From positions 49,802 to 113,801 of the forward strand of contig DF237227.1 of assembly GCA_000708835.1 (NCBI GenBank): DNA of 64,000 nt, given 5' to 3'. The notes below the pieces were generated by a model. The model did no database searches and was not told the origin of the DNA. It saw only the letters and a program-made list of their open reading frames with translations. Below are positions 1-64,000 of the stretch, piece by piece. Source of the stretch: Klebsormidium nitens (lineage: Eukaryota; Plantae; Klebsormidiophyceae). Position numbers and translations under genes: made by a program. Position 1 is the stretch's first letter. Each line of letters starts with the position of its first letter.

Positions 1-21
1 AGAGTCCTGCTTTGTACTCAC

Positions 22-3000
22 CACAGGAACCAGCCCCGGGGGTCGTGCTTGGGCACCCACTTCTTCTTGCGCCACTCCTGCACGAGAAGTTTAAACAAAG
101 GTTAGGGTTATTCAAAAATCCAAGGCTTGGTGTCGACCGGAGAAAGTAGAATTTTATCTGCGGTCTCAGGAGGACCGTTGAAACGGCTTCGCTCAATCAT
201 GTAGACTCAGAGAATGCTTGGTGCAACTTCCAACCAAGAGCGATAGTTTACACGTCCATATCAGTAAACGGAGACGAAAGGCTGACGACTTGCAAATTTC
301 AGTTGAGGCGAACCCAAGAAAGCTTGACGACGAGGCGGTGGATGGATGAGTAGAAGCCTCCCTGTTTACGAAACGCGTGTGCAGAGCTTGTACGCAAAAT
401 CGGAAGTCGAGTCCTTGGGGAACAGCTTCTCGACGAGATGACAACCATCAACCATGGGCACCGAAGAACAACGTGCATCAGAGTAACTCCTGGAAGAAAG
501 GAGCCAATCAGAGTCGATTACACTTCCTTCGCGACTTACGTTCAGAGATAGCCGGCTAACAATCTTGAAGCAGTTGACGTCTCCGTTCGGGCCCGAGGGG
601 GATAGCGTCCCCTTCTCAACGGCGGCTTCAAACCTGTACAGAAAGGATGAAACGTTAGGACTTTACCGTCGGTGGATCTTGCCAGAAAGCAAGGAATATT
701 GGGTTCACAAAGACTCGGTTAAGGCTAGCGCGACTCGGTTAGAACTAGCGCAGGTACTCGTTCCACAGCTGAAAATGTTTGAGCCAACGACAGTCGATAA
801 GGAGCAAAAAGATCAAGACAAACATTAGGAAAGAGACTTCCAGAGGTTCCAGAAAACGGTGGATGATTGCACCCCTGAAAAAGTAGCACCGAACGAAGGA
901 ACTAACCATATTGCAGGTTACAATCTCAACACTCGTCCTTCCTGCGAAGACGGCGTTGATAAAACGCCCTACACAGGCTAAACTCCCACTTAACCCTGGT
1001 AACATTGGGCTTGAAAGAATCGCGGGCGACCGTTCCTTGATACCTCGGAGAGGGTAAAGAAAATTTGCCGTGCTATTTCAGCTTTTGAACCTTCAGATTG
1101 ACACAAGTGGAAGCGAAGACTGACCACTCCTTGGGGAACTCGAAGATGGTGTCATTGATGATCTTGCCCTCAAAAACGCCGTGCTCGAGCATCTCCTTGG
1201 GCGACAGCACGGGGTCGAAGCCGTCCTTAAAGTTTTTGCCAATGGGCTCGGAGAGCTCGTACGAGTAGCCCGTCTGCATCAGATCGTCCACCTCGATCGT
1301 GTCGCCGACCTTGTACTCCTTCTCCGGCCGAGCCTGCTTCAGGAGCTGCAAAATAGGGCGACATGTAAACGGTCAGGAAAGAGAAGCGGGATGGTTGCGA
1401 TGAGTGCAGGAAAAGTGAAAAGACTGCACGCTCGACCGGGCCTGCTTCAGGAGCTGCGAAAAAGGGCGACATTCGAAATGTCAAGAAAAAAAAGAGGGCT
1501 TGGTGCGACGAGTGTCAGGAAAACCGAAAAGACGCGCGTTTGTTGTGGTAAACCATATTGTATCGCAAACCCTGTACTCCTTCTCCGACCGGGCCTGCTT
1601 CAAGAGCTGTGAAAGAAAGAGGCGCACCGGATCAAGGGAACGGGCGAGTCACGTGGAAGCAGAGGACCACAACACAAGAAGTTCGTTCGTGCTTCTGCGA
1701 GCCGCAGATCTTGTTAATGGTCAGACGGGAGTAGTGTAAACAGTGCAGGTTGCTCTCTTCTACCCTCCAAGCTCGTTCATAGTTCCTTCTCCAGCTATGT
1801 CTCTTACAACACGCTTTACCATGTAAAAGGGTCCTTTCACTCAATAAAACCTACATGACAAACCAAATCCGCCGCAGGCATCCTCATAAGAGTCCTTTTA
1901 GCCAGTGAAGTCCTGAATATCAAAGCAAACCCGCAGCAGGCATCCTACAAAGCAAGTAGGAGGGTCTGACTGGAAGTGTGGAACCCCTGAAGTATCTCAT
2001 GTGATTTTCACCACCTTTTTCAAATCTCGTTTGCCCTGTCCCCCAAAATGACATCAGCAAGTCCAAGCAGTAAGGTAGCAATGCTCCTGCCCCCACCTCT
2101 TTCATGTCCTCGAGTGTCTCTAGCTTCTTCAGCAGCGCCATCCGCTCCTTCGACTTCGGCAGCTCGATCCCGTTCTCCTCGTGCAACTTTGCGACCGCCG
2201 CCACGCTCTTGCGGTGCGTCCCAGGATGCTCTGGCTGCTCCGAATGATGCACCGTCTTCTGCTTCTTGGCGTGCTTCTCCTCGTCTTCTTTCTCCCCATC
2301 ATTGTTCTTTTTCTTGTCTTTTCCCTTGCCCTCCTTCTCTTCCCCGTTGTTTTGTTCTCCGTTCTTTGCGCTGGCTTGAGCGCCTTTGGTTTTCTCTTGG
2401 TCGTTTTTGGATGTGTCGCCGGTTTTCTTCTCGTCATGAGCCTTCTCCTGCTCAGCCGCCTTCATCTCCTGCTCGCCTTCCTTCTTTCTCTTGTGATCAG
2501 GCCTGCAGGAAAGGCGACTTACTTGAAGCAAGCTTCTTCCAGGCTCCTGTTAATCTCCAGAATGGTGCACAAATTTTGCATCTGATGTGACTCTACTCTA
2601 TGGCAATCCAAGGTTTTCGTTGAGGTACAATCTGCATACAGAATTTACCAACTTTAGAAGAAGAATGAACAATGGAGTTCTTGAAGAGGGAAGGCCAATC
2701 CAATGAATCACTCGGTCTCCACCAGAATAGACCCAGTTCACTGTTTTGACTGCCATCTGGAGACCTGGAACGATCTGGGTGCCTGTCTGATACCAATCTG
2801 GCAAAGTGAGAGCATTCGACGTGCAGAATAACATTGCCCATCCTGCATGCAAAAGTCAAGGCCTCCAGCTCAATGGTCAAAGCTTTCAACTCTCCACATA
2901 AGCATAATCCTTCCAAAGTTGTCGGCCAATGAAAGCACGAAGTAGAAGATACTGCTGATCAAAGCCATGCCCCTCAGGGGCGATTTAAACCTCACCCAGC

Positions 3001-3510
3001 CAGCATCACTTCCGGGCGTTGAATGTCATCCAACCAGACTTCAGCAGTGTCCACTTGCCTCTTGCGATCCTTCCTGACTAAATCAAGTAAACCCGCATGC
3101 AAACTTGTGAGGATCACAACCTCATGAAGCAACCAGAGACAGGCAAGGGGATCACAACAGCAGGTCCCCCTGCTCAGGGTGCAGGTAAAACCTGCAGCCC
3201 TGCACTTATTGTCCCTTACTCAATCACCATTCAATTTGTCAACTGAGTCTACGACCAATGCAGGTCCTTGATTTACAACTCCCCTTTTTTAAGAGCTGAA
3301 TGTTGAATTACAAGAACGTACCTTCTAAGAGTAGCAAGGCCATCTCAAAAGAAAAAAACTACTCGTAGAAGCCTGATGCTAGTAAACTTACGTAGAGTCA
3401 TTCTTGGTTTGCTCCTTCTCCTCCTTTGTTGTTGTCTTCTCCTGCTCGGCCTCAGCAATGGACGCCCCTTCCTTAGCTCCAGACTTCGCTGGTTGCTTCT
3501 TTGGCGCCAT
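22..3510 (-). CDS. Uncharacterised protein, 3'-partial (runs off the window start); K/E-rich N-terminus plus a conserved domain of unknown function. Exons 3510-3392, 2502-2097, 1345-1125, 633-540, 77-22
   Basis: GT-AG joins keep one frame: MAPKKQPAK...TPDHKRKKEGE...EDMKE|LLKQARPEKEYKVGDTIEVDDLMQTGYSYELSEPIGKNFKDGFDPVLSPKEMLEHGVFEGKIINDTIFEFPKEW|FEAAVEKGTLSPSGPNGDVNCFKIVSRLSLN|EWRKKKWVPKHDPRGWFLW. From memory the motifs resemble a widespread hypothetical family (LTPxEMLxxGVFxGKY / DPRGWFQWYCRY); not database-verified. Confidence 0.8.
1433..1620 (-). repeat. Two acceptor-side echoes of exon 1345-1125 of gene 1
   Basis: cag|ctcctgaagcaggc recurs with exon-like starts at 1453 and 1606 (ctcttgaagcaggcccggtcggagaaggagtacagg). 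Confidence 0.85.
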
Positions 3511-4589
3511 ACTGAAAAACTTCAAGTTCTCCTCGCCAAAAGCTCTCCAAGTATCTGCGAATGTGTCCCTAGGCTGTCGTATTGAGACAAGGGAGCGGAC
3601 TAGATGCTGAGTGCAAAAGCTAAAGGGGGCTTGCAGGAGCGTTGGCAAGGCAATGTGTGGACTCAAGAGTGTGCTGTTTAGCACGCAGCGGCTGCGGGGA
3701 AAGACCGATGCCCTTCCTTGAACGAGTGCCCTTCGGACAGTGACAGCGCCACGAACACAGGATAGTAAGTGCATAGGCCACTGATCGCCTGTGTTAATAT
3801 AAGCTCACACCACCACCCCGCTTTTGAGCTGACTGGTCCTAGAATGTCCCTGACAGCAACTTGTGGAAAGTCCCCAAACTGCGTCCTGCATGCAAAATTC
3901 ACTGCGTGAAATTGGTACATGGGAGGCTTGAGAACCTAATGCAGGTTTTTCCAAGCAACTGTGACTTTCCACAGAGCACCCTTCACTTGCTCAGAAGTGT
4001 CCACCAGCACAGGCCCTGTGGCGACACCCAGGCCCTCAGTGAGGAAGGCGCCACCCAGTGATCCAAACAGTACGCCCTTTGACAGGGCCTTCAGTCTGAG
4101 AATGCTTGAAGAAGGCATGTATACAGGTTCCTGTCAGCTGGTTTTGCAGCTGCGACCAACCGCAACTGCAGAAACAGGTAGCAAACTCCTTGTAATTGGT
4201 GTTCTTCAAAAACAAGCTACGGAAGATTGCAATAATAAAATCCAAGCGACATGCCTCTGCTAGGAGGTGGTGGCGATAACATAAGCACTGTTACAATGCA
4301 ATGTGGCGCACCTCTTCGCTCTTGCACTTGCGCCCCTTCCTGCCAATCAACCCCTCTGCATGCAGCTTCCTCAGCCACAGCACTTTCTCTTTTCAGGAAT
4401 GGCTTGACACCATTCCAAACCCCACAACTTCCAGCAAGAGGAGGCGCCATGGTGTGGTGCTGTGCGAAGATGTGGGCGTCCGAGTGCTCGACACCTGCCA
4501 ACACAGGGGCAACATGGCCATTGGCATGGGCTGTGCCAGGCCCCGGGACAAACTGAGTCACTTCAAGTTCCACTGCCACTGGCACGGAT

Positions 4590-5272
4590 CAGTGTGATCG
4601 AGCCCGGATATAGCCTAGGTACCGGTATACTAGGCTATAGGCTATAGGGTATACTTTATAGCACCTAAACGTAGGCCGGTACCTGCTACCGTATACCGTA
4701 TCTACCTACCTATTTCAGCACCCGGGTTGCCCGGCCCGCCGCCGCCCAGTCGCCGGTCGGGTCTGGGCCCGGAGTCGGCCCTGGGGCCTGAACTCTTGCG
4801 GCGAGTCTGACTGGGTCCTGAGCCCGAGTCCCGACTCAGGTCGCTACGAGCCGCAAACCGCACATCGCGACCGCCCAGTCCAAGTCCGCAGCGCCTTGCG
4901 GTCTTTATTCGGGGCGCCAGTCCCCGTCGGTTACCACCCGGTTTCAAAAGGTGTAAGGCGACTCGAAGTTAAATCCCGGTTTCCAGTCCCCGACCGACCC
5001 AAAATCCGAAGGATTTTGGAAAAAAAAATAATAAATATAGTCAATATTTTGGTCCAAATTTCCCGATTTTTGTTCATTTTGGATTGAAAATATTGAAATC
5101 TGGGCCAAGAAATGAAGTTTTTGCCCCAAAATTATTCCATATTATTTCATATTTCAAACATACTAGCAAAAAACCAACTATTATTTCTTCCCGACCAACC
5201 GACCCACCCAAAAGGGGGTAGGACCGGAACCCGGGAATTAAATTCGACCCGCCTAAACAGGCACTCACACTA
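4590..5272. mobile_element. Probable non-coding transposon remnant(s): palindromic block, GC-rich CCCGA/GGGTC motif block and AT-rich block
   Basis: Abrupt compositional mosaic and repeated cccgaccgaccc/ccgacccaccc motifs. No convincing TIR or TSD. Confidence 0.35.
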
Positions 5273-5608
5273 ATATAATCGTCTCACACTCCAGTGTCCA
5301 GTCTTCCGCGGGCCCAGTTCGGCGTGCACCGGTGACCGCACGGTACCGTAATTGGACAGACCCGTGGCCTGGCAGGGCCCACATTCGCCCTGCAGATGAC
5401 ACATGGCAGACCTTGATGCACAATGCAAACCCAACTTCATAACCTTCGCTTTAATTTGACGATTATCATTCAACCGACGCGGTTGAAAGCATGAAACCGG
5501 TCTGGACATGCGGATCAAGATTCAATGGTCGGTTTGTCAGCCCGGTCGGGACGGTTTACTAATTAAGGTTATGTAACATTCAAGCCATTAGATGCCTCAG
5601 ATGAATAC

Positions 5609-5800
5609 CGGTAACTCTCGTGTGACCTAACGGGCGTGTGACCTAAGATACAAGCTACCCGGGCACTTCAAACTAAAACACCTAACCCAAATAATCACCC
5701 GCTCCGCACCCCAACCCACCCTAACCACCATACCAACCCCACCCGTCCCCCGGGTGCCTATCTTAGGTCACACGGCTCTTAGGTCACACGAGAGTTATCG
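5609..5800. mobile_element. Non-autonomous foldback element (MITE-like) with roughly 50-bp imperfect terminal inverted repeats
   Basis: The left end cggtaactctcgtgtgacctaacgggcgtgtgacctaagata...cccggg is the reverse complement of the right end cccgggtgcctatcttaggtcacacggctcttaggtcacacgagagttatcg. The core is C/A-rich. No target site duplication found. Confidence 0.8.
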
Positions 5801-7227
5801 AAGTCTCAGCTGAATCACATGGTCTTTTAAAGTAGTCTCCATCAATCGGCAGCCGTCCATTTCTCGAAGTTCTGATATCGGACGAGTAGCAGGCACCAGC
5901 AAAACCTGTACTCAGAAAGTACAAGAAGTACGGTGTACCTACCGTACCTTCTGTCACTGGTAGTGTCACTGTCACTGGTGGTGTACAGTTTATGACGACG
6001 GTGAGTGGGTGAACCGTGAGCAAACAACCGCGAAGGGGAACAGTCATGCCACATGGTGTTGACAACTTGCAAGTCGACAAAGACCTGAGCACGAACAAGT
6101 ACCTGATTCAAATTGAGGTTGCAAGTTGTTGGAATGCGCAGGGCGAAAGGCGGTTCGTTTTGCTGGATGAATCTGCCGCATATCTAAGATTTATGTGAGG
6201 TACAATCATACATAGGTATTATGGTGTGCTTCTCTACTCCTGAATAGGTTGCATGAAAGGTCTTTGATCAATCAATGAATCATTGAGCTGAAGCATTGCC
6301 CCCGGGCGTCAGCCAAGACACTCAAAGGTGGCAAATTGCTCGTATGTAGAAGTCTTTGCAGATGCTTCCCTCAGCTCTTAGCTGGTCAGTCTTTCTGGGA
6401 GTGTACATAAAAACCAAAACATAAGTAGTCGAGCACGTAATTTGCTGGTGCCAGTGGAGGCAGTCCTGGCACAAAGCCTGCTTAACAAGCCAAGTAGAAA
6501 TTGTTGTCTCTGGTGAGTTCTATATTGCAGCCTTAGGCTTATTTCTCTCTTTCCAGGGTGTGTAAGCTGCTTTCGTGCCAACCTGAATCAAAATTGTGTG
6601 CATAACTTGCCATGAAGGCAAGCGCGAAACTCCGCGGTTACAACTGTGGTTTGGACCAGCTCGTGCAGTTGGTGACTCTCACTGTGGCTGAGATGTTTAT
6701 ATGTTGGATTAGGGGTCAGGGGAGGCTTTCTGTGTTGACCAGTGCATTCTACATAGTGTGGGAAGATGCAGGACTTTGCAGTGACTTTACAGCACGTTTG
6801 GTGCCCTGTAGTTCCTAAAAGCTGGCTTCCTTCTCAGGTTTTGAGCAGAGTGCCTCTGACATTTGTTCTTCATCTGCACCCGTCCATTTTAATATGATGC
6901 CAGCGATCGCGGCTATGTGGCCCCGGCCTTTCTGCAGTGCCGATGACGTGGAAGTTTTGAAGGCTCCAAAGTATCTACTACGTTTTTGAAATGCCATTCG
7001 GGCCTTTTGTCCTTCGAATATCAGAATTCAGTTGTGCACCGACGACCATCACATCATTGGCCGATCCTAGCTTTTCCTCTTCCATGTCCAGGTACTTAGT
7101 ATGTTGAATGTTTGTACCTGTGCCTTGTTCCTACTGATGTTCCTACTGAATGAAGAATTCTGTAACCATGCCTTACTCCCATTTCATACCTTGGTCCCTC
7201 ACAAACATACGCATCGCTTCGTAGCAG

Positions 7228-10200
7228 ATGGCGAGCGTGCACCCCTCCGAGCAGCATGAGCGGCCTCCTCTTGCCAAGCATTCCTTGCGGGGCACAAAAC
7301 GTCCGTCCACATGGGCCGAGGGCCGCGCCGCGAAAGTGGCGTACCCCCCCGCCTGGGGCGGGGTCTACCCACTAGGGCTGGCACACGCGCGCCCGACCTG
7401 CGGGCAACTCATCGAACCAGAACCAGAACCAGCTCCAGACCCAATCTATATGGTAGACCCCGTGACTGGGGGGCCGATGCGGCCGGGCCCCGACATCGAG
7501 TTCAATTCAGAGGTCAGGTTTCACAAGTTTCACTATTTTTTTGAATCTGCTCGATGCCTCTGGTGACTTGGCTTTTCCTATGTGTCTGTTACTCATCAGT
7601 ACAGCCCATGGTTACTGTAGATTCCTACTGTAGTGTCAGTCATGCGTCACTTGCGATGCTTCCCATTAAGATTTGCTGTTTAGAAAGTGAGCCGTGTGGG
7701 GATCCGGCTGTCTTAGCACGCTCAGATTCGAAGTTTTAGCGCTGCAGGATTGTGCTGCAGAATGCATCATTGTTGTACGTGTGCTCGAAAATTCATACTC
7801 ACATGGCTGATACTCTTCGCAGGGTGCGCCTGTGCCCACAAATGAGGAGTTCCGGCTTCAGGTCTTGAGGAGCTACAACATCCTCAATACAGTGAGTCTT
7901 TCCCCCGCCCTCAGATAGACGGCGAATATGTAGGAATAGTTGCTCTGGGAGCTGGGAGCGTACGGGGTATGGATACGGAAGGACATACCGGCACCGTGCT
8001 AGCAGCTTGGATTGGGGAGCGCCAAATGTCCAGAAGGTTGTGTTTCACCAGGCCGTATGCTGTACCGGTCGAGAAGCCAACACGTCGTGCGAATGCTAGT
8101 ATTGCCGCATCTTTGCCTTCTGGGGGACACAGTGCTGCTGCAGAGAGCAGGAGAGTCATCTTCTAACTCAACAAAGGTCGCACCTGCTGAAAAGAGCATC
8201 GCGACTTACATTTCTATTTGTGGGTTTTCAAACACTCCCGTATGAGTCAGTTCACCGTGAGATTCGAGGAGCTGCTGAGGTGATTGAACATTCTGGCCGT
8301 CTAACCTTTTCGTTGAGGGGTTGCAAGCAGGTGGAGATGGTCCCCACTGCGGCGGCAACGCTGAGTGTGTTTATTGTGCTTGCGCAGGAACCGGAGTCCC
8401 GCTACGACCGCATCTCGGCCCTTGCCTCAATGATCTTTCATGTGAGCATCGGCTTCATTCTGGCCTCTTAAGTATTTTATCGTTACGCAGTTCGAGCCTT
8501 CTGCACTTACCAGGGTTCGCCCAAATCATCAAGCAAAGCTTTCACCAATGTTTCATAAGACTGGATGAAGAAGACGTACCCTCCTGCATGAATGTCCTCA
8601 GACAACGCGTCCAGATCGATATCTAGACGTTGAAAGGAAGAATCGGCAAAGGGTTTTCGAAAACACGGGGCCACCTTTCCCCTTCCAAAGGTCCTCTGTT
8701 CGAGGCTACTGATAGGAGTGGGACTGGACTCAGCCCAAACAGGTCCAAGTCGAGTGTCGCCTCAAGAAACCCGACAGAGCTTGTGTTGAGGGGGGTGTAA
8801 AAAGTCGATAGATCATTCGGTGCTTGAAGTATTCTGTGGCAATCTATCGGCTTTACGTGATTGTAAGTCTTCGATTCAACAACCCAGACGTTATCGGAGC
8901 CCTGTATGAGGTCCCAGCAATCTTGGTCAATGTATCCTCATTTGATGTTACAGGTTGGTTTACTGAAGTTCCTGTGATCCTTTTAATCAATTTTGTCCTT
9001 GAAAGTGAGAGCATAGCTTCAACTTCTTCCCGTGTCCACCATCTGCAGACCCCCGTGGCCCTCGTGTCCCTGGTTGACGAGAACCGGCAGTGGTTCAAGT
9101 CAAACATCGGACTTCCCGGTTGCACAGAAACCAAGAGAACCGGGTCCTTTTGTACATACGCCATCTTGCCAGCGTGAGTACCCTTCGAAAGCATTGCTGA
9201 TTTGGGTTCGTCTCCTCTTGATGAAAGCCAGAGCTTCATGTGAGCCGACAGACAACCGCAATACGAATCGGAAATTAGCGCAGCTGACTCGGCGTCGCTC
9301 TGGCAAACGCACTGTGGTTATTTGTTGGTGCGCGGTGGCCGGCAGTTTGGCCGGCCGAGACCCGTCGACGTTTACCACTCAGTCAGTGACCGGAATTGGT
9401 GACCATTTTTGCCTTCACTACACCATGCGCTGTGCCGAATGAGACAAAGAGCTTTGGAGTTGCGAAAACTGGACGAACATGTTCTATTGTAAAGGAATAG
9501 AAGGTCCTGTGGCCACCACAAGGGTTCTTGCAATGACCATTTCAGAGTCCCTACGTCAGGAGATGGTAAGACGTCCTGTCCCTGAAGTCTTCACTCTGGT
9601 TTGATTCTACAAATTGCTCGTCTTTGGCTTATTCTTCGTTTCGCCATGCAGAGTGGATCCCTGCCTGGTTGTCTGCGACGCGCTGAAAGACGGCCGGTTC
9701 TGTAAAAACGCTCTGGTAAGTGATTCCCATCTCACTGGTGAATTTCAGAGAGTCTTAAGATTTGCACTCCGTTGCGGGACATCACCGGCCACATCCAATG
9801 GCAAGTGCAGGCAAGAATCGTGATGTTGTCTCGTTAGATATGGCGGAGATTTGTCACTGAATGGGCAACGAAGGCGTTGAGGTGCCGTTCGTGAGGACGT
9901 GACAAAAATGTATTATGCTTGCACAACGGGATACAGAGGATGAGGGAAGCTCCCAAGCTTTCCTAACCGACCGAGATTCATCGTGGATGCAGGTCATTGG
10001 AGAGCCACACATTCGCTTCTACGCGGGCGCTCCGCTAATCACCAAGGGCAATTTTGTGCTCGGCTCTCTGTGAGCGACGGAAACATTTCAAAAATTGTCC
10101 AGGGTCGAGTTGGCTTGGGAACGGTCGCCCTTGCTTTTCCGTCACTGCTTTGAGATGCACAGGAAAGGTGCCGCACAATTCTTTTCCTTATCAAATGACC

Positions 10201-13200
10201 CCTTTCGCACGCGCGTCTTTGGTGTTTGCAGCAGCATATTATTGCCGCAATCACGTAGAATGGAGACACCTCTGACAGGTTCCTCGTCATTCGTGCAGTT
10301 GTATCATTGACTTCAAGCCTCGCAACGAGTTTACGGCGGAGGAACATGAGTTGCTGATGTCCCTGGCGCAGCTCGTGGTGCAGGTAGGGGAGCCCGTGCG
10401 TGTTTTTGTTTCGTTTTGTTTTGTTCAGCGCATGAACACTCTAAGTAGTTTCTTCTTCAGATTTACTTCCTGAAAACGCAAAGTTTGATAACATTCGGGG
10501 CATTCTTTGCATAGTAGTGCATGTTAAGAATCAGTCCGCAATCCAAAACCTCGTCAGAAAATTACTGCATGACCACTCACCATTCAGGTGTATGCGCTTT
10601 GTAGAAGTCACATGGATGGCATCCACAACCCATGTATTGCTCTTTTTCTGATTTTCGGCAGACGGTTCGGAGAGAACGGTTTGCTGAAGGACCGTACCCG
10701 AAAGCTGCTAGGACTCTTTTGCAAGAGACGGAAAAGCACATGCGGGTATCTGAAGGGGGTTGGGAAAGCCTCGTCGAAGTATTTCTTCCTTCATTCCACT
10801 TATTACAATCTGGTATGCTTATGAAAAGGGTTAGAAAGTCAAAGCCAAGCCGGCATTGTGCTTTTACAGGAGATGGAGAAGCACACGCGGTATCTCGAGC
10901 TGCAGCGGATCCAGGCGGAGAGGTTCGAGGACGACAAGCGGGGCCTGCTCCGGGCGATCGGTGGGTTTTACGATTTCAAGATTTTAGGTCACCGTCTTCG
11001 CTGCATACGCCTGCGTTTTGACCTGACCGATGACTTGTTTTGCCGGGCCATCCAATCATCTGTTTCCTGTTTAACGCCCCCGTTCATCTCCTCTAGCGTT
11101 TCGCCGCACCTGATAATCAGCTGATGTCACGGCTGTCGCTTTGTCGCTGCTCTGACGTGCTCAAAGAAGGAACAATCCTGGCTCACGGTGACGTTTTGCC
11201 TCTTTCCGGGTTTTCCAGTGGTCTCCTCGACGCTGGACCGTTCTTTGGCAAAGCTGGACGAAGTATTCAAGTGTCAGATCGCTAATTTTTCGTTAAAGCT
11301 GGACGACTATTTGAGGGTCACATCCCTTCACATTTTTAAAACGCCCCCTGGCTTAGCGGGGCGCTCACAGGTGGTGCACCTCTGGCGCCCTTCTTCGATC
11401 TCGAACACATCAACTGAATGGTCTCCACATCCCTGACCAAAGCAATCCAACTCGCAACTCTTCTACCGACACTCACTAGACCTCAACTCTTCCGCGAAAA
11501 GAAGAAGAAAGAAGAAGCGAAACAGAAAGGGTGTCACGTGTCTCCCCGCAGACGCGTTCGATGAGGGCCTGGTCCTGTGCGACATGTCCCAAAAGGGCCA
11601 CCCGATCGTGTTCGTCAACGAGGGGTGGGAGAAGCTCACCGGATACTCCATCCAGGAAGTCCTCGGCCTGCACTGCGGCAGCCTGCTCGAGGTGAGATTT
11701 CCGCTGTGACGACCGGAATCCGCCAAACTCATGGGTCCAGCGGAATTGCGATTGGGTTTCTTTGCAATGAGGAGTGGGAGAAGCTCACCGGCTACTCCAT
11801 CCAAGAAGTCCTCGGCCTGCACTGCGGCAGCCTGCTCGAGGTGTGCTTTCCGCTCTTCCGGCCGAAGTCCGCGAAGTTTGTTCTTTTCAACGGAACCGAC
11901 TTCGGTTTTCACATTATCTATCACAAGAGGTGGGAGAAGCTTACCGGATAGTTTATCCAGGAAGTCCTCGGCCTGCACTGCGGCAGCCTGCTCGAGGTGA
12001 GATTCCGCTCTGACGGCCGGAGTTCCGGTAGTCCGTTGTTTCCAACGGAATTGCTTCCGGCTTCATTTCCGATGAGAGGCGGGAGAAGCTTACCGGGTAA
12101 TCCATCCAGGAAGTCCTCGGCCTGCATTGTGGCAGCCTATTCGAGGTTAGAATTCCGCTCTCAACCGGAAGCCGCAGATTCGGTTCTTCCAACGAAGTTG
12201 TCTTCAGCTTTTCTTCCCCCTTCCCTCAGCGAGGGCAAGAAGAAGCTCACTTGGGTACTCCATCAAGAAGTTCTCGGCCTGCACTGCGCAGCCTGCTCGA
12301 GATAAGATTCCGCTTTGATGGCCGGAATCTGCGGATCCGTCGCTTCCCACAAGAGCAACTTAGGTTTGCTCGTTTATGTCAAGGGGGGGTGGGAGAAGCT
12401 TACCGGGTACTCCCATCAAGAAGTCCTCAGCCTGCAGTTCGGCAGACTGCTCCAGGTAAGAATTCCGCTGTGAGGGCCGGATCTGCGGATCCGTCATATC
12501 CAACGGATCGACTTTCACGCTCCCGTTTTCCTCCCCCAAGGGTTGAGAGGCTTTCGATCCACGAAGTACTTAGGCCTGCACTGCGGCAGCCTGCTTAGAG
12601 CTACAAAAGCGCTTTGACTGCCGGTATTTCAGTAGTTCGTTGTTTCCAGCGGAGTCACTTTGAGGTTTAAGAACGATGACGAGACGACGTTGTTTCCTCA
12701 ACAAAGGAGAGTCTGCCCCTGATTGCACCGAATGGCACCCACTCACAGATTGTCCCTGATTGCAGGGACCCCTGACGGACAGAGATGCGAAGCGAACCCT
12801 CGCCGAGGCCTGCGCCAAAGGCGAATCCGCTTCCGTTGAGATCCTGAACTACCGCAAGAACGGAACGCCCTTCTGGAACTGGCTCCGGATACGGCCGGCG
12901 GTGTTACCGATGGGGACAACCTTCGCAAGCGGTGCCGGGGAGAGCAACAGGTGTGACAAAAGTTGCAATTCAAAAGCCAAATGAGAACTTGAACATATCC
13001 GGAATCTGGAAATCGAAACTTGGAATCTGAGAGCCCGATTTCTGGAGTAAAATTTCTAGAAATTGTACAGCGGGTGCGAACGTAGTTTGTGATCTAGCTC
13101 GTCAAGGTTCTGCTGAGCTCTTGTTCCGAGCTCTCATTTGGTGTGCCACCAGGATGCAAAAGATTCACTTCGACGAACCCTTACTCGACGGGAGACCGCT

Positions 13201-16200
13201 CAGGTCGATCTTCCTTTAGGAAGTCGAGATCTGCTTGACAGTTGCGGTGTAATAAGCTGAATGACGGAAAGAAGAGGTTCCGGGGAGTTTTACGCATTCT
13301 TGCACGATGGGCAAGGGAAAAGAGCAGCGAAACAAGGCAGTCCGCCAACAAGAAGTAGAGATACGTTTTACGGAAAATGTAAGCGTGCAAAGAAGAAGAA
13401 ACATGCTAGGCGTTTCTGTAGGTGCTAATAATTCCCTTTCCAACAGCATGTTGCACGAAGGAAAAAGGCAGTGGCTGGAGGCGCTCCAAACGCAAGCAGT
13501 CTTGCTCCGGCCCAGAACTCACAAGCGAAGATCAAAACCTGGATAAACGAGAAAGAACAAAACGCGTTTCTGCAGGTACTACTTTGGAATCTTGACCGAT
13601 TGCACGGCGCGCGAAGATTAGCTAGTTCAGACGCTCCTGTACAAGTCTAGAGAAGCGGCTTCAAGGGACGACACCAATAATAGGAAGAAGAAACGTAAGA
13701 AGGAAGAGGAACGAAAGAAGGCGTACGCTTGTTGCAGGTACTACTTTGGTATCCTGTCCGACTGTACGGTGCGCAAGGAGAAGGAGCAGCGGCTGGAAGC
13801 GTCCGGTTGCAAGAACTCTCGTTCCGCCCCGGAAGTATTGAAAGAAACAGATTGGAAAGAAAGAGAAAGAACGGAGCACGTTTTTGCAGGTATTACTTTG
13901 GTATCCTGTCCGACTGCACGGTGCGCAATGAGAAGGAGCAGCAGATACCGACTGCAGGAACTCTAATCCCGCCCCGGATGTGAACTAACAAACCAAATTC
14001 GGAAACAAAGATAAAGTACGAAGCGCATTTCTGCAGGTACTACTTTGGGATTCTGTCCGACTGCACGATCCGAAAGGAGAAGGAGCAGCGGCTGGAAGCG
14101 ATCCGGCTGCAGGAGTTCGAGGCGGAGGCGAGCACGCGCGCCAAGCGGTCGTTCGTGGCCAATATCAGTCACGAGATCCGGACGTGAGCACACAGCTCTA
14201 TTACTTTCTAATTCCTCTCGTTTCTCCTTTTGAATTGCTTGTTCTCGGTGCTGTGTATCCGTCTCCATACGGGCTACGTGCGGCCTTGGCGGGTAAAGCC
14301 GGCATTGCTTTGCTGATTTCGTCTCCATGCGTTGGCCCATTTCACCCAAAGTTAGCGTCAGCCAGATGCCAACGGGCCATGCGGGAGGAAGTTTGCTCTG
14401 GAATAGCGAACACAACATCATTACACTCAAAATCAAGGCCGCGGCTCCTTAACCCGGTTGCTATCCTGGGCAAGTTGATGAGGTCGATTTTGACATGCCG
14501 CCAGCGCTGTTTGCAGATGAAGGTGACGTCTGGTCAGAGCTTTGAAGCGGAACCGTTCCCAAACCCTTTTTTCCAACCCCGCGCAACCTTGTTGTGCAGT
14601 CAGCTGCTGACGGACGTTGATTCGCTAAATTGGTGGCTGACGTTCAAAACTCAGGTTGCGCCCTTCACCTGACCTTCTTAACCTGGGCAGGGTGACACAC
14701 GAGTAGCGTCAGTCAGTTGCTAAAATAGGGCTTTACTCGCTTAAGATGAGCGTGTTATGCCCTTAACGGGTTTGTTTAACCCAACTCTTTGACTTGCGCA
14801 GGCCGATGAATGCGATCCTGGCGTGCAGTCAGTTGTTGACGGACATGCCGTCGCTAACCGCAAAGCAACGGGAGCTGTCGCAGATGATCCAGGGCTCGGG
14901 GCAGCAGCTACTGAGCCTCATCAACGACATTCTAGACTTCAGCAAGGTGAGGAACAATTTCTGGTGGATGAAAAAGAGCCTCTGGAAACGTGTTCGTTTG
15001 AAAACTAGTGGAGTGAGGGGTTTGTAATGTTCTGACTCATCAACGACATCCTGGGTTTCAGCAAGGTGAGGGTCGGAATGAGGACAGAGAAACGGATTGA
15101 GGCTGGTGCAGTCGACGAAAGCATACACGGTTGAAAGTCTCGTTTGGGTTACAGCGTCCCGGCTCAAAGCAAACTTAGCGACTTTGAGAGGAAGGGAGAC
15201 GGACAACGAAAAGCAATGAGATGGAAGGCAAGAACAGGAGAGGGTGACCAGCCGTGATGAGCTGATGGTTGTCATTACGTCTTGGACTCGTCAAATGGGC
15301 TGTTGGGGATGTCAAAGGCTCTCACTTTGCGTCGAACTTGACACCATGAAAAGACAAACGAGGCAATGCGCGCTCTTTTCGAACGCCCCAACGGGTGCAT
15401 GGCTCGAAGAGGCCCCAATTGGCTCTCTCGCGAAGGAAACCGCCGTCTTTACAAACACGAAATCGAATATGCAGCCACCACAGGACGAGTCGATCCTAAA
15501 TATCTAGAAAAAACCCGCAAACCTTTAAAACCCTTCTCAATTACCTCTCTTTACAGCTGGACGCGGGCAAGCTCGCGCTCAAACTGGCGGAGTTCAGCCT
15601 GTGCGATGCCTCGACTCCTCCGAATCCAAAACCCTCAAAACAGCACAAGCCTGAAACCCTAACCCTACTGACGCGTTCCTGCTTACAGCTGGACGCGGGC
15701 AAGCTGGCGCTCAAGCCGGCGGAGTTCAGCCTGTGGGGGTGCCTCGACTTTTGCGTGGAGATGCTCGTGCTCAAGTGCGAACACAAGGGCCTGCACCTCT
15801 CCTACAACATGGACCCCTCTGTCCCTGAGTAAGGCTTCATTTCTCGGCCTTACTCCAAATTTGGGCCCTTACTTCGTACGTCGGTCCTACTCTTTGATTG
15901 GCCTTTTTCTACAGCTCAGGCCTGTCGTTTCTGCAATTCTTTTTTCGGATTGCCTCTTAGGCTCTTTATCTAGCCAGCAATGTGCGACAACAACGTTCGT
16001 TCAAGATAGACGTTACCGTGCGGGGAAAGTTCATAGTGACTTCCATAACAAAGACCTGTCACCCTCGCTTCAGCTCGGTCTTTGACACCACCCTTCGCGT
16101 TTGCAGCTGGATATGGGCGGACGAGGTCCGCCTGCGTCAAATCCTGACCAACCTTCTGAGCAACGCCTCAAAGTTCACCGACGAGGGGGGGGAGGTCGAA

Positions 16201-19200
16201 GTCTCCGTCACTGCCAAGCGCATCTTCCGGAGCCTTTCATCGAAGGAACCCGCGGAGTACCCTCGTTCGGGGGGGTCGTTTACCCCCTGGACTGGGGGAG
16301 GATTCTTCTCGAACGTGACGGGACCGGTGTTTCTCCGGGAACGCGTTTCTGAAGCGTTTCCAGAGTGCTCGGGAGAAAGCCCCGGGACGCTTCCTGAGTA
16401 TAGGATCACGATTGCGGTGCGGGATACGGGGATCGGCATCCCGGCCAGTTTTCAGAAGCGGCTGTTCGACGCGTTCAGCCAGTGCGACAACTCACGGACC
16501 AGGCTCTATGAAGGTGAGGCATTTTGTTGAGAAGCAGCTTCTCTTGAAGTTTCAGGCGCATTCCTTCAGATGGTTGTTCTGGTTGACTTGTGTTCAACAC
16601 TTTGGATCGCATGGTATTTGGAATTCAGCCCTAGTTCTCCAATTCTGACCTGGTTTCGAACTTCGACTGGCTACATGCTGAAGACCTTCTCTTCGTACAG
16701 AACGGATGGAAGACAATCGTCCAGCCAGGGTGCGATCAAACCGGATTCATGTGATGCAATCTCGAAGGCAATTCAAGGCAGATCCGGATCCCCCTGCTTT
16801 CAGCCACTGGATTGGGATGGCATTGAGCCAGAGTTTGAAGCACGTCTGTCTTGTTCAGAGCCATTTTAGGGGCAAGTCGTACTAAGACGCTCCCCTCTTT
16901 CAGGCACGGGTCTTGGGCTCGCCATCAGCCGAGACTTGGCAGAGCGCATGGGGGGAAGCATGTGGGTCGAGAGCGAAGAAGGCGTCGGAAGCACGTTCTT
17001 CGTCGCCATCACTGCCCGGGGATCCATGCAGCCGTCCACCGGGCAGTCCCAACTCCCACCGGTCACGTTAACCCCCAACGAGTGCCTTCAACAAGCAGGT
17101 TCTTCGATGTCCGAGCAACCGCTTGTGCCTGACCAGACTCAACCCAAACCGGTTATGAATACCCCCGACGAGACCCTGGAGCAACCAGGCCCTTCAACGT
17201 CCGCGCAACCGCTGTTGACCGATCAGACACAACGACCACCACCGGTTACGTTAACCCCGGACCAGTCACTCCCCTTGCCCACTGATTGCAACAACCACCA
17301 GGCTGCAACACCGTCTATGGAACGGATACCCCCACCTGCGACCAATTCCGTCCTCCAACGACTGGTTACGCCAATCACTGGGCGCCGTGCGCTGCTCGTG
17401 GGCACGCGGGGCGCGTTTCACCGAATGGTCGGGTCGATGCTCCGGGCATGGGGGGTGGACGTTTCGACGGCATCGTCGGACTCGGAGCTGAGCGCGCAAG
17501 CGGGCGGTTCAAACAATGCTGCGACCGGTTTGATGGCTTCGTCGGTTCCGGTGCTGAGCGCGTTAGCGGGCAGTTCTGCGACCGGTTCGGACTCTGATGC
17601 AGGCGGCTCCGCCGAGAAAGCGACCGGTTCAGGCCCTCAGTTTAAACCGGGAAACAGGTTCGACGTGTTTATCGTAGACTGTCCGGTCGCTAGCCGGTGT
17701 TCCAACGAGCAGAGGGCGGATGCGCCTGGACAAAAGCACCAGGTGGGTACCGGGGGAGAGCACCGGGTGGGGTCGGACTCAGACAAGCAGAAGAAAGGGG
17801 CGCCCGGGGAAGAGTACCGGGCAGCGGTGCAGCTGATGCGGCGTGCGTGCGCGCTGGCGCGGGGCGTCCCGACGTTGCTGCTCGCGTCCAAGAGCGCAAA
17901 GAGCACGCTCGACTTGCCGACGGAGATCCAGGTGAGCCGCCGTCTTCTGGTGCTGCCGCTCGGCTTTATGTCGTCGCTTCGTCGGTTGTCTCGTTTCTTT
18001 GTCGCTTCTTTCTGGAGTCGTGTTTACGTTGCACGCGGTATGTTCAATGATCCCGGCTACAAATGGCTACGAGGTGTCGCGAGTTAGTCTGACAAGGATG
18101 GCCAGTTCCACTTTGATGGAACTTCCATGTTGAAAACCTTCTGCTCTTCCCATGGGACCGAGACACTGTTTCTTCCAGCCCCTGCACTTCCGCTCTATCG
18201 AAAGCGCCTGCGAACGGTGGCTGCGTGACTGGCAACCGTTGACTCTGCACCAAAGGGGTCCCTTCGGTTGCTCCTCAGAAAAGCGTCGTTTTCTTCGTCC
18301 CGATCTTCGTTCCGACTCGTGCCCATCCACGCGGCTTTGAACCCTGAGACCCGAACTCTCAGATTCCAGCTTTTACCTTTCTTTTGGCCCGCAGGACCCC
18401 ATCAAATGTTTGTCGCAGCCCAGCGCATCAAAGTCCCTCCTGCCAACGTCCGTGATTCAACCAGCAACCCTTTGAGTGTGGCTGAAAGACAAGACATGAA
18501 TTTTCGATTCTGCAGGATCACGTCATGTGCTTGTCACAGCCAGTACGCATCAAAGCCCTCTACACGACCCTCCTGCAAACGCTCGCCCCCTCGCGCCCCG
18601 CCGCCCCCCTTATCACCCCGACCACTTTTTCCGCCCCCGGAACCCCCTCCCCGAGAGACACGTGTCTTCAGATTACGGTCGCGGAAGACAATCCCATCAA
18701 CCAGAGAGTGCTTCACAAGATGCTGAAAGCGTTGAGCTATACCGAGATACGGACGGCGGTCAACGGGGCCGAGGTGCTGAAGCTGGTCAAGGAGCAGACG
18801 CCGGACGTTATCCTGATGGACATACACATGCCCGGTAAGAATTCAAATCTTTAGTCTCCCACTTCCTGGATTTCGGTCACACGTTTCAGGTTTCTGAGCT
18901 TTGGAATTCCCGGTTTCTCATCCGTCCGTTTCGCGATTGGTCGCACCGAAACGTGGAAGAGCATACGCGGGGACGTGATTCTGCTGGACATACACATGAA
19001 GATCACTTCGGTGTCCGAGACATGCGTGATCGACATTTGCATTTTTGCAGTTGAATGTCGTTGTCTGCGTCCGCTGCACTCGAGGCTCACCACATAGCAC
19101 TCGCCGGTTGGCAATTAGATGGACATACACATGCCCGGAGAGACAATTATGTTCGGCTTTCCCAGCTTTTCATTTCAGTCAGTACCGTCTTGATTGGTGG

Positions 19201-20202
19201 AGCTTCAAGGCAGAGTGTAGCCGCTTGCTCGCTCTTGCTTACCCTGTTGTCTTTTGAAAAAGCAAACCGTGTTCAAACTCCTGTCTGCGACAATTGCAGG
19301 AACGAGCCCTGGCAAGCAGACTGTGTGGTTATCGCTGCTTCTCTTATTGTTCCAGATGGGCGCTGTCTGCACCTTCTGGCCTTCCGGCCGCTCACACTTT
19401 CACACCTCCATTTCTGTCCGCACCGAAGCTGCTCACGAACTCGCGCTCTGGGTGAACAAGGACTGAGCAGCCTGTCCTTTCTTCTGCAAAAATGGAAAAC
19501 GCCCCTTGAAATTAAAAGCGTCCGTTTCATCGCTGCTCCTCTCGTCGCTTCCCGTGTCTGAAATTTTCAAGTTTTCGGCCTCACACCTCAGTTTCTAATT
19601 AAGGTAAAGCTGCTCAACGATTCGCACTCTGGTTGAACAAGGACTGAGCAAGTCCCCTCTTACTTCTGCAGAGATGGATGGCCTCACCGCAACGACCAGA
19701 ACAAGGGTGAGTGCATCCACTTAATCTGACACCTTCTTCCACCGCGGGAGTGCTCTTGTCAGGATTGCGCCGACGCGTTGCCCATAGCACGACTTCCTGC
19801 ACCCGGCAGGGATCCTAGTACAGTGCAGCTTCCCAGTTGTCAGCCTACCCGCTGATAAAAAGCCTTGATTGACATACCCGCTGCTGAGTGTCTGACATCG
19901 AGACGTCGTTTGTTGCCTTCCAACGGTGTGAACAAGTCTTACAATTGTGTTTCGAAGCCTAAACCTCTTCCTTTCGACTTTCTGTCGTTCAGGCATACTT
20001 GGCGGAAGACCAGCAGCCTATGATCATCGCCCTGACCGCTGACGTCGGAAACGACATAGAAAAGGAGTGCCGAGATACGGGCATGGTTGGTTACCTCAGC
20101 AAACCAGTGCAGAAGGCCCAGCTCGAAAAGATGCTCTCGAAGTGTGTATTTTACAAAAAGCATGCGGAGCAACGGAGGACGTTGAAATGGATAGATGTAT
20201 AG
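7228..20202 (+). CDS. Hybrid sensor histidine kinase GAF-PAS/PAC-HisKA-HATPase_c-degenerate REC-REC. Exons 7228-7512, 7823-7891, 8388-8441, 9049-9173, 9652-9715, 9993-10069, 10299-10383, 10870-10960, 11552-11691, 12766-12950, 14037-14183, 14802-14946, 15689-15828, 16107-16513, 16904-17931, 18516-18834, 19672-19706, 19993-20202
   Basis: Spliced frame gives GAF (NEEFRLQVLRSYNILNT, VSLVDENRQWFKS, IRFYAGAPL), PAS (IVFVNEGWEKLTGYSIQEVLG...ILNYRKNGTPFWN), H-box (ANISHEIRTPMNAI), N-box (RLRQILTNLLSNASKFT), G1/F/G2 (VRDTGIGI, LFDAFSQ, GTGLGLAI) and receiver (VAEDNPIN, ILMDIHMPEMDG, IALTAD, YLSKPV). The start codon is uncertain; upstream exons in 6000-7200 are possible. Confidence 0.92.
11745..12605 (+). 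repeat. Six donor-side echoes of the PAS exon end (period about 150 bp)
   Basis: WEKLTGYSIQEVLGLHCGSLLE-coding sequence plus donor repeats, with junctions at 11840, 11995, 12145, 12301, 12455, about 12600 (live donor 11691). Confidence 0.95.
13270..14036 (+). repeat. Four to five acceptor-side echoes of the H-box exon start (period about 150 bp)
   Basis: (t/c)tgcag|gtactactttgg... at 13890, 13738, 13576, decayed at 13422 and about 13280 (live 14037). Confidence 0.92.
15030..15625 (+). repeat. Single donor echo (junction 15065 vs live 14946) and single acceptor echo (15557 vs live 15689) in the same kinase intron
   Basis: ctcatcaacgacatcctgggtttcagcaag|gtgag; ttacag|ctggacgcgggcaagctcgcgctcaaactggcggagttcagcctg. 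Confidence 0.88.
18950..19500 (+). repeat. Decayed donor echoes of the receiver exon (about 18970, about 19120) and an acceptor echo (19490 vs live 19672)
   Basis: gacgtgattctgctggacatacacatg; gatggacatacacatgcccggagag; gctgctcacgaactcgcgctctgggtgaacaaggactgagc repeated 182 bp apart. Confidence 0.75.
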
Positions 20203-22438
20203 TTTTTCCTCTAGAGCGCATGCCAACGAAAAGGTTGCCTTTCAGATAGGCATATTGCATAGGGCACCTTAGTCACGGGTTCACAACAGCTATAGATCAA
20301 TGTACTAGAGTCAATGTCTGCTGCATCGGGTTGTCAAACGTGGGTGTTTAAACTTTAGGATGCGTGTTAAGAAGCGTCTGATCAGCTTAGTTGTAGGCTA
20401 GCTCATGCACAGTAGGCCGCGCAGCTCGCAAAGTGAAAGAAAATCAAGACGGGCGAAATAAGTTACAGGCAATTTAAGGACTTGGGTTCTTGCATGTGTT
20501 GCATAAATGTACAAGTAGATTATCAACCTAGAGGACTTCGAGTCAGACGGTTTGATTCTGGATCGATCATGATAATTTCTAACAGGTGGTCGGATAGGCA
20601 ATACTGTCATCCCGCGCACTTGACAATCAGATGATACGTTTTGCCATAGCGTTGTTGAAGAGGCGTGCAAGCCCGCCCCTAACTTGTTAGAGAAATCCAA
20701 GTCTCCCACCTGTCAGAGAAAGATTGCTTTGCAAGATGAGGTACAAACAGCCGTCGCTGCTCTCACATCCAATTCTGCGCCGTGCGATTATGGTTGCCGC
20801 TGGGGTGGGTGGGCCGGTACTCGGTCGGTGGTGGTAAATTTACGATCGAATGGCGCAGCGGTACCGCCGAAGCCCAAAAGTGTCAGAGCCGGGTACAATT
20901 TTTGTCAGTATCGTACGGTTCACTGAATGTTTTTGTACTTTTGGTTCGGTAAAATGTACCTTTATGTCAGAGGCCTCTACATGTTAGAACTTAGAGGTCC
21001 CCATCGCGGTATCTCTAGCTAGTAGCTAGTGCACCGGGCAAAATTTTAGCCGATGTAAGTCGCAACTTTCAACTATTAAACGTACCGCCGGGCAGCATGG
21101 GAAGTCTTATCAAATATTTCTACGCCGTAAACGGCGGAGGTAGAATTTAGCAGAATACCCCCCTGAAATCACTATAGTACTTCATATTGATGGAACCCCC
21201 GCCGGCGAAAGTTGAGTTGCGTGCCGGGAATTCACGTAGAGGACTTGTAGTAGGTACCGTGCAATGCTTCAAGACCTGAGGTTGCGCAACCCAAACTTCA
21301 AATCGACGGCCAACATGAATGATAAGATCGATCGACGGTGATTTATGCCTCATCCTGCAAAGAAATCTTTCTCTGACAGGTGGGAGGCAAAAGAGCCCTG
21401 GTCGCCGCAAGTGGGCGGAGTTGTCATGTTCTTCTACAACGCCATGTGCATCGCTGAACGCTCGATTGAATCTAGGCTAAGTTCCTTAGAGCCAAGTAGA
21501 ATGTCGATTTTTCTGGCAACCGGGCCGGACATGCGTGCATAATCTGTTTGAACACCTTGTTAAAATCTAATAATTTGCAAACAACATGCACGATGTGTCG
21601 TAAGCTATTGTATATGGCGGCCTGGCAATATGGTTGCTGCAGCCGGCCTGCAACATGTATTGGCGTTCGTTTCTTATCTAACCATGTCGCACAAGCAGCC
21701 CGCCAACTTTACTGAGCCGAGAACCTGAATATCATGGGCGGGCGCTATTTATGTCTATATCCCATGCATGCTTCTTAAGTTATAGTACACATATTTACGT
21801 ACGACGATCATTAGATTCCAATTCCGACCCGCCGGCTGCAGGCAGTTCTAGCTGAGCCCAACGGTGAACCGCGCGCGCAACTAACCGGATGAGCCCATGG
21901 CCGTACGTCCCCGTAAGGAAGCCTCGACTATAGTCTTAACTAATGTGACTATAAAAGCATTTCAACAAGCAGCTCATGGTCACTCGTGCATGTGAACGGT
22001 TGCTCCGATCCGACGCTAATCCGGATGACCCAACATGGTCACGTGCATTAAGTGGCACGGCTGGCCGGCGCTTATGCCGCCAGGCTCATGCCGCCAGGCA
22101 AAGCTCGCTTGCACCATAAGTCCATTCACTGGCAGTGTGCCATCACGTCACGACATTCCCGGGGCAATATAGGCGGTATTAAACGGTAAAGATATAGGTC
22201 ATTGCATTGCATCCATCCAGACGCGGGTTTGTGCCAATCAAAATGATAACATGGAAGTTCTTGGCCCTTCGTATTGACCGTTCCTCAGCTTCTGATAGGT
22301 TCTCTTCTAAGGTACTGATGTCAAGCCTGTCAGTTGCATCTGAATAGCATTGCAGCAAAAATCAGACAGCCAGTCTTCCATGAGCATCTATGAATCAACC
22401 GACCAAGACTGTCACATCGAAAGGCAGCTCAGCGGTGG

Positions 22439-25400
22439 TTACGACTTCAGCTCGTACTGCTGAACCTGCAAAGGTTGCTGACCCAGCTTCTGCTTCGACG
22501 GCTTCTTCGGCCGCTCTTCCATCTGCGCCAGGGCAGGCGTAAGGCCCTTTTCGGTGGCGATCGCCGCCTTGTTCGCTGCCACTACCGCTGCGACCTCCTT
22601 AGGCATGTATTTCTGCACACAAGCAAACAGTCGGGCTGAACACAACGATCAAAGGAGAAAGCCCACAATCCAGAGACCCTTTTATGAGTGTCTTGCACAT
22701 GGTAGAAATTTGATCTGCCGGCAAGTTTGGTCGGCCACATGCTTGAGAACCAACCTGGCAAACAGCTTTTCGGAGTACGGAGAGAGCCAATCAAGCACGG
22801 GAATCCTGAGGAGTTCCGGGGCGGCAAAAGTTGTCTCTGACTTTGGCACCGGATGCCCCTGCTATCATTCGAAACTTGCTGAAGTCCTTGCGTTGGATAA
22901 AAATGCTGAGACTGGAAGCGGGCTACCAGACCGAGCTCCAACGTGCGCCCGATGAGTTTGTGATTAGGAGGTGAGTCAAGAACATCTCATAAACCCACGC
23001 GAACACAGAGAAGTCACATTCTACCGATAACTTGGATCTTTAGGCCTTATCAGAATATAAGAGAAAAGAATGCGTCGTCCATCTGAATATTTTATCCACT
23101 CCCCACTACTACGCGATCCAATTTGAGGTCGTGGGACTTATCAAGAACAGCTCGGTTGTCCAGATGCGTCTCCACACTAGCAACAACTCCTCAGGTAACG
23201 CAATACTTTCCTAATGTTGCGTTAGTATCATCCGTCCAACGCCAGCTTCGTGCCTCACCTCGTCGTGCTTTGCCAGTACCTCCGTCGCCGCGAAATGGCA
23301 CCCCCCCACGCGCTCCCCCCCGGCCGTCTGCCCCTCCATCCCGAGCCCCGTCTGCTTCAAAATGCTCGGGTCCGCGGCCTTCAGCTGCCCGGTGACCGCT
23401 TCCCCCGGGCTTTCCGGTTCCCCCGATCGTAGAAACCCCTCCACCACAACGGAATGCCCCTCCCGGAACAGGTCGGGGAGTGCCCCCCGGTAACGCACGA
23501 CGAGCTCCGTCGCGAGATCGGTTACCACGAACTCCATCTCCGTCGAGTGGCGGAAGTGGCGCACGCTGCCGTCGAGGACAAGCCCGCCGAGGCGCAGGCG
23601 GCGCTTTGCGTCGGGGACAACGCCTTGCTCGGAGAGGGTCGCCATGGCCTACAAGCAGGGTTACGGCTGGGTTAAGAAGGTGGGGTTCTTGCTAATGTAA
23701 CAAGGGGGGGTTATAGCTGGGTTAACAAGGTGGCGCTTTGCGTTGGGGACGACGCCTTGCTCGGAGAGGGTCGCCCTGGCCTGCAAGCAGGGTGACGGCT
23801 GGGTTATGAAGGTGAGGTTCTTGCAAAATTAACAAGGCGGGGTTAAAGCTAGGTTAACAAGGTGGCGCTTCGCGTTGGGGACGACGCCTTGCTCAGAGAG
23901 GGTCGCCATGGCCTGCGGGAGACATTAGGCGGGATTGAGGCAGCTTAAGCAAAACGTAACCATGTTGAAAACCAGAGAGTCAATCTTCAACGACGATTGT
24001 GCGTGCGCCACTTCGCATCGGGCACGATGCCTTGCTCGGAGAGGGTCGCCATGGCCTGTGCAGAGAAGTTACAGCTGGGTTAAAGGGGTAGGGCTAGGAA
24101 AAACGCCTTGCTCGGAGGGGGTCCCGATGGCTTGCGGGCAAGGGTTACAGATGGATTAGGAAGATGGGAATACAGCTAGATTCGAAGAAGCTGGCATATC
24201 ACGTCAAGGAGGGCCCCTTGCTCGAAGAGGGTCGACATGCCCTGGGGTAAGGGTGACAGCTGGGTTAAGAAGGTGGACTTAAAGCTGGGTTAACAAACTG
24301 AGGTTTCAGCTGGGTTATGGAGGTGGCGCTTTGCATTTGAAAGGACGCCTTGCTCAGAAAGGGTCACCACGACGTCCGGGCAGGGGTTACGGCTGAGTTA
24401 AGAAGGTCAAGACGAAGGGGATACCGATCTGAAGCATTGGTTGTCAGTGACTTGTCATCTGTACATCCAACGCTCGATGTTGGTCCAGACGCCTTGCTCG
24501 GAAAGGGACACCATGGCCCGCGGGGCAGGATTAAGCTGGATTAAGAAGGTTTGGTAAGCTAATTCTGTAATGGAGAAGTGAGAGTCAGTTTTACTGATTG
24601 TGCATGCGGGCGTTGAAGTCGAAAGCCAAAACCAACCGCGGGTTCTTGAGGTGGTGTTGGACCCAGGAAACGGCTCAACTGCTGTTCTAACGCAGCCGCT
24701 TGTGCGGTCTACAACATACTTGGGTCCGAAAACCTAGATGAATGCTTGAAGAAGGGGAAGAAGGTGCTTGGTTTTAAAAAAAATATTAACATGGTGTTCA
24801 CTTGACTAACAGACCGTGGAGGGGTCACGGTAGGACTGAGGTAAGGAAACGGTGCAACCAAGCATGACGAGTTGCCGAGAGGAGGGATCACTTAGACCAA
24901 CTTGTTAAGAACTATTCCGCTGCTAGGCAACGAGCTCAAATCTTGTGCGTACTAAGTGCGTACTAAGAGAATGAAAACATCCCCCCTTCGGCGCACAAGG
25001 GGCAATCTCCAAATGCAGGAGATTGTTTCACACACCTGAGTGGGCGTAATGTAGAAGACGAGGTTCTCCTGGAACGCATTCAGCACGAACGCCCCAAACG
25101 CTGCCACCACCGCGCCCCCCCCAACGAGCCGCCACAGCTTCTGCGCCTGGCGCGCGCGCGCCTTTGCCGCGATGTCAACGTGTCCGTCGGCGCGCCGGGG
25201 CGCAGCAGCGAAGAACCTTGTGGTACCCCGGGGGTTCAAGAAAGGCGCCCCAGAGAAGGGGGTGTGAGGAGCATTGGGAAAGGGAGGTCTCAAATTGTGG
25301 GAGGAGGTGTTTGCGCTGCTGTGGAAAAGCTGCCGTGCTTGTAAGGAGGACAGCAGCGAGCCGGTGTTGGAAGAGGGAGGTGATGATATGTGAGAGGGAG

Positions 25401-25539
25401 AGGGAAGGTGGAGGCGGCGGATGCTCTGAGCGAAAGAGGAAGGGGGTGTGTGGGAGGGGGAGAAGGTGCTGAAGAAAGATCTGGCGGCCACACCAAAAGA
25501 CTCTGGGTGCATAACTGCCCTCTGCAGACAAGTCACCAT
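22439..25539 (-). CDS. CCME: Cytochrome c maturation heme chaperone CcmE with a long N-terminal extension (probable mitochondrial presequence). Exons 25539(or 25512)-25036, 23648-23259, 22612-22439
   Basis: TM segment then NAFQENLVFYITPTQ|AMA...RLRLGGLVLDGSV...FVVTDLATELVVRYRGALPDLFREGHSVVVEG...ATEVLAKHDE|KYMPKEV. This carries the CcmE signature LPDLFREG and the heme-binding HxxxY (KHDEKY). Confidence 0.93.
23740..24545 (-). repeat. Seven acceptor-side echoes of CcmE exon 2
   Basis: The plus-strand motif gacgccttgctcggagagggtcgccatggcc...gctgggttaagaagg recurs near 23780, 23912, 24055, 24130, 24240, 24370, 24510 (live 23648). Confidence 0.92.
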
Positions 25540-26537
25540 TTTTTTTTTTTGTTGCTTGAGAAAACAGATCTCAAGGGAGCTGCCTGATCGAGGCTCTGCT
25601 ATGTCTTGCCTTGATTTTGAGATAACCACACTAGTTGCCACCAACAGCATTAACAAGAAAGGTGTCAAGCAGCAACGTGTACAAAGTCAGTTTGCTGTGG
25701 ACAAGCATGTGACATGAGGATGCATGAGTTCAAGAGCACAAGCATACACAAAAAAGATAGGGGAGGTTCCAAGTAGCCAAAGAAGAAATATGATAGATCT
25801 ATGGGAGCTGCATATCTACGGAACGTCGCTATGTGATTGGATAGATGTCTATCTTGTACGCCGGTCATACCATGTAGCTCCAGAACTCGCAGCATGCTTA
25901 GATAAATTTCTGATCTTCAGATCTTTGCAGCTCAAACTCACATCCATGTCATCCTTTTATTCCGCACTCACCTGGATCAGAGCAGCGAAAGCACTCCCCG
26001 GAACTGCATGTCTGGTCAATGGTGTGAGAGGCCACATGATGTATGACCGATAGCTTAGTGGCTCCACCAACAGATGGTAACCTTTTTAGACACACAATAA
26101 GGTTTCTACAGCCCCATGCGGCTCCTTCTCTATGCTGAAGGATCAATATCAGTGATGAGCAGACAAGTGCATCCTGCCCTCCCCTGCCGCATCCGTTGCC
26201 TGTGCGTCTCCAGCGTTGCATGAAAGTTGGGGGCCACGATTTCCAAATTCCAAGCTGTGATCTGATCGTAACTAGAGTAGGGGCTCGGGCAGCAGGGGTT
26301 CTTTTGGCTTCTGCTCCGGGGATCATCCACAGCGCGGCAGTTCAGACTGACATGACGTTGACAGTTGTATTAAGTTTGTTGTCCGAAGCGAGGAGGACCA
26401 GCAGCACACATGCATGCACATGTCCAGACCGTCTATAAGGTATAAGAGTTTTCATGTTTGCAGTGGCAGTTTCAGCTCGTCATACTCATATAAGAAGCGA
26501 TTGGTGGTGAGGACTTCGGCGAGGCGCCGCGCGCACC

Positions 26538-29492
26538 ATGGGTTGCCAGTATGCGTGTGTTGCACCAGCTGGTTTGGGTCAAAGGGTTGTGCAAGATGGT
26601 GGAAATGCCCAAAGATCTCACAGCAACGGCAAGGCAGAATGGGCTGTTCAAGTATTTGCAACAGGCGCTGGCCAAAACGGATCTTCGCAGCATTTCACTC
26701 AGAGATGCCCATTCGCACAAAGATGGTTGAAATGCAGCTTCTCGGGGATATCGCGACCCTCACAGTGGCAGCCATATCTTATCCAACCGCCCATTTCTAG
26801 GCAAAAAGCTGCGGACCCTCGAGTGGTTGCGAAAGCAGTGAATGCGCCCAGCACAGAAACGTCAAACACAGCAAAGGGTGCGTTGGAGTTAGGGGAAGAC
26901 GTCCCCCTGCGTGACGCGTCCGAGGTTGTGCAATCGTTCTACAGCTCAATAAACAAATGCGACATTGACCTAGCGATGAGCTTCATCTCGGAAGACTGCA
27001 GGTACGAGGATATGATCTATACGAAGCCATTCGTTGGCCGGCAGGTGAGTGCGCAGCTCATTAATTCTGCACCCCTCTTCTTTCGTCCCCTTTGATGCAG
27101 GTCTTCCATTTGTACTTTGTGCCACCACTCGTATGTCGGGCGGCAGTTGGATTCCCCACCGGGATGGCTTTTGCGACATTCTGAGAACCATTTCGGAGTG
27201 GCAACCAATATTTGAGCAGGGATCTGTTGGCTGGGCAGGTGGACAAACAAGAACAGGTCCTGTCTTCCCCTTTCGGATGTCTTGCAACTAGTCAGTTCAC
27301 CTAGTCAGTTCTACGTGTCCTCAGTAAAATCCAAGGAGACTCCTTGTCATCGAGCCAGAATTTGCAGCACTGCTGAGGCGAGTACTCTGTTAGCGAATCA
27401 CTAAATCCATATTCTCTCATGTGCAGGCGATTCGGGCTTTCTTTGAGGAGCAGACAAGCTTTTTCAAGGACGGGCTCGATTTCGTGATCGATGAGATAAG
27501 CGGCGGGAGCTCCGACTCATGCGGCCTGACCTGGCATGTTGGTGAGCAAGCGATTACTCGCCCCTGGCAAGCTTACGTTGACAGAGAATGCTGGCCATTT
27601 TTTGTTTCTGGCCGTTTTTTCGCTGGCATTTCTGGTCTCTGGCATGTTTCTGGTCTCTGGCCTAAGCTTGTGATGGCTTCCGGGGCTCGCTCACTGCTTG
27701 CATACAAGAGCGACTGCTCATTGGCATATCTCTCAAAGCGTGCTCTTCAGCATCATGCTATTTCCAATCGCCTTCAAAATTCTGGTTCGAAACCTTGGGT
27801 GTCCAAGTACGATCACTTCAGCCACTGGCCTCGATCTTGAGGGCAGATCATGTCCCTGGATAGAGCGAACTTTTCAAGTGTTGCCTACGTTCTCAGTGCA
27901 CCCGTGTGTAGATTCTAAGAGCAAATGACACTCCAAACTAGATTCGGCGGGTTCCAACGGAAGGTGCCGATTTTGCATTGTCGTTTCCTTGATTTGACAA
28001 GATTGTTGCAACCTGGCCTTCGCAGCTCGCAATTGCGCTATGCTTATAGGCCTTATGGGACGCGTTCACAGTCTTCTTTTCGTTTGCAAGCGCTCATGTC
28101 ACGAAGAAATTTCTGACGGCCGGCCAGGCTTTGAAGCCGTCTCCTTTGAGACTTCGTGACAGGGTGGAAAATTGGTTGAGGTACTTGCCGTTTCAGGGGC
28201 GGCAGAACTTTTCGTAAGGCAATCTCGCTTACGTCATTTTCCGTCCGTGAGGAAGTTTCTTTCCAATTCGGCCAAGATACTAAGGATTCAACATTGGACA
28301 GCTGCTTAGTATTTCCGGGGGAGATTTTAAGAGTATGTATGGATGTAAGTTAACTTTGGTCAAGGGAGTCGATTTCAGTCAGGTCTGTTCGTTGGGTGTC
28401 AACGCTGGTGGTATTTTGATTCAGTGCAAGGAACAGGATTTCGAGTGGGCTTCATGGTATCGGGCGGCACGGCAGCCACTTCCTCTACCCCACTTCTTAT
28501 TTCAAGGATTTGACCATTTTGCCCTGACTTCTTGGCACACATACCGGCTACTCGGGGCGACACGAAAGTCAGGATAAGAACAAAGCCTTGTCGATAAGTA
28601 TCACAGCTTTGGGAGAACGCTGATCTGGACGGTCCCATTATGATTCGAACTTTAACGTACAGAAACGGTCAGTCTGGCGCCACGCAAGCATTCGTTTCCA
28701 AAGGATTCAACATTCTCTTGATCGACACTCACGGGACTGTTTATAGATACATCGCACTTCGACCGTTTGTCGCCGCTTCAAGGTAGGACGACTTCTGCAT
28801 CTGAGCTCCGTAACGGTTGCGCCAAAGCGCAATTGTTTGCAAAGCTTTACGCTTTGCAAACCTTTTTCCCGTGTTTTCGTGCAGAGTTTCAGGGAAAGGT
28901 GTTCCCGAACAGCCGGGGCTGCAGCTACTACAGATGCGCGGTCGGAGCGGACGGGAAACAACAGATTGTGTACGTTGCGTGTTTCCATGGAGTCCTGTCA
29001 TGCCTTCTTTGGTTAACGAGATGGAACGAGTGGCTCAATTAAACAGCCTCCCAGCTTCCTTCAGATTGGATGCTGCGCCTGCTGCCTTTGAACGCCGTGT
29101 GTTTTCGCTTGTGCCTGAGCCACTTTACTAAGCGGTTATGAGATCGTTTATTTTTTATGTTCCTCCCATCGGCTACTATTTTACGCTGAACGCGATGAAT
29201 AAGTTACTACTTAGTTACACAAGTCGGCCTTGGGTTGATATGAGGCTCGGTGGTTGAGCATGGCAATGAGTCACTTGTATCTGTGGAAAGAAAGTCTTTT
29301 CAGGAGTTGCCTCAACGTGCAAACTTGTTGACGTCGTGCAATTGACCGAAAGGGTGTCGCTTGTGCAGGTACGGAAGGGACATGGTGGAGTCAGCTTTGA
29401 AACCAGGTAGTGCTTCTCTCGTACTCCTTCGATTTGTCGCGGCACTCTTCAAACGCTTCCCCAAGCTACTAGATGTGGCCTCTTCGGAGTAG
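26538..29492 (+). CDS. SnoaL-like/NTF2-fold protein of plant type with N-terminal extension. Exons 26538-27044, 27427-27541, 28885-28969, 29369-29492
   Basis: Spliced frame: ASEVVQSFYSSINKCDIDLAMSFISEDCRYEDMIYTKPFVGRQ|AIRAFF...DFVIDEISGGSSDSCGLTWHV|EFQGKVFPNSRGCSYY...QQIV|YGRDMVESALKPG...FPKLL. It matches plant SnoaL-domain proteins as I recall them. Start uncertain. Confidence 0.82.
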
Positions 29493-32290
29493 TATGAAAC
29501 GGCAAAAAGTCGCGCTCAATATGCGGTCTGCCAAGACAGATCAACTACGACATCAAGCAGGCTCCAATCGTTCTGGTTGTTAAAGTTCTCGTATGCCAGC
29601 TCTGGCACTATTTGGCGTGTAGGTTTAACCTGGCTTTGTCTAGCAAGTGTTCTGCGCCCGTTCGACCAGCAATTGGAGCGAATTGCCGCTTTGAAAACAC
29701 ATTTGTCAGTCGTTCTGGAGCATGGCACTACACAGACCCTAGAGAGTCCATTTGAAAAGTTAATGGACGAGGAAAATCTAGAGGTTATGGATGATGAAGT
29801 GTCGTGTTACAATATGCACATGTCACAAGGAAGGTGCTGCATCTAATGCCTAACGATCTGACTACTGGGCGGGATGTGAGAGCCCTGTGAGAGATGGAGC
29901 ATAGTTTTGCATTGGTATAGCTTGCCCATTAGTATCATCGTCAGTGCCACTCCCAACTCTCCAGTTTTGCATCAGAGGCTTTTCTGCACCGTCTCATGTA
30001 TCTCGGTGTATGCACATTGCAATGGCATGCTCACACCACCACGTGACTTACACCGATACAACTTAGTGTGGGCAACATGAGATGGCTTGATGGAAAGAAG
30101 ATTATCCTGGAAAGCACAAGAAGCGTATGCAGTTTGACAATGCACGAGTGCATGAGATGGCAATGCGAGTGGGCATTGGGCGCGGCCGTTATACCGTATA
30201 TATGATCGGTACGGTTTTATTTAGGTAAATGGACCATGCACGTACAGACTTGGTCATTCACAACGCAACCACGCCAAATTTTCTACGTACGGTGAATTCT
30301 GCGCGGCGGGCAAATTTTCAGCCCCGCAGACTCGGAGATGCCCAAAATGGCGATTTTTAGGGTTTTAAGATATGGCCTAATTTAGGCAGTTCTGCATGTA
30401 ATTTAAATCTGAAAATTGGTATATAGCCTTATTACGAGCAGTCTAAAATCGTATTAAGTTTTCAGTAAGTTCACAGGTGGGGATCTCAAACCGTCACGGT
30501 GGAGGTTTTTGCCTATGCAAAATCACAGAGTGAATTTGACCGTGAGTTCCGAACTACGGCGGTCACTTTCAGTGGCTTATTGAAAATCGAACTTTCAGCC
30601 ATCGAAACTTAGGGTTTTGACTCGGACCGTCGAGCGCTCCGAGACCGTGCGATTGCAAATCTGACGGTCGCTGAAGGAGGCCGGTATCGAACCACTTCGA
30701 TCTGAAAATGGCGTGGTTGCGTTGTGTTAGATAAGTGGCCGAGCTTTTGCCACGCGTCTCTTTCGAATGTGTAGAGGTTGCGTGACCTGGTTCGCAACCG
30801 GATACAGAAACTTTTGGCCGGTACACTTTTGACCTTTTGGTCACTCGGTGATCAGTGACGCAGCAGTGTGCACTGTGCAGGCCGTCAACCAGTCCTTGAA
30901 ACTTGAAAGTCCTTGAAAGGTGGACACCCCGGGTGCAAGCGTGCAATGTATACACCGGGTGCTTGTAGGAGACGGGCCGCGTGAAATGCTGAGTTGCTGG
31001 CCTCTCGTTGGATGGTGCCCACCTCTGCGGAAAGCTGTGAACCAATCAAGCGGACGAAATTGATTCGGCTGGCTGTCCAAAATAGAAGATTCTGGAGTTG
31101 AAGTACTGTATAGACCCGCGGGAAAAGTTAGTTCAATGGTGTACAGCAGTTTTGCAACAGGTTGCGGAAAAGTGGCCTTTTGAATGTGCCAACTGGCAGA
31201 CCGCGCGAAAAGAGAATCTCGGTCTCGAAAAGCCGCTCTCGTGACTCTGACTCACTGCCACGTTGCCACCTTGAACGACTCGCAACGAGCACAATTCTGC
31301 TGCAATCAAACTGCCGCAGATTCTGCAGTGCCAATCCAACTGGGTTAAGCTTCTTGCAGATGGATTGACACTGCTTTTAGTCGACGGGGATCGTGTCAAA
31401 GTCAAAGTTGGATAAACACGAACCCAGGGCCTGCTCGCCGCGTCCTTGTGCCACGATGGATTGCATCTAACCCAAACGGATTCCACGTCAGGCAATTATT
31501 TAAGGAAACTCTGTTTCATCCAAATCCGACATACAGCCATCCAACTTTCGACGCCCCGTCAGAACTAATGCAGAATGGTAGCGCGGACAAAGCCCGCGTC
31601 GAACTTGGCCTGACAGAATGGAAATTTTCTTCAAGGAATAAAAATCTGCAGAGGTTTACCTAGGTGCCGAAACCTTGGAGCCAATGTGGTTAGGGCAACC
31701 CACGGGTTCCAAGTCAGACAGGATTCCGGCCCCCCTCCGAACATTCGCTGGTTGATTCTCCCCCCCGGGAAGACGCGTGCGGAGTACCCAGAAGATTCGA
31801 AGAAACAGAAACAGACGCCCAAGTCGAGACCCCTAGCTCCGCGTCGTGCGGGAAGCGGGAGTCGTCCCCTGGGTACGTTCCACCTGCGCTTCGAATTTTC
31901 GAAATTCAGTGAACCGGGTGAATATTCAGCCCGCCTCGCACACACGTGAGACCGGCGTGTCGCGCAAGTTCATCCGCCCTGCATGTACACAGCGTGGCGT
32001 TTTGCGCGACAGCCCACGGGCAGATTCTTCCGCGGATTCCTGCATCGCAACTCGGGCGTGGCCAAGGTTCCTTCACCTGCGCGCTGCGGTTCACCGGACG
32101 ATTCGTCTTCGGCTGTACCGTGCACTGCACAAGGGCTACGACACCATGGCCGCAGTCTGGCAACCACGTTGCTCCCCGTGCTGGCCTTAGGTCATTCTGA
32201 AAGCAGCAGGGCGGCAACAGTTGCTCCTCGTTCCCGTCGCCCCTCCTCTGGTTCTCCGCAGGGCGACCCCTTGTCGTCCAGTGGGCCAGC

Positions 32291-35208
32291 ATGCCTTCTT
32301 TCCATGCACTGGTATCATCTGAGGAGCGGCAGGGTTGCACTGAATCAGACGGCGCGTCCACTTCGGCGAGCACGAGGCACACCAGAGCGAAGACACTGCC
32401 AGCCAAGATGACGGCAATCCAGAAGAAGTCCTCCGCCAGTGCGCTTCTCCGGGCAAAGGCTGTCTCAGCGCCTCTTGGCGCGTCAGTGAAGGCACGTCTC
32501 TGCGCAGACGCGAAAGGCCACTCAGCAGAGGACCAAAAGATGGCTGGGGGAGTTGAACCCCACACTGTGAATCTTGCGGCGATGGTTCATGCTTTCATTC
32601 ATGATGTGGAGGCTGAGGAGGTCAAATTACATAGGTCAAGGATGTGCAACCCGGATGACGAGGCATGCACAAGTGATTGTGAAGGGGATGGAGAAGGGTG
32701 CGGGTCAGGCGAGCTAGCTCAGGTCCTGAAGGTGAGCGGTTCTTAATCCATGCTGACTGCATTTTTTGTCGAATGTCCGTCAGACACCATTGCCATCATG
32801 CAGGTGATGTGACTTTGCTTTTGGTCAGCTGAACGGGTTTGGATGGGAGCCTGGAAGCCAGCTTGGCACTTCAGGAAGCGATTTTTCCTGGAGATGATCT
32901 TGTTTTGTCAAGACACACGAGCGAGGTGGTTCAGGACTGGTGAAGGACAGCTTTCCAATGTGTTCATCCACTATGTTTTGGATCGTCAATGAACCCTTTT
33001 ACTTCATTCATTTGAACTGTTCTTCTCATGCTTTACTTTCCTATGTTTCCTCGAACTGCGATGTTGTTTGGCAGTTTCGGTCACCGCCTCTGCCTTTTTT
33101 GTTGAGTAAAGAACGATTGGTCTTGATTTTTTCCTGAGTTCAAAAGAAGCTGTCAATACATTGGTTTGTATACTCCCTTTCTGGAATTGGACGGCCTTGT
33201 CGGCGTCATTCTCCTGTGTTATGATTCTTGGAGGTTGACCCCAAAGCCACCACCCTTATCTTCATCAAGTGTTTTAGTATTGTTGCTTACAAGGTGTTGC
33301 AAGCATTGCATTCTTTTGTTTCGAGAGGATTTTGCACTCATTGAGTATCACAGTGGGATGAAGCGCCACCCTTCTGAACTTTTCAAGCATTGGTACGGAC
33401 TGCATTTCATTGCCATGGCAAAGCATACAGTGGGGCAACTGTGCTGCAGTTTAAGTGTTTTGCAGGAGTTGAAGCCTCTCAATGAAGCCTCTCTATAGCC
33501 TCCAACAATAATGACCACCATCATCTCCCACTTCTTTTACATTGTTTAAAAGCCTCTCTAATGTTCCTCTGTCTGTTCTACAGGGCCTCACTCACACAAT
33601 GAGTGTAGCGGAGAGAGGTCTCCTGGCCGACGTCACTGCAGCAGTCAAAGCCACGAAAGAACAGCCAATGGAGCATGGGGAGAGTCAAGACGATGAAGAG
33701 TGCTCAGGGGGGTGCATTCGCAGGGCAGTGCTCAAGGGTCTGCGGAGGCAGGGTCATAATGCAGCCATGTGCAAGAGTAGATGGGACCATTCCAGGGGCT
33801 TTCCAGGGGGCGATTACGAGTACATTGACGTGACCGGGGACGCCTTCAGTTCAAAGGGAATGGAGGGGCGGGTGATTGTGGACGTGGACTTCAGGGCTCA
33901 GTTTGAGGTGAGCGGCCCTGGCTTGCAAAGATTGTTGGAATTGGAACAAATTGTGTCAATGTATCATCCATTGGGGGCACTCCTTGCAGATAATGTTGAT
34001 AATGTTGATAATGTTGACTTCTGAGTGTGCACTCCCTCTTACTTGTCCTTGCACCATTAACAGCAGCTGGTGTACATCTGAAGCAACTCCCACAATAGCC
34101 TATGTCGAGATTGTTAGCTTTCAGTGTAACGTCGAGGATGTCTTTTGATGTTTCTTGAGGCACTATACAGTTTGGTGTTTGTATTCCAATAAGGAGGCTT
34201 GCAATGACCCTCTGGTGTTTCGCAGTCTCCAATATTTGTTCTCTTTAGTTGGATGTTACAGTCAATTTACAGCATAGTTATCTGAGAGCTGCCCTTGTGT
34301 TTCTCAATGGCTGATGCTGGTTCTTTTTTGGGACCCCAAGTCAGAGAAGCGGTGTTATCCTCTGACCATTCTTGTACTGCAGTGATTCAGAGCAGCAACT
34401 CCAGTCCACTAATGATTCTCAAGAGTCATTTGACTGATGCTAATGTTACTCCTCCTTTCTTCAGATTGCGCGTCCCACACACCAATACCAGGCGGCCATT
34501 CAGGCAATTCCCGCCATCTTCGTTGGGCGCCTCGACCGGCTGGCGCAGATTGTCGAGATCATGGCGGAGGCCTGCAAGCAGTCGCTCAAGAAGCGAGGCA
34601 TGCACGTTCCCCCCTGGCGCCGGCCCGAGTACCTCCGCGCCAAGTGGTTCTCCGCCTACAAGCGCTCCACGCTCTCAAGCAGTGCCAGCCTGGCGAGCCT
34701 CTCGGGGAGCTTCGACTCGGCCTCTGGTTACGCAAGCTCGTCCGACAAGGAGAACGACAACGGGGCCCTTGGGCGGCTCGGCTGGTTTGCGGTGGCGGTG
34801 CCGGTGAGTCGGGCACAACGAGGCGTAGACGTTGAGATTGATGGTGAGGAGAAGGTGGTTTTCAACCGGGCGAAGCGGGGGGCGAGCGCGAGGGTGCACC
34901 TAGAGGGGGGCGAGAAGGGGAGCCAGCAGGGGTCTGAACGGCATGGGGTGATCAATCTGGAGTGGAAGCCTCCAGCAGTGCACGAGGGGAAGAGGCGGAT
35001 GGCGAAGTCGGTTGGGTCGGGGCTGGCTGGGGCGCTGATGGAAGCGGGGCTCACGGGGGCGCTGAGAAAGCAAGGGGCGGTGGGGGAGGATGCGTTTGCA
35101 GCTCAGCAGAGGCAAAGGCAGCCCAAGCTACAAAGCCTGGCGGGGAATGCGGGGATCAAGCAACAACAGACCAGGCCGCCGCCAAGGATTGCCATTGCAG
35201 CCCTGTGA
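32291..35208 (+). CDS. DUF506 (PDDEXK-like, plant-type) protein. Exons 32291(or 32408)-32731, 33584-33907, 34465-35208
   Basis: NLAAMVHAFI; GHNAAMCKSRWDHSRGFPGGDYEYIDV; RVIVDVDFRAQFE|IARPT...IFVGRLDRLAQIVEIMAEACKQSLKKRGMHVPPWRRPEYLRAKW, all typical DUF506 motifs. Confidence 0.9.
33990..34019. repeat. 9-bp microsatellite-like repeat (gataatgtt)x3 in DUF506 intron 2
   Basis: Direct reading of the sequence. Confidence 0.85.
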
Positions 35209-38200
35209 GAGTGTTAGACCATAGGACACAAATGTGAGAGCTTAGGAACTGACTGATAGGAGAAGAACGGGGGCCAAGTAAAGAGCCGGCCCGTTTTGGG
35301 ACCATGTTGTATCATGCTTGATCGGCAGGGAATCAGGCCAGCGGCTTGAACACAAACGAGACTCGCACTTGCAGCCGACAATTTTCCAGAGTGGCGGCAA
35401 GCTGCCCATATGAGTTGGTCTGGTTAGCCCGGACGAAATAATTCTTTTGATAGTCTAGGTGAGGATGTCCGGCCGTAAGGGGGACATCGCTGTACCATGA
35501 ACACAACCTTAACACGTCTGGAAGGAGTGGAACAAAGGTGTCCACTCCTGAGTTCTAATCATCAAGTTTGATTGACATAACATTCTTTCTCTTTCCGACA
35601 TCCGCAAGCAGATTGAAGCAGCTCCCCCTCAACTTTCACATGCAAGCAAGTCGATATGCAAAGCTTTCTAATGTTCTCATTCGAAAGTTTAAATCCGTAT
35701 TGAGTCATGCAAACATGATGCAATGGTTGCTTCTTAAGTACGACTATCCATACTTATTGTTATCATGGTCCATCCGATCGATCGACGACCATGATTGACA
35801 ACTCTCTGTACGCATTGCGTCGTCAAACCTGGATGGAAGTTCACCACCCTCGGTAGTCAGGTTGCACCGTCTCGCTGAGGCCTAGATTGATCTTAGGCAG
35901 AATTTGACATGCTAGCAGTCCGGCGTTGATACATCGAAATCGTGATTGAGTATAATGATCATGGCATGTGCACCGTCTTCCCTAGGATCCATTGTTTCTG
36001 AAAAGTTGATTCCTTAAGAACGGTCCATGCGCAGCAATTGTTCACTGCCAACATGCGGCTTGCGTTTCGATGTTGACGACCACTTGCACCGAATAGCAAT
36101 CGTGACAATTCCACAGGCCGCTGCAATTGATAGTCATTTGTGCTCCGGGACTCCGGGAGCTTCGGCCCCTCAAATCACGCGATATTCTTATTGCTGTATC
36201 TTGACACCAACCGTTGATCTTGCTGTAAAACTTGGACGTGATATTCTTGCGCAAGTAGAGAGCTTGCCTTTATCCCGATCCTACAGTGCCACCTGTCCAC
36301 ACATTCGACACTCCGGGTGTGTCGAAGTGTCATGCAACTCATTTTCTGCATGTGCGCTCCAACGAGGCCCTCACAGAAGCCGTTGCATCTCATGTTCCAC
36401 AGAAACAGCCAAAGCTAACTTTGGCACAGACTACGTCTTCAAAAGAATGCTCAATCGTCCGATCGTCCGAAAACCGAGCCCCCACTGTTCCATGTAGATT
36501 GTACATCTTGTAACTCATTTGAATCACCGAGGGCGCAGAAACCGAATCACAAGGCTCCCGAGGTCGCTCGAAGCCCTAATGCACTGCAGCAAACGAACGA
36601 TTGGAATTTGGGCCCGCAGAAGGACAAAAGTGACGGCCTGCACGAGGGATGCCTAGTACCTTCTGATGACGTATATTGCCAACACTGGCTATACAGGACA
36701 TGACTGTGGCGGACGCTTCGAAGAAACACACAAGCACTTGGCCGCCGCCAAAGAGCACGGAGGAACGAAAGGACAGTAAGAGGAGTTTCAAGTTTCTGGA
36801 GCCAACAAGGAATCTGGCGACCACTCCGACGATGCTAACTTCGGGATGCTAAGGTTCATGAACATTAGTATATGACCGTGAGCCGCTATTTAATATCGTA
36901 ACAAGATAACAAAAGTCTGCGAGAGCTTCCAAGGCCTGTCACTTTCCCATTACTTCGTTCGGAGCAGCGGATCAGGAGTCTTCCGCTAGAGCAGAGGCAT
37001 ACAAACTGCCAAAGGTGTAGTTACGAAGTACGGCGTATTAAGGCAGACCCTTGGAAAGTGACGTGGACAGTTTTGTACTGAGTCCACGGGGGCTACCTCG
37101 TCATGCTGACCCGCTGAAATATTAAGTGTCGGGTCATCCTTGTTCGTCGGCGGTCCTGATGCCAGGTCAATTTCGAGTCTGCAGTTCTGGCAACTTGCGA
37201 CAGACTTCGTCAACAACATATGACCCTTTTCTTGATTGTGTCAGATTGAAGCGGCCGAATAGGAATTGATGCGATTGCCAGATGATCCTTCCCTTTCCGG
37301 GAGACGAAAGTCCGGGTGCTAACGGAATCATGTCTTAGTACGAGGCCTTCAAGCTGGAAAACCTGGCTCACTGAGTCCACCAGACTTCGCAACTTCGGTC
37401 CGACTCACTGTCAGGACATCGTGGTGATTAGCACGTGCTGCATTCCAAAATAAGTTTTCGTTTTCCACTTTTGGTTGCGGACGTGGGTTTATACCTCACA
37501 AGAGCTCGGGCGTTCATGCGATGAGGAGCTGATCCGTTGCCTGTGCGAAGCTTCATTTGAGGCTACGTGGCGCTGAGGCCGTCGTTCAACGGTACTGAGT
37601 ATCACTTGTCATACGTGGCCACTTCGGACAGCGAGCTGAGTAAACGTAAGTAGCTTTTCGTGTGGTTGCGAGGACGACACTATGTTCTGAACGAAGTGCT
37701 GAGGTTCCGGGCAGGTTCTCAATGTCTTTAAAAGCCCCCTGACTTGCAGAGTCGCAGGCGTCCACACTGACTTGCCGAGTCAACTCATGTTCTGATTTCA
37801 TTCAACCTGTCTTTCGAAGAAGCGAACTGCTGCAATGGTCGGAAGCCTAGTGCAGGGGATCGAAGCACAGCTAGTCGTCACTGGTGACTCGTCTCCAGTG
37901 CTTATAACGTGCGGGCCTGTCACGATATACATATTGCTTCTGATCAAGCCCGCCTAAAGAAGCTGCGAACAATCGACTCTCTCACCGAGATCAGGAAGAC
38001 CTGGGCGGTTAGAAAAAGGTAGTATATTGGAGGCGGAAAGCCGAAAAAGGGTCGAAGGAGGGCTTCTTGGTTTTAAAGTGCATTGAAAAGGTCGCGCAAT
38101 CTTCTAAGTGGGTGAAGAAGATTGCGGTTCGACGGAACCTGGACCACCATTGAAACAAACTTGTGACAGAGCCAGACCTAGCTCAATTTTCTCAATTTTG

Positions 38201-39746
38201 AGAATTCAAACCAAAAGTCATGGGGGAACCACAACGGCCCGTGACTTAGGCTTCACAATCGATACATCGATAGCAAAACTCTGCCAAAGAAGCTCGTTCC
38301 AGAATTAGATTTCAAAAGGAACGGCCTGTGTACTTTTGGGTAGTAGTCGGACCAGATTGCTAGTGTTGCACGGGGCCAGTAGCCACGTCCACTTTGAATG
38401 CAGAAGAGCAGTGAGGTGGATTAGGCCCGGATTAAGTGTCAAGTTGAAGTACCGTTGAAATTTACAAAGTTGCACATTTATTGGTCACTTGATTTCCCCA
38501 GCAATTTGTCAAATTGTCAGATTGTCATAATGTCACCTCGGTGAGCTACTACAAAACTCAGTCAAACAGCTTAGGTACTTCGGCCCTCTGAAGGGCCCAC
38601 TAGTGGGCCTAATTTGTATCCGCAATGCAACTTGGAGAGTGGAACATTGCCAGGCACGTAGTGACGAGCCGCGGGCGGCCGAGGCTGCGAGGCTACTGCC
38701 CGTGACTCTGTTACGTCACCCTGATTGAGTGACACTGGTCGTATAGTAAGGTTCCCATGTTCAGCCGAGACCTCACCGCCGGGATAATTGTCAGCGGGCA
38801 AACTAGTTATACGGTACGTTGTAGAATGCCCCGACTCTGGGGAACTGGCTGGAAACACTAGAACGCTAAAATGCAAGCGGAATGGGAGCGGAACTCGGAT
38901 CACTCCCCCGGAGGGCCGGGGGGGTCCCTGGCGTGAGCAGTGCCCATGGATACGGTATTATGCTGTCCACGGCTCCAGTATACCAGTGCTGCACGCTGGC
39001 GCCACTAGACCATACCAGACTCTCATGACTCTGGTGCTCTTGTGCGTCTAGACAGCACACGACAATGATGCACATTGCACGCCGCACGCGGGATGCCGTC
39101 ATATTGCACATGGTGCTTGGGGGCACCGGACCGGCATAGGCTTCTGGTCTCATCCCCTTCACGCGCGGATCCATCGCCTCCAGAAGCAGCCTTGTGGCCA
39201 CGGGCCAATATGCTTGCATCTTCCAGATTCTCTCGGCCCACGTCGGCCACAAGAAGTGGATATTTCCCGGGGTTGTGGGTCTCGCACGAGATTCGCCGAA
39301 AAGCAGCTGCTTCACGTGAAGTTCCGACGTTTGACCGCCCCCGGTCGCGCAACTGGTTTGACTTTTCGTCACTCGTACAGTGTCGTACTTACTTCGTCTG
39401 ATCGCAAACAGAAGGTCAATCATGACCGTACGGTCAACCGAAGGCTTCGAACTTCGAACTTCGAAGTTGGGATTCCGGAACGGCCGCGGTAAGGGTTGGG
39501 CCTTGAAAGCCCGCGGTAATGGTATATGGTATGCAGCAAAAATGCATCCGCACTGCATTGTTTCGCTCAGTTTCGCTGGACATGCTTTTTCCTGAGCCAG
39601 AAACTTTCTGAGAGTCAGGAGTCCAGGGACGCTCTGACTCCTGAGTTTCTGTTAGAACGTCTTGTGGCTGTGGCAGGGACTCGCTTGGAGACTCGACTTT
39701 TTAGCACTCACATATGGGCGCCCACAATTAGGCTTGAACCCAAATC

Positions 39747-42700
39747 ATGGCGCCCACTGCCCAGAAGAACAAGTCGCACAAGGCGCGCTTCGCCTCCAAG
39801 GGCCAGCGCCACAAGCACAAGGTCGCCAAGGAGACCGTTGCCACCGGAGCGTCCGCCGTCCACCGGTCGGGGAAGAGCTCCAATGTGAACCGGGCGCAGC
39901 GGTTGCAGCAGGCAAAAAATGCGAGGGATCACCGCAGGGCGGACGCTCTGCTGGAGAAGCGGACGGGGGGCGGGTCCGGCGGCGCGCCTAAGCTGATTGT
40001 GAGTGGTGTAGTCTATGGAGGTTTGAAAGATGATTATGAACTTTGGCGCTGAAGTTTGTACTCTGCAGCTTTTGCTGCCGGGAATCAGAGGGGCGGGCGC
40101 TGCATGGCAACGGTTTCGTTGTCGGTGGTAAAGGTGTTGGCCCAGTGGCGCCGTGCATGAAACCGCAACATTTTGAGGCCAGAGGTAGACTGGCAAGGTC
40201 TTGTTTGTGAGGATGGCGTCTGATGTTTTTCTTTCTGTTTCTGTCATAAGGTGGAGTTTCGTGGGATCTTGCACGGGGTTTGCTTTGGTGGCATTAGTGG
40301 GTGCCTTTTCCGCGACGCAGCATATCGATGTTTAGAAGTGGGCACCATTTCATTGCTGAGGAGCGCACTTGAGAGGCCACATTTTGCTGGCAAATTTGTT
40401 TCTTCATAGTCATTATCTTTAACTCAGGGTTTAGGGTTTGAAACCCTAATGTTGTGGCCATGTGAATGAGAATCGCGAGGGTGCCGATAGTTGCCATACT
40501 GTATGCAGCTTTTGACTGATGGAGGCGCGGTTGAATATGGTCATTTTGATGGTGGTGCTTTGTCCGAGCTCTGTAGCATCGCTCGCTGCGCACATTCATG
40601 AGATTAATGCTGCTCTGCTGCTGCTCCGTCTTGTCCACACCACCTCCCATCGCCGCAATCAATTGAATGTTCCAACTACTATTGCTTTCGTTTACACCGC
40701 TGTCATTAGCTCTGAGAGTGAGTCAAGCCTGTAGTCCTCAGCAGAGTCTGTAGGGCCAGGCAACTTTTTGATCCCGGGTGCTCGAAACAAGAGCCCAGGG
40801 TTCTCTTGCAAGTTAGGAAGCTTCTTTCCAGTGAGCTTTCTTTCCTGTTCAGGAAGAGGTCGAGCTCATTTTTAGGATTTCAGAAAGACCCCTTGACTCA
40901 CACCCGCTTTGATCCAGTCCTTGAGCCCAACGCCTTGCACCAATCCAATGCCCCCTTTCTGCAGGTGCTTGTCTCGCTATCCGGCTCAGTAAACGTCTCC
41001 GCAATCAAGAAGGCCCTTATCCAGGGGGCCACAGAGAGGGTCGCCGGAGCGCCCCCGAAGCAGGACGATGCAATGGAAGGAGTTCAGTCGGAGGGCGCGG
41101 AAATGGGCGTCGAGGGGGCAATCAAGGGAGTGGGCGGTCAAATGACGGTCTCCCTGCACAAGCACAAAGCGCGGATCTCGGTTGTGGAGGCGCCGGGAGA
41201 TATTCTGGGTTGTCTGGAAGCTGCAAAGGTGAGGCTTGAATTGCAGCGAGGTGATTCCGGTTGCACTAGACCACGGTGTGGTTCATCTGGAGAGTAGTGA
41301 GGACCAGATCGAGTCGACCTTTTTGACTCCTTTGTTCGCAATCAAATTTTCTGGGGGGATTTATGTGATGCTCAAACATAAGTCGGACCGCGATAATCGC
41401 GACTCGGCAGTGCGGGCATTCGTGGGGACGAGCTGATTGCGATTGTGCATGACAAAGAAACTGAGGCGGCAGAGGATCCGTTACGCTAGTTGAAGAGATT
41501 GTTGAGAGTACTTATCTTGTCAAGCGATCCGTGTGAATAGGTGTACTTTTGGGGTGGTATCTGTACTGGAGTCTGGCCATATCGACTCACTTCTTGAATC
41601 GTGGCGAGTCTTTCGACACACGCTCCGATCTGGTAAATCCAACCACTTGCTTTGACAGGTGGCAGATATTGTGGCGTTTGTGACGCCAGCAGAGGGTGCT
41701 CACATCGACGAGCAGGGCCGGGAGCTCCTTACTGTACTTCGAGCGCTCGGCCTCCCGGCTACCACTGGATTTATCCAGGTGGGTGTCTTTCTACCCGAGG
41801 GAACTGATCCGCTGAGAAGGGCCGGCAGAGAACTACATCCTTCTGCCAACTTTCGCGACTTAAACGAAATATCTACCCAGTAATTGAGGACACTGTGTTG
41901 TTGCGGAACGGGGTTTGCAGCCTGTTTTAATACTATCAAATTGCAAAGCATGTGTATCGAGTTTCAAAACTTTGAATGGTCGACTCGCAGAATCTGACGA
42001 ACGCTCCCGGAAGAGCTGGTCCCTTTAGAGCTGCAATTCCTTTTCCAACAATACCACACTGCTCGGACGACTCTCTGACCTGCATCCAGGAGCCGTCTGC
42101 GAATGACGAGTTAAAGGGGTTGATGCATATTATGAAGCGGCAGCGAACATGTTTCTTCCGTTGACGCCTGAGTTTGAAGGGGCATTCTGGAGGGTCGAGA
42201 CGAGGCGGATGTGGGTTATAGCAGCGGGCTGCTTCATTTACATGTTGGCCTAATTCAGTAAAAGGGCCGGGTTTACTAAGCTAACCACCCTTGGACGGGT
42301 GGGGTTTGTTTGGGGGTTTAGAGTGGGTTCGGTGCGGAGCAGATAAATTGTTGGGTTAGTTTGGAGCTTCTCGTACCTGGCTCTTACTATACCAAAACTA
42401 AGCCGTATTCTGTTTACAGGGTCTTGATAGTGTACCCTTGAAGCGGCGCGGCGAGGCCAAGAAGGCGGCAGTTGCGGCGCTCCAGGGGCAACTAGGGGTG
42501 GACCTCAAAGTGCACGCTGCAGACACGCCAGAGGACTTCACGCAGGTGAGGCTGACTGCTGCTCTGCCTAGAGGGCAACGTTTCAACGGGAAGTTCGCAA
42601 GTTTGGGACAGCGCTTTTTGCTTTTTGCTTTTTGCTTTTGCTTATCGGTTTTCGCTTTTGTTTCTGCTTTTTGAGGCAACTGGGTCAAGAGCTTTTGTTG

Positions 42701-45700
42701 ATCATGGCACTGCCTCAGGAGAAGAGTCCGGTCTTTGTGCTGCACTTTTTCCTGTCCTCCTGTTCACTTCGACGGTTGAAACAGATTGTTGGCGGCTTTG
42801 GAATCCCCTCTTAGCGTTCTTCAAGGTCTTTTCTCCATTTTCTCTAGCCTCTCGAGAGTGCACTTTTGGAGATGCCCCCTACAAAAATTTCCGTTGGTAT
42901 TCTAGTCTCGGCAAATTGTCTGATCTCTAATGCAGTGAAATGCCACACCGGCTTGAGACATTACCGTTTGGATTACAATCAGCGGCCAGTAAGAAAGCTG
43001 CAGGGGCCTTCTCTGATTACGGGCATCGTCTCCCTTTGGCTGACATCTGATCGGCTGACGGGTTTGCATTGTGCTTCCAGCTGCTACGCCACCTGTCCGA
43101 GCTCCGCCTCTCTCCCCCCGTCTGGCGCAACCAACGGCCGTACGTGGTCGTCGAAAAGCTCGCCTTCCGGCCGTCCGATGTCCCATCCGACGGCCCAGAT
43201 ACGTCCGGCGGAACGTTACTCGTCTCCGGTTACCTCCGTGCCCGCTCGCTACGACCGGGACAGCTTGTCCACGTGGCAGGACTGGGCGACTGCCAGCTGG
43301 CGCAAATCGACGGCCCGGAAGATCCTTGTCCGGTAGGGCAGCATAGAAACAAGGCGGGGGGGGCGATGGACGTGGAAAATGGGGGAGGCGAAGCGAGGGT
43401 TTTGGGGGTGGCGGGGCCGGGCGATCTGGAGCCGTTCATCACGGAAAACGATCCGGATCCGACGGCCGGGGAGCAGACTTGGCCGACGGAAGAGGAGTTA
43501 GCGAGTGCGGAGCAAGAAAGGCAGCAAAGGATGGCGGCGAAGAAGCACAAACGAAAAGTCGCAAAAGGAACGTCGGAATATCAGGTGCGTCCAAAATACT
43601 GTTGCCCAGTCATAACTAAAGCATCAGAAGGGCGTCTTCACTCATGTTTGGAAAGTATATGAGAATCTTAATCAAATTCACGCGGAATTCTGGTTGTAGC
43701 AAAAGAAAAGATTGCTCACTAAGGAAGAAATTGTCAAAGGCTGCTCGGATTGTTGATGAGAGCAAGGGGGGAGACTACGGCAGAATGCGGACAGGCGCAC
43801 TGCCGGAAAAAGCCAATGCTTTGCCGGGCAAGCAGCTTCGTTGTCGCGAGTATCCAGCCTAAGTAAGTGCTTGGTTGCGTTTTCGACCGCTGGCCGCTTG
43901 GAATATCGACGAGAGCGAGGGAGGAGGAAGACGAAGATGCTGACGAGGCAGAGGACAAATGCAATTGTCGCCTCTGCCCAAGATCAAGCACTTCTCATCT
44001 CATTGCATTTTCCAAGCGAGGACTCCTCTTGACGCTTTCTTCTCGGCCGCTTGGATTGTGAATGAGAGCGAGGGTGACGCGAACGAAGAAGCTGACCTGG
44101 CCAACAGACGCATTCAACAGTTGCTGTGAATCGGAATATGACCGTTGAGCAACGGCCTCTTTCTTTCCATTATTGAGACTTTTGTGACGTAAGCACTGTT
44201 CGTTTTCCAGGCCGCTTGGATCGTCGACGAGAGCGAAGGGGAGGAGGATGACGACGATGCTGACGTGGCCGACAAAGGGGAGGACGCGGCGATGGCGGAG
44301 GCGGGGCCCAGCGATGGCGGGTCCGACGCAGAAGATGACGTCAGCGAGGACGAGGCGGGGCGGGGCACGACATCAGGGCGCACGAGCGAGACGTGGCTGG
44401 GTGAGCAATCTGTCCTTCTGCTGTTCGATATTGAAAAAGGAATCTCTCTGAATCTATAAGGGAGGAACGCGACAATAAGAGGACGAGCGAGGGCTTGACA
44501 GCGCGAGGAGGAGCAGCATCTGGTGAAAGAAGCGACGTGCAGTGACGTCACCCTGATCATGATCTGATCAAGCATCAGCATGAACGGATGCCTTTTTTCG
44601 AGTGAACTGCTTAGATATACAGCAGAGGTATGGGACGGTGTGAGCTATAACGGAGGCCCGACGGCGCGCCAGCGCAAGGAGGAGCGACGGCCGCTGAAAC
44701 AAGCAGTGCCGAGGGACTCGCAAAGTAATCATGCTCCTCAATCAACCTTCTTGATTTATGTTCTCAGCACGGCGTTCCTTCTTCACAGGCGATGACGGTG
44801 ACGTCGTCGGCAAGGATAGGGGTCTGACCGTTCCTGAATGCGAGGAGGAGCGTTGGCGTCTGAAAGAGGCAGCCCGGGGCGACGAAGAGAGCCCTCGAAC
44901 CACTTACGTTTCTTTATCGCTTATCTAGACTTGAAAGACACACGTTTTGAGTTTGAGTGTCCCATCTTCAGAGGGGAGGAAGAGGACGACATGAGCGCGG
45001 ACGAGGGCTGACTGCTCCGCAACGTGAAGAAGAGCGGTGGCACTTACAAGAAGTTGTCGGTAATTTCAGGAACCTTGAGATGGACACCCTCTTTCATCGG
45101 CAACGTTTGTGAATGTTGAGTCCGAAGCTCTCATTTCACAGGCGAGAAAGGGGACGACATGAGCGAGGAGAAGGGCCTGCCGGCGCGGCTGCGTGAGGAG
45201 GAGCGGCGGCGGCTGAAAAGAAGAAGTGCGGGGCAACGAAGAAGCCTCAATCCGATCACGTAGTCTTTTGAAAATGACACACGCCCTGAGTATGAACATC
45301 TCATGTTCACAGGCGAGGAAGAAGAGAACGACATGAACGAAGACGAGGCCTGACGGCAGGGCAGCAAGAAGAAGAACGGCGCGGCTGAAAAGGAATTGTG
45401 GGGCAACGAAGAAGTCTTAATCCGATCACGCAGTCTTTCAAGATGACACACGCCCTGAGTATGAACAATTCGTGTTCACAGGCAGGGAAGTGGAGGGGTT
45501 GACCGCGAGCGAACGCCCGGAGGAGCGCCGGCTGTTAAAAGCAGCGCGGGGCACCGAAGGATGCCTCGAACCGATTACGCTTCTTAATCGCTTAAGCATC
45601 TTCGAATGACACACGTTCTGAGCCTAACGTTTCTTACTTCACAGGTGAGGAGGACGATGACATGAGCGAGGATGAGGGCCTGACGGCGCGGCAGCGCGAG

Positions 45701-48700
45701 GAAGAACGGCGGCGGCTGAAAGAGGCGGCGCAGGGCGACGAGGAGTTCCCGGACGAAGTGGACACGCCGATGGACGTGCCGGCGCGGCAGCGCTTCGCCA
45801 AGTACCGGGGACTCAAGAGCTTCCGGACCAGCCCCTGGGATCCCAAGGTGCGGCCGGGAAGCTTTAGGGGTTCCGACGTGTTTATTGAGTAGGGTTGGTT
45901 AAGCGGTGATTAAGTACTAGGGACTCAAGAGCTTCCGCACCAGCCCATGCGATTTCAAGGCGCGGTTGGAGATCCTCTAGGGGTTTAGAAGGTTCCGTTT
46001 AGTAGGGTTGGCTGAGAATCGCTCATTCGTTGCTGCCCAGAGCGTTTGCGGGTTCGGTGGGAGAGCGTACGCTCGCGCAGCTTGGTTCCTCGTTTCATAT
46101 TTGCGCTGTGCACTATCCTGCGGATGTCCCCCCCTCTTTCATCAAGTATTTGCCGGCTCTCCTCTCCTGCATTCAAATGCCAAATGTAAGGGTGCCTGAC
46201 ATTTTCAACCATCGAAACTTACCAATGCGGACAATGCTTAGACCTTTGTCTCAAGCCGCGGGCCCCAATCCTCACCTCCCTTGACCTGGCTTTCTCCTTT
46301 TTGCGCCTCTCCTTTCCTTCTTCATTCTTGTTGCGCCTCTCCTTTCTCTTCATTCTTGGTAGTTCAGGCTGCCCCCAATAGAAGGAGCCGTCTTGGAAGC
46401 CAACAAACCGGACTTCGACGATTGCTTCCTGCATTCATGTTCTGTGGCCAATCGTCTAATTTCCGTTTCCCCGCTTTTCGCAGGAGAGCCTCCCGCGCGA
46501 GTATGCGCGCATTTTCGCGTTCGACAACTTCCGGCGCACGCAGAAAGTGGTCCTCGCGCAACAGGTCAAAACGGACCGGGAGTCGCTCATCGTTCCGGGA
46601 ATGTACGTCCGGCTGCACCTCCTGATCCGGCCGGAGCAGCGGATTCCGGCGGAAGAGCTCGTCAGGCGGGCGGAAAGCGGAGCGGCGGGGCTGGTGACGG
46701 CCATCGGGCTGCTGCAGCACGAGACCAAGATGTCGGTCGTGCATTACAGGTGGGTTTGGGAAGGGTTTGCATCAAAACCCTGTAGTTTACTGGTTGATGC
46801 CGCCCTGAGCGGCCTTTTTTATATTTGGATCTACGTGGTAAAGACGGGCACTTATCAAAGGCCTGTGGCTTCAAGGTTCTGTGCAGTGGTTGTTTGCCAG
46901 TATCGGTCAAGAACTGGTCAAGAACGGAAATCCGAATTTGTATGAAAATTGCAGACTCCCAAGATCAGGACGGACGTGTCTGCTGGATCGGAAGTGCGGC
47001 ACTCTCCTGTCTGGTTGTCAAACGCAAATCTTAATCATATCAAAGACATCTCGCGAGTGTCTCCTATTGGATGGGACGCTGACTCGGTGTGTTCTTTGCG
47101 GGTGCAGCATAAGGAAGAGCGACGCATACACGGAGCCCGTCAAGTCCAAGTCGGAGCTCCTCTTCTACACCGGCCTCAGAAGTTTCAAAACTAGGTGAGA
47201 TTGCTCTCTTCCGCCGCCGTCAGATACTGCGATTTCCTCGATATGCATGTATGCATAATCAGTGTCGTCAGCCTTTTATTTTTCCGCTGGACTGCTGGTC
47301 GATGCGCGGCGCTTTGTTGTCTTCACTGAACTCGATGTTGGAACGGAGCCAAACAATGGACTAGAGGGATGGATGGGTAATTCTACACACTGGTCCAACT
47401 TTCTTGGGAACGATTGCTGACTGAAGCCCGTATATGGCGATCTCGCCAAGCGGAACGTTGAATCAGTAAGGAAAGCAAGATTTTCTGAACACACGGAATG
47501 AACCCTTGCAGGCCCGGATCTTTTGACATGACAAGCTGTACCTGTTTGTCAAGCGCCGCGAATTTAAGCAACAAAAGTACCACGTAGCAAAACTTTGGCT
47601 AGAAAGCAGGGCATGTGTTAGGTTCGTTTGCCAAATTCCGGATACGAATATCAAACACGGACCGACGAGAAAAGATAGCGTTGGAGCCATATTGAACAAA
47701 GGGCCGATCTTCGCAGGCCGCTCTTTTCGACGGACGACATGCAGATGGACAAGCATAAGTTCGAGCGCTTCCTGCACCCCGGGCGCTTCTCCGTCGCTAC
47801 CGTCTTCGCCCCGATCGCATTCCCACCGCTGCCGCTGCTGGTGTTCAAGGAGGGTGTGAACGGGCCGGAGCTGGTGGCCACGGGGGCGCAGCGCGAGGTC
47901 GACCCGGACAGGGTCATCCTGAAGAAGATTGTGCTCTCAGGGTGAGCCAGGCCGTTTTCCGCCGTTCCGCTTTCCGTCAGTTGCATCTCCGCTTTTCCGA
48001 ATGTGCTGTCCGGTTCCCGGTTCCGCGTGTCTGTTCCTTGTTTTCCGTACCTGTCTCCACTTTCTTGTTTCTTTTATCGGTGCCCCATTTTCTTGTCTCC
48101 ATTTTCGGTGCCCCATTCTCTTGTCTCCCCAAAGGATAGTGCTCTCGGGTTGAGCCGGGCCGTTTGCCGCCTTTCCGCTTTCCGTTTTCCAACGTTTCGC
48201 TCCGTGTCTCTGTTGCACCTTTGCCGCTTACCTTCCCTTTGTGCCCTTGCCTCCTTCATCTTTTCGCCTTTCTTCGGCTGCCCATGTCTCTGGCTCCCTT
48301 GAGAAACTCTTGCTCTCGTGGTGAGGCGCTCGGCTTGCTACCCATTCCGGAAACCGTTGCCCGGCGTCCCGTTTCGCGTCTTCTCGTTTCTCTTTCCGTA
48401 AGTTTCTACCCTGGGGATCGCTTCCCCGCAGGTACCCTCACCGCGTGCACAAGCGCAAGGCCGTTGTCCGCTTCATGGTCTTCACACACAAGTTTCTAAT
48501 CTACCCAAGTGACCAACGCGAAGAATCTGATAACCATTTGAACATGTTTCTGACCTCTAACATTCATGGCCGCAGGTACCCTTACTGCGTGCACAAACGT
48601 AAGGCGGTCGTCCGGTTTATGTCCTTAAACCGGCTGAGTTTCTAAACCAGTCGAATAGAAGACTTACAGCCCGAAATAAGTACTCAAACTACCCGGTTAA

Positions 48701-49685
48701 GTTTCTCAAGTACCCGAATAACTTTTTGATATGCGCCCGCAGGTACCCATACCGCGTGCACAAGCGTAAGGCTGTCGTCCGGTTCATGTTCTTCAATCCG
48801 GAGGACGTCCGGTGGTTCAAGCCGCTGGAGCTGTGGACCAAGTACGGCCGGCGCGGCCGCATCAAGGAGCCCGTCGGGACGCACGGTAAGCCTAACCATG
48901 GTGACAAATCCTAAGCGTCGAAACCTGCAACCCTCGACCATGAACAGCAAATCTGAATCGAAACAGGGGCCGCGCCCACTTAAAGGAGCCCGTCAGGACG
49001 CACGGTAAAATCAACCTTCGCCATGTTGACAGATTTTAGACGCTGAGACTAAATTCTAAACATCGCCTTGCCAACCTCATAACCAGGTAAAGTAGGTTGA
49101 AGTACCATCTCTCTTTGAACTGCACTTATAAAACTAAGTAATGCACTCCGAACCTCTACCTAAAACCAGGAAGAGCATGGTCACAAAGCGTGATCTGTGA
49201 GAGTACGAAAAAGAGGCCAAGCATTGGCGATTCCAATACGCGGATGGACGGTCTGTAGTGCTTTTGTATCAGCCCAAGGTTATTAGCGTTGGCAGGAAGC
49301 TGCTTGGATGATATCATCCTCACGCCCCTCATTTCGCGTTTCAAAATGTCCTCTTCTTTACGTCGGAGTCTTTGTCACTTGACAGGGGATGTTCCATAAA
49401 GAAGGTTCGAAGGCCTCGAGCAAAGCTCTTTCACACGTCTCTTGAAGCCGATTGGTCGCACACGATACTTGAAGGATCTCGGTTGTAACTTGTTGGTGTC
49501 ACAAATCTCTTCAAGCTGTGTTGACGCGCTTTTCTAAGAGACTGTTGTCACGAGTTGACAGTTCATCGTTTTCTGCAGGTTCGATGAAGTGCGTCTTCGA
49601 GGGCGTGGTTCAGCAAAGGGACGCCGTCTGTGCGACGCTGTATAAGCGAGTGTACCCTAGGTGGCCCGAGACAGAAGCGCTCTGA
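39747..49685 (+). CDS. TSR1: Pre-rRNA-processing / 40S biogenesis factor TSR1 (Bms1-type inactive G domain). Exons 39747-39998, 40965-41228, 41659-41778, 42420-42545, 43081-43584, 44211-44400, 45645-45847, 46484-46749, 47108-47194, 47717-47941, 48743-48885, 49579-49685
   Basis: [11 protein letters not shown]; WRNQRPYV; [35 protein letters not shown]|[16 protein letters not shown]; [13 protein letters not shown]; [48 protein letters not shown]|SMKCVF...LYKRVYPRW. All joins are GT-AG and in frame. Confidence 0.96.
42277..42390. mobile_element. Decayed inverted copy of the core of the 5609-5800 element, in TSR1 intron 3
   Basis: taagctaaccacccttggacgggtggggtttgtttgggggtttagagtgggttcggtgcggagc aligns by eye to the reverse complement of about 5680-5765 (taagataggcacccgggggacgggtggggttggtatggtggttagggtgggttggggtgcggagc). 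TIRs not recognisable. Confidence 0.55.
43870..44110 (+). repeat. Two decayed acceptor-side echoes of TSR1 exon 44211
   Basis: gccgcttggaatatcgacgagagcgaggg (43893) and gccgcttggattgtgaatgagagcgaggg (44046) vs live gccgcttggatcgtcgacgagagcgaaggg. Confidence 0.8.
44460..45644 (+). repeat. Five clear and about two decayed acceptor-side echoes of TSR1 exon 45645 (period about 165-180 bp)
   Basis: ttcacag|g(c/t)gagg...gacatgagcgag...ggcctgacggcgcggcagcg...gagcggcggcggctgaaa at 45482, 45313, 45142, 44972, 44789. Confidence 0.9.
48120..49015 (+). repeat. Echo cluster around TSR1 exons 10-11: donor echo about 48149, acceptor echoes 48432 and 48576, donor echo 49004
   Basis: ccgcag|gtaccc...cgtgcacaa(g/a)cg.aaggc.gt.gtccg occurs three times; aaggagcccgtcaggacgcacg|gtaaaa echoes the live donor at 48885. 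Confidence 0.9.
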
Positions 49686-51650
49686 GCGTGACACGTGCCT
49701 CCGTTCTGACCGTCAACCAATCGAATTCTCGAAATCAACGATTCTAGGGGGGAGAGCCAGATTCTCGGATATGCACCCAGTACTGTGACGGCGTGTGTCA
49801 TGGTGCCGTGCATGTGATTCTATGTGTCAGTCCAACCCGATCCGTGTCCATCTTACGGAAGCAACATGCAAGGTCTTGGCATGCAAGAATCCTGAACCCC
49901 ACGACCGTGACGGAGAAATCATCCTTGAAGAAATATGCCGCCATCGTTATTTTCCTTCTAGCTTGTGATGTTGCATGCCATGAGCTGCGGCCTGACACCA
50001 TTGATCTTATGTTGGGTCTTAGTTTCAAGCCTAGCATGCAGTTGCAGCTTGATTGTAATGATTACAGAACCAATGGTCGCGTGCCACAAACCACGCACGG
50101 CAGCGGCTGATGCACTGGCAGGTCGGGTCGCTCCTTGTCTTCATAATACATGGCATGCGTGAGCAATGATGTCCCGGGGGTTCATTTGTGCGCTACTACA
50201 TGACGATCCCTGCAAAGGAGTTGCGAGGATTGCGCATTTAAGGCCATTGGTACGTTGCAAGCTAGCAGGCTAGAGACACTCATGCATGCAATGTGCTGCT
50301 CAGTGTATCGTAAGGTTGCTCTGTATACGGTGCATATCATTCAAAGCTCCAAACGCATAAAAGGTAGACTTACTGGCCTGCTACTGTTAGCAGGCTTGCC
50401 TTTCTGAAGTTTGTTTGCGAGCAGGTCGAGGATCCGAATCGGGTTCATGCCCGCGAGTTTGCGCTCGCGCCGCAAACCGGGCGACCGCCGACCGGACGAT
50501 TCAAGTTACCAAATATCGAGTGGTCACGCGCGCGCGCGTACACCGATTTTAAGATTTGGAAGTCTGTCGGCGCAACTCATTCAAGCGGCGGTTAAAAAGA
50601 GTAGACTGCTGTAGAGGCTAAAGTTCAATCATCAGCTCTATACTAGCGTGCCGGCCGCGGCCGCCTAGCAAGGCCAGGCCTGAAAGGGGCCAGGCTGAAT
50701 TCCGAGTCTATTTGTGAGTGGCGGTGACCTCAGTTGGAAGCACTTTTGCAGGCTGATGTCAACAGCAATCGGGAGCCTGACGTCACCACCGGTCACTGCC
50801 GGCCGGCGCGTCTGTCTCACCACAGTTGCATGATTCCATCACTGCCCCATGTATGACAATCAGCCAGATTCCCTGCGCATCAAGAGTGTTGGTCGTGTGC
50901 GGTACGGTCGACACCACTCTTGTTAGTTCGAACCAGTCTTGACGAGTCTTTAATGCTTGTGAACAGATCTGCTCACGCGTATATCACAGTGGAGGAACGT
51001 GATAGTGCCACGCCCTACCAAATGAAAAGTGGCTAAGGCCCTTGCAAACTGTTGTGGCCTTGTGGGCCTAATTACATTCATGAATTTAAAGCCGACCAGC
51101 GTACTGCGCACTCAGCGAAATGCTGAGGCATTAGGCAATGCGGGCATTGCACTTTGGCCTGTCGGTGTGATGGAACTATGACAGGCACTCAACCCCGGCA
51201 CATTCACACACAATGCCCTGGTCTCTGTCGATTAAGGGTCTGGCCGAACAATGCTGCCAGAATTAAAGGATTGGGGCGCCAGATAAGTCCCAAGCAGGGC
51301 GTGTGGAGTCGTTTTGCGATTGGATTGTAAATGCCGAGCAAATCTGGGGCGATGCGCTGGTGGCTTTCTCACCCGTAACATAGTCGAAACAGAACCTGGT
51401 GCAAATAAGGTGAGCCCAAGCCTCGGGACCGGGATTGGGAGTGAAGAAGTTGCGGCAGTATCTACTTCGCATTCTCTGAAATGGCGTGCAATGCTGCGAT
51501 CCCAAGCGACTGAAGAACAAACTGAGGTTTCCCAGACTTCCGCCCATTATCATTTGAGGTGCCCAGCAACCTTGAGAGAGCGCAATGCTGGAAACTGAGC
51601 GACGGGGAAAGAAGACGACTTTGTCGGGATCACCTCCAGTTGTTGAATTT

Positions 51651-51752
51651 ACCTGCAATGCTGCTTTCTCAGCGGTGTGAAGAATAACCTGCAATGCTGC
51701 TTTCTCAGCGGTGTGAAGAATAACCTGCAATGCTGCTTTCTCAGCGGTGTGA
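51651..51752. repeat. Perfect 36-bp tandem repeat, about 2.8 copies (acctgcaatgctgctttctcagcggtgtgaagaata)
   Basis: Units start at 51651, 51687, 51723, with no spacers. Confidence 0.95.
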
Positions 51753-52595
51753 TCACAATATAGGGTATCTAACTCTGTCTGGCTGCCACTCTGCTTTGGG
51801 GGATGATTACAGATTGCTCGTGTCGAGAATATTTTGGGGGATATGGACCTCAGTTCCGCCTCGTAAGAGAAGCTGGTTCTGTTTGGAAATAAGAGAAAGC
51901 AACGGCCGAAAGTCACGGACTAGTCCAATATGACAAAGCCAGATAATGGTAAACACACAAACCAGCCAAGCTGTGAGCTTTCACCCACTTCGTGAAAGCA
52001 TCAACATTGGAGTGGTAGCACCTATGTGGACTGTTCGAAGGCGAATTCAAAAATTGTGCGGTCCCTATGCCCGTTTTGACAGTCAATTCGGCTGGGCCTG
52101 CCGATGAGGGCAGATATAGATTGAGAAGTTGGCGGCTTTAGATGGAAACCAGCTTGCGAGTTGGGCAGTCTCGTCCAATTCAGCAAGATAAAGGTCTCAT
52201 CCTGGCTTCGTCTGCAGTTGAAGCAAAGGCTTAGAATTTACAAGAAAGGGGCAAGGGTGAAGGGGACGGTTGCCATGGGTCTAAAAGGCGCACGCGAGGT
52301 GAGCTCTCTAGGTATCTCTCGCAGGAACACGAGCGTATTAGTGTGGAGATCGATTCAAGGTCCAGTCCTCAAGAGAATGACATGCAACTGGAATGTTTCG
52401 AAAGGCGAAGATCTGGCAGGCTACAATAAGCCGGAGAACTGACTGATACAACTTCAAAAATGCACTCGAGTTTGATATAACATCAGCAATTCGAAGTGCG
52501 CTCAATTTTGACCATCTTCAAGATGCAAGTAACCAGATACGCGAGAGTCGGCATACACGTCGAGCAGTTCTGCTGAAGTTTGCGAGATATCTTCA

Positions 52596-55017
52596 ATGAC
52601 TCAACAAGAAAAACAATCTCCGAAAGCTCCGGCGTCAATCCCAGTTGAGGACACGGAGGCGGCGTCATTTGCGAACTCGTCTGTCAAAAGTGGATTGCTC
52701 GACCAAACTGACGGTTGGATGCTGCAGCCTGGCGGGGAGGTTGCAACCAAAGACAAAGCGGCAGCTCGACAGCGGGCGCAGGAAGCGCTGGACGCTGTGC
52801 AGCGGGCGGTGGAAGGCGATAAGCTATGGGGCAACGCAGAGTGGTAAGTTCGAAACTGCGAGCTACGCAGCGAGGACAGTTATACAATGTCCCGTCTGCT
52901 TGATTCCACAACGTCTCCGACCTGATTCACGTGATGTGCTTTGAGTCACTTGACCATCCGTCTTGTCGTCCAGGTTGATCCCTGCTTCACCATCTTTACT
53001 CTATCACAATTTCATTTTCGTAGACGTAGGAAGACATCATGATTTGGGCTATGTGGCAGCGTGTAAGGTGGAGCGTATTGTGGGTCTGCAGCGGTACTTT
53101 CATCACTAGACGCATGCTCCCTTCTGAAACTGGTCAAAGCTAATCGTATCCTCTGGATTTTCCCATCTCTGAAGCTCGTTGGGGATCTGGTGCTATTATG
53201 ACTGTAAAACGTCTCTGACTTACCTGAGAGAACCGGATCTCCTTCTCTTGTGCCTTTCGTGCACTTTTGGTAACGAAGGCCAAACAATCGCATTAGAATT
53301 TGACGAAAGAACGACTTGCTTCTGCGGCTTTCAAGTCAAGGGCAGCAAAGAAGAAAAGAATGGTCACAACCAGCCCGTGGCTACTGCTCCCCACCCGGTT
53401 ATGAAGGCGTCTTCAATAAGAAGCTTGTTTGCGTTGGTATCGTACGCTTTAGCAGAGTTTGTTCCTCAACCCCGCTGGGTTTTGCAGGAGGAGAATGAGC
53501 GTAAACGCGAAGGAAGAGAAATGGAGCTCGCAGCAAGACAGAACTGACAAAGCTGCTGCCCCGCCATTGAACGACACTCTCCGTGGATCCTCCTCGGCCC
53601 ACCACCCCTGCATATGCGCGTGCTTATCTACGGTTCTAGGGCCCCGAAAGCTGCCACGTGGCGAGCATCGGGTTGCTACACCCAACGGTCTCGAAACGAG
53701 GAGCGGCTCATGGCAGGAGGCGAGCGGAGATGAGGACACAGATGTAGGCGAGGAGAGTTTTGAGGATGTAATTGAGTCGGAGAAAGGTCGGAGAGTGGTC
53801 GAGGAAAGGTATGATCCGGAGAGTGAAGAAGGGGACCCTCGGGCCAGAAGAGCGGCCGCGGATGCGCAGCGCGCGGCCGAGCGCGCGCGCCTGGAGCGGC
53901 TGTGCCTAGAGCTCGCGCGCCTTGAGGCGCGGCTGCAGGACGTGGTGACACGTGGCAGGACAAGCCGGCCACGAGGCTCGAGCTACGAGAGCCGTCCACG
54001 AAACCCAAGCTATGAGAGCCGGCCGCGAACCGCAAGCTACGAGAGCGAGGGATCCCCCCAGTTCGAGGACAAACGGACCATCTTCGAACGGGCGGCCCCG
54101 GTGGCGCGAAGAGCGCCCCCCGAGGACTATAAACCCCGATCCAGGGGCGCGCCTTGGAGCGCGCGCGCGCACGCGCCCGGCGCGCAAATCGAGCCGCAAT
54201 GGGGGAAGTCGGAAGCGGCGGGTTTGGCGCGCGGCGCGTACGAGGCCGCGCGGATGTGTCGCTTGGGCGTCAAACCCTGCGCGTACCGCCGGCGGAATTC
54301 CGCCGGAGAACGGGCCGGAAAGGGGAGGGGGCATGAAGATGCGCGCTGCTGCGACGGGTGTGGGTCTCCCACGGTGGAGCCCACGTGGGCCACGTGCGCT
54401 GACGTGGGTCGGGGTATCAGGGGTGAAGAGCTGGTTCGCCTGAAGAGGTGAGAAACGAAAGTGGGGTCCTTGGGGAATTAACGAAGACGGCTTTACGACG
54501 GCGCTAGTAGGAACGGCCTCGTGAAAGTATAGATCAAGAAAAGAGGGAGGCCAAGTTGAAGGGAGATTCTTGCGAGGTCCTGGGGGATCAAAGTTCAGAA
54601 AGGAACTTTGGAGGGTCCAGATCCGAGTCTTTCGTAGACTTCGGTTTAAACCTTTCGACTTCATCTGAGATGGTTCCTTCTTGGCAACGATCGCTGAACT
54701 GACGAACTACTTTTCCAAAACGCACATATGTTGCTAGTCCTTTCCACCGTATACTCAACGCCCTGTCCCTGGCTGCAGACACCACCGCGCGCTGAGCGCG
54801 CACTGCCGACGGCAGGTGAGCGCGCTCCGGGAAGTCGCCGCCCGCGCGCGCGTCGCCGAGGGCCTCGCCACCAGAGCCGCGCGCGCGGCCGCGGCCGCGA
54901 CTCACCCCGCGGCGGGCTCCCTCTGCGGGCCGGCTGCGGTGTGCAGGAGCCGTGAAGGGGGCGGCCCGCTTTGGCTCTGCTGAGGCTGCCTGGGGGTGTG
55001 GACATGAGGGAACTTGA
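52596..55017 (+). CDS. Hypothetical R/A/E-rich protein with predicted coiled coils and SYESRP repeats. Exons 52596-52843, 53488-54447, 54779-55017; possibly 5'-incomplete
   Basis: Three GC-rich open segments join in frame at GT-AG (AEW|RRMSVN; LKR|HHRALS). No family motif recognised. Confidence 0.6.
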
Positions 55018-56499
55018 AACGGATGTGATCAGAATCAGAGAACGATGTGTATATGAGTGTAAAAGCGGGTTTTCGGAAGGGCCCGTACTCAGATGAGCGG
55101 TGGACCAATCTGACAGCGGGGGCGACGGAAGTTCGGCCCGGCCAAAAAGATGGTGGATGCTTTGGACCTGGCAAATTCTGAAAGGAACGAAGGCTCGGGC
55201 CCGCACTCGAGGTCAGTTTGTCAGATCAGGACATGTTCGGTTCAGTAAAGAACGATGCGTGAAAGAGCTTTAAGCCTTTGTCACATTGAAGCGAGAGGCG
55301 AGCAGCGTGTGTGTGTGCGGGTCACTTGGAACCGTTGGCCATGCTTTATGAACAAGCCACTGTCGAGACGTACCGATCCATACGTCGAACCTGCGGCCCG
55401 GTCACTGGTCTCCTTTCGAAACGACTTCAGGTTGGACCATTGCAGTGCATGCTGGCATTCGATCAACCTGATGCATCAACTTAAGATCGGTCACTTTGTA
55501 ACTTGAGACCCAGAATTTATGACACATGCAGTTGCAACTTCATCATTCTGCATGCAATGATGGACTCACTCAGTGAGCAGATCCTCAATTAACTTGCAAC
55601 ACAATAACTAGTAAAGCTTTGAGCTAGGCCGGCCCGCCGCAATATCGCAATATCGCCCGATCCACATCAGGCAGCATACAATATATGGCTTCAAGAGTGA
55701 CCATGCATAGCAGATGATAGATTGTCGCCGCCCGATCTCTACGGCGCGGCGTCCGTTGACCGTACCTTGACATGCATGCACAAAATGAACTGATCATGAA
55801 TTGATATGCAACGAGCACGCGTGGGTCCAGCACACCGTGCACTCTTTAGAGTGCAGCAATGACTGACAAAGCATTGGACTATTTTCTATGTAAGTCTGCG
55901 AGGCAGACGACTAGACCTGTACATTAAGCTGAAGCGGCCCTTCGCTTGACCGGTTGCCAATTTGTTTTTGTACTTGTGGTTCGTTGGCAAATGCTGCCTG
56001 GTGCTGACATTCTTTGCACCTCCACACTATCTGCTTCAATCAATGTTCGGCGCACGAGCTCGATGTCATGCGCGCTGCGATGGATCGTCCTTGTCCGTTC
56101 ATGGACGATCCCAGTCCGTTTTTGATATATGTATGGTACAGCATGCAATAGCTATAAAGTAGCGCTAGATTTACTCTTCGGGCTGCCTCCGGTCAGTCGA
56201 TCGTTTCTCCTCGAGCAATGGACTACGACCCTGTGATCTTTGTTTTCGTCTGCGGAACCAAAGATAATCTTAGTGAGCCGAAAGCGATTTGGCGTAAGCC
56301 CATAAACCAGTGTACAAGAGCGTTTTCGTGACGTGACTTGATGCAGAACCGCAAACTCGCTACAAGACGGCAAGACGGAAATTCGACTAGAGACTGAACT
56401 ACTCTCTTCCCGCGGAATAATAAGCATAAGCGTTCCAAACGTCCACGTCGTTCGAACCGATGAACAAGGAGGAGACCTTTGAGAAAGTAGCCCGCCCCC

Positions 56500-59400
56500 T
56501 CATGAGCTTTCGAACCCCGAACATTGCGTGAAACCCCATAAAAGGCCGGTAACAAGGTCCAGCAAGGGCAATGGCAAAACGCAACGTTTACGAAAGCTAG
56601 CTGCGGTCATTCTGCGTGCCGCAGAGAGACCTCTGGAATCGTTTTCTGCACCAAGCGACTCGTTGCGACCAGACTCTTCAACCGGGTCTTTCGGTGGGGT
56701 CCTTGAAACGCGGCGTCTCTCACCGGTTCTTTGCAGCGTTTGGTTCCAGCGAAGCGTACGGAGTCGAAAACGCGGGTTTGAGGGAAACATGCAAGCGTGT
56801 AGACGAGCTTTTGATTGTCTAAAAACGTCAAAAGGGTTTCACCTTTCGAGAATCGCGGCAACTCGCTCAGGTCCTAACCCCAGGTACACGACCAGCGACA
56901 GATATGCGGCCGCGCCTAGGGCGAGCGCCACGTGTACGGCTGCGATTCGCGGGGCTTGCGTGATGGCGAACACGACCAGCAGGTAGCCGTTGATGGACAA
57001 CACCAGCAGCACGATCAGCCAGCACAGCACCTGGACGTGGACGGAACCGGAACGGAATGTGAGCTCGGAAACGGATTGGTATCGTGACCCTGGAAACGTA
57101 GGCGGGGGAGCCCTTGCAAACGGTGTGATCGGACAAAGTGTCGAACGTGTCTAATGAGGTCGTCACGAAGCTGTGAAGCGGATTGACGCGCAAAACGCGA
57201 AGCTGGCGAAACAGGCGCGTTGCGAAATTGTGCCGCGGATGCATGCTCTCAAAACATCAAGTTTCGGATACTGAAGTAAACTCTCATACATGTCAAGCTT
57301 TATGGCAGCGCATATATCATGATGTGCATGATACCTGCCCCACTTCGGCAAGGTCGTCCCGACCGGCCTAATACTGATCCATACCTTGATCAGCGCCTGA
57401 CTTTACATTTTGGATTGATCCAGATTTATAAGATACCGGGCCACATCGCTAGCTTGCGCACAAAGAAGAGGCTCAACAGGAACAAACGTCGCCTCGAACA
57501 ATCGTTGCTGTTGAGAGCACCGCTCAAAGCTCTTCAAACACAACGGACGGAGCGACGATTGCCCGTACACCGAGTTCATGACGATGCAACACAAAGAAGG
57601 AAGCGCTTCTTGACCTTACCGTTCTCGTTTTGCTGATGACAAAGGGCCCCATGACGGACCGGGATGACGCCAGCATCATGAGCGGAAGCAGCGCGAACGG
57701 AACTTGGACGGACTGCAACACGTTGACCCACTGGTTCTGCAACGAAAACGAAAACGGTCAGGTCAAGGGGGAGCAGTACTCGTGACGCTAGTTGAAATAT
57801 TGAGCGGCCCCCCGAAAAGTTCGACGACTTGTCGAAACTCTGACCGTTGACGATTCGAACTTTCTCAGATCTTAAAACAAGAGTCAAGCTGGATGTGGTG
57901 GGACATTCCATGGAAATTTTCGTTGATGCTCTTCAAAGTCCCAGCGCAAACCTTCTTCAACCCGGAGACCAATAAGAAGGGGGCCTCGGGAAATATTCTC
58001 GCAAGAAAGCTCACAAGGGTGCCCGTTTCACACTCAAACCTCAGAAGCCTACGTCAGCGGTGTGTACACTCACAAGCACTCTTAAAAGTCTTAGCGCGAA
58101 GTTTCTTCGACCCGGACCAATAAGAAGGACGCCTCAGGTGACATCCTTGCAAGAAAGCTTTCCACGGTGCCCGTTCACACGCAAAACTTGGAAAGCTATG
58201 TCAGCGGTGTGTACACTCACACGCACTCTTAAAGTCTTAGCGCGGAGTTCTTTAACTCGGACCAACAAGAAGGACGCCTTAGGTGATATCCTCGCGAAGA
58301 AAGCTCTCCACGGTGCCCATTTACACGGGAAACTTGGAACCCTATCTCAACGGTTTAAACACTCACAAGCACTCTAGAAGCCCCAGCGCGAGGTTCCTCC
58401 AACCCGGACCAATAAGAAGGAGGCCTCAGGTACTTCCCTCGCAGAGAATCTCTCTACCGGTGCCCGTTTACACACGAAACTCGGAAGCCTATCTCAACGG
58501 TGTAAATACTCACAAGCACTCTAGAAGCCCCAGCGCGAAGTTTCTTCAACAGGGACCAATGAAAAGGAGGCCTCAGGTGATATCCTCGCAAGACACCCCT
58601 CCACGTTGCCCGTTCCACACTCATACCTCAGAAGCCTACGTCAGCGGTGTGTACACTCACAAGCACTCTAGAAGCCCCAGCGCGAAGTTTCTCCAACCCG
58701 GACCAATAAGAAGGAGGCCTCAGGTACTTCCCTCGCAGAGAATCTCTCTACCGGTGCCCGTTCACACACGAGACTAAGAAGGCTTTGTCAGCGGTGTGAA
58801 TACTCACAAGGACGTCCAGTTGGCTCCCCCGCTCGCTGCCAAAGTAGACGGCCACAGCCATCGTCGGAACGATCGCAAAGCACCGAGTGATCAGCACTCG
58901 TTTCCACGCCTTTATTTTCCAGTTGAGGAAGCCGCTCATCACGAACTGGCCGGCGTAAGTGCCAGTCATGGTGCTGCTCTGGCCTGCGGCGAGGAGACCT
59001 GAACGGAACGGAGCGGAATGTCAGAGCGGAAGTGGAGAGGACCATTTTTATGTCGCGCCTTTATTTTCCAGTTGAGGAAGCCGCTCATCACGAACTGGCC
59101 GGCGTACGTTCCGGTCATGGTGCTGCTCTGGCCGGCCGCGAGGAGACCTGAACGGAACCCGGGCGGAATGTCAGAGCGGAACGGGGGAGCACAAAACTTG
59201 TTTCCACGCCTTTATCTTCCAGTTGAAAAAGCGGCTCATCACGAACTGGCCCGCGTAAGTGCCAGTCATGGTACTGCTTTGGCCCGCGAGACCTGAGTGG
59301 AATGCGGGCGGAATCTCGGCGGAACCGTGGAGTACAGCACTCAACTCTGTGCCTGAAGTGCAATTGACGAAGCCGCGAGTCGCATGTCACGTGGCATGCA

Positions 59401-62400
59401 CGTATCTGAAAAGGAATCACTTTAGTGGAAATGGGTTCACGCAAAACTCCGTCGTGAAATTCCAAGCACAGTCATAATCGAAGCTCAGCCCTTCCGATCA
59501 GCCACCTAGGGCACTTTCATTTAAGTCAATCGTTCACTCTGCAACAGACTGACTAATGTACACTGATGTCTTTACTAAAACTAGACGGTATGTTTTACTA
59601 TAACTAGAAGGTTGGTCAAAAAGAGCTTAGCAAGTCGCGTGAGCTTCGTACCTATGGCCCACACGTATTGCATCGGCACGAAGCCGAGCCCCCCGAAGTG
59701 TTTCTTCAAATACTCCGCCGCATTCGCCATCCCAATAAGCTTCGCCTGGGGCTTCCCAAAGAACGCCTTCGCGAAGACGGTCGTCAGAAATACGTTGATC
59801 AGGAAGGAGAGTATCAGTGCCGCCGTGCTCTCGATCGAGTAGTAGCGCAGTGACTCGCGGACGCGCGACTCGTTGCGGGTGTCGATGCTGCGGGATTGAA
59901 CGAGGGCGGAATGCAGAAAAACCTGCAGAGAAGAACGGTTTGAGATTGGAGTACCCTGGTCTAATTGGAGCTTTCCAAGTTCTTGAATTCTCAATCACAG
60001 ACAGCAATTTGCGCCGAGATTGTCTCATTGAATGCTTAACGTCAACATTTAGCTGACACTATCGAACGGCCCGGAATGCATATGGAAGAAAGGCCGGCTG
60101 CGCAGGGCAGCGCAGATGGGTCACCCAGGAATGGGTAGGAGGCACAGCGCAGTAGCATTTACTTCGACAGTGGACTTTACAGCCTTCTGCATCCGAATCA
60201 GACGCTTCCACCGCAAATCCGACAAGCGTCTCAAACTCAACGACACAGGGAGACCGGAAGACCGAAGGGGAACCTGACAAGGAATTTGGGCAGGCAATGG
60301 AGATTCATGGTAACCGGACGCTTCCGGAAACGGCGCAGCCGGACGCTCACGTTGTGCGGCATGATGACTGCCCCTACAATCGCCACTGCTTGCTGGATGG
60401 CACTCGGAGCGACGTACGGAACAAGGAGGCCTGCGGGAGAAGAAAGCGACTCAAGGGCTCGACCGCAATTTCGCAGGACGGATGTGCTTCTGCAGTTCGG
60501 ATGCGTGTTTTGGATATCACGTCTGCCGCCGTTCCATGCGGTTTCGTCACGGTAGTGCTGGCCTCCTGCAACAAAGGCATCAAATCGTGTACTGCGGAGC
60601 TGTCCAGCCACGATTTTCTCGTCCGAAGCAAATGGATCTTTTTGTGAGCCCAATATTTTTGAGACTGGTAACACCACCATTAGTAGAGTGCGAGAAACCC
60701 TGAGGAAAAGCCAAGCCGATAAGTCAAGTGACTCATCAAATAGGAGAGGCATGGTGTAACTTTATCAATTTGTAATGAAGACCGGAGAGAAGTGGCCCGA
60801 AAGCAGTCTACCTCGTAAGGAGAGGCCTTACGTAGAATCAGTTGGCAGACCCGGATGAGATGGGAGAAACTAGATAGTGACCCCAGACGAGTGGGGCCGC
60901 AGAAGGGGGATCAGAGCAATAGAAACAACCAGTACGACCGGGGGCCACGAGCAATCATGGCGGAGTGGTGACTGTCCCACACATGCAAGCGCCTCGTCAA
61001 ACAGAGGCCGAACATATCCAGTCTTCCCCGATGGTTGCTTGTTGAGATCGGCTTCCTGAGTTGGACTCGTCACTACTAACCCTGTGAAAGCGGCTTCAAA
61101 GCAAAAGGCCGCTTCCAAAGAGGATTCACTTCCTGACTCCCTGAGCAAAGATGGTTCCGACTGGAGTGCTCCAGGTGCAACTTTCAAGCGATTGGGGTGC
61201 ACATCTGACAGAATCTATCAACAAGATTGCAAACATCAAACACGTCAGCAAATCTGCTCACCTTTGGCGATTGCGACGGGGTTCGGACGTGCCTCCACGA
61301 AGAGTCGCGCAAAGGCGATGGCCATAATGCCGATCAGGCAGCCCAGGAACGCCTCAAGCTTGCGCACGCCGATCTGTTCCAGGAAGAGAAACAGTGTGCT
61401 GCGAGAGGCCGAGGAACAAAGTTAGCTCTTCAACCTCAGGACGGCAAAGTGGCAAAATGTGATCGCAGCGCTTCAATTTCCAGCTTGCAAATTTTCCACG
61501 GCCAACGTTCAGGGCCCTCCGGCTCCATGAGAGATTGAGCGTTGTAAGCAGGTCACGTACAGGGACACGAGAGTATTGCAAAGTTACTAAAAGCGACCGA
61601 CTCTGTCTGCCTTTTGATATGCTACATGAAGATTTGTTGATCAAAGGTACTTGCAAGGTCGATTCTAGGCGTTGATGATAAAGAGTGTCATCAGCGGGCT
61701 ACAGGTGCGCACGAATGGTCATAAGCATGATCAAGTCAAATACATCTGATAAAGACATTTCTTAAGTCAAACTGGCTGTGATCCCTCGGTCCACTCCTCC
61801 AATCCCGAAACACCCAGCCCGTTGCATTTACACACCACCCAGACATCTCAGTATCGGTGGACTGTTCTCGAAAGTTCACTGTGTTTAACTCCTCCCTTCT
61901 TCATGTCCTCAAAGCTGGTCAAAAGTTGTCTCTTCTCACCTGTCTGCTGCCGTAACCAGCACTCCGACCCAAAGGGGAACACGGCCGTTGCTCAAAATCT
62001 GGATGGCGATCGCCGTCCCAATCACCTCTTGAATATCCGCCCCAACAATTGCAATCTCGGTCATTATCCACAGAATGATACGTGGAACAAAGGGATACTT
62101 CTCTCGACACAACTCGGCGAGGTGCTTCCCTGTTGCGACGCCTAAGCGAGCGGCTGTCAGCTGGATAATCTGCAGCAGCAGGAAAATGGATGTTTTGTTG
62201 GTCTGATGCACTTAGCGAGGAACTGTTGGCCAGCTTATGCATTGCCGACATGTTGATGAGGGATATTTATCAAGGTGAATATCTTTCAACAGACACGGGA
62301 GCAAGGCTAGACACATATTGAAGCAGTTTAACGGGGGCAATGAGCTCCTGCTGTCAGAACATAGGAACCTTCTGTTAAGAAGGAGAAATTAACGTATTCG

Positions 62401-63019
62401 AAAAGATGAATGTGAGACTTGCTCTCCTTTCATCAACAAACTGAGAAGCACCTAATAAGCCACTGCGTTTACAACTGTTGCCCAGAGAGCGTGCACACCA
62501 CTCTCGTTCTAATCAGGCAAGAGAATGAAACTTACATGAATGGCACTACGTTCAGGACTGTTGCCCAGAGAGCGTCCACACCACTCTCGTTTTGATCAGG
62601 CAAGAGCATGAAACTTACATGAATGGATTCAAAGAGCAGGTGAAGGCAATGATAATCCGCCAATGAATCAAAGACAGAACGGGGCGAGAGCACGTTCTTA
62701 CCAGTCCCATTAGTGTCGCCCAGAAGAGTACCCACAGCAGCTGGTATCCCGCCTGCGCGCCCGCCTGGAGATCGCTCTCTAGATTTCCTGGGTCCAAATA
62801 CGCTATGGACATCAGGAAGCCCGGGCCCGTAAACGCCCACAGCTTTCTCCAGCTGAAAGGGGGTGGTTCGCCGCTGACATTCGGCCCCCCTTCTTCGTCA
62901 GGAAGAGGCCCATAGCCGTCAACATTGATCTGCTGAGAGTGCTCATACGCGCGGTCAGTGGATTCGCTGGGGAGGGCGTCGCTGATGGCATCGCGATCTA
63001 AGCGATCTGTAACGGCCAT
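56500..63019 (-). CDS. NRAMP: NRAMP (SLC11) divalent metal transporter. Exons 63019-62702, 62169-61940, 61398-61262, 60430-60351, 59922-59652, 58998-58808, 57736-57620, 57030-56843, plus an uncertain terminal exon near 56630-56400
   Basis: [34 protein letters not shown] (TM1 DPGN); [18 protein letters not shown] (TM6); [25 protein letters not shown] (consensus transport motif); [19 protein letters not shown]. Stop position not resolved. Confidence 0.95.
57925..58810 (-). repeat. 147-bp tandem array anchored on an NRAMP splice donor (about 6 units)
   Basis: actcac(aag) (minus strand ctt|gtgagt) starts at 58068, 58215, 58361, 58508, 58655, 58802 (the last is the live donor). Confidence 0.95.
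59030..59320 (-). repeat. Two acceptor-side echoes of the NRAMP transport-motif exon
   Basis: cag|gtctc...cagagcagcaccatgac.gg.ac.tacgc.ggccagttcgtgatgagc with exon-like starts at 59147 and 59292 (live 58998). Confidence 0.93.
62470..62625 (-). repeat. Two 83-bp tandem copies in NRAMP intron 1, containing a donor-like gtaagt and faint similarity to the exon 1 end
   Basis: gttgcccagagagcgt.cacaccactctcgtt.t.atcaggcaagag.atgaaacttacatgaatgg duplicated. Confidence 0.75.
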
Positions 63020-63565
63020 GATTGCGAGGTGTGGTTTCTTCCACCGGCTTGTACGCCAATGGTCACGGGTTGTTGTGCATGTTACTTCTTTTGACCAGCA
63101 CTTCTCACAAACAGCTCTTGGAGTACAATGCCGAGCTTGTGTACGACTGGCAGTTACTTGTTTACTTGAATGCTGATGCTTGCATCTCTCCTCTTGTACC
63201 GACAAATGTGGTCTTTGCTCCCGGAGGACGTGCTGTGCCTCTGCGTCCGGCTCCTTTCTTATAGGCACGCACCGCTGCTCGTCTTCGGTCAAATCCACTC
63301 ACAAAATGGATTCACCCTGGATCACTTCTCGATGGGGCGCTGAGGAATCCTTTCAAGCATGCCAACCAGCTGAAACTTGGGAGAGCTCCCAAAACGCGAC
63401 ATGCATTTCGTTCCCTCGTTCAGATCTGTTAAGACCAGGCTTCAGGAATTACTGCACCGGCAGTGGTCACGGTGGCAGGACCCATGCATCATTGCATGTA
63501 CAGCCAATGCCATGGCCCCAATTGAACTTGAAAGTTGAAAATTCCGGTGCTGATCGGGCTGCCAC

Positions 63566-63784
63566 CAGGGTTTCCCACAGCCGGCAAGAGAACCTGGACC
63601 TGGCCGGCCGAGAAGGGACCCCGGCCGGTGCCGAAGGCACCCCGCCGGCTGGCTAGCCGGCTGAAAATGGGGGCAAATAGTGGGCTCAGCCGGCCGGTAG
63701 AGCCAAATCCTGACTACCGAGCCGACAGAACCGGGGGGCCGCCGGCAGCTGGCGGGCCGGGACAAAAGTCCGTGGGAAACCCTG
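63566..63784. mobile_element. hAT-type MITE (219 bp)
   Basis: 13-bp perfect TIR cagggtttcccac / gtgggaaaccctg flanked by a perfect 8-bp TSD gctgccac (63558-63565 and 63785-63792). GCCGG-rich interior. Confidence 0.9.
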
Positions 63785-64000
63785 GCTGCCACACAGTGCA
63801 CCGGGCGGCGGGGCGCGCCGGCCGCGGCAGCACAACGCGGCGCAACGCGGCAGGGCGGCTATAGCTGCTGAGCTCTGCATGAGTCACCACTGACTCACGA
63901 GTGATTGACGGCCGGGTTACACCCTCCGTACACGGTACGTACCTAATTGGGGCAGTTGGTCGAAAAAGAATGAACAATCTGAGGACACCACGCTCATCAG

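Follow-up and report, generated by a model that had tools for sequence, protein, structure and literature searches.

Introns in a 64,000-nt stretch of the Klebsormidium nitens genome (GCA_000708835.1, contig DF237227.1, positions 49,802-113,801 of the forward strand; in the following referred to as the window) contain tandem copies of their own exon borders. With a probability of roughly 60%, we regard these arrays as 'mirage'-type repeats, left by repeated local head-to-tail duplications that span a live exon-intron junction. Structures of this kind are already known; only the density of mirages and their occurrence in a green (streptophyte) alga, the genome of which comprises roughly 100 Mb, are new here.

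Copies of exon borders in the window

Self-BLAST of the 64-kb window yielded 65 direct-repeat HSPs, all with an offset below 3 kb, and three inverted ones; dispersed direct-repeat copies, i.e. HSPs with an offset above 3 kb, were not found in this comparison. The direct-repeat matches form 19 clusters, 16 of which include a live splice junction, and large-period arrays were detected with TRF at 11616-12481 (149 nt), 13733-14089 (147 nt), 23596-23916 (132 nt), 45130-45490 (169 nt), 57935-58810 (147 nt), 58896-59284 (149 nt) and 62474-62626 (83 nt). Probing the junctions of six modelled genes (65 junctions, 34 introns), we found one to seven copies at each of 16 junctions (seven donors and nine acceptors) in 13 introns of gene 1 and the genes for a histidine kinase, CcmE, TSR1 and NRAMP, the same five genes for which the initial annotation had reported copied exon borders. 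Its gene identities are borne out by Pfam, which assigned PAS, HATPase_c and Response_reg domains to the histidine kinase and supported CcmE, TSR1 (AARP2CN/RIBIOP_C) and Nramp. The copies have a median spacing of ~150 nt and contribute ~6.5 kb, or 29%, of the modelled intron DNA; copy-bearing introns have a mean length of 859 nt compared to 537 nt for introns without copies, in line with the claim that the process inflates introns.

Both the resemblance of the units to nucleosome-sized introners and the reputation of tandem arrays as a classic site of assembly errors would speak for mobile elements or artefacts as the source of the arrays. This reading, to which we assign next to no probability, is already refuted by the lack of non-local matches: each family is private to one junction and carries exon sequence of its own gene. 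The arrays are not assembly artefacts, as the copies have diverged by 5-50%, neither DNA nor RNA contigs show a mismatch to the window and the same structures occur in related genomes. The DNA contigs that match without differences stem from run X3, which shares its sample with run X1, possibly the source of the assembly (DNA runs X1-X4 represent one sample).

In gene 1, cluster A (1296..1614, minus strand) consists of the live acceptor of exon 1125-1345, preceded in the intron by two acceptor copies with junction equivalents near 1453 and 1606. In the histidine kinase (plus strand), cluster B (11615..12680) is a donor array at the PAS exon 11552-11691, in which the live unit is followed by six copies of ~149-156 nt, each consisting of 77 nt exon end and ~72 nt intron. 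Cluster C (13486..14093) is an array at the acceptor of exon 14037-14183, which is repeated at 13890, 13738 and 13576 (spacing 147, 152 and 162 nt). The donor copy in cluster D (14917..15071) repeats 30 nt of exon 14802-14946 plus GTGAGG at a distance of 119 nt downstream, and cluster E (15551..15749) holds an acceptor copy at 15557, located 132 nt upstream of its live counterpart at 15689 and made up of TTACAG and 61 nt exon at 91% identity. On the same strand follow cluster G (18792..19138) with two donor copies of exon 18516-18834, the first comprising 43 nt exon end with deleted GT 167 nt downstream and the second a 21-nt perfect patch farther along, and cluster H (19426..19678), a 72-nt duplicate 181 nt apart, of which the second overlaps the acceptor of the small exon 19672-19706, conserved in the related contig L001.

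The 5'UTR intron of CcmE contains the acceptor array I (23596..24555, minus strand), in which the acceptor and the initial 52 nt of the exon, with the start codon, occur in seven copies spaced by 132, 132, 143, 76, 112, 132 and 142 nt. In cluster J (43892..44274, plus strand), the initial 62 nt of TSR1 exon 44211-44400 recur twice upstream in the intron, both times with loss of the AG. TSR1 exon 45645-45847 is flanked by the acceptor array K (44540..45730, plus strand; copies at 45482, 45313, 45142, 44974, 44789 and 44623, spacing 163-185 nt), in which most of the six copies bear frameshifts or stops, and by the donor copy L (45800..46011, plus strand; 48 nt exon and 51 nt intron, unit of 112 nt), in which GT has changed to GC. 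Further copies on the plus strand are the donor copy M (47927..48185), with 15 nt of exon 47717-47941 and 36 nt intron 208 nt downstream, two acceptor copies N (48425..48801) upstream of exon 48743-48885, with CCGCAG and ~55-60 nt exon at 88% identity and spacings of 144 and 167 nt, and the donor copy O (48852..49008) of the latter exon, with 34 nt exon and ~4 nt intron 119 nt downstream. Outside the gene models, cluster P (51484..51758, minus strand) consists of three perfect 36-nt units, each ending in CATTGCAG directly followed by GT, and an older copy 167 nt downstream.

NRAMP is encoded on the minus strand. Its 147-nt array Q (57929..58813; six units, all starting with CTT/GTGAGT) begins 4-5 nt before the live donor of exon 58808-58998, which confirms that this array includes only a few exon nucleotides. 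Cluster R (58896..59336) holds two acceptor copies of the same exon, the nearer with 92 nt exon at 95% identity and an identical encoded peptide, the farther with 102 nt at 85%. Both kinds of border were thus copied for this exon, as they were for exons 45645-45847, 48743-48885 and 14802-14946/15689-15828. Cluster S (62461..62626), a tandem duplicate of 83 nt at 90% identity, lies in NRAMP intron 62170-62701 at ~75 nt from the donor and has no detectable exon part; it is the sole purely intronic cluster at the whole-window threshold and was therefore counted in the control class.

Splicing, decay and turnover of the copies

The exon-derived part of the copies measures 5-102 nt and is always shorter than the exon, so that the opposite splice site is never reached, exactly as described initially: one splice site plus part of an exon end. 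RNA contigs from three runs support the histidine kinase junctions 11691/12766, 12950/14037, 14183/14802, 14946/15689, 15828/16107 and 16513/16904, which identifies the first copy in array B as the live donor and the last copy in C and E as the live acceptor. The spliced copy is the one adjoining the exon body, and thus the outer site is used, namely the first donor in B and D and the last acceptor in C and E; donor copies lie downstream and acceptor copies upstream of the live site, as had been claimed. Arrays B, C, D and E are skipped in the mRNA and regular splicing is undisturbed, a check that covers these four arrays by contigs which drop rare variants, so that rare isoforms may occur. 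No unambiguous RNA joint at any copy site was found in the RNA contigs of the three runs. A joint 11996/12766 in run X5 was considered as use of a decoy donor and rejected, because on the donor side it is supported by just 27 nt, a stretch that does not differ between the live unit and the copy.

It could be argued that the copies diversify the protein, either as exon parts used alternatively or in mutual exclusion or as alternative 5' or 3' splice sites. Some copies do have an open frame: the nearer copy in cluster R retains its peptide, and the copy acceptor at 15557 outscores the live site at 15689 and would add 44 in-frame codons without a stop. It is unused in the RNA contigs, however, no copy has both splice sites, and most units have a length not divisible by three. 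The copies have also lost their frame, with frameshifting indels in 13 and in-frame stops in 9 of 30 copies. Together with the lack of a convincing RNA joint, this makes a protein-diversifying role very improbable. An ab initio exon finder nevertheless called copies as exons (11961-11996, 12384-12455, 13890-13979, 45142-45225, and 15557 instead of 15689), all five of which we rejected by RNA junctions and phase checks; such copies are an annotation hazard. The initial annotation had presumed that decoys are ignored by exon definition. The unused, in-frame and higher-scoring acceptor at 15557 speaks against this explanation, as one counter case.

Many intact decoy sites are indeed ignored by the main transcripts. 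GT or AG is kept in 34 of 41 copies (donor copies 13/16, acceptor copies 21/25) compared to an expected fraction of 0.64 (p = 0.007), and many copy sites match the scores of live sites, with means of 3.8 for donor copies vs 6.2 for live donors and 5.6 for acceptor copies vs 6.9 for live acceptors. That the farthest copies are the most decayed is borne out by B, R and CcmE, and by C for the farthest copy only; it fails in Q and K and is reversed in J and A. Along array B, the exon parts match the live copy with identities of 0.94, 0.88, 0.84, 0.74, 0.83 and 0.53. Substitutions in copies are distributed over codon positions as 90/78/195, roughly as expected if copies decay everywhere and the live exon accumulates synonymous changes. 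We rejected coding constraint, since the third-position excess is about as predicted and no clear depletion of changes at positions 1 and 2 emerged once they were polarised with relatives. As the force that keeps exon parts better preserved, gene conversion by the live exon was likewise rejected: at a synonymous CcmE site, the live exon has T in the window and G in L001, and most copies of both species have C, and the youngest pairs, formed by the nearest copies of R and CcmE, agree with neutral ratios; array B and cluster E are not accounted for in this way. The copies in addition serve as dated fossils, which preserve older exon sequence.

Copies at one junction can differ in their exon extent (21 vs 50 nt in A, 92 vs 102 nt in R, 41 vs 105 nt at exon 6 of L004, where 4-5 nt of microhomology lie at both new joints), which points to repeated, separate events and bears out the recurrent duplication suggested initially. 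Two-unit higher-order repeats were seen in Q (294 nt), B (305 nt) and exon 8 of L004 (276 nt). In contigs of three related algae (L001, L004, L005 and L002), all 11 direct-repeat clusters are located at junctions, mostly other junctions than in the window, and the pattern is lineage-wide. Since the copy-bearing junctions differ among related genomes, turnover is fast; the between-species differences show turnover, not polymorphism. All eight NRAMP exon borders map one-to-one to L004, in which an intron breakpoint with microhomology is shared. Ordinary introns of the window align to those of L001 no better than shuffled sequence. The CcmE acceptor has copies in three species. Their global alignment between the window and L001 looks collinear, but in the identity matrix the CcmE units group in a star-like manner about the live copies, and by these two approaches no positional orthology of the CcmE copies was demonstrable.

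These observations also bear on the proposal that arrays are kept for a function, with decoys or copied exonic enhancers tuning splicing speed, intron retention or U1 recruitment. The retained dinucleotides and site scores, the CcmE copies in three species and the intron tail holding array B, which is found unspliced at 5-25% of exon depth vs 0-4% in other introns, would fit such a role. Yet the retention signal is a single case derived from contig depths, the copies decay by indels and stops, they vary irregularly in number, unit length and exon extent, and the junctions that bear them change between genomes. We therefore consider a functional role improbable and suggest that the copies are mostly neutral by-products instead of a control device, even though the over-retention of GT and AG leaves some room for function.

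Junction excess and its possible causes

The initial annotation had proposed a junction-centred process, a claim that stands in part. Copies were found by 16 of 65 junction probes, whereas only 2 of 58 independent intron-interior probes of equal sensitivity detected any (~9-fold excess, Fisher p = 8e-4), and 16 of 17 clusters in modelled introns include a junction. The probability of at least 16 such clusters is 8e-4 if founders are placed at random in their own pre-copy intron, 3e-5 if they are placed in any modelled intron and 3e-12 for any non-exonic window DNA. Still, the live exon is frozen by selection and junction copies hence stay detectable for longer than purely intronic ones, so that the excess is partly a detection effect. 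This bias remains: it weakens the case for junction-targeted mutation without removing it.

Taken to its end, the argument would be that ~150-nt duplications occur uniformly over transcribed DNA, that exonic ones are purged and intronic ones fade, and that junction ones stay visible by filtering and ascertainment. A random 150-nt founder in a 300-600-nt intron would span a junction with a probability of 0.35-0.7, and intron parts of units are far more diverged than exon parts (identity of 0.54 vs 0.94 in the first copy of B, 0.42 vs 0.89 in the second of C and 0.39 vs 0.84 in the second of A), and ordinary introns show no similarity to L001 above that of shuffled sequence. If the intron part fades ~5-fold faster than the exon part, as B and E suggest, hand estimates give ~p = 0.14 for the intron-only test in the window, which is not significant, and ~p = 0.02 for the pooled 27 of 28 clusters. 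About five young events have an intact intron part, four at junctions and one interior, too few to decide. On the other hand, theory predicts a gain in detectability of only ~2-fold. Furthermore, the purely intron-derived 147-nt units of Q are still detectable at 72-92% identity and yet the array starts exactly at the donor, no arrays were found in roughly 40 kb of non-junction, non-exonic window DNA, all clusters in the related contigs lie at junctions, and breakpoints are located at most 8 nt from the splice site in six clusters. Uniform duplication is thus unlikely, though less so than a function of the arrays, and we infer that the excess stems from mutation being biased towards junctions.

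Under the favoured reading of mirage-type duplication, a segment of ~90-210 nt (median ~150 nt) across the live junction would be duplicated, placing a second splice site and a piece of the exon end within the intron. The copy continuous with the remainder of the exon would still be spliced and the gene would stay functional, while the inner copy would be released to decay. A new duplication of the live junction would then shift older copies deeper into the intron, and arrays might also grow by duplication of whole units or unit pairs. Homology over the whole unit including the junction is present in arrays B, C, I, K, R and L. Clusters D, E, G, J, N and O comprise the exon end and at most 8 nt of intron. 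In these six, similarity ends 4-8 nt past the splice site (in G just short of it) despite an exon identity of 75-91%, and simple tandem duplication with neutral decay therefore does not explain them. As one conjectural possibility, the bias could arise from template switching during replication or repair at a transcription- or splicing-linked barrier, with a nucleosome- or Okazaki-sized step.

More generally, splice junctions may be duplication hotspots, at which a barrier at exon borders causes a backward template switch by about one nucleosome or Okazaki length, common to lancelets and Klebsormidium-type algae and amounting to a general route of intron growth. We put this forward tentatively, as a possibility more doubtful than not; the 4-8-nt breakpoints in six clusters, the microhomology breakpoint in L004 and a 150-160-nt unit in two lineages are compatible with it. 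If true, this route of intron growth would be general and so far unrecognised. With copies at about a quarter of junctions, a roughly 100-Mb genome would offer hundreds to thousands of natural replicates, which could test whether exon borders are duplication hotspots and what fixes the ~150-nt step. They also bear on the share of intron length that stems from junction duplication and on how the spliceosome ignores dozens of full-strength decoys 100-200 nt from real sites. Overall, the initial interpretation is partly supported.

Comparison with mirages and other duplications

Literature searches on Klebsormidium introns or tandem repeats turned up no description of such arrays. The initial annotation had considered the phenomenon as possibly undescribed, which does not hold for its kind, as lancelet mirages have the same structure (PMC3087553, PMC3902484). 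Mirages were described for lancelet (amphioxus) Adh3 by Canestro et al. 2002, as described in later work, for globins by Ebner et al. 2010 (PMC3087553) and for TnC and PGBD5 (PMC3902484). They are tandem repeats across one exon-intron boundary, 5' or 3', in the neighbouring intron; many, though not all, units retain AG or GT, regular splicing is undisturbed, units turn over in clusters, length polymorphism and somatic instability are reported, and the mechanism is unexplained (PMC3087553, PMC3902484). To date, only a few lancelet loci are reported to bear them.

Other known routes share single features with the arrays. Introners form mobile families scattered over many insertion sites (PMC9860276); like them, the units are short, roughly nucleosome-sized, carry splice signals and add intron DNA, but families in the window are local, belong to one junction each and contain host exon sequence. 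Tandem exon duplication leading to mutually exclusive exons is likewise a local, within-gene event that includes exon sequence, but it involves a whole exon with both sites that is used in mRNA, whereas here one site and a partial exon are copied and skipped by the main transcripts. Intron gain by tandem genomic duplication (Rogers 1989; Hellsten et al. 2011; Gao & Lynch 2009; as cited in PMC3443670 and PMC4974935) also silences a within-gene tandem duplication by splicing and duplicates splice signals. The Rogers model, however, duplicates an exonic AGGT segment to create a new intron, whereas in the window the duplication affects a junction already present and lengthens its intron: the units contain pre-existing intron sequence, and no new intron position was seen, the arrays residing, where checkable, in introns at positions common to relatives.

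The closest match is therefore with mirages. As in these, units span the exon end, the splice site and adjacent intron (B, C, I, K, R, L), donor and acceptor borders are both copied, and splicing remains undisturbed at the arrays checked while most copies keep GT or AG; the median spacing resembles the globin units of 150-160 and 157 bp (PMC3087553). The differences lie in the host, a green alga instead of a chordate, in the density, with a quarter of junctions and 29% of intron DNA affected in one 64-kb window instead of a handful of loci, and in age, as most copies here are old and decayed with 53-95% identity compared to 81-100% in the globin mirages.

Tandem copies of exon borders in the window

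The window holds intron-rich nuclear DNA of a green alga with ~52% G+C, for which Pfam agrees with the gene identities given in the initial annotation: a hybrid histidine kinase (PAS_9, 11554-11691; HATPase_c, 16108-16512; Response_reg, 18516-18833), CcmE (23259-23645, minus strand), a PDDEXK_6 gene (34465-35205), TSR1 (AARP2CN, 43081-43584; RIBIOP_C, 47718-47939) and NRAMP (59653-59922, minus strand). Exon models were built with a self-trained exon finder and corrected between 11.3 and 17.3 kb by RNA contigs from three runs, which provided the junctions 11691|12766, 12950|14037, 14183|14802, 14946|15689, 15828|16107 and 16513|16904 and joined exon 10870-10960 to 11552. The GC-rich stretch 53450-55230 (57-59% G+C) carries long open frames, of 332 aa on the plus and 266 aa on the minus strand, and may be coding; the 319-aa plus-strand frame tested from it had no match in Pfam.

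TRF detected arrays with large periods of 83-169 nt. Self-BLAST of the window yielded 65 direct-repeat HSPs, whose offsets all stay under 3 kb, and only three inverted HSPs; the window is thus almost without dispersed repeats and contains only local head-to-tail copies. The HSPs form 19 clusters (A to S), and a live splice junction, i.e. one spliced in the gene, lies inside 16 of them (A-E, G-O, Q and R). Cluster F is an in-frame repeat within the large kinase exon, and cluster S (83 nt) lies wholly within an intron. Cluster P (51484-51758, minus strand) lies outside the gene models and comprises three perfect 36-nt units ending CAG|GT (unit end CATTGCAG|GT), with an older, diverged copy 167 nt downstream; it may represent a donor duplication of very recent origin in a gene that lacks annotation. 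In-frame direct repeats at 17044-17265 (offset 90 nt) and 17460-17576 (66 nt), in a low-complexity linker of kinase exon 16904-17931, are coding repeats and not junction copies.

Probes of 90 nt exon plus 90 nt intron were derived from the 65 modelled junctions and each compared with its own intron. Copies were present at 16 junctions (seven donors and nine acceptors), with one to seven per junction. Their exon-derived part spans 5-102 nt and in no case extends to the far end of the exon, which bears out the initial annotation in that the opposite splice site is never copied; its basic observation, introns carrying copies of exon borders with one splice site each, was confirmed by TRF, self-BLAST, junction probes and RNA. 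Of the modelled intron DNA (22.4 kb), the copies account for ~6.45 kb, or 29%, and mean intron length is 859 nt with copies compared to 537 nt without. The median distance from one copy to the next is 149-150 nt for the window and 152 nt for related genomes.

Splicing across decoy sites

At four arrays of the histidine kinase gene, the site used in RNA is the first donor copy (B and D) or the last acceptor copy (C and E), in agreement with the layout proposed before, in which donor copies lie downstream and acceptor copies upstream of the live site. GT or AG is intact in 34 of 41 copies (p = 0.007 versus 0.64 expected at 80% identity). About 20 copy sites exceed the 95th percentile of intronic GT/AG scores, and several outscore their own live site. 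The copy acceptor at 15557 scores 8.9 compared to 7.4 for the live acceptor 15689, and its use would insert 132 nt (15557-15688), i.e. 44 codons, in frame and stop-free. In the RNA contigs of the three runs no use of this acceptor was found, only 14946|15689. Neither NMD nor exon definition explains the disregard of acceptor 15557, and the idea that decoys are ignored by virtue of exon definition is contradicted by this one case.

An unspliced RNA contig (11968-12793) extends over the tail of the intron holding array B and continues across the acceptor into exon 12766. In this single case, the contig depths in the three runs were 25, 9.7 and 5.6, or 5-25% of exon depth, where exons reach ~100 and other introns 0-4. 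The signal may reflect raised retention of an intron rich in decoy donors.

Junction anchoring, growth and decay of the arrays

Does the anchoring at junctions go beyond ASCERTAINMENT? The initial annotation had named this question as its refutation test. With each founder unit placed at random within its own pre-copy intron, the probability of at least 16 of 17 being anchored is 8e-4; it is 3e-5 with founders random in any modelled intron and 3e-12 with founders random across all DNA of the window outside exons. As interior control, 180-nt probes were tiled over intron interiors and each compared with the intron it came from, at the E-value of the junction probes. These 116 overlapping probes, equivalent to 58 independent ones, recovered two purely intronic duplicates: cluster S and a 59-nt direct duplicate at 1827-1946 (offset 61, 75% identical) in the gene-1 intron 1346-2096. 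At this sensitivity, purely intronic duplicates were found less often than junction copies (2/58 versus 16/65; odds ratio 9, Fisher p = 8e-4). Junction copies, however, stay visible longer because the live exon is frozen; in arrays B and E, divergence of the intron-derived part is ~5 times that of the exon-derived part. Allowing for 5-fold longer visibility, a hand estimate gives ~p = 0.14 for the intron-only test of the window and ~p = 0.02 for the pooled clusters (27/28). A true junction bias is therefore likely, but not proven; with this reservation, the analysis largely supports the earlier reading, in which introns grow by recurrent, junction-linked duplication and come to hold decoys that are not used.

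The exon extent differs among copies of one junction, with 21 versus 50 nt in array A, 92 versus 102 nt in array R of NRAMP and 41 versus 105 nt in two donor copies of unlike age at NRAMP exon 6 (11852-12155) of L004, a contig from a related alga. Here, the larger, more decayed copy is the one farther from the live junction. Since a copy with more exon cannot derive from one with less, the copies point to separate duplications of the live junction, and each new duplication would push older copies outward. Both events at L004 exon 6 have one intron breakpoint (+51), and their new joints show microhomology of 4-5 nt (GTCT, TCAA). Higher-order periods of 294, 305 and 276 nt correspond to whole-unit and two-unit duplications. 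Clusters D, E, G, J, N and O do not fit this picture: their recognisable similarity covers the exon end and at most 4-8 nt past the splice site, and while identity in the exon part is 75-91%, what is left of the 119-167-nt spacing is close to random. Such a pattern may stem from patch-wise copying with a breakpoint just beyond the splice site, from fast turnover of the intron part, or from selection disabling the context of decoy sites.

Frameshifting indels occur in 13 of 30 copies and in-frame stops in 9 of 30. Substitutions between copies and live exons number 90/78/195 at codon positions 1/2/3, as expected for copies decaying at every position and a live exon changing only synonymously; polarised with relatives, the changes split into 1/6/22 for the live exon and 43/43/81 for the copies. 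At one synonymous CcmE site, the live exons of two species carry T and G and most copies in both carry C; the copies thus act as fossils of older exon sequence. The proposed gradient, with the farthest copies usually the most decayed, turned out to be a tendency only: it shows clearly in B, R and CcmE, is confined to the farthest copy in C, is absent from Q (NRAMP) and K (TSR1), and runs the other way in J and A.

Related genomes and known systems

Contigs of relatives were reached through homologues of three exons: the Logan contig L001 (CcmE protein 97% identical, four-fold sites differing at 27%), the 49-kb JGI metagenome contig L004 (NRAMP exons 70-97% identical, eight of eight exon borders in common), and the Logan contigs L005, L002 and L003 of a third relative. 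All 11 local direct-repeat clusters in these relatives are located at junctions, mostly not those of the window. At the kinase exon equivalent to that at 18516, L001 carries two acceptor copies and the window none; donor copy G of the window is missing from L001. NRAMP copies lie at the donors of exons 1 and 6 and the acceptors of exons 3, 5 and 8 in L004, and at both borders of exon 6 only in the window. Exon 46484-46749 has copies at both borders in L005 and is clean in the window; the CcmE acceptor has copies in three of three species. Introns 17932-18515, 18835-19671 and 22613-23258 align between the window and L001 at 0.42-0.44, the level of shuffled sequence. As ordinary introns align no better than this, most arrays must postdate the split of the two species. 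The duplication process is lineage-wide and fast. Since four-fold degenerate sites differ at only 27%, turnover of intron DNA must be much quicker than that of synonymous sites, unless the latter are under constraint. A block with CcmE and its neighbouring gene (25029-26046), window 22400-26050, is inverted relative to the 3' end of the histidine kinase gene in L001 (4100-7100).

A literature search found neither a description of the pattern for Klebsormidium or any other alga nor one at such density. An identity as introners was rejected because the copies are not dispersed (self-BLAST of the window). The arrays also differ from intron gain as described by the tandem-duplication model of Rogers (PMC3443670, PMC4974935), since an existing intron is lengthened here and none is newly made. 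The anatomical features of mirages, the exon-intron boundary repeats of amphioxus, are found in the window. The term goes back to Canestro et al. 2002, on Adh3 with units of 10-72 bp; further cases are PGBD5 and TnC (PMC3902484). In two amphioxus globin genes, mirage units measure 150-160 and 157 bp, 5' and 3' boundaries are both duplicated, many units have kept AG/GT while splicing is regular, two haplotypes carry 6 versus 3 units, and the mechanism is unknown (Ebner et al., PMC3087553). The novelty suspected in the initial annotation thus holds for scale and lineage, which are new here, whereas the kind of structure is already known from the mirages of lancelets.
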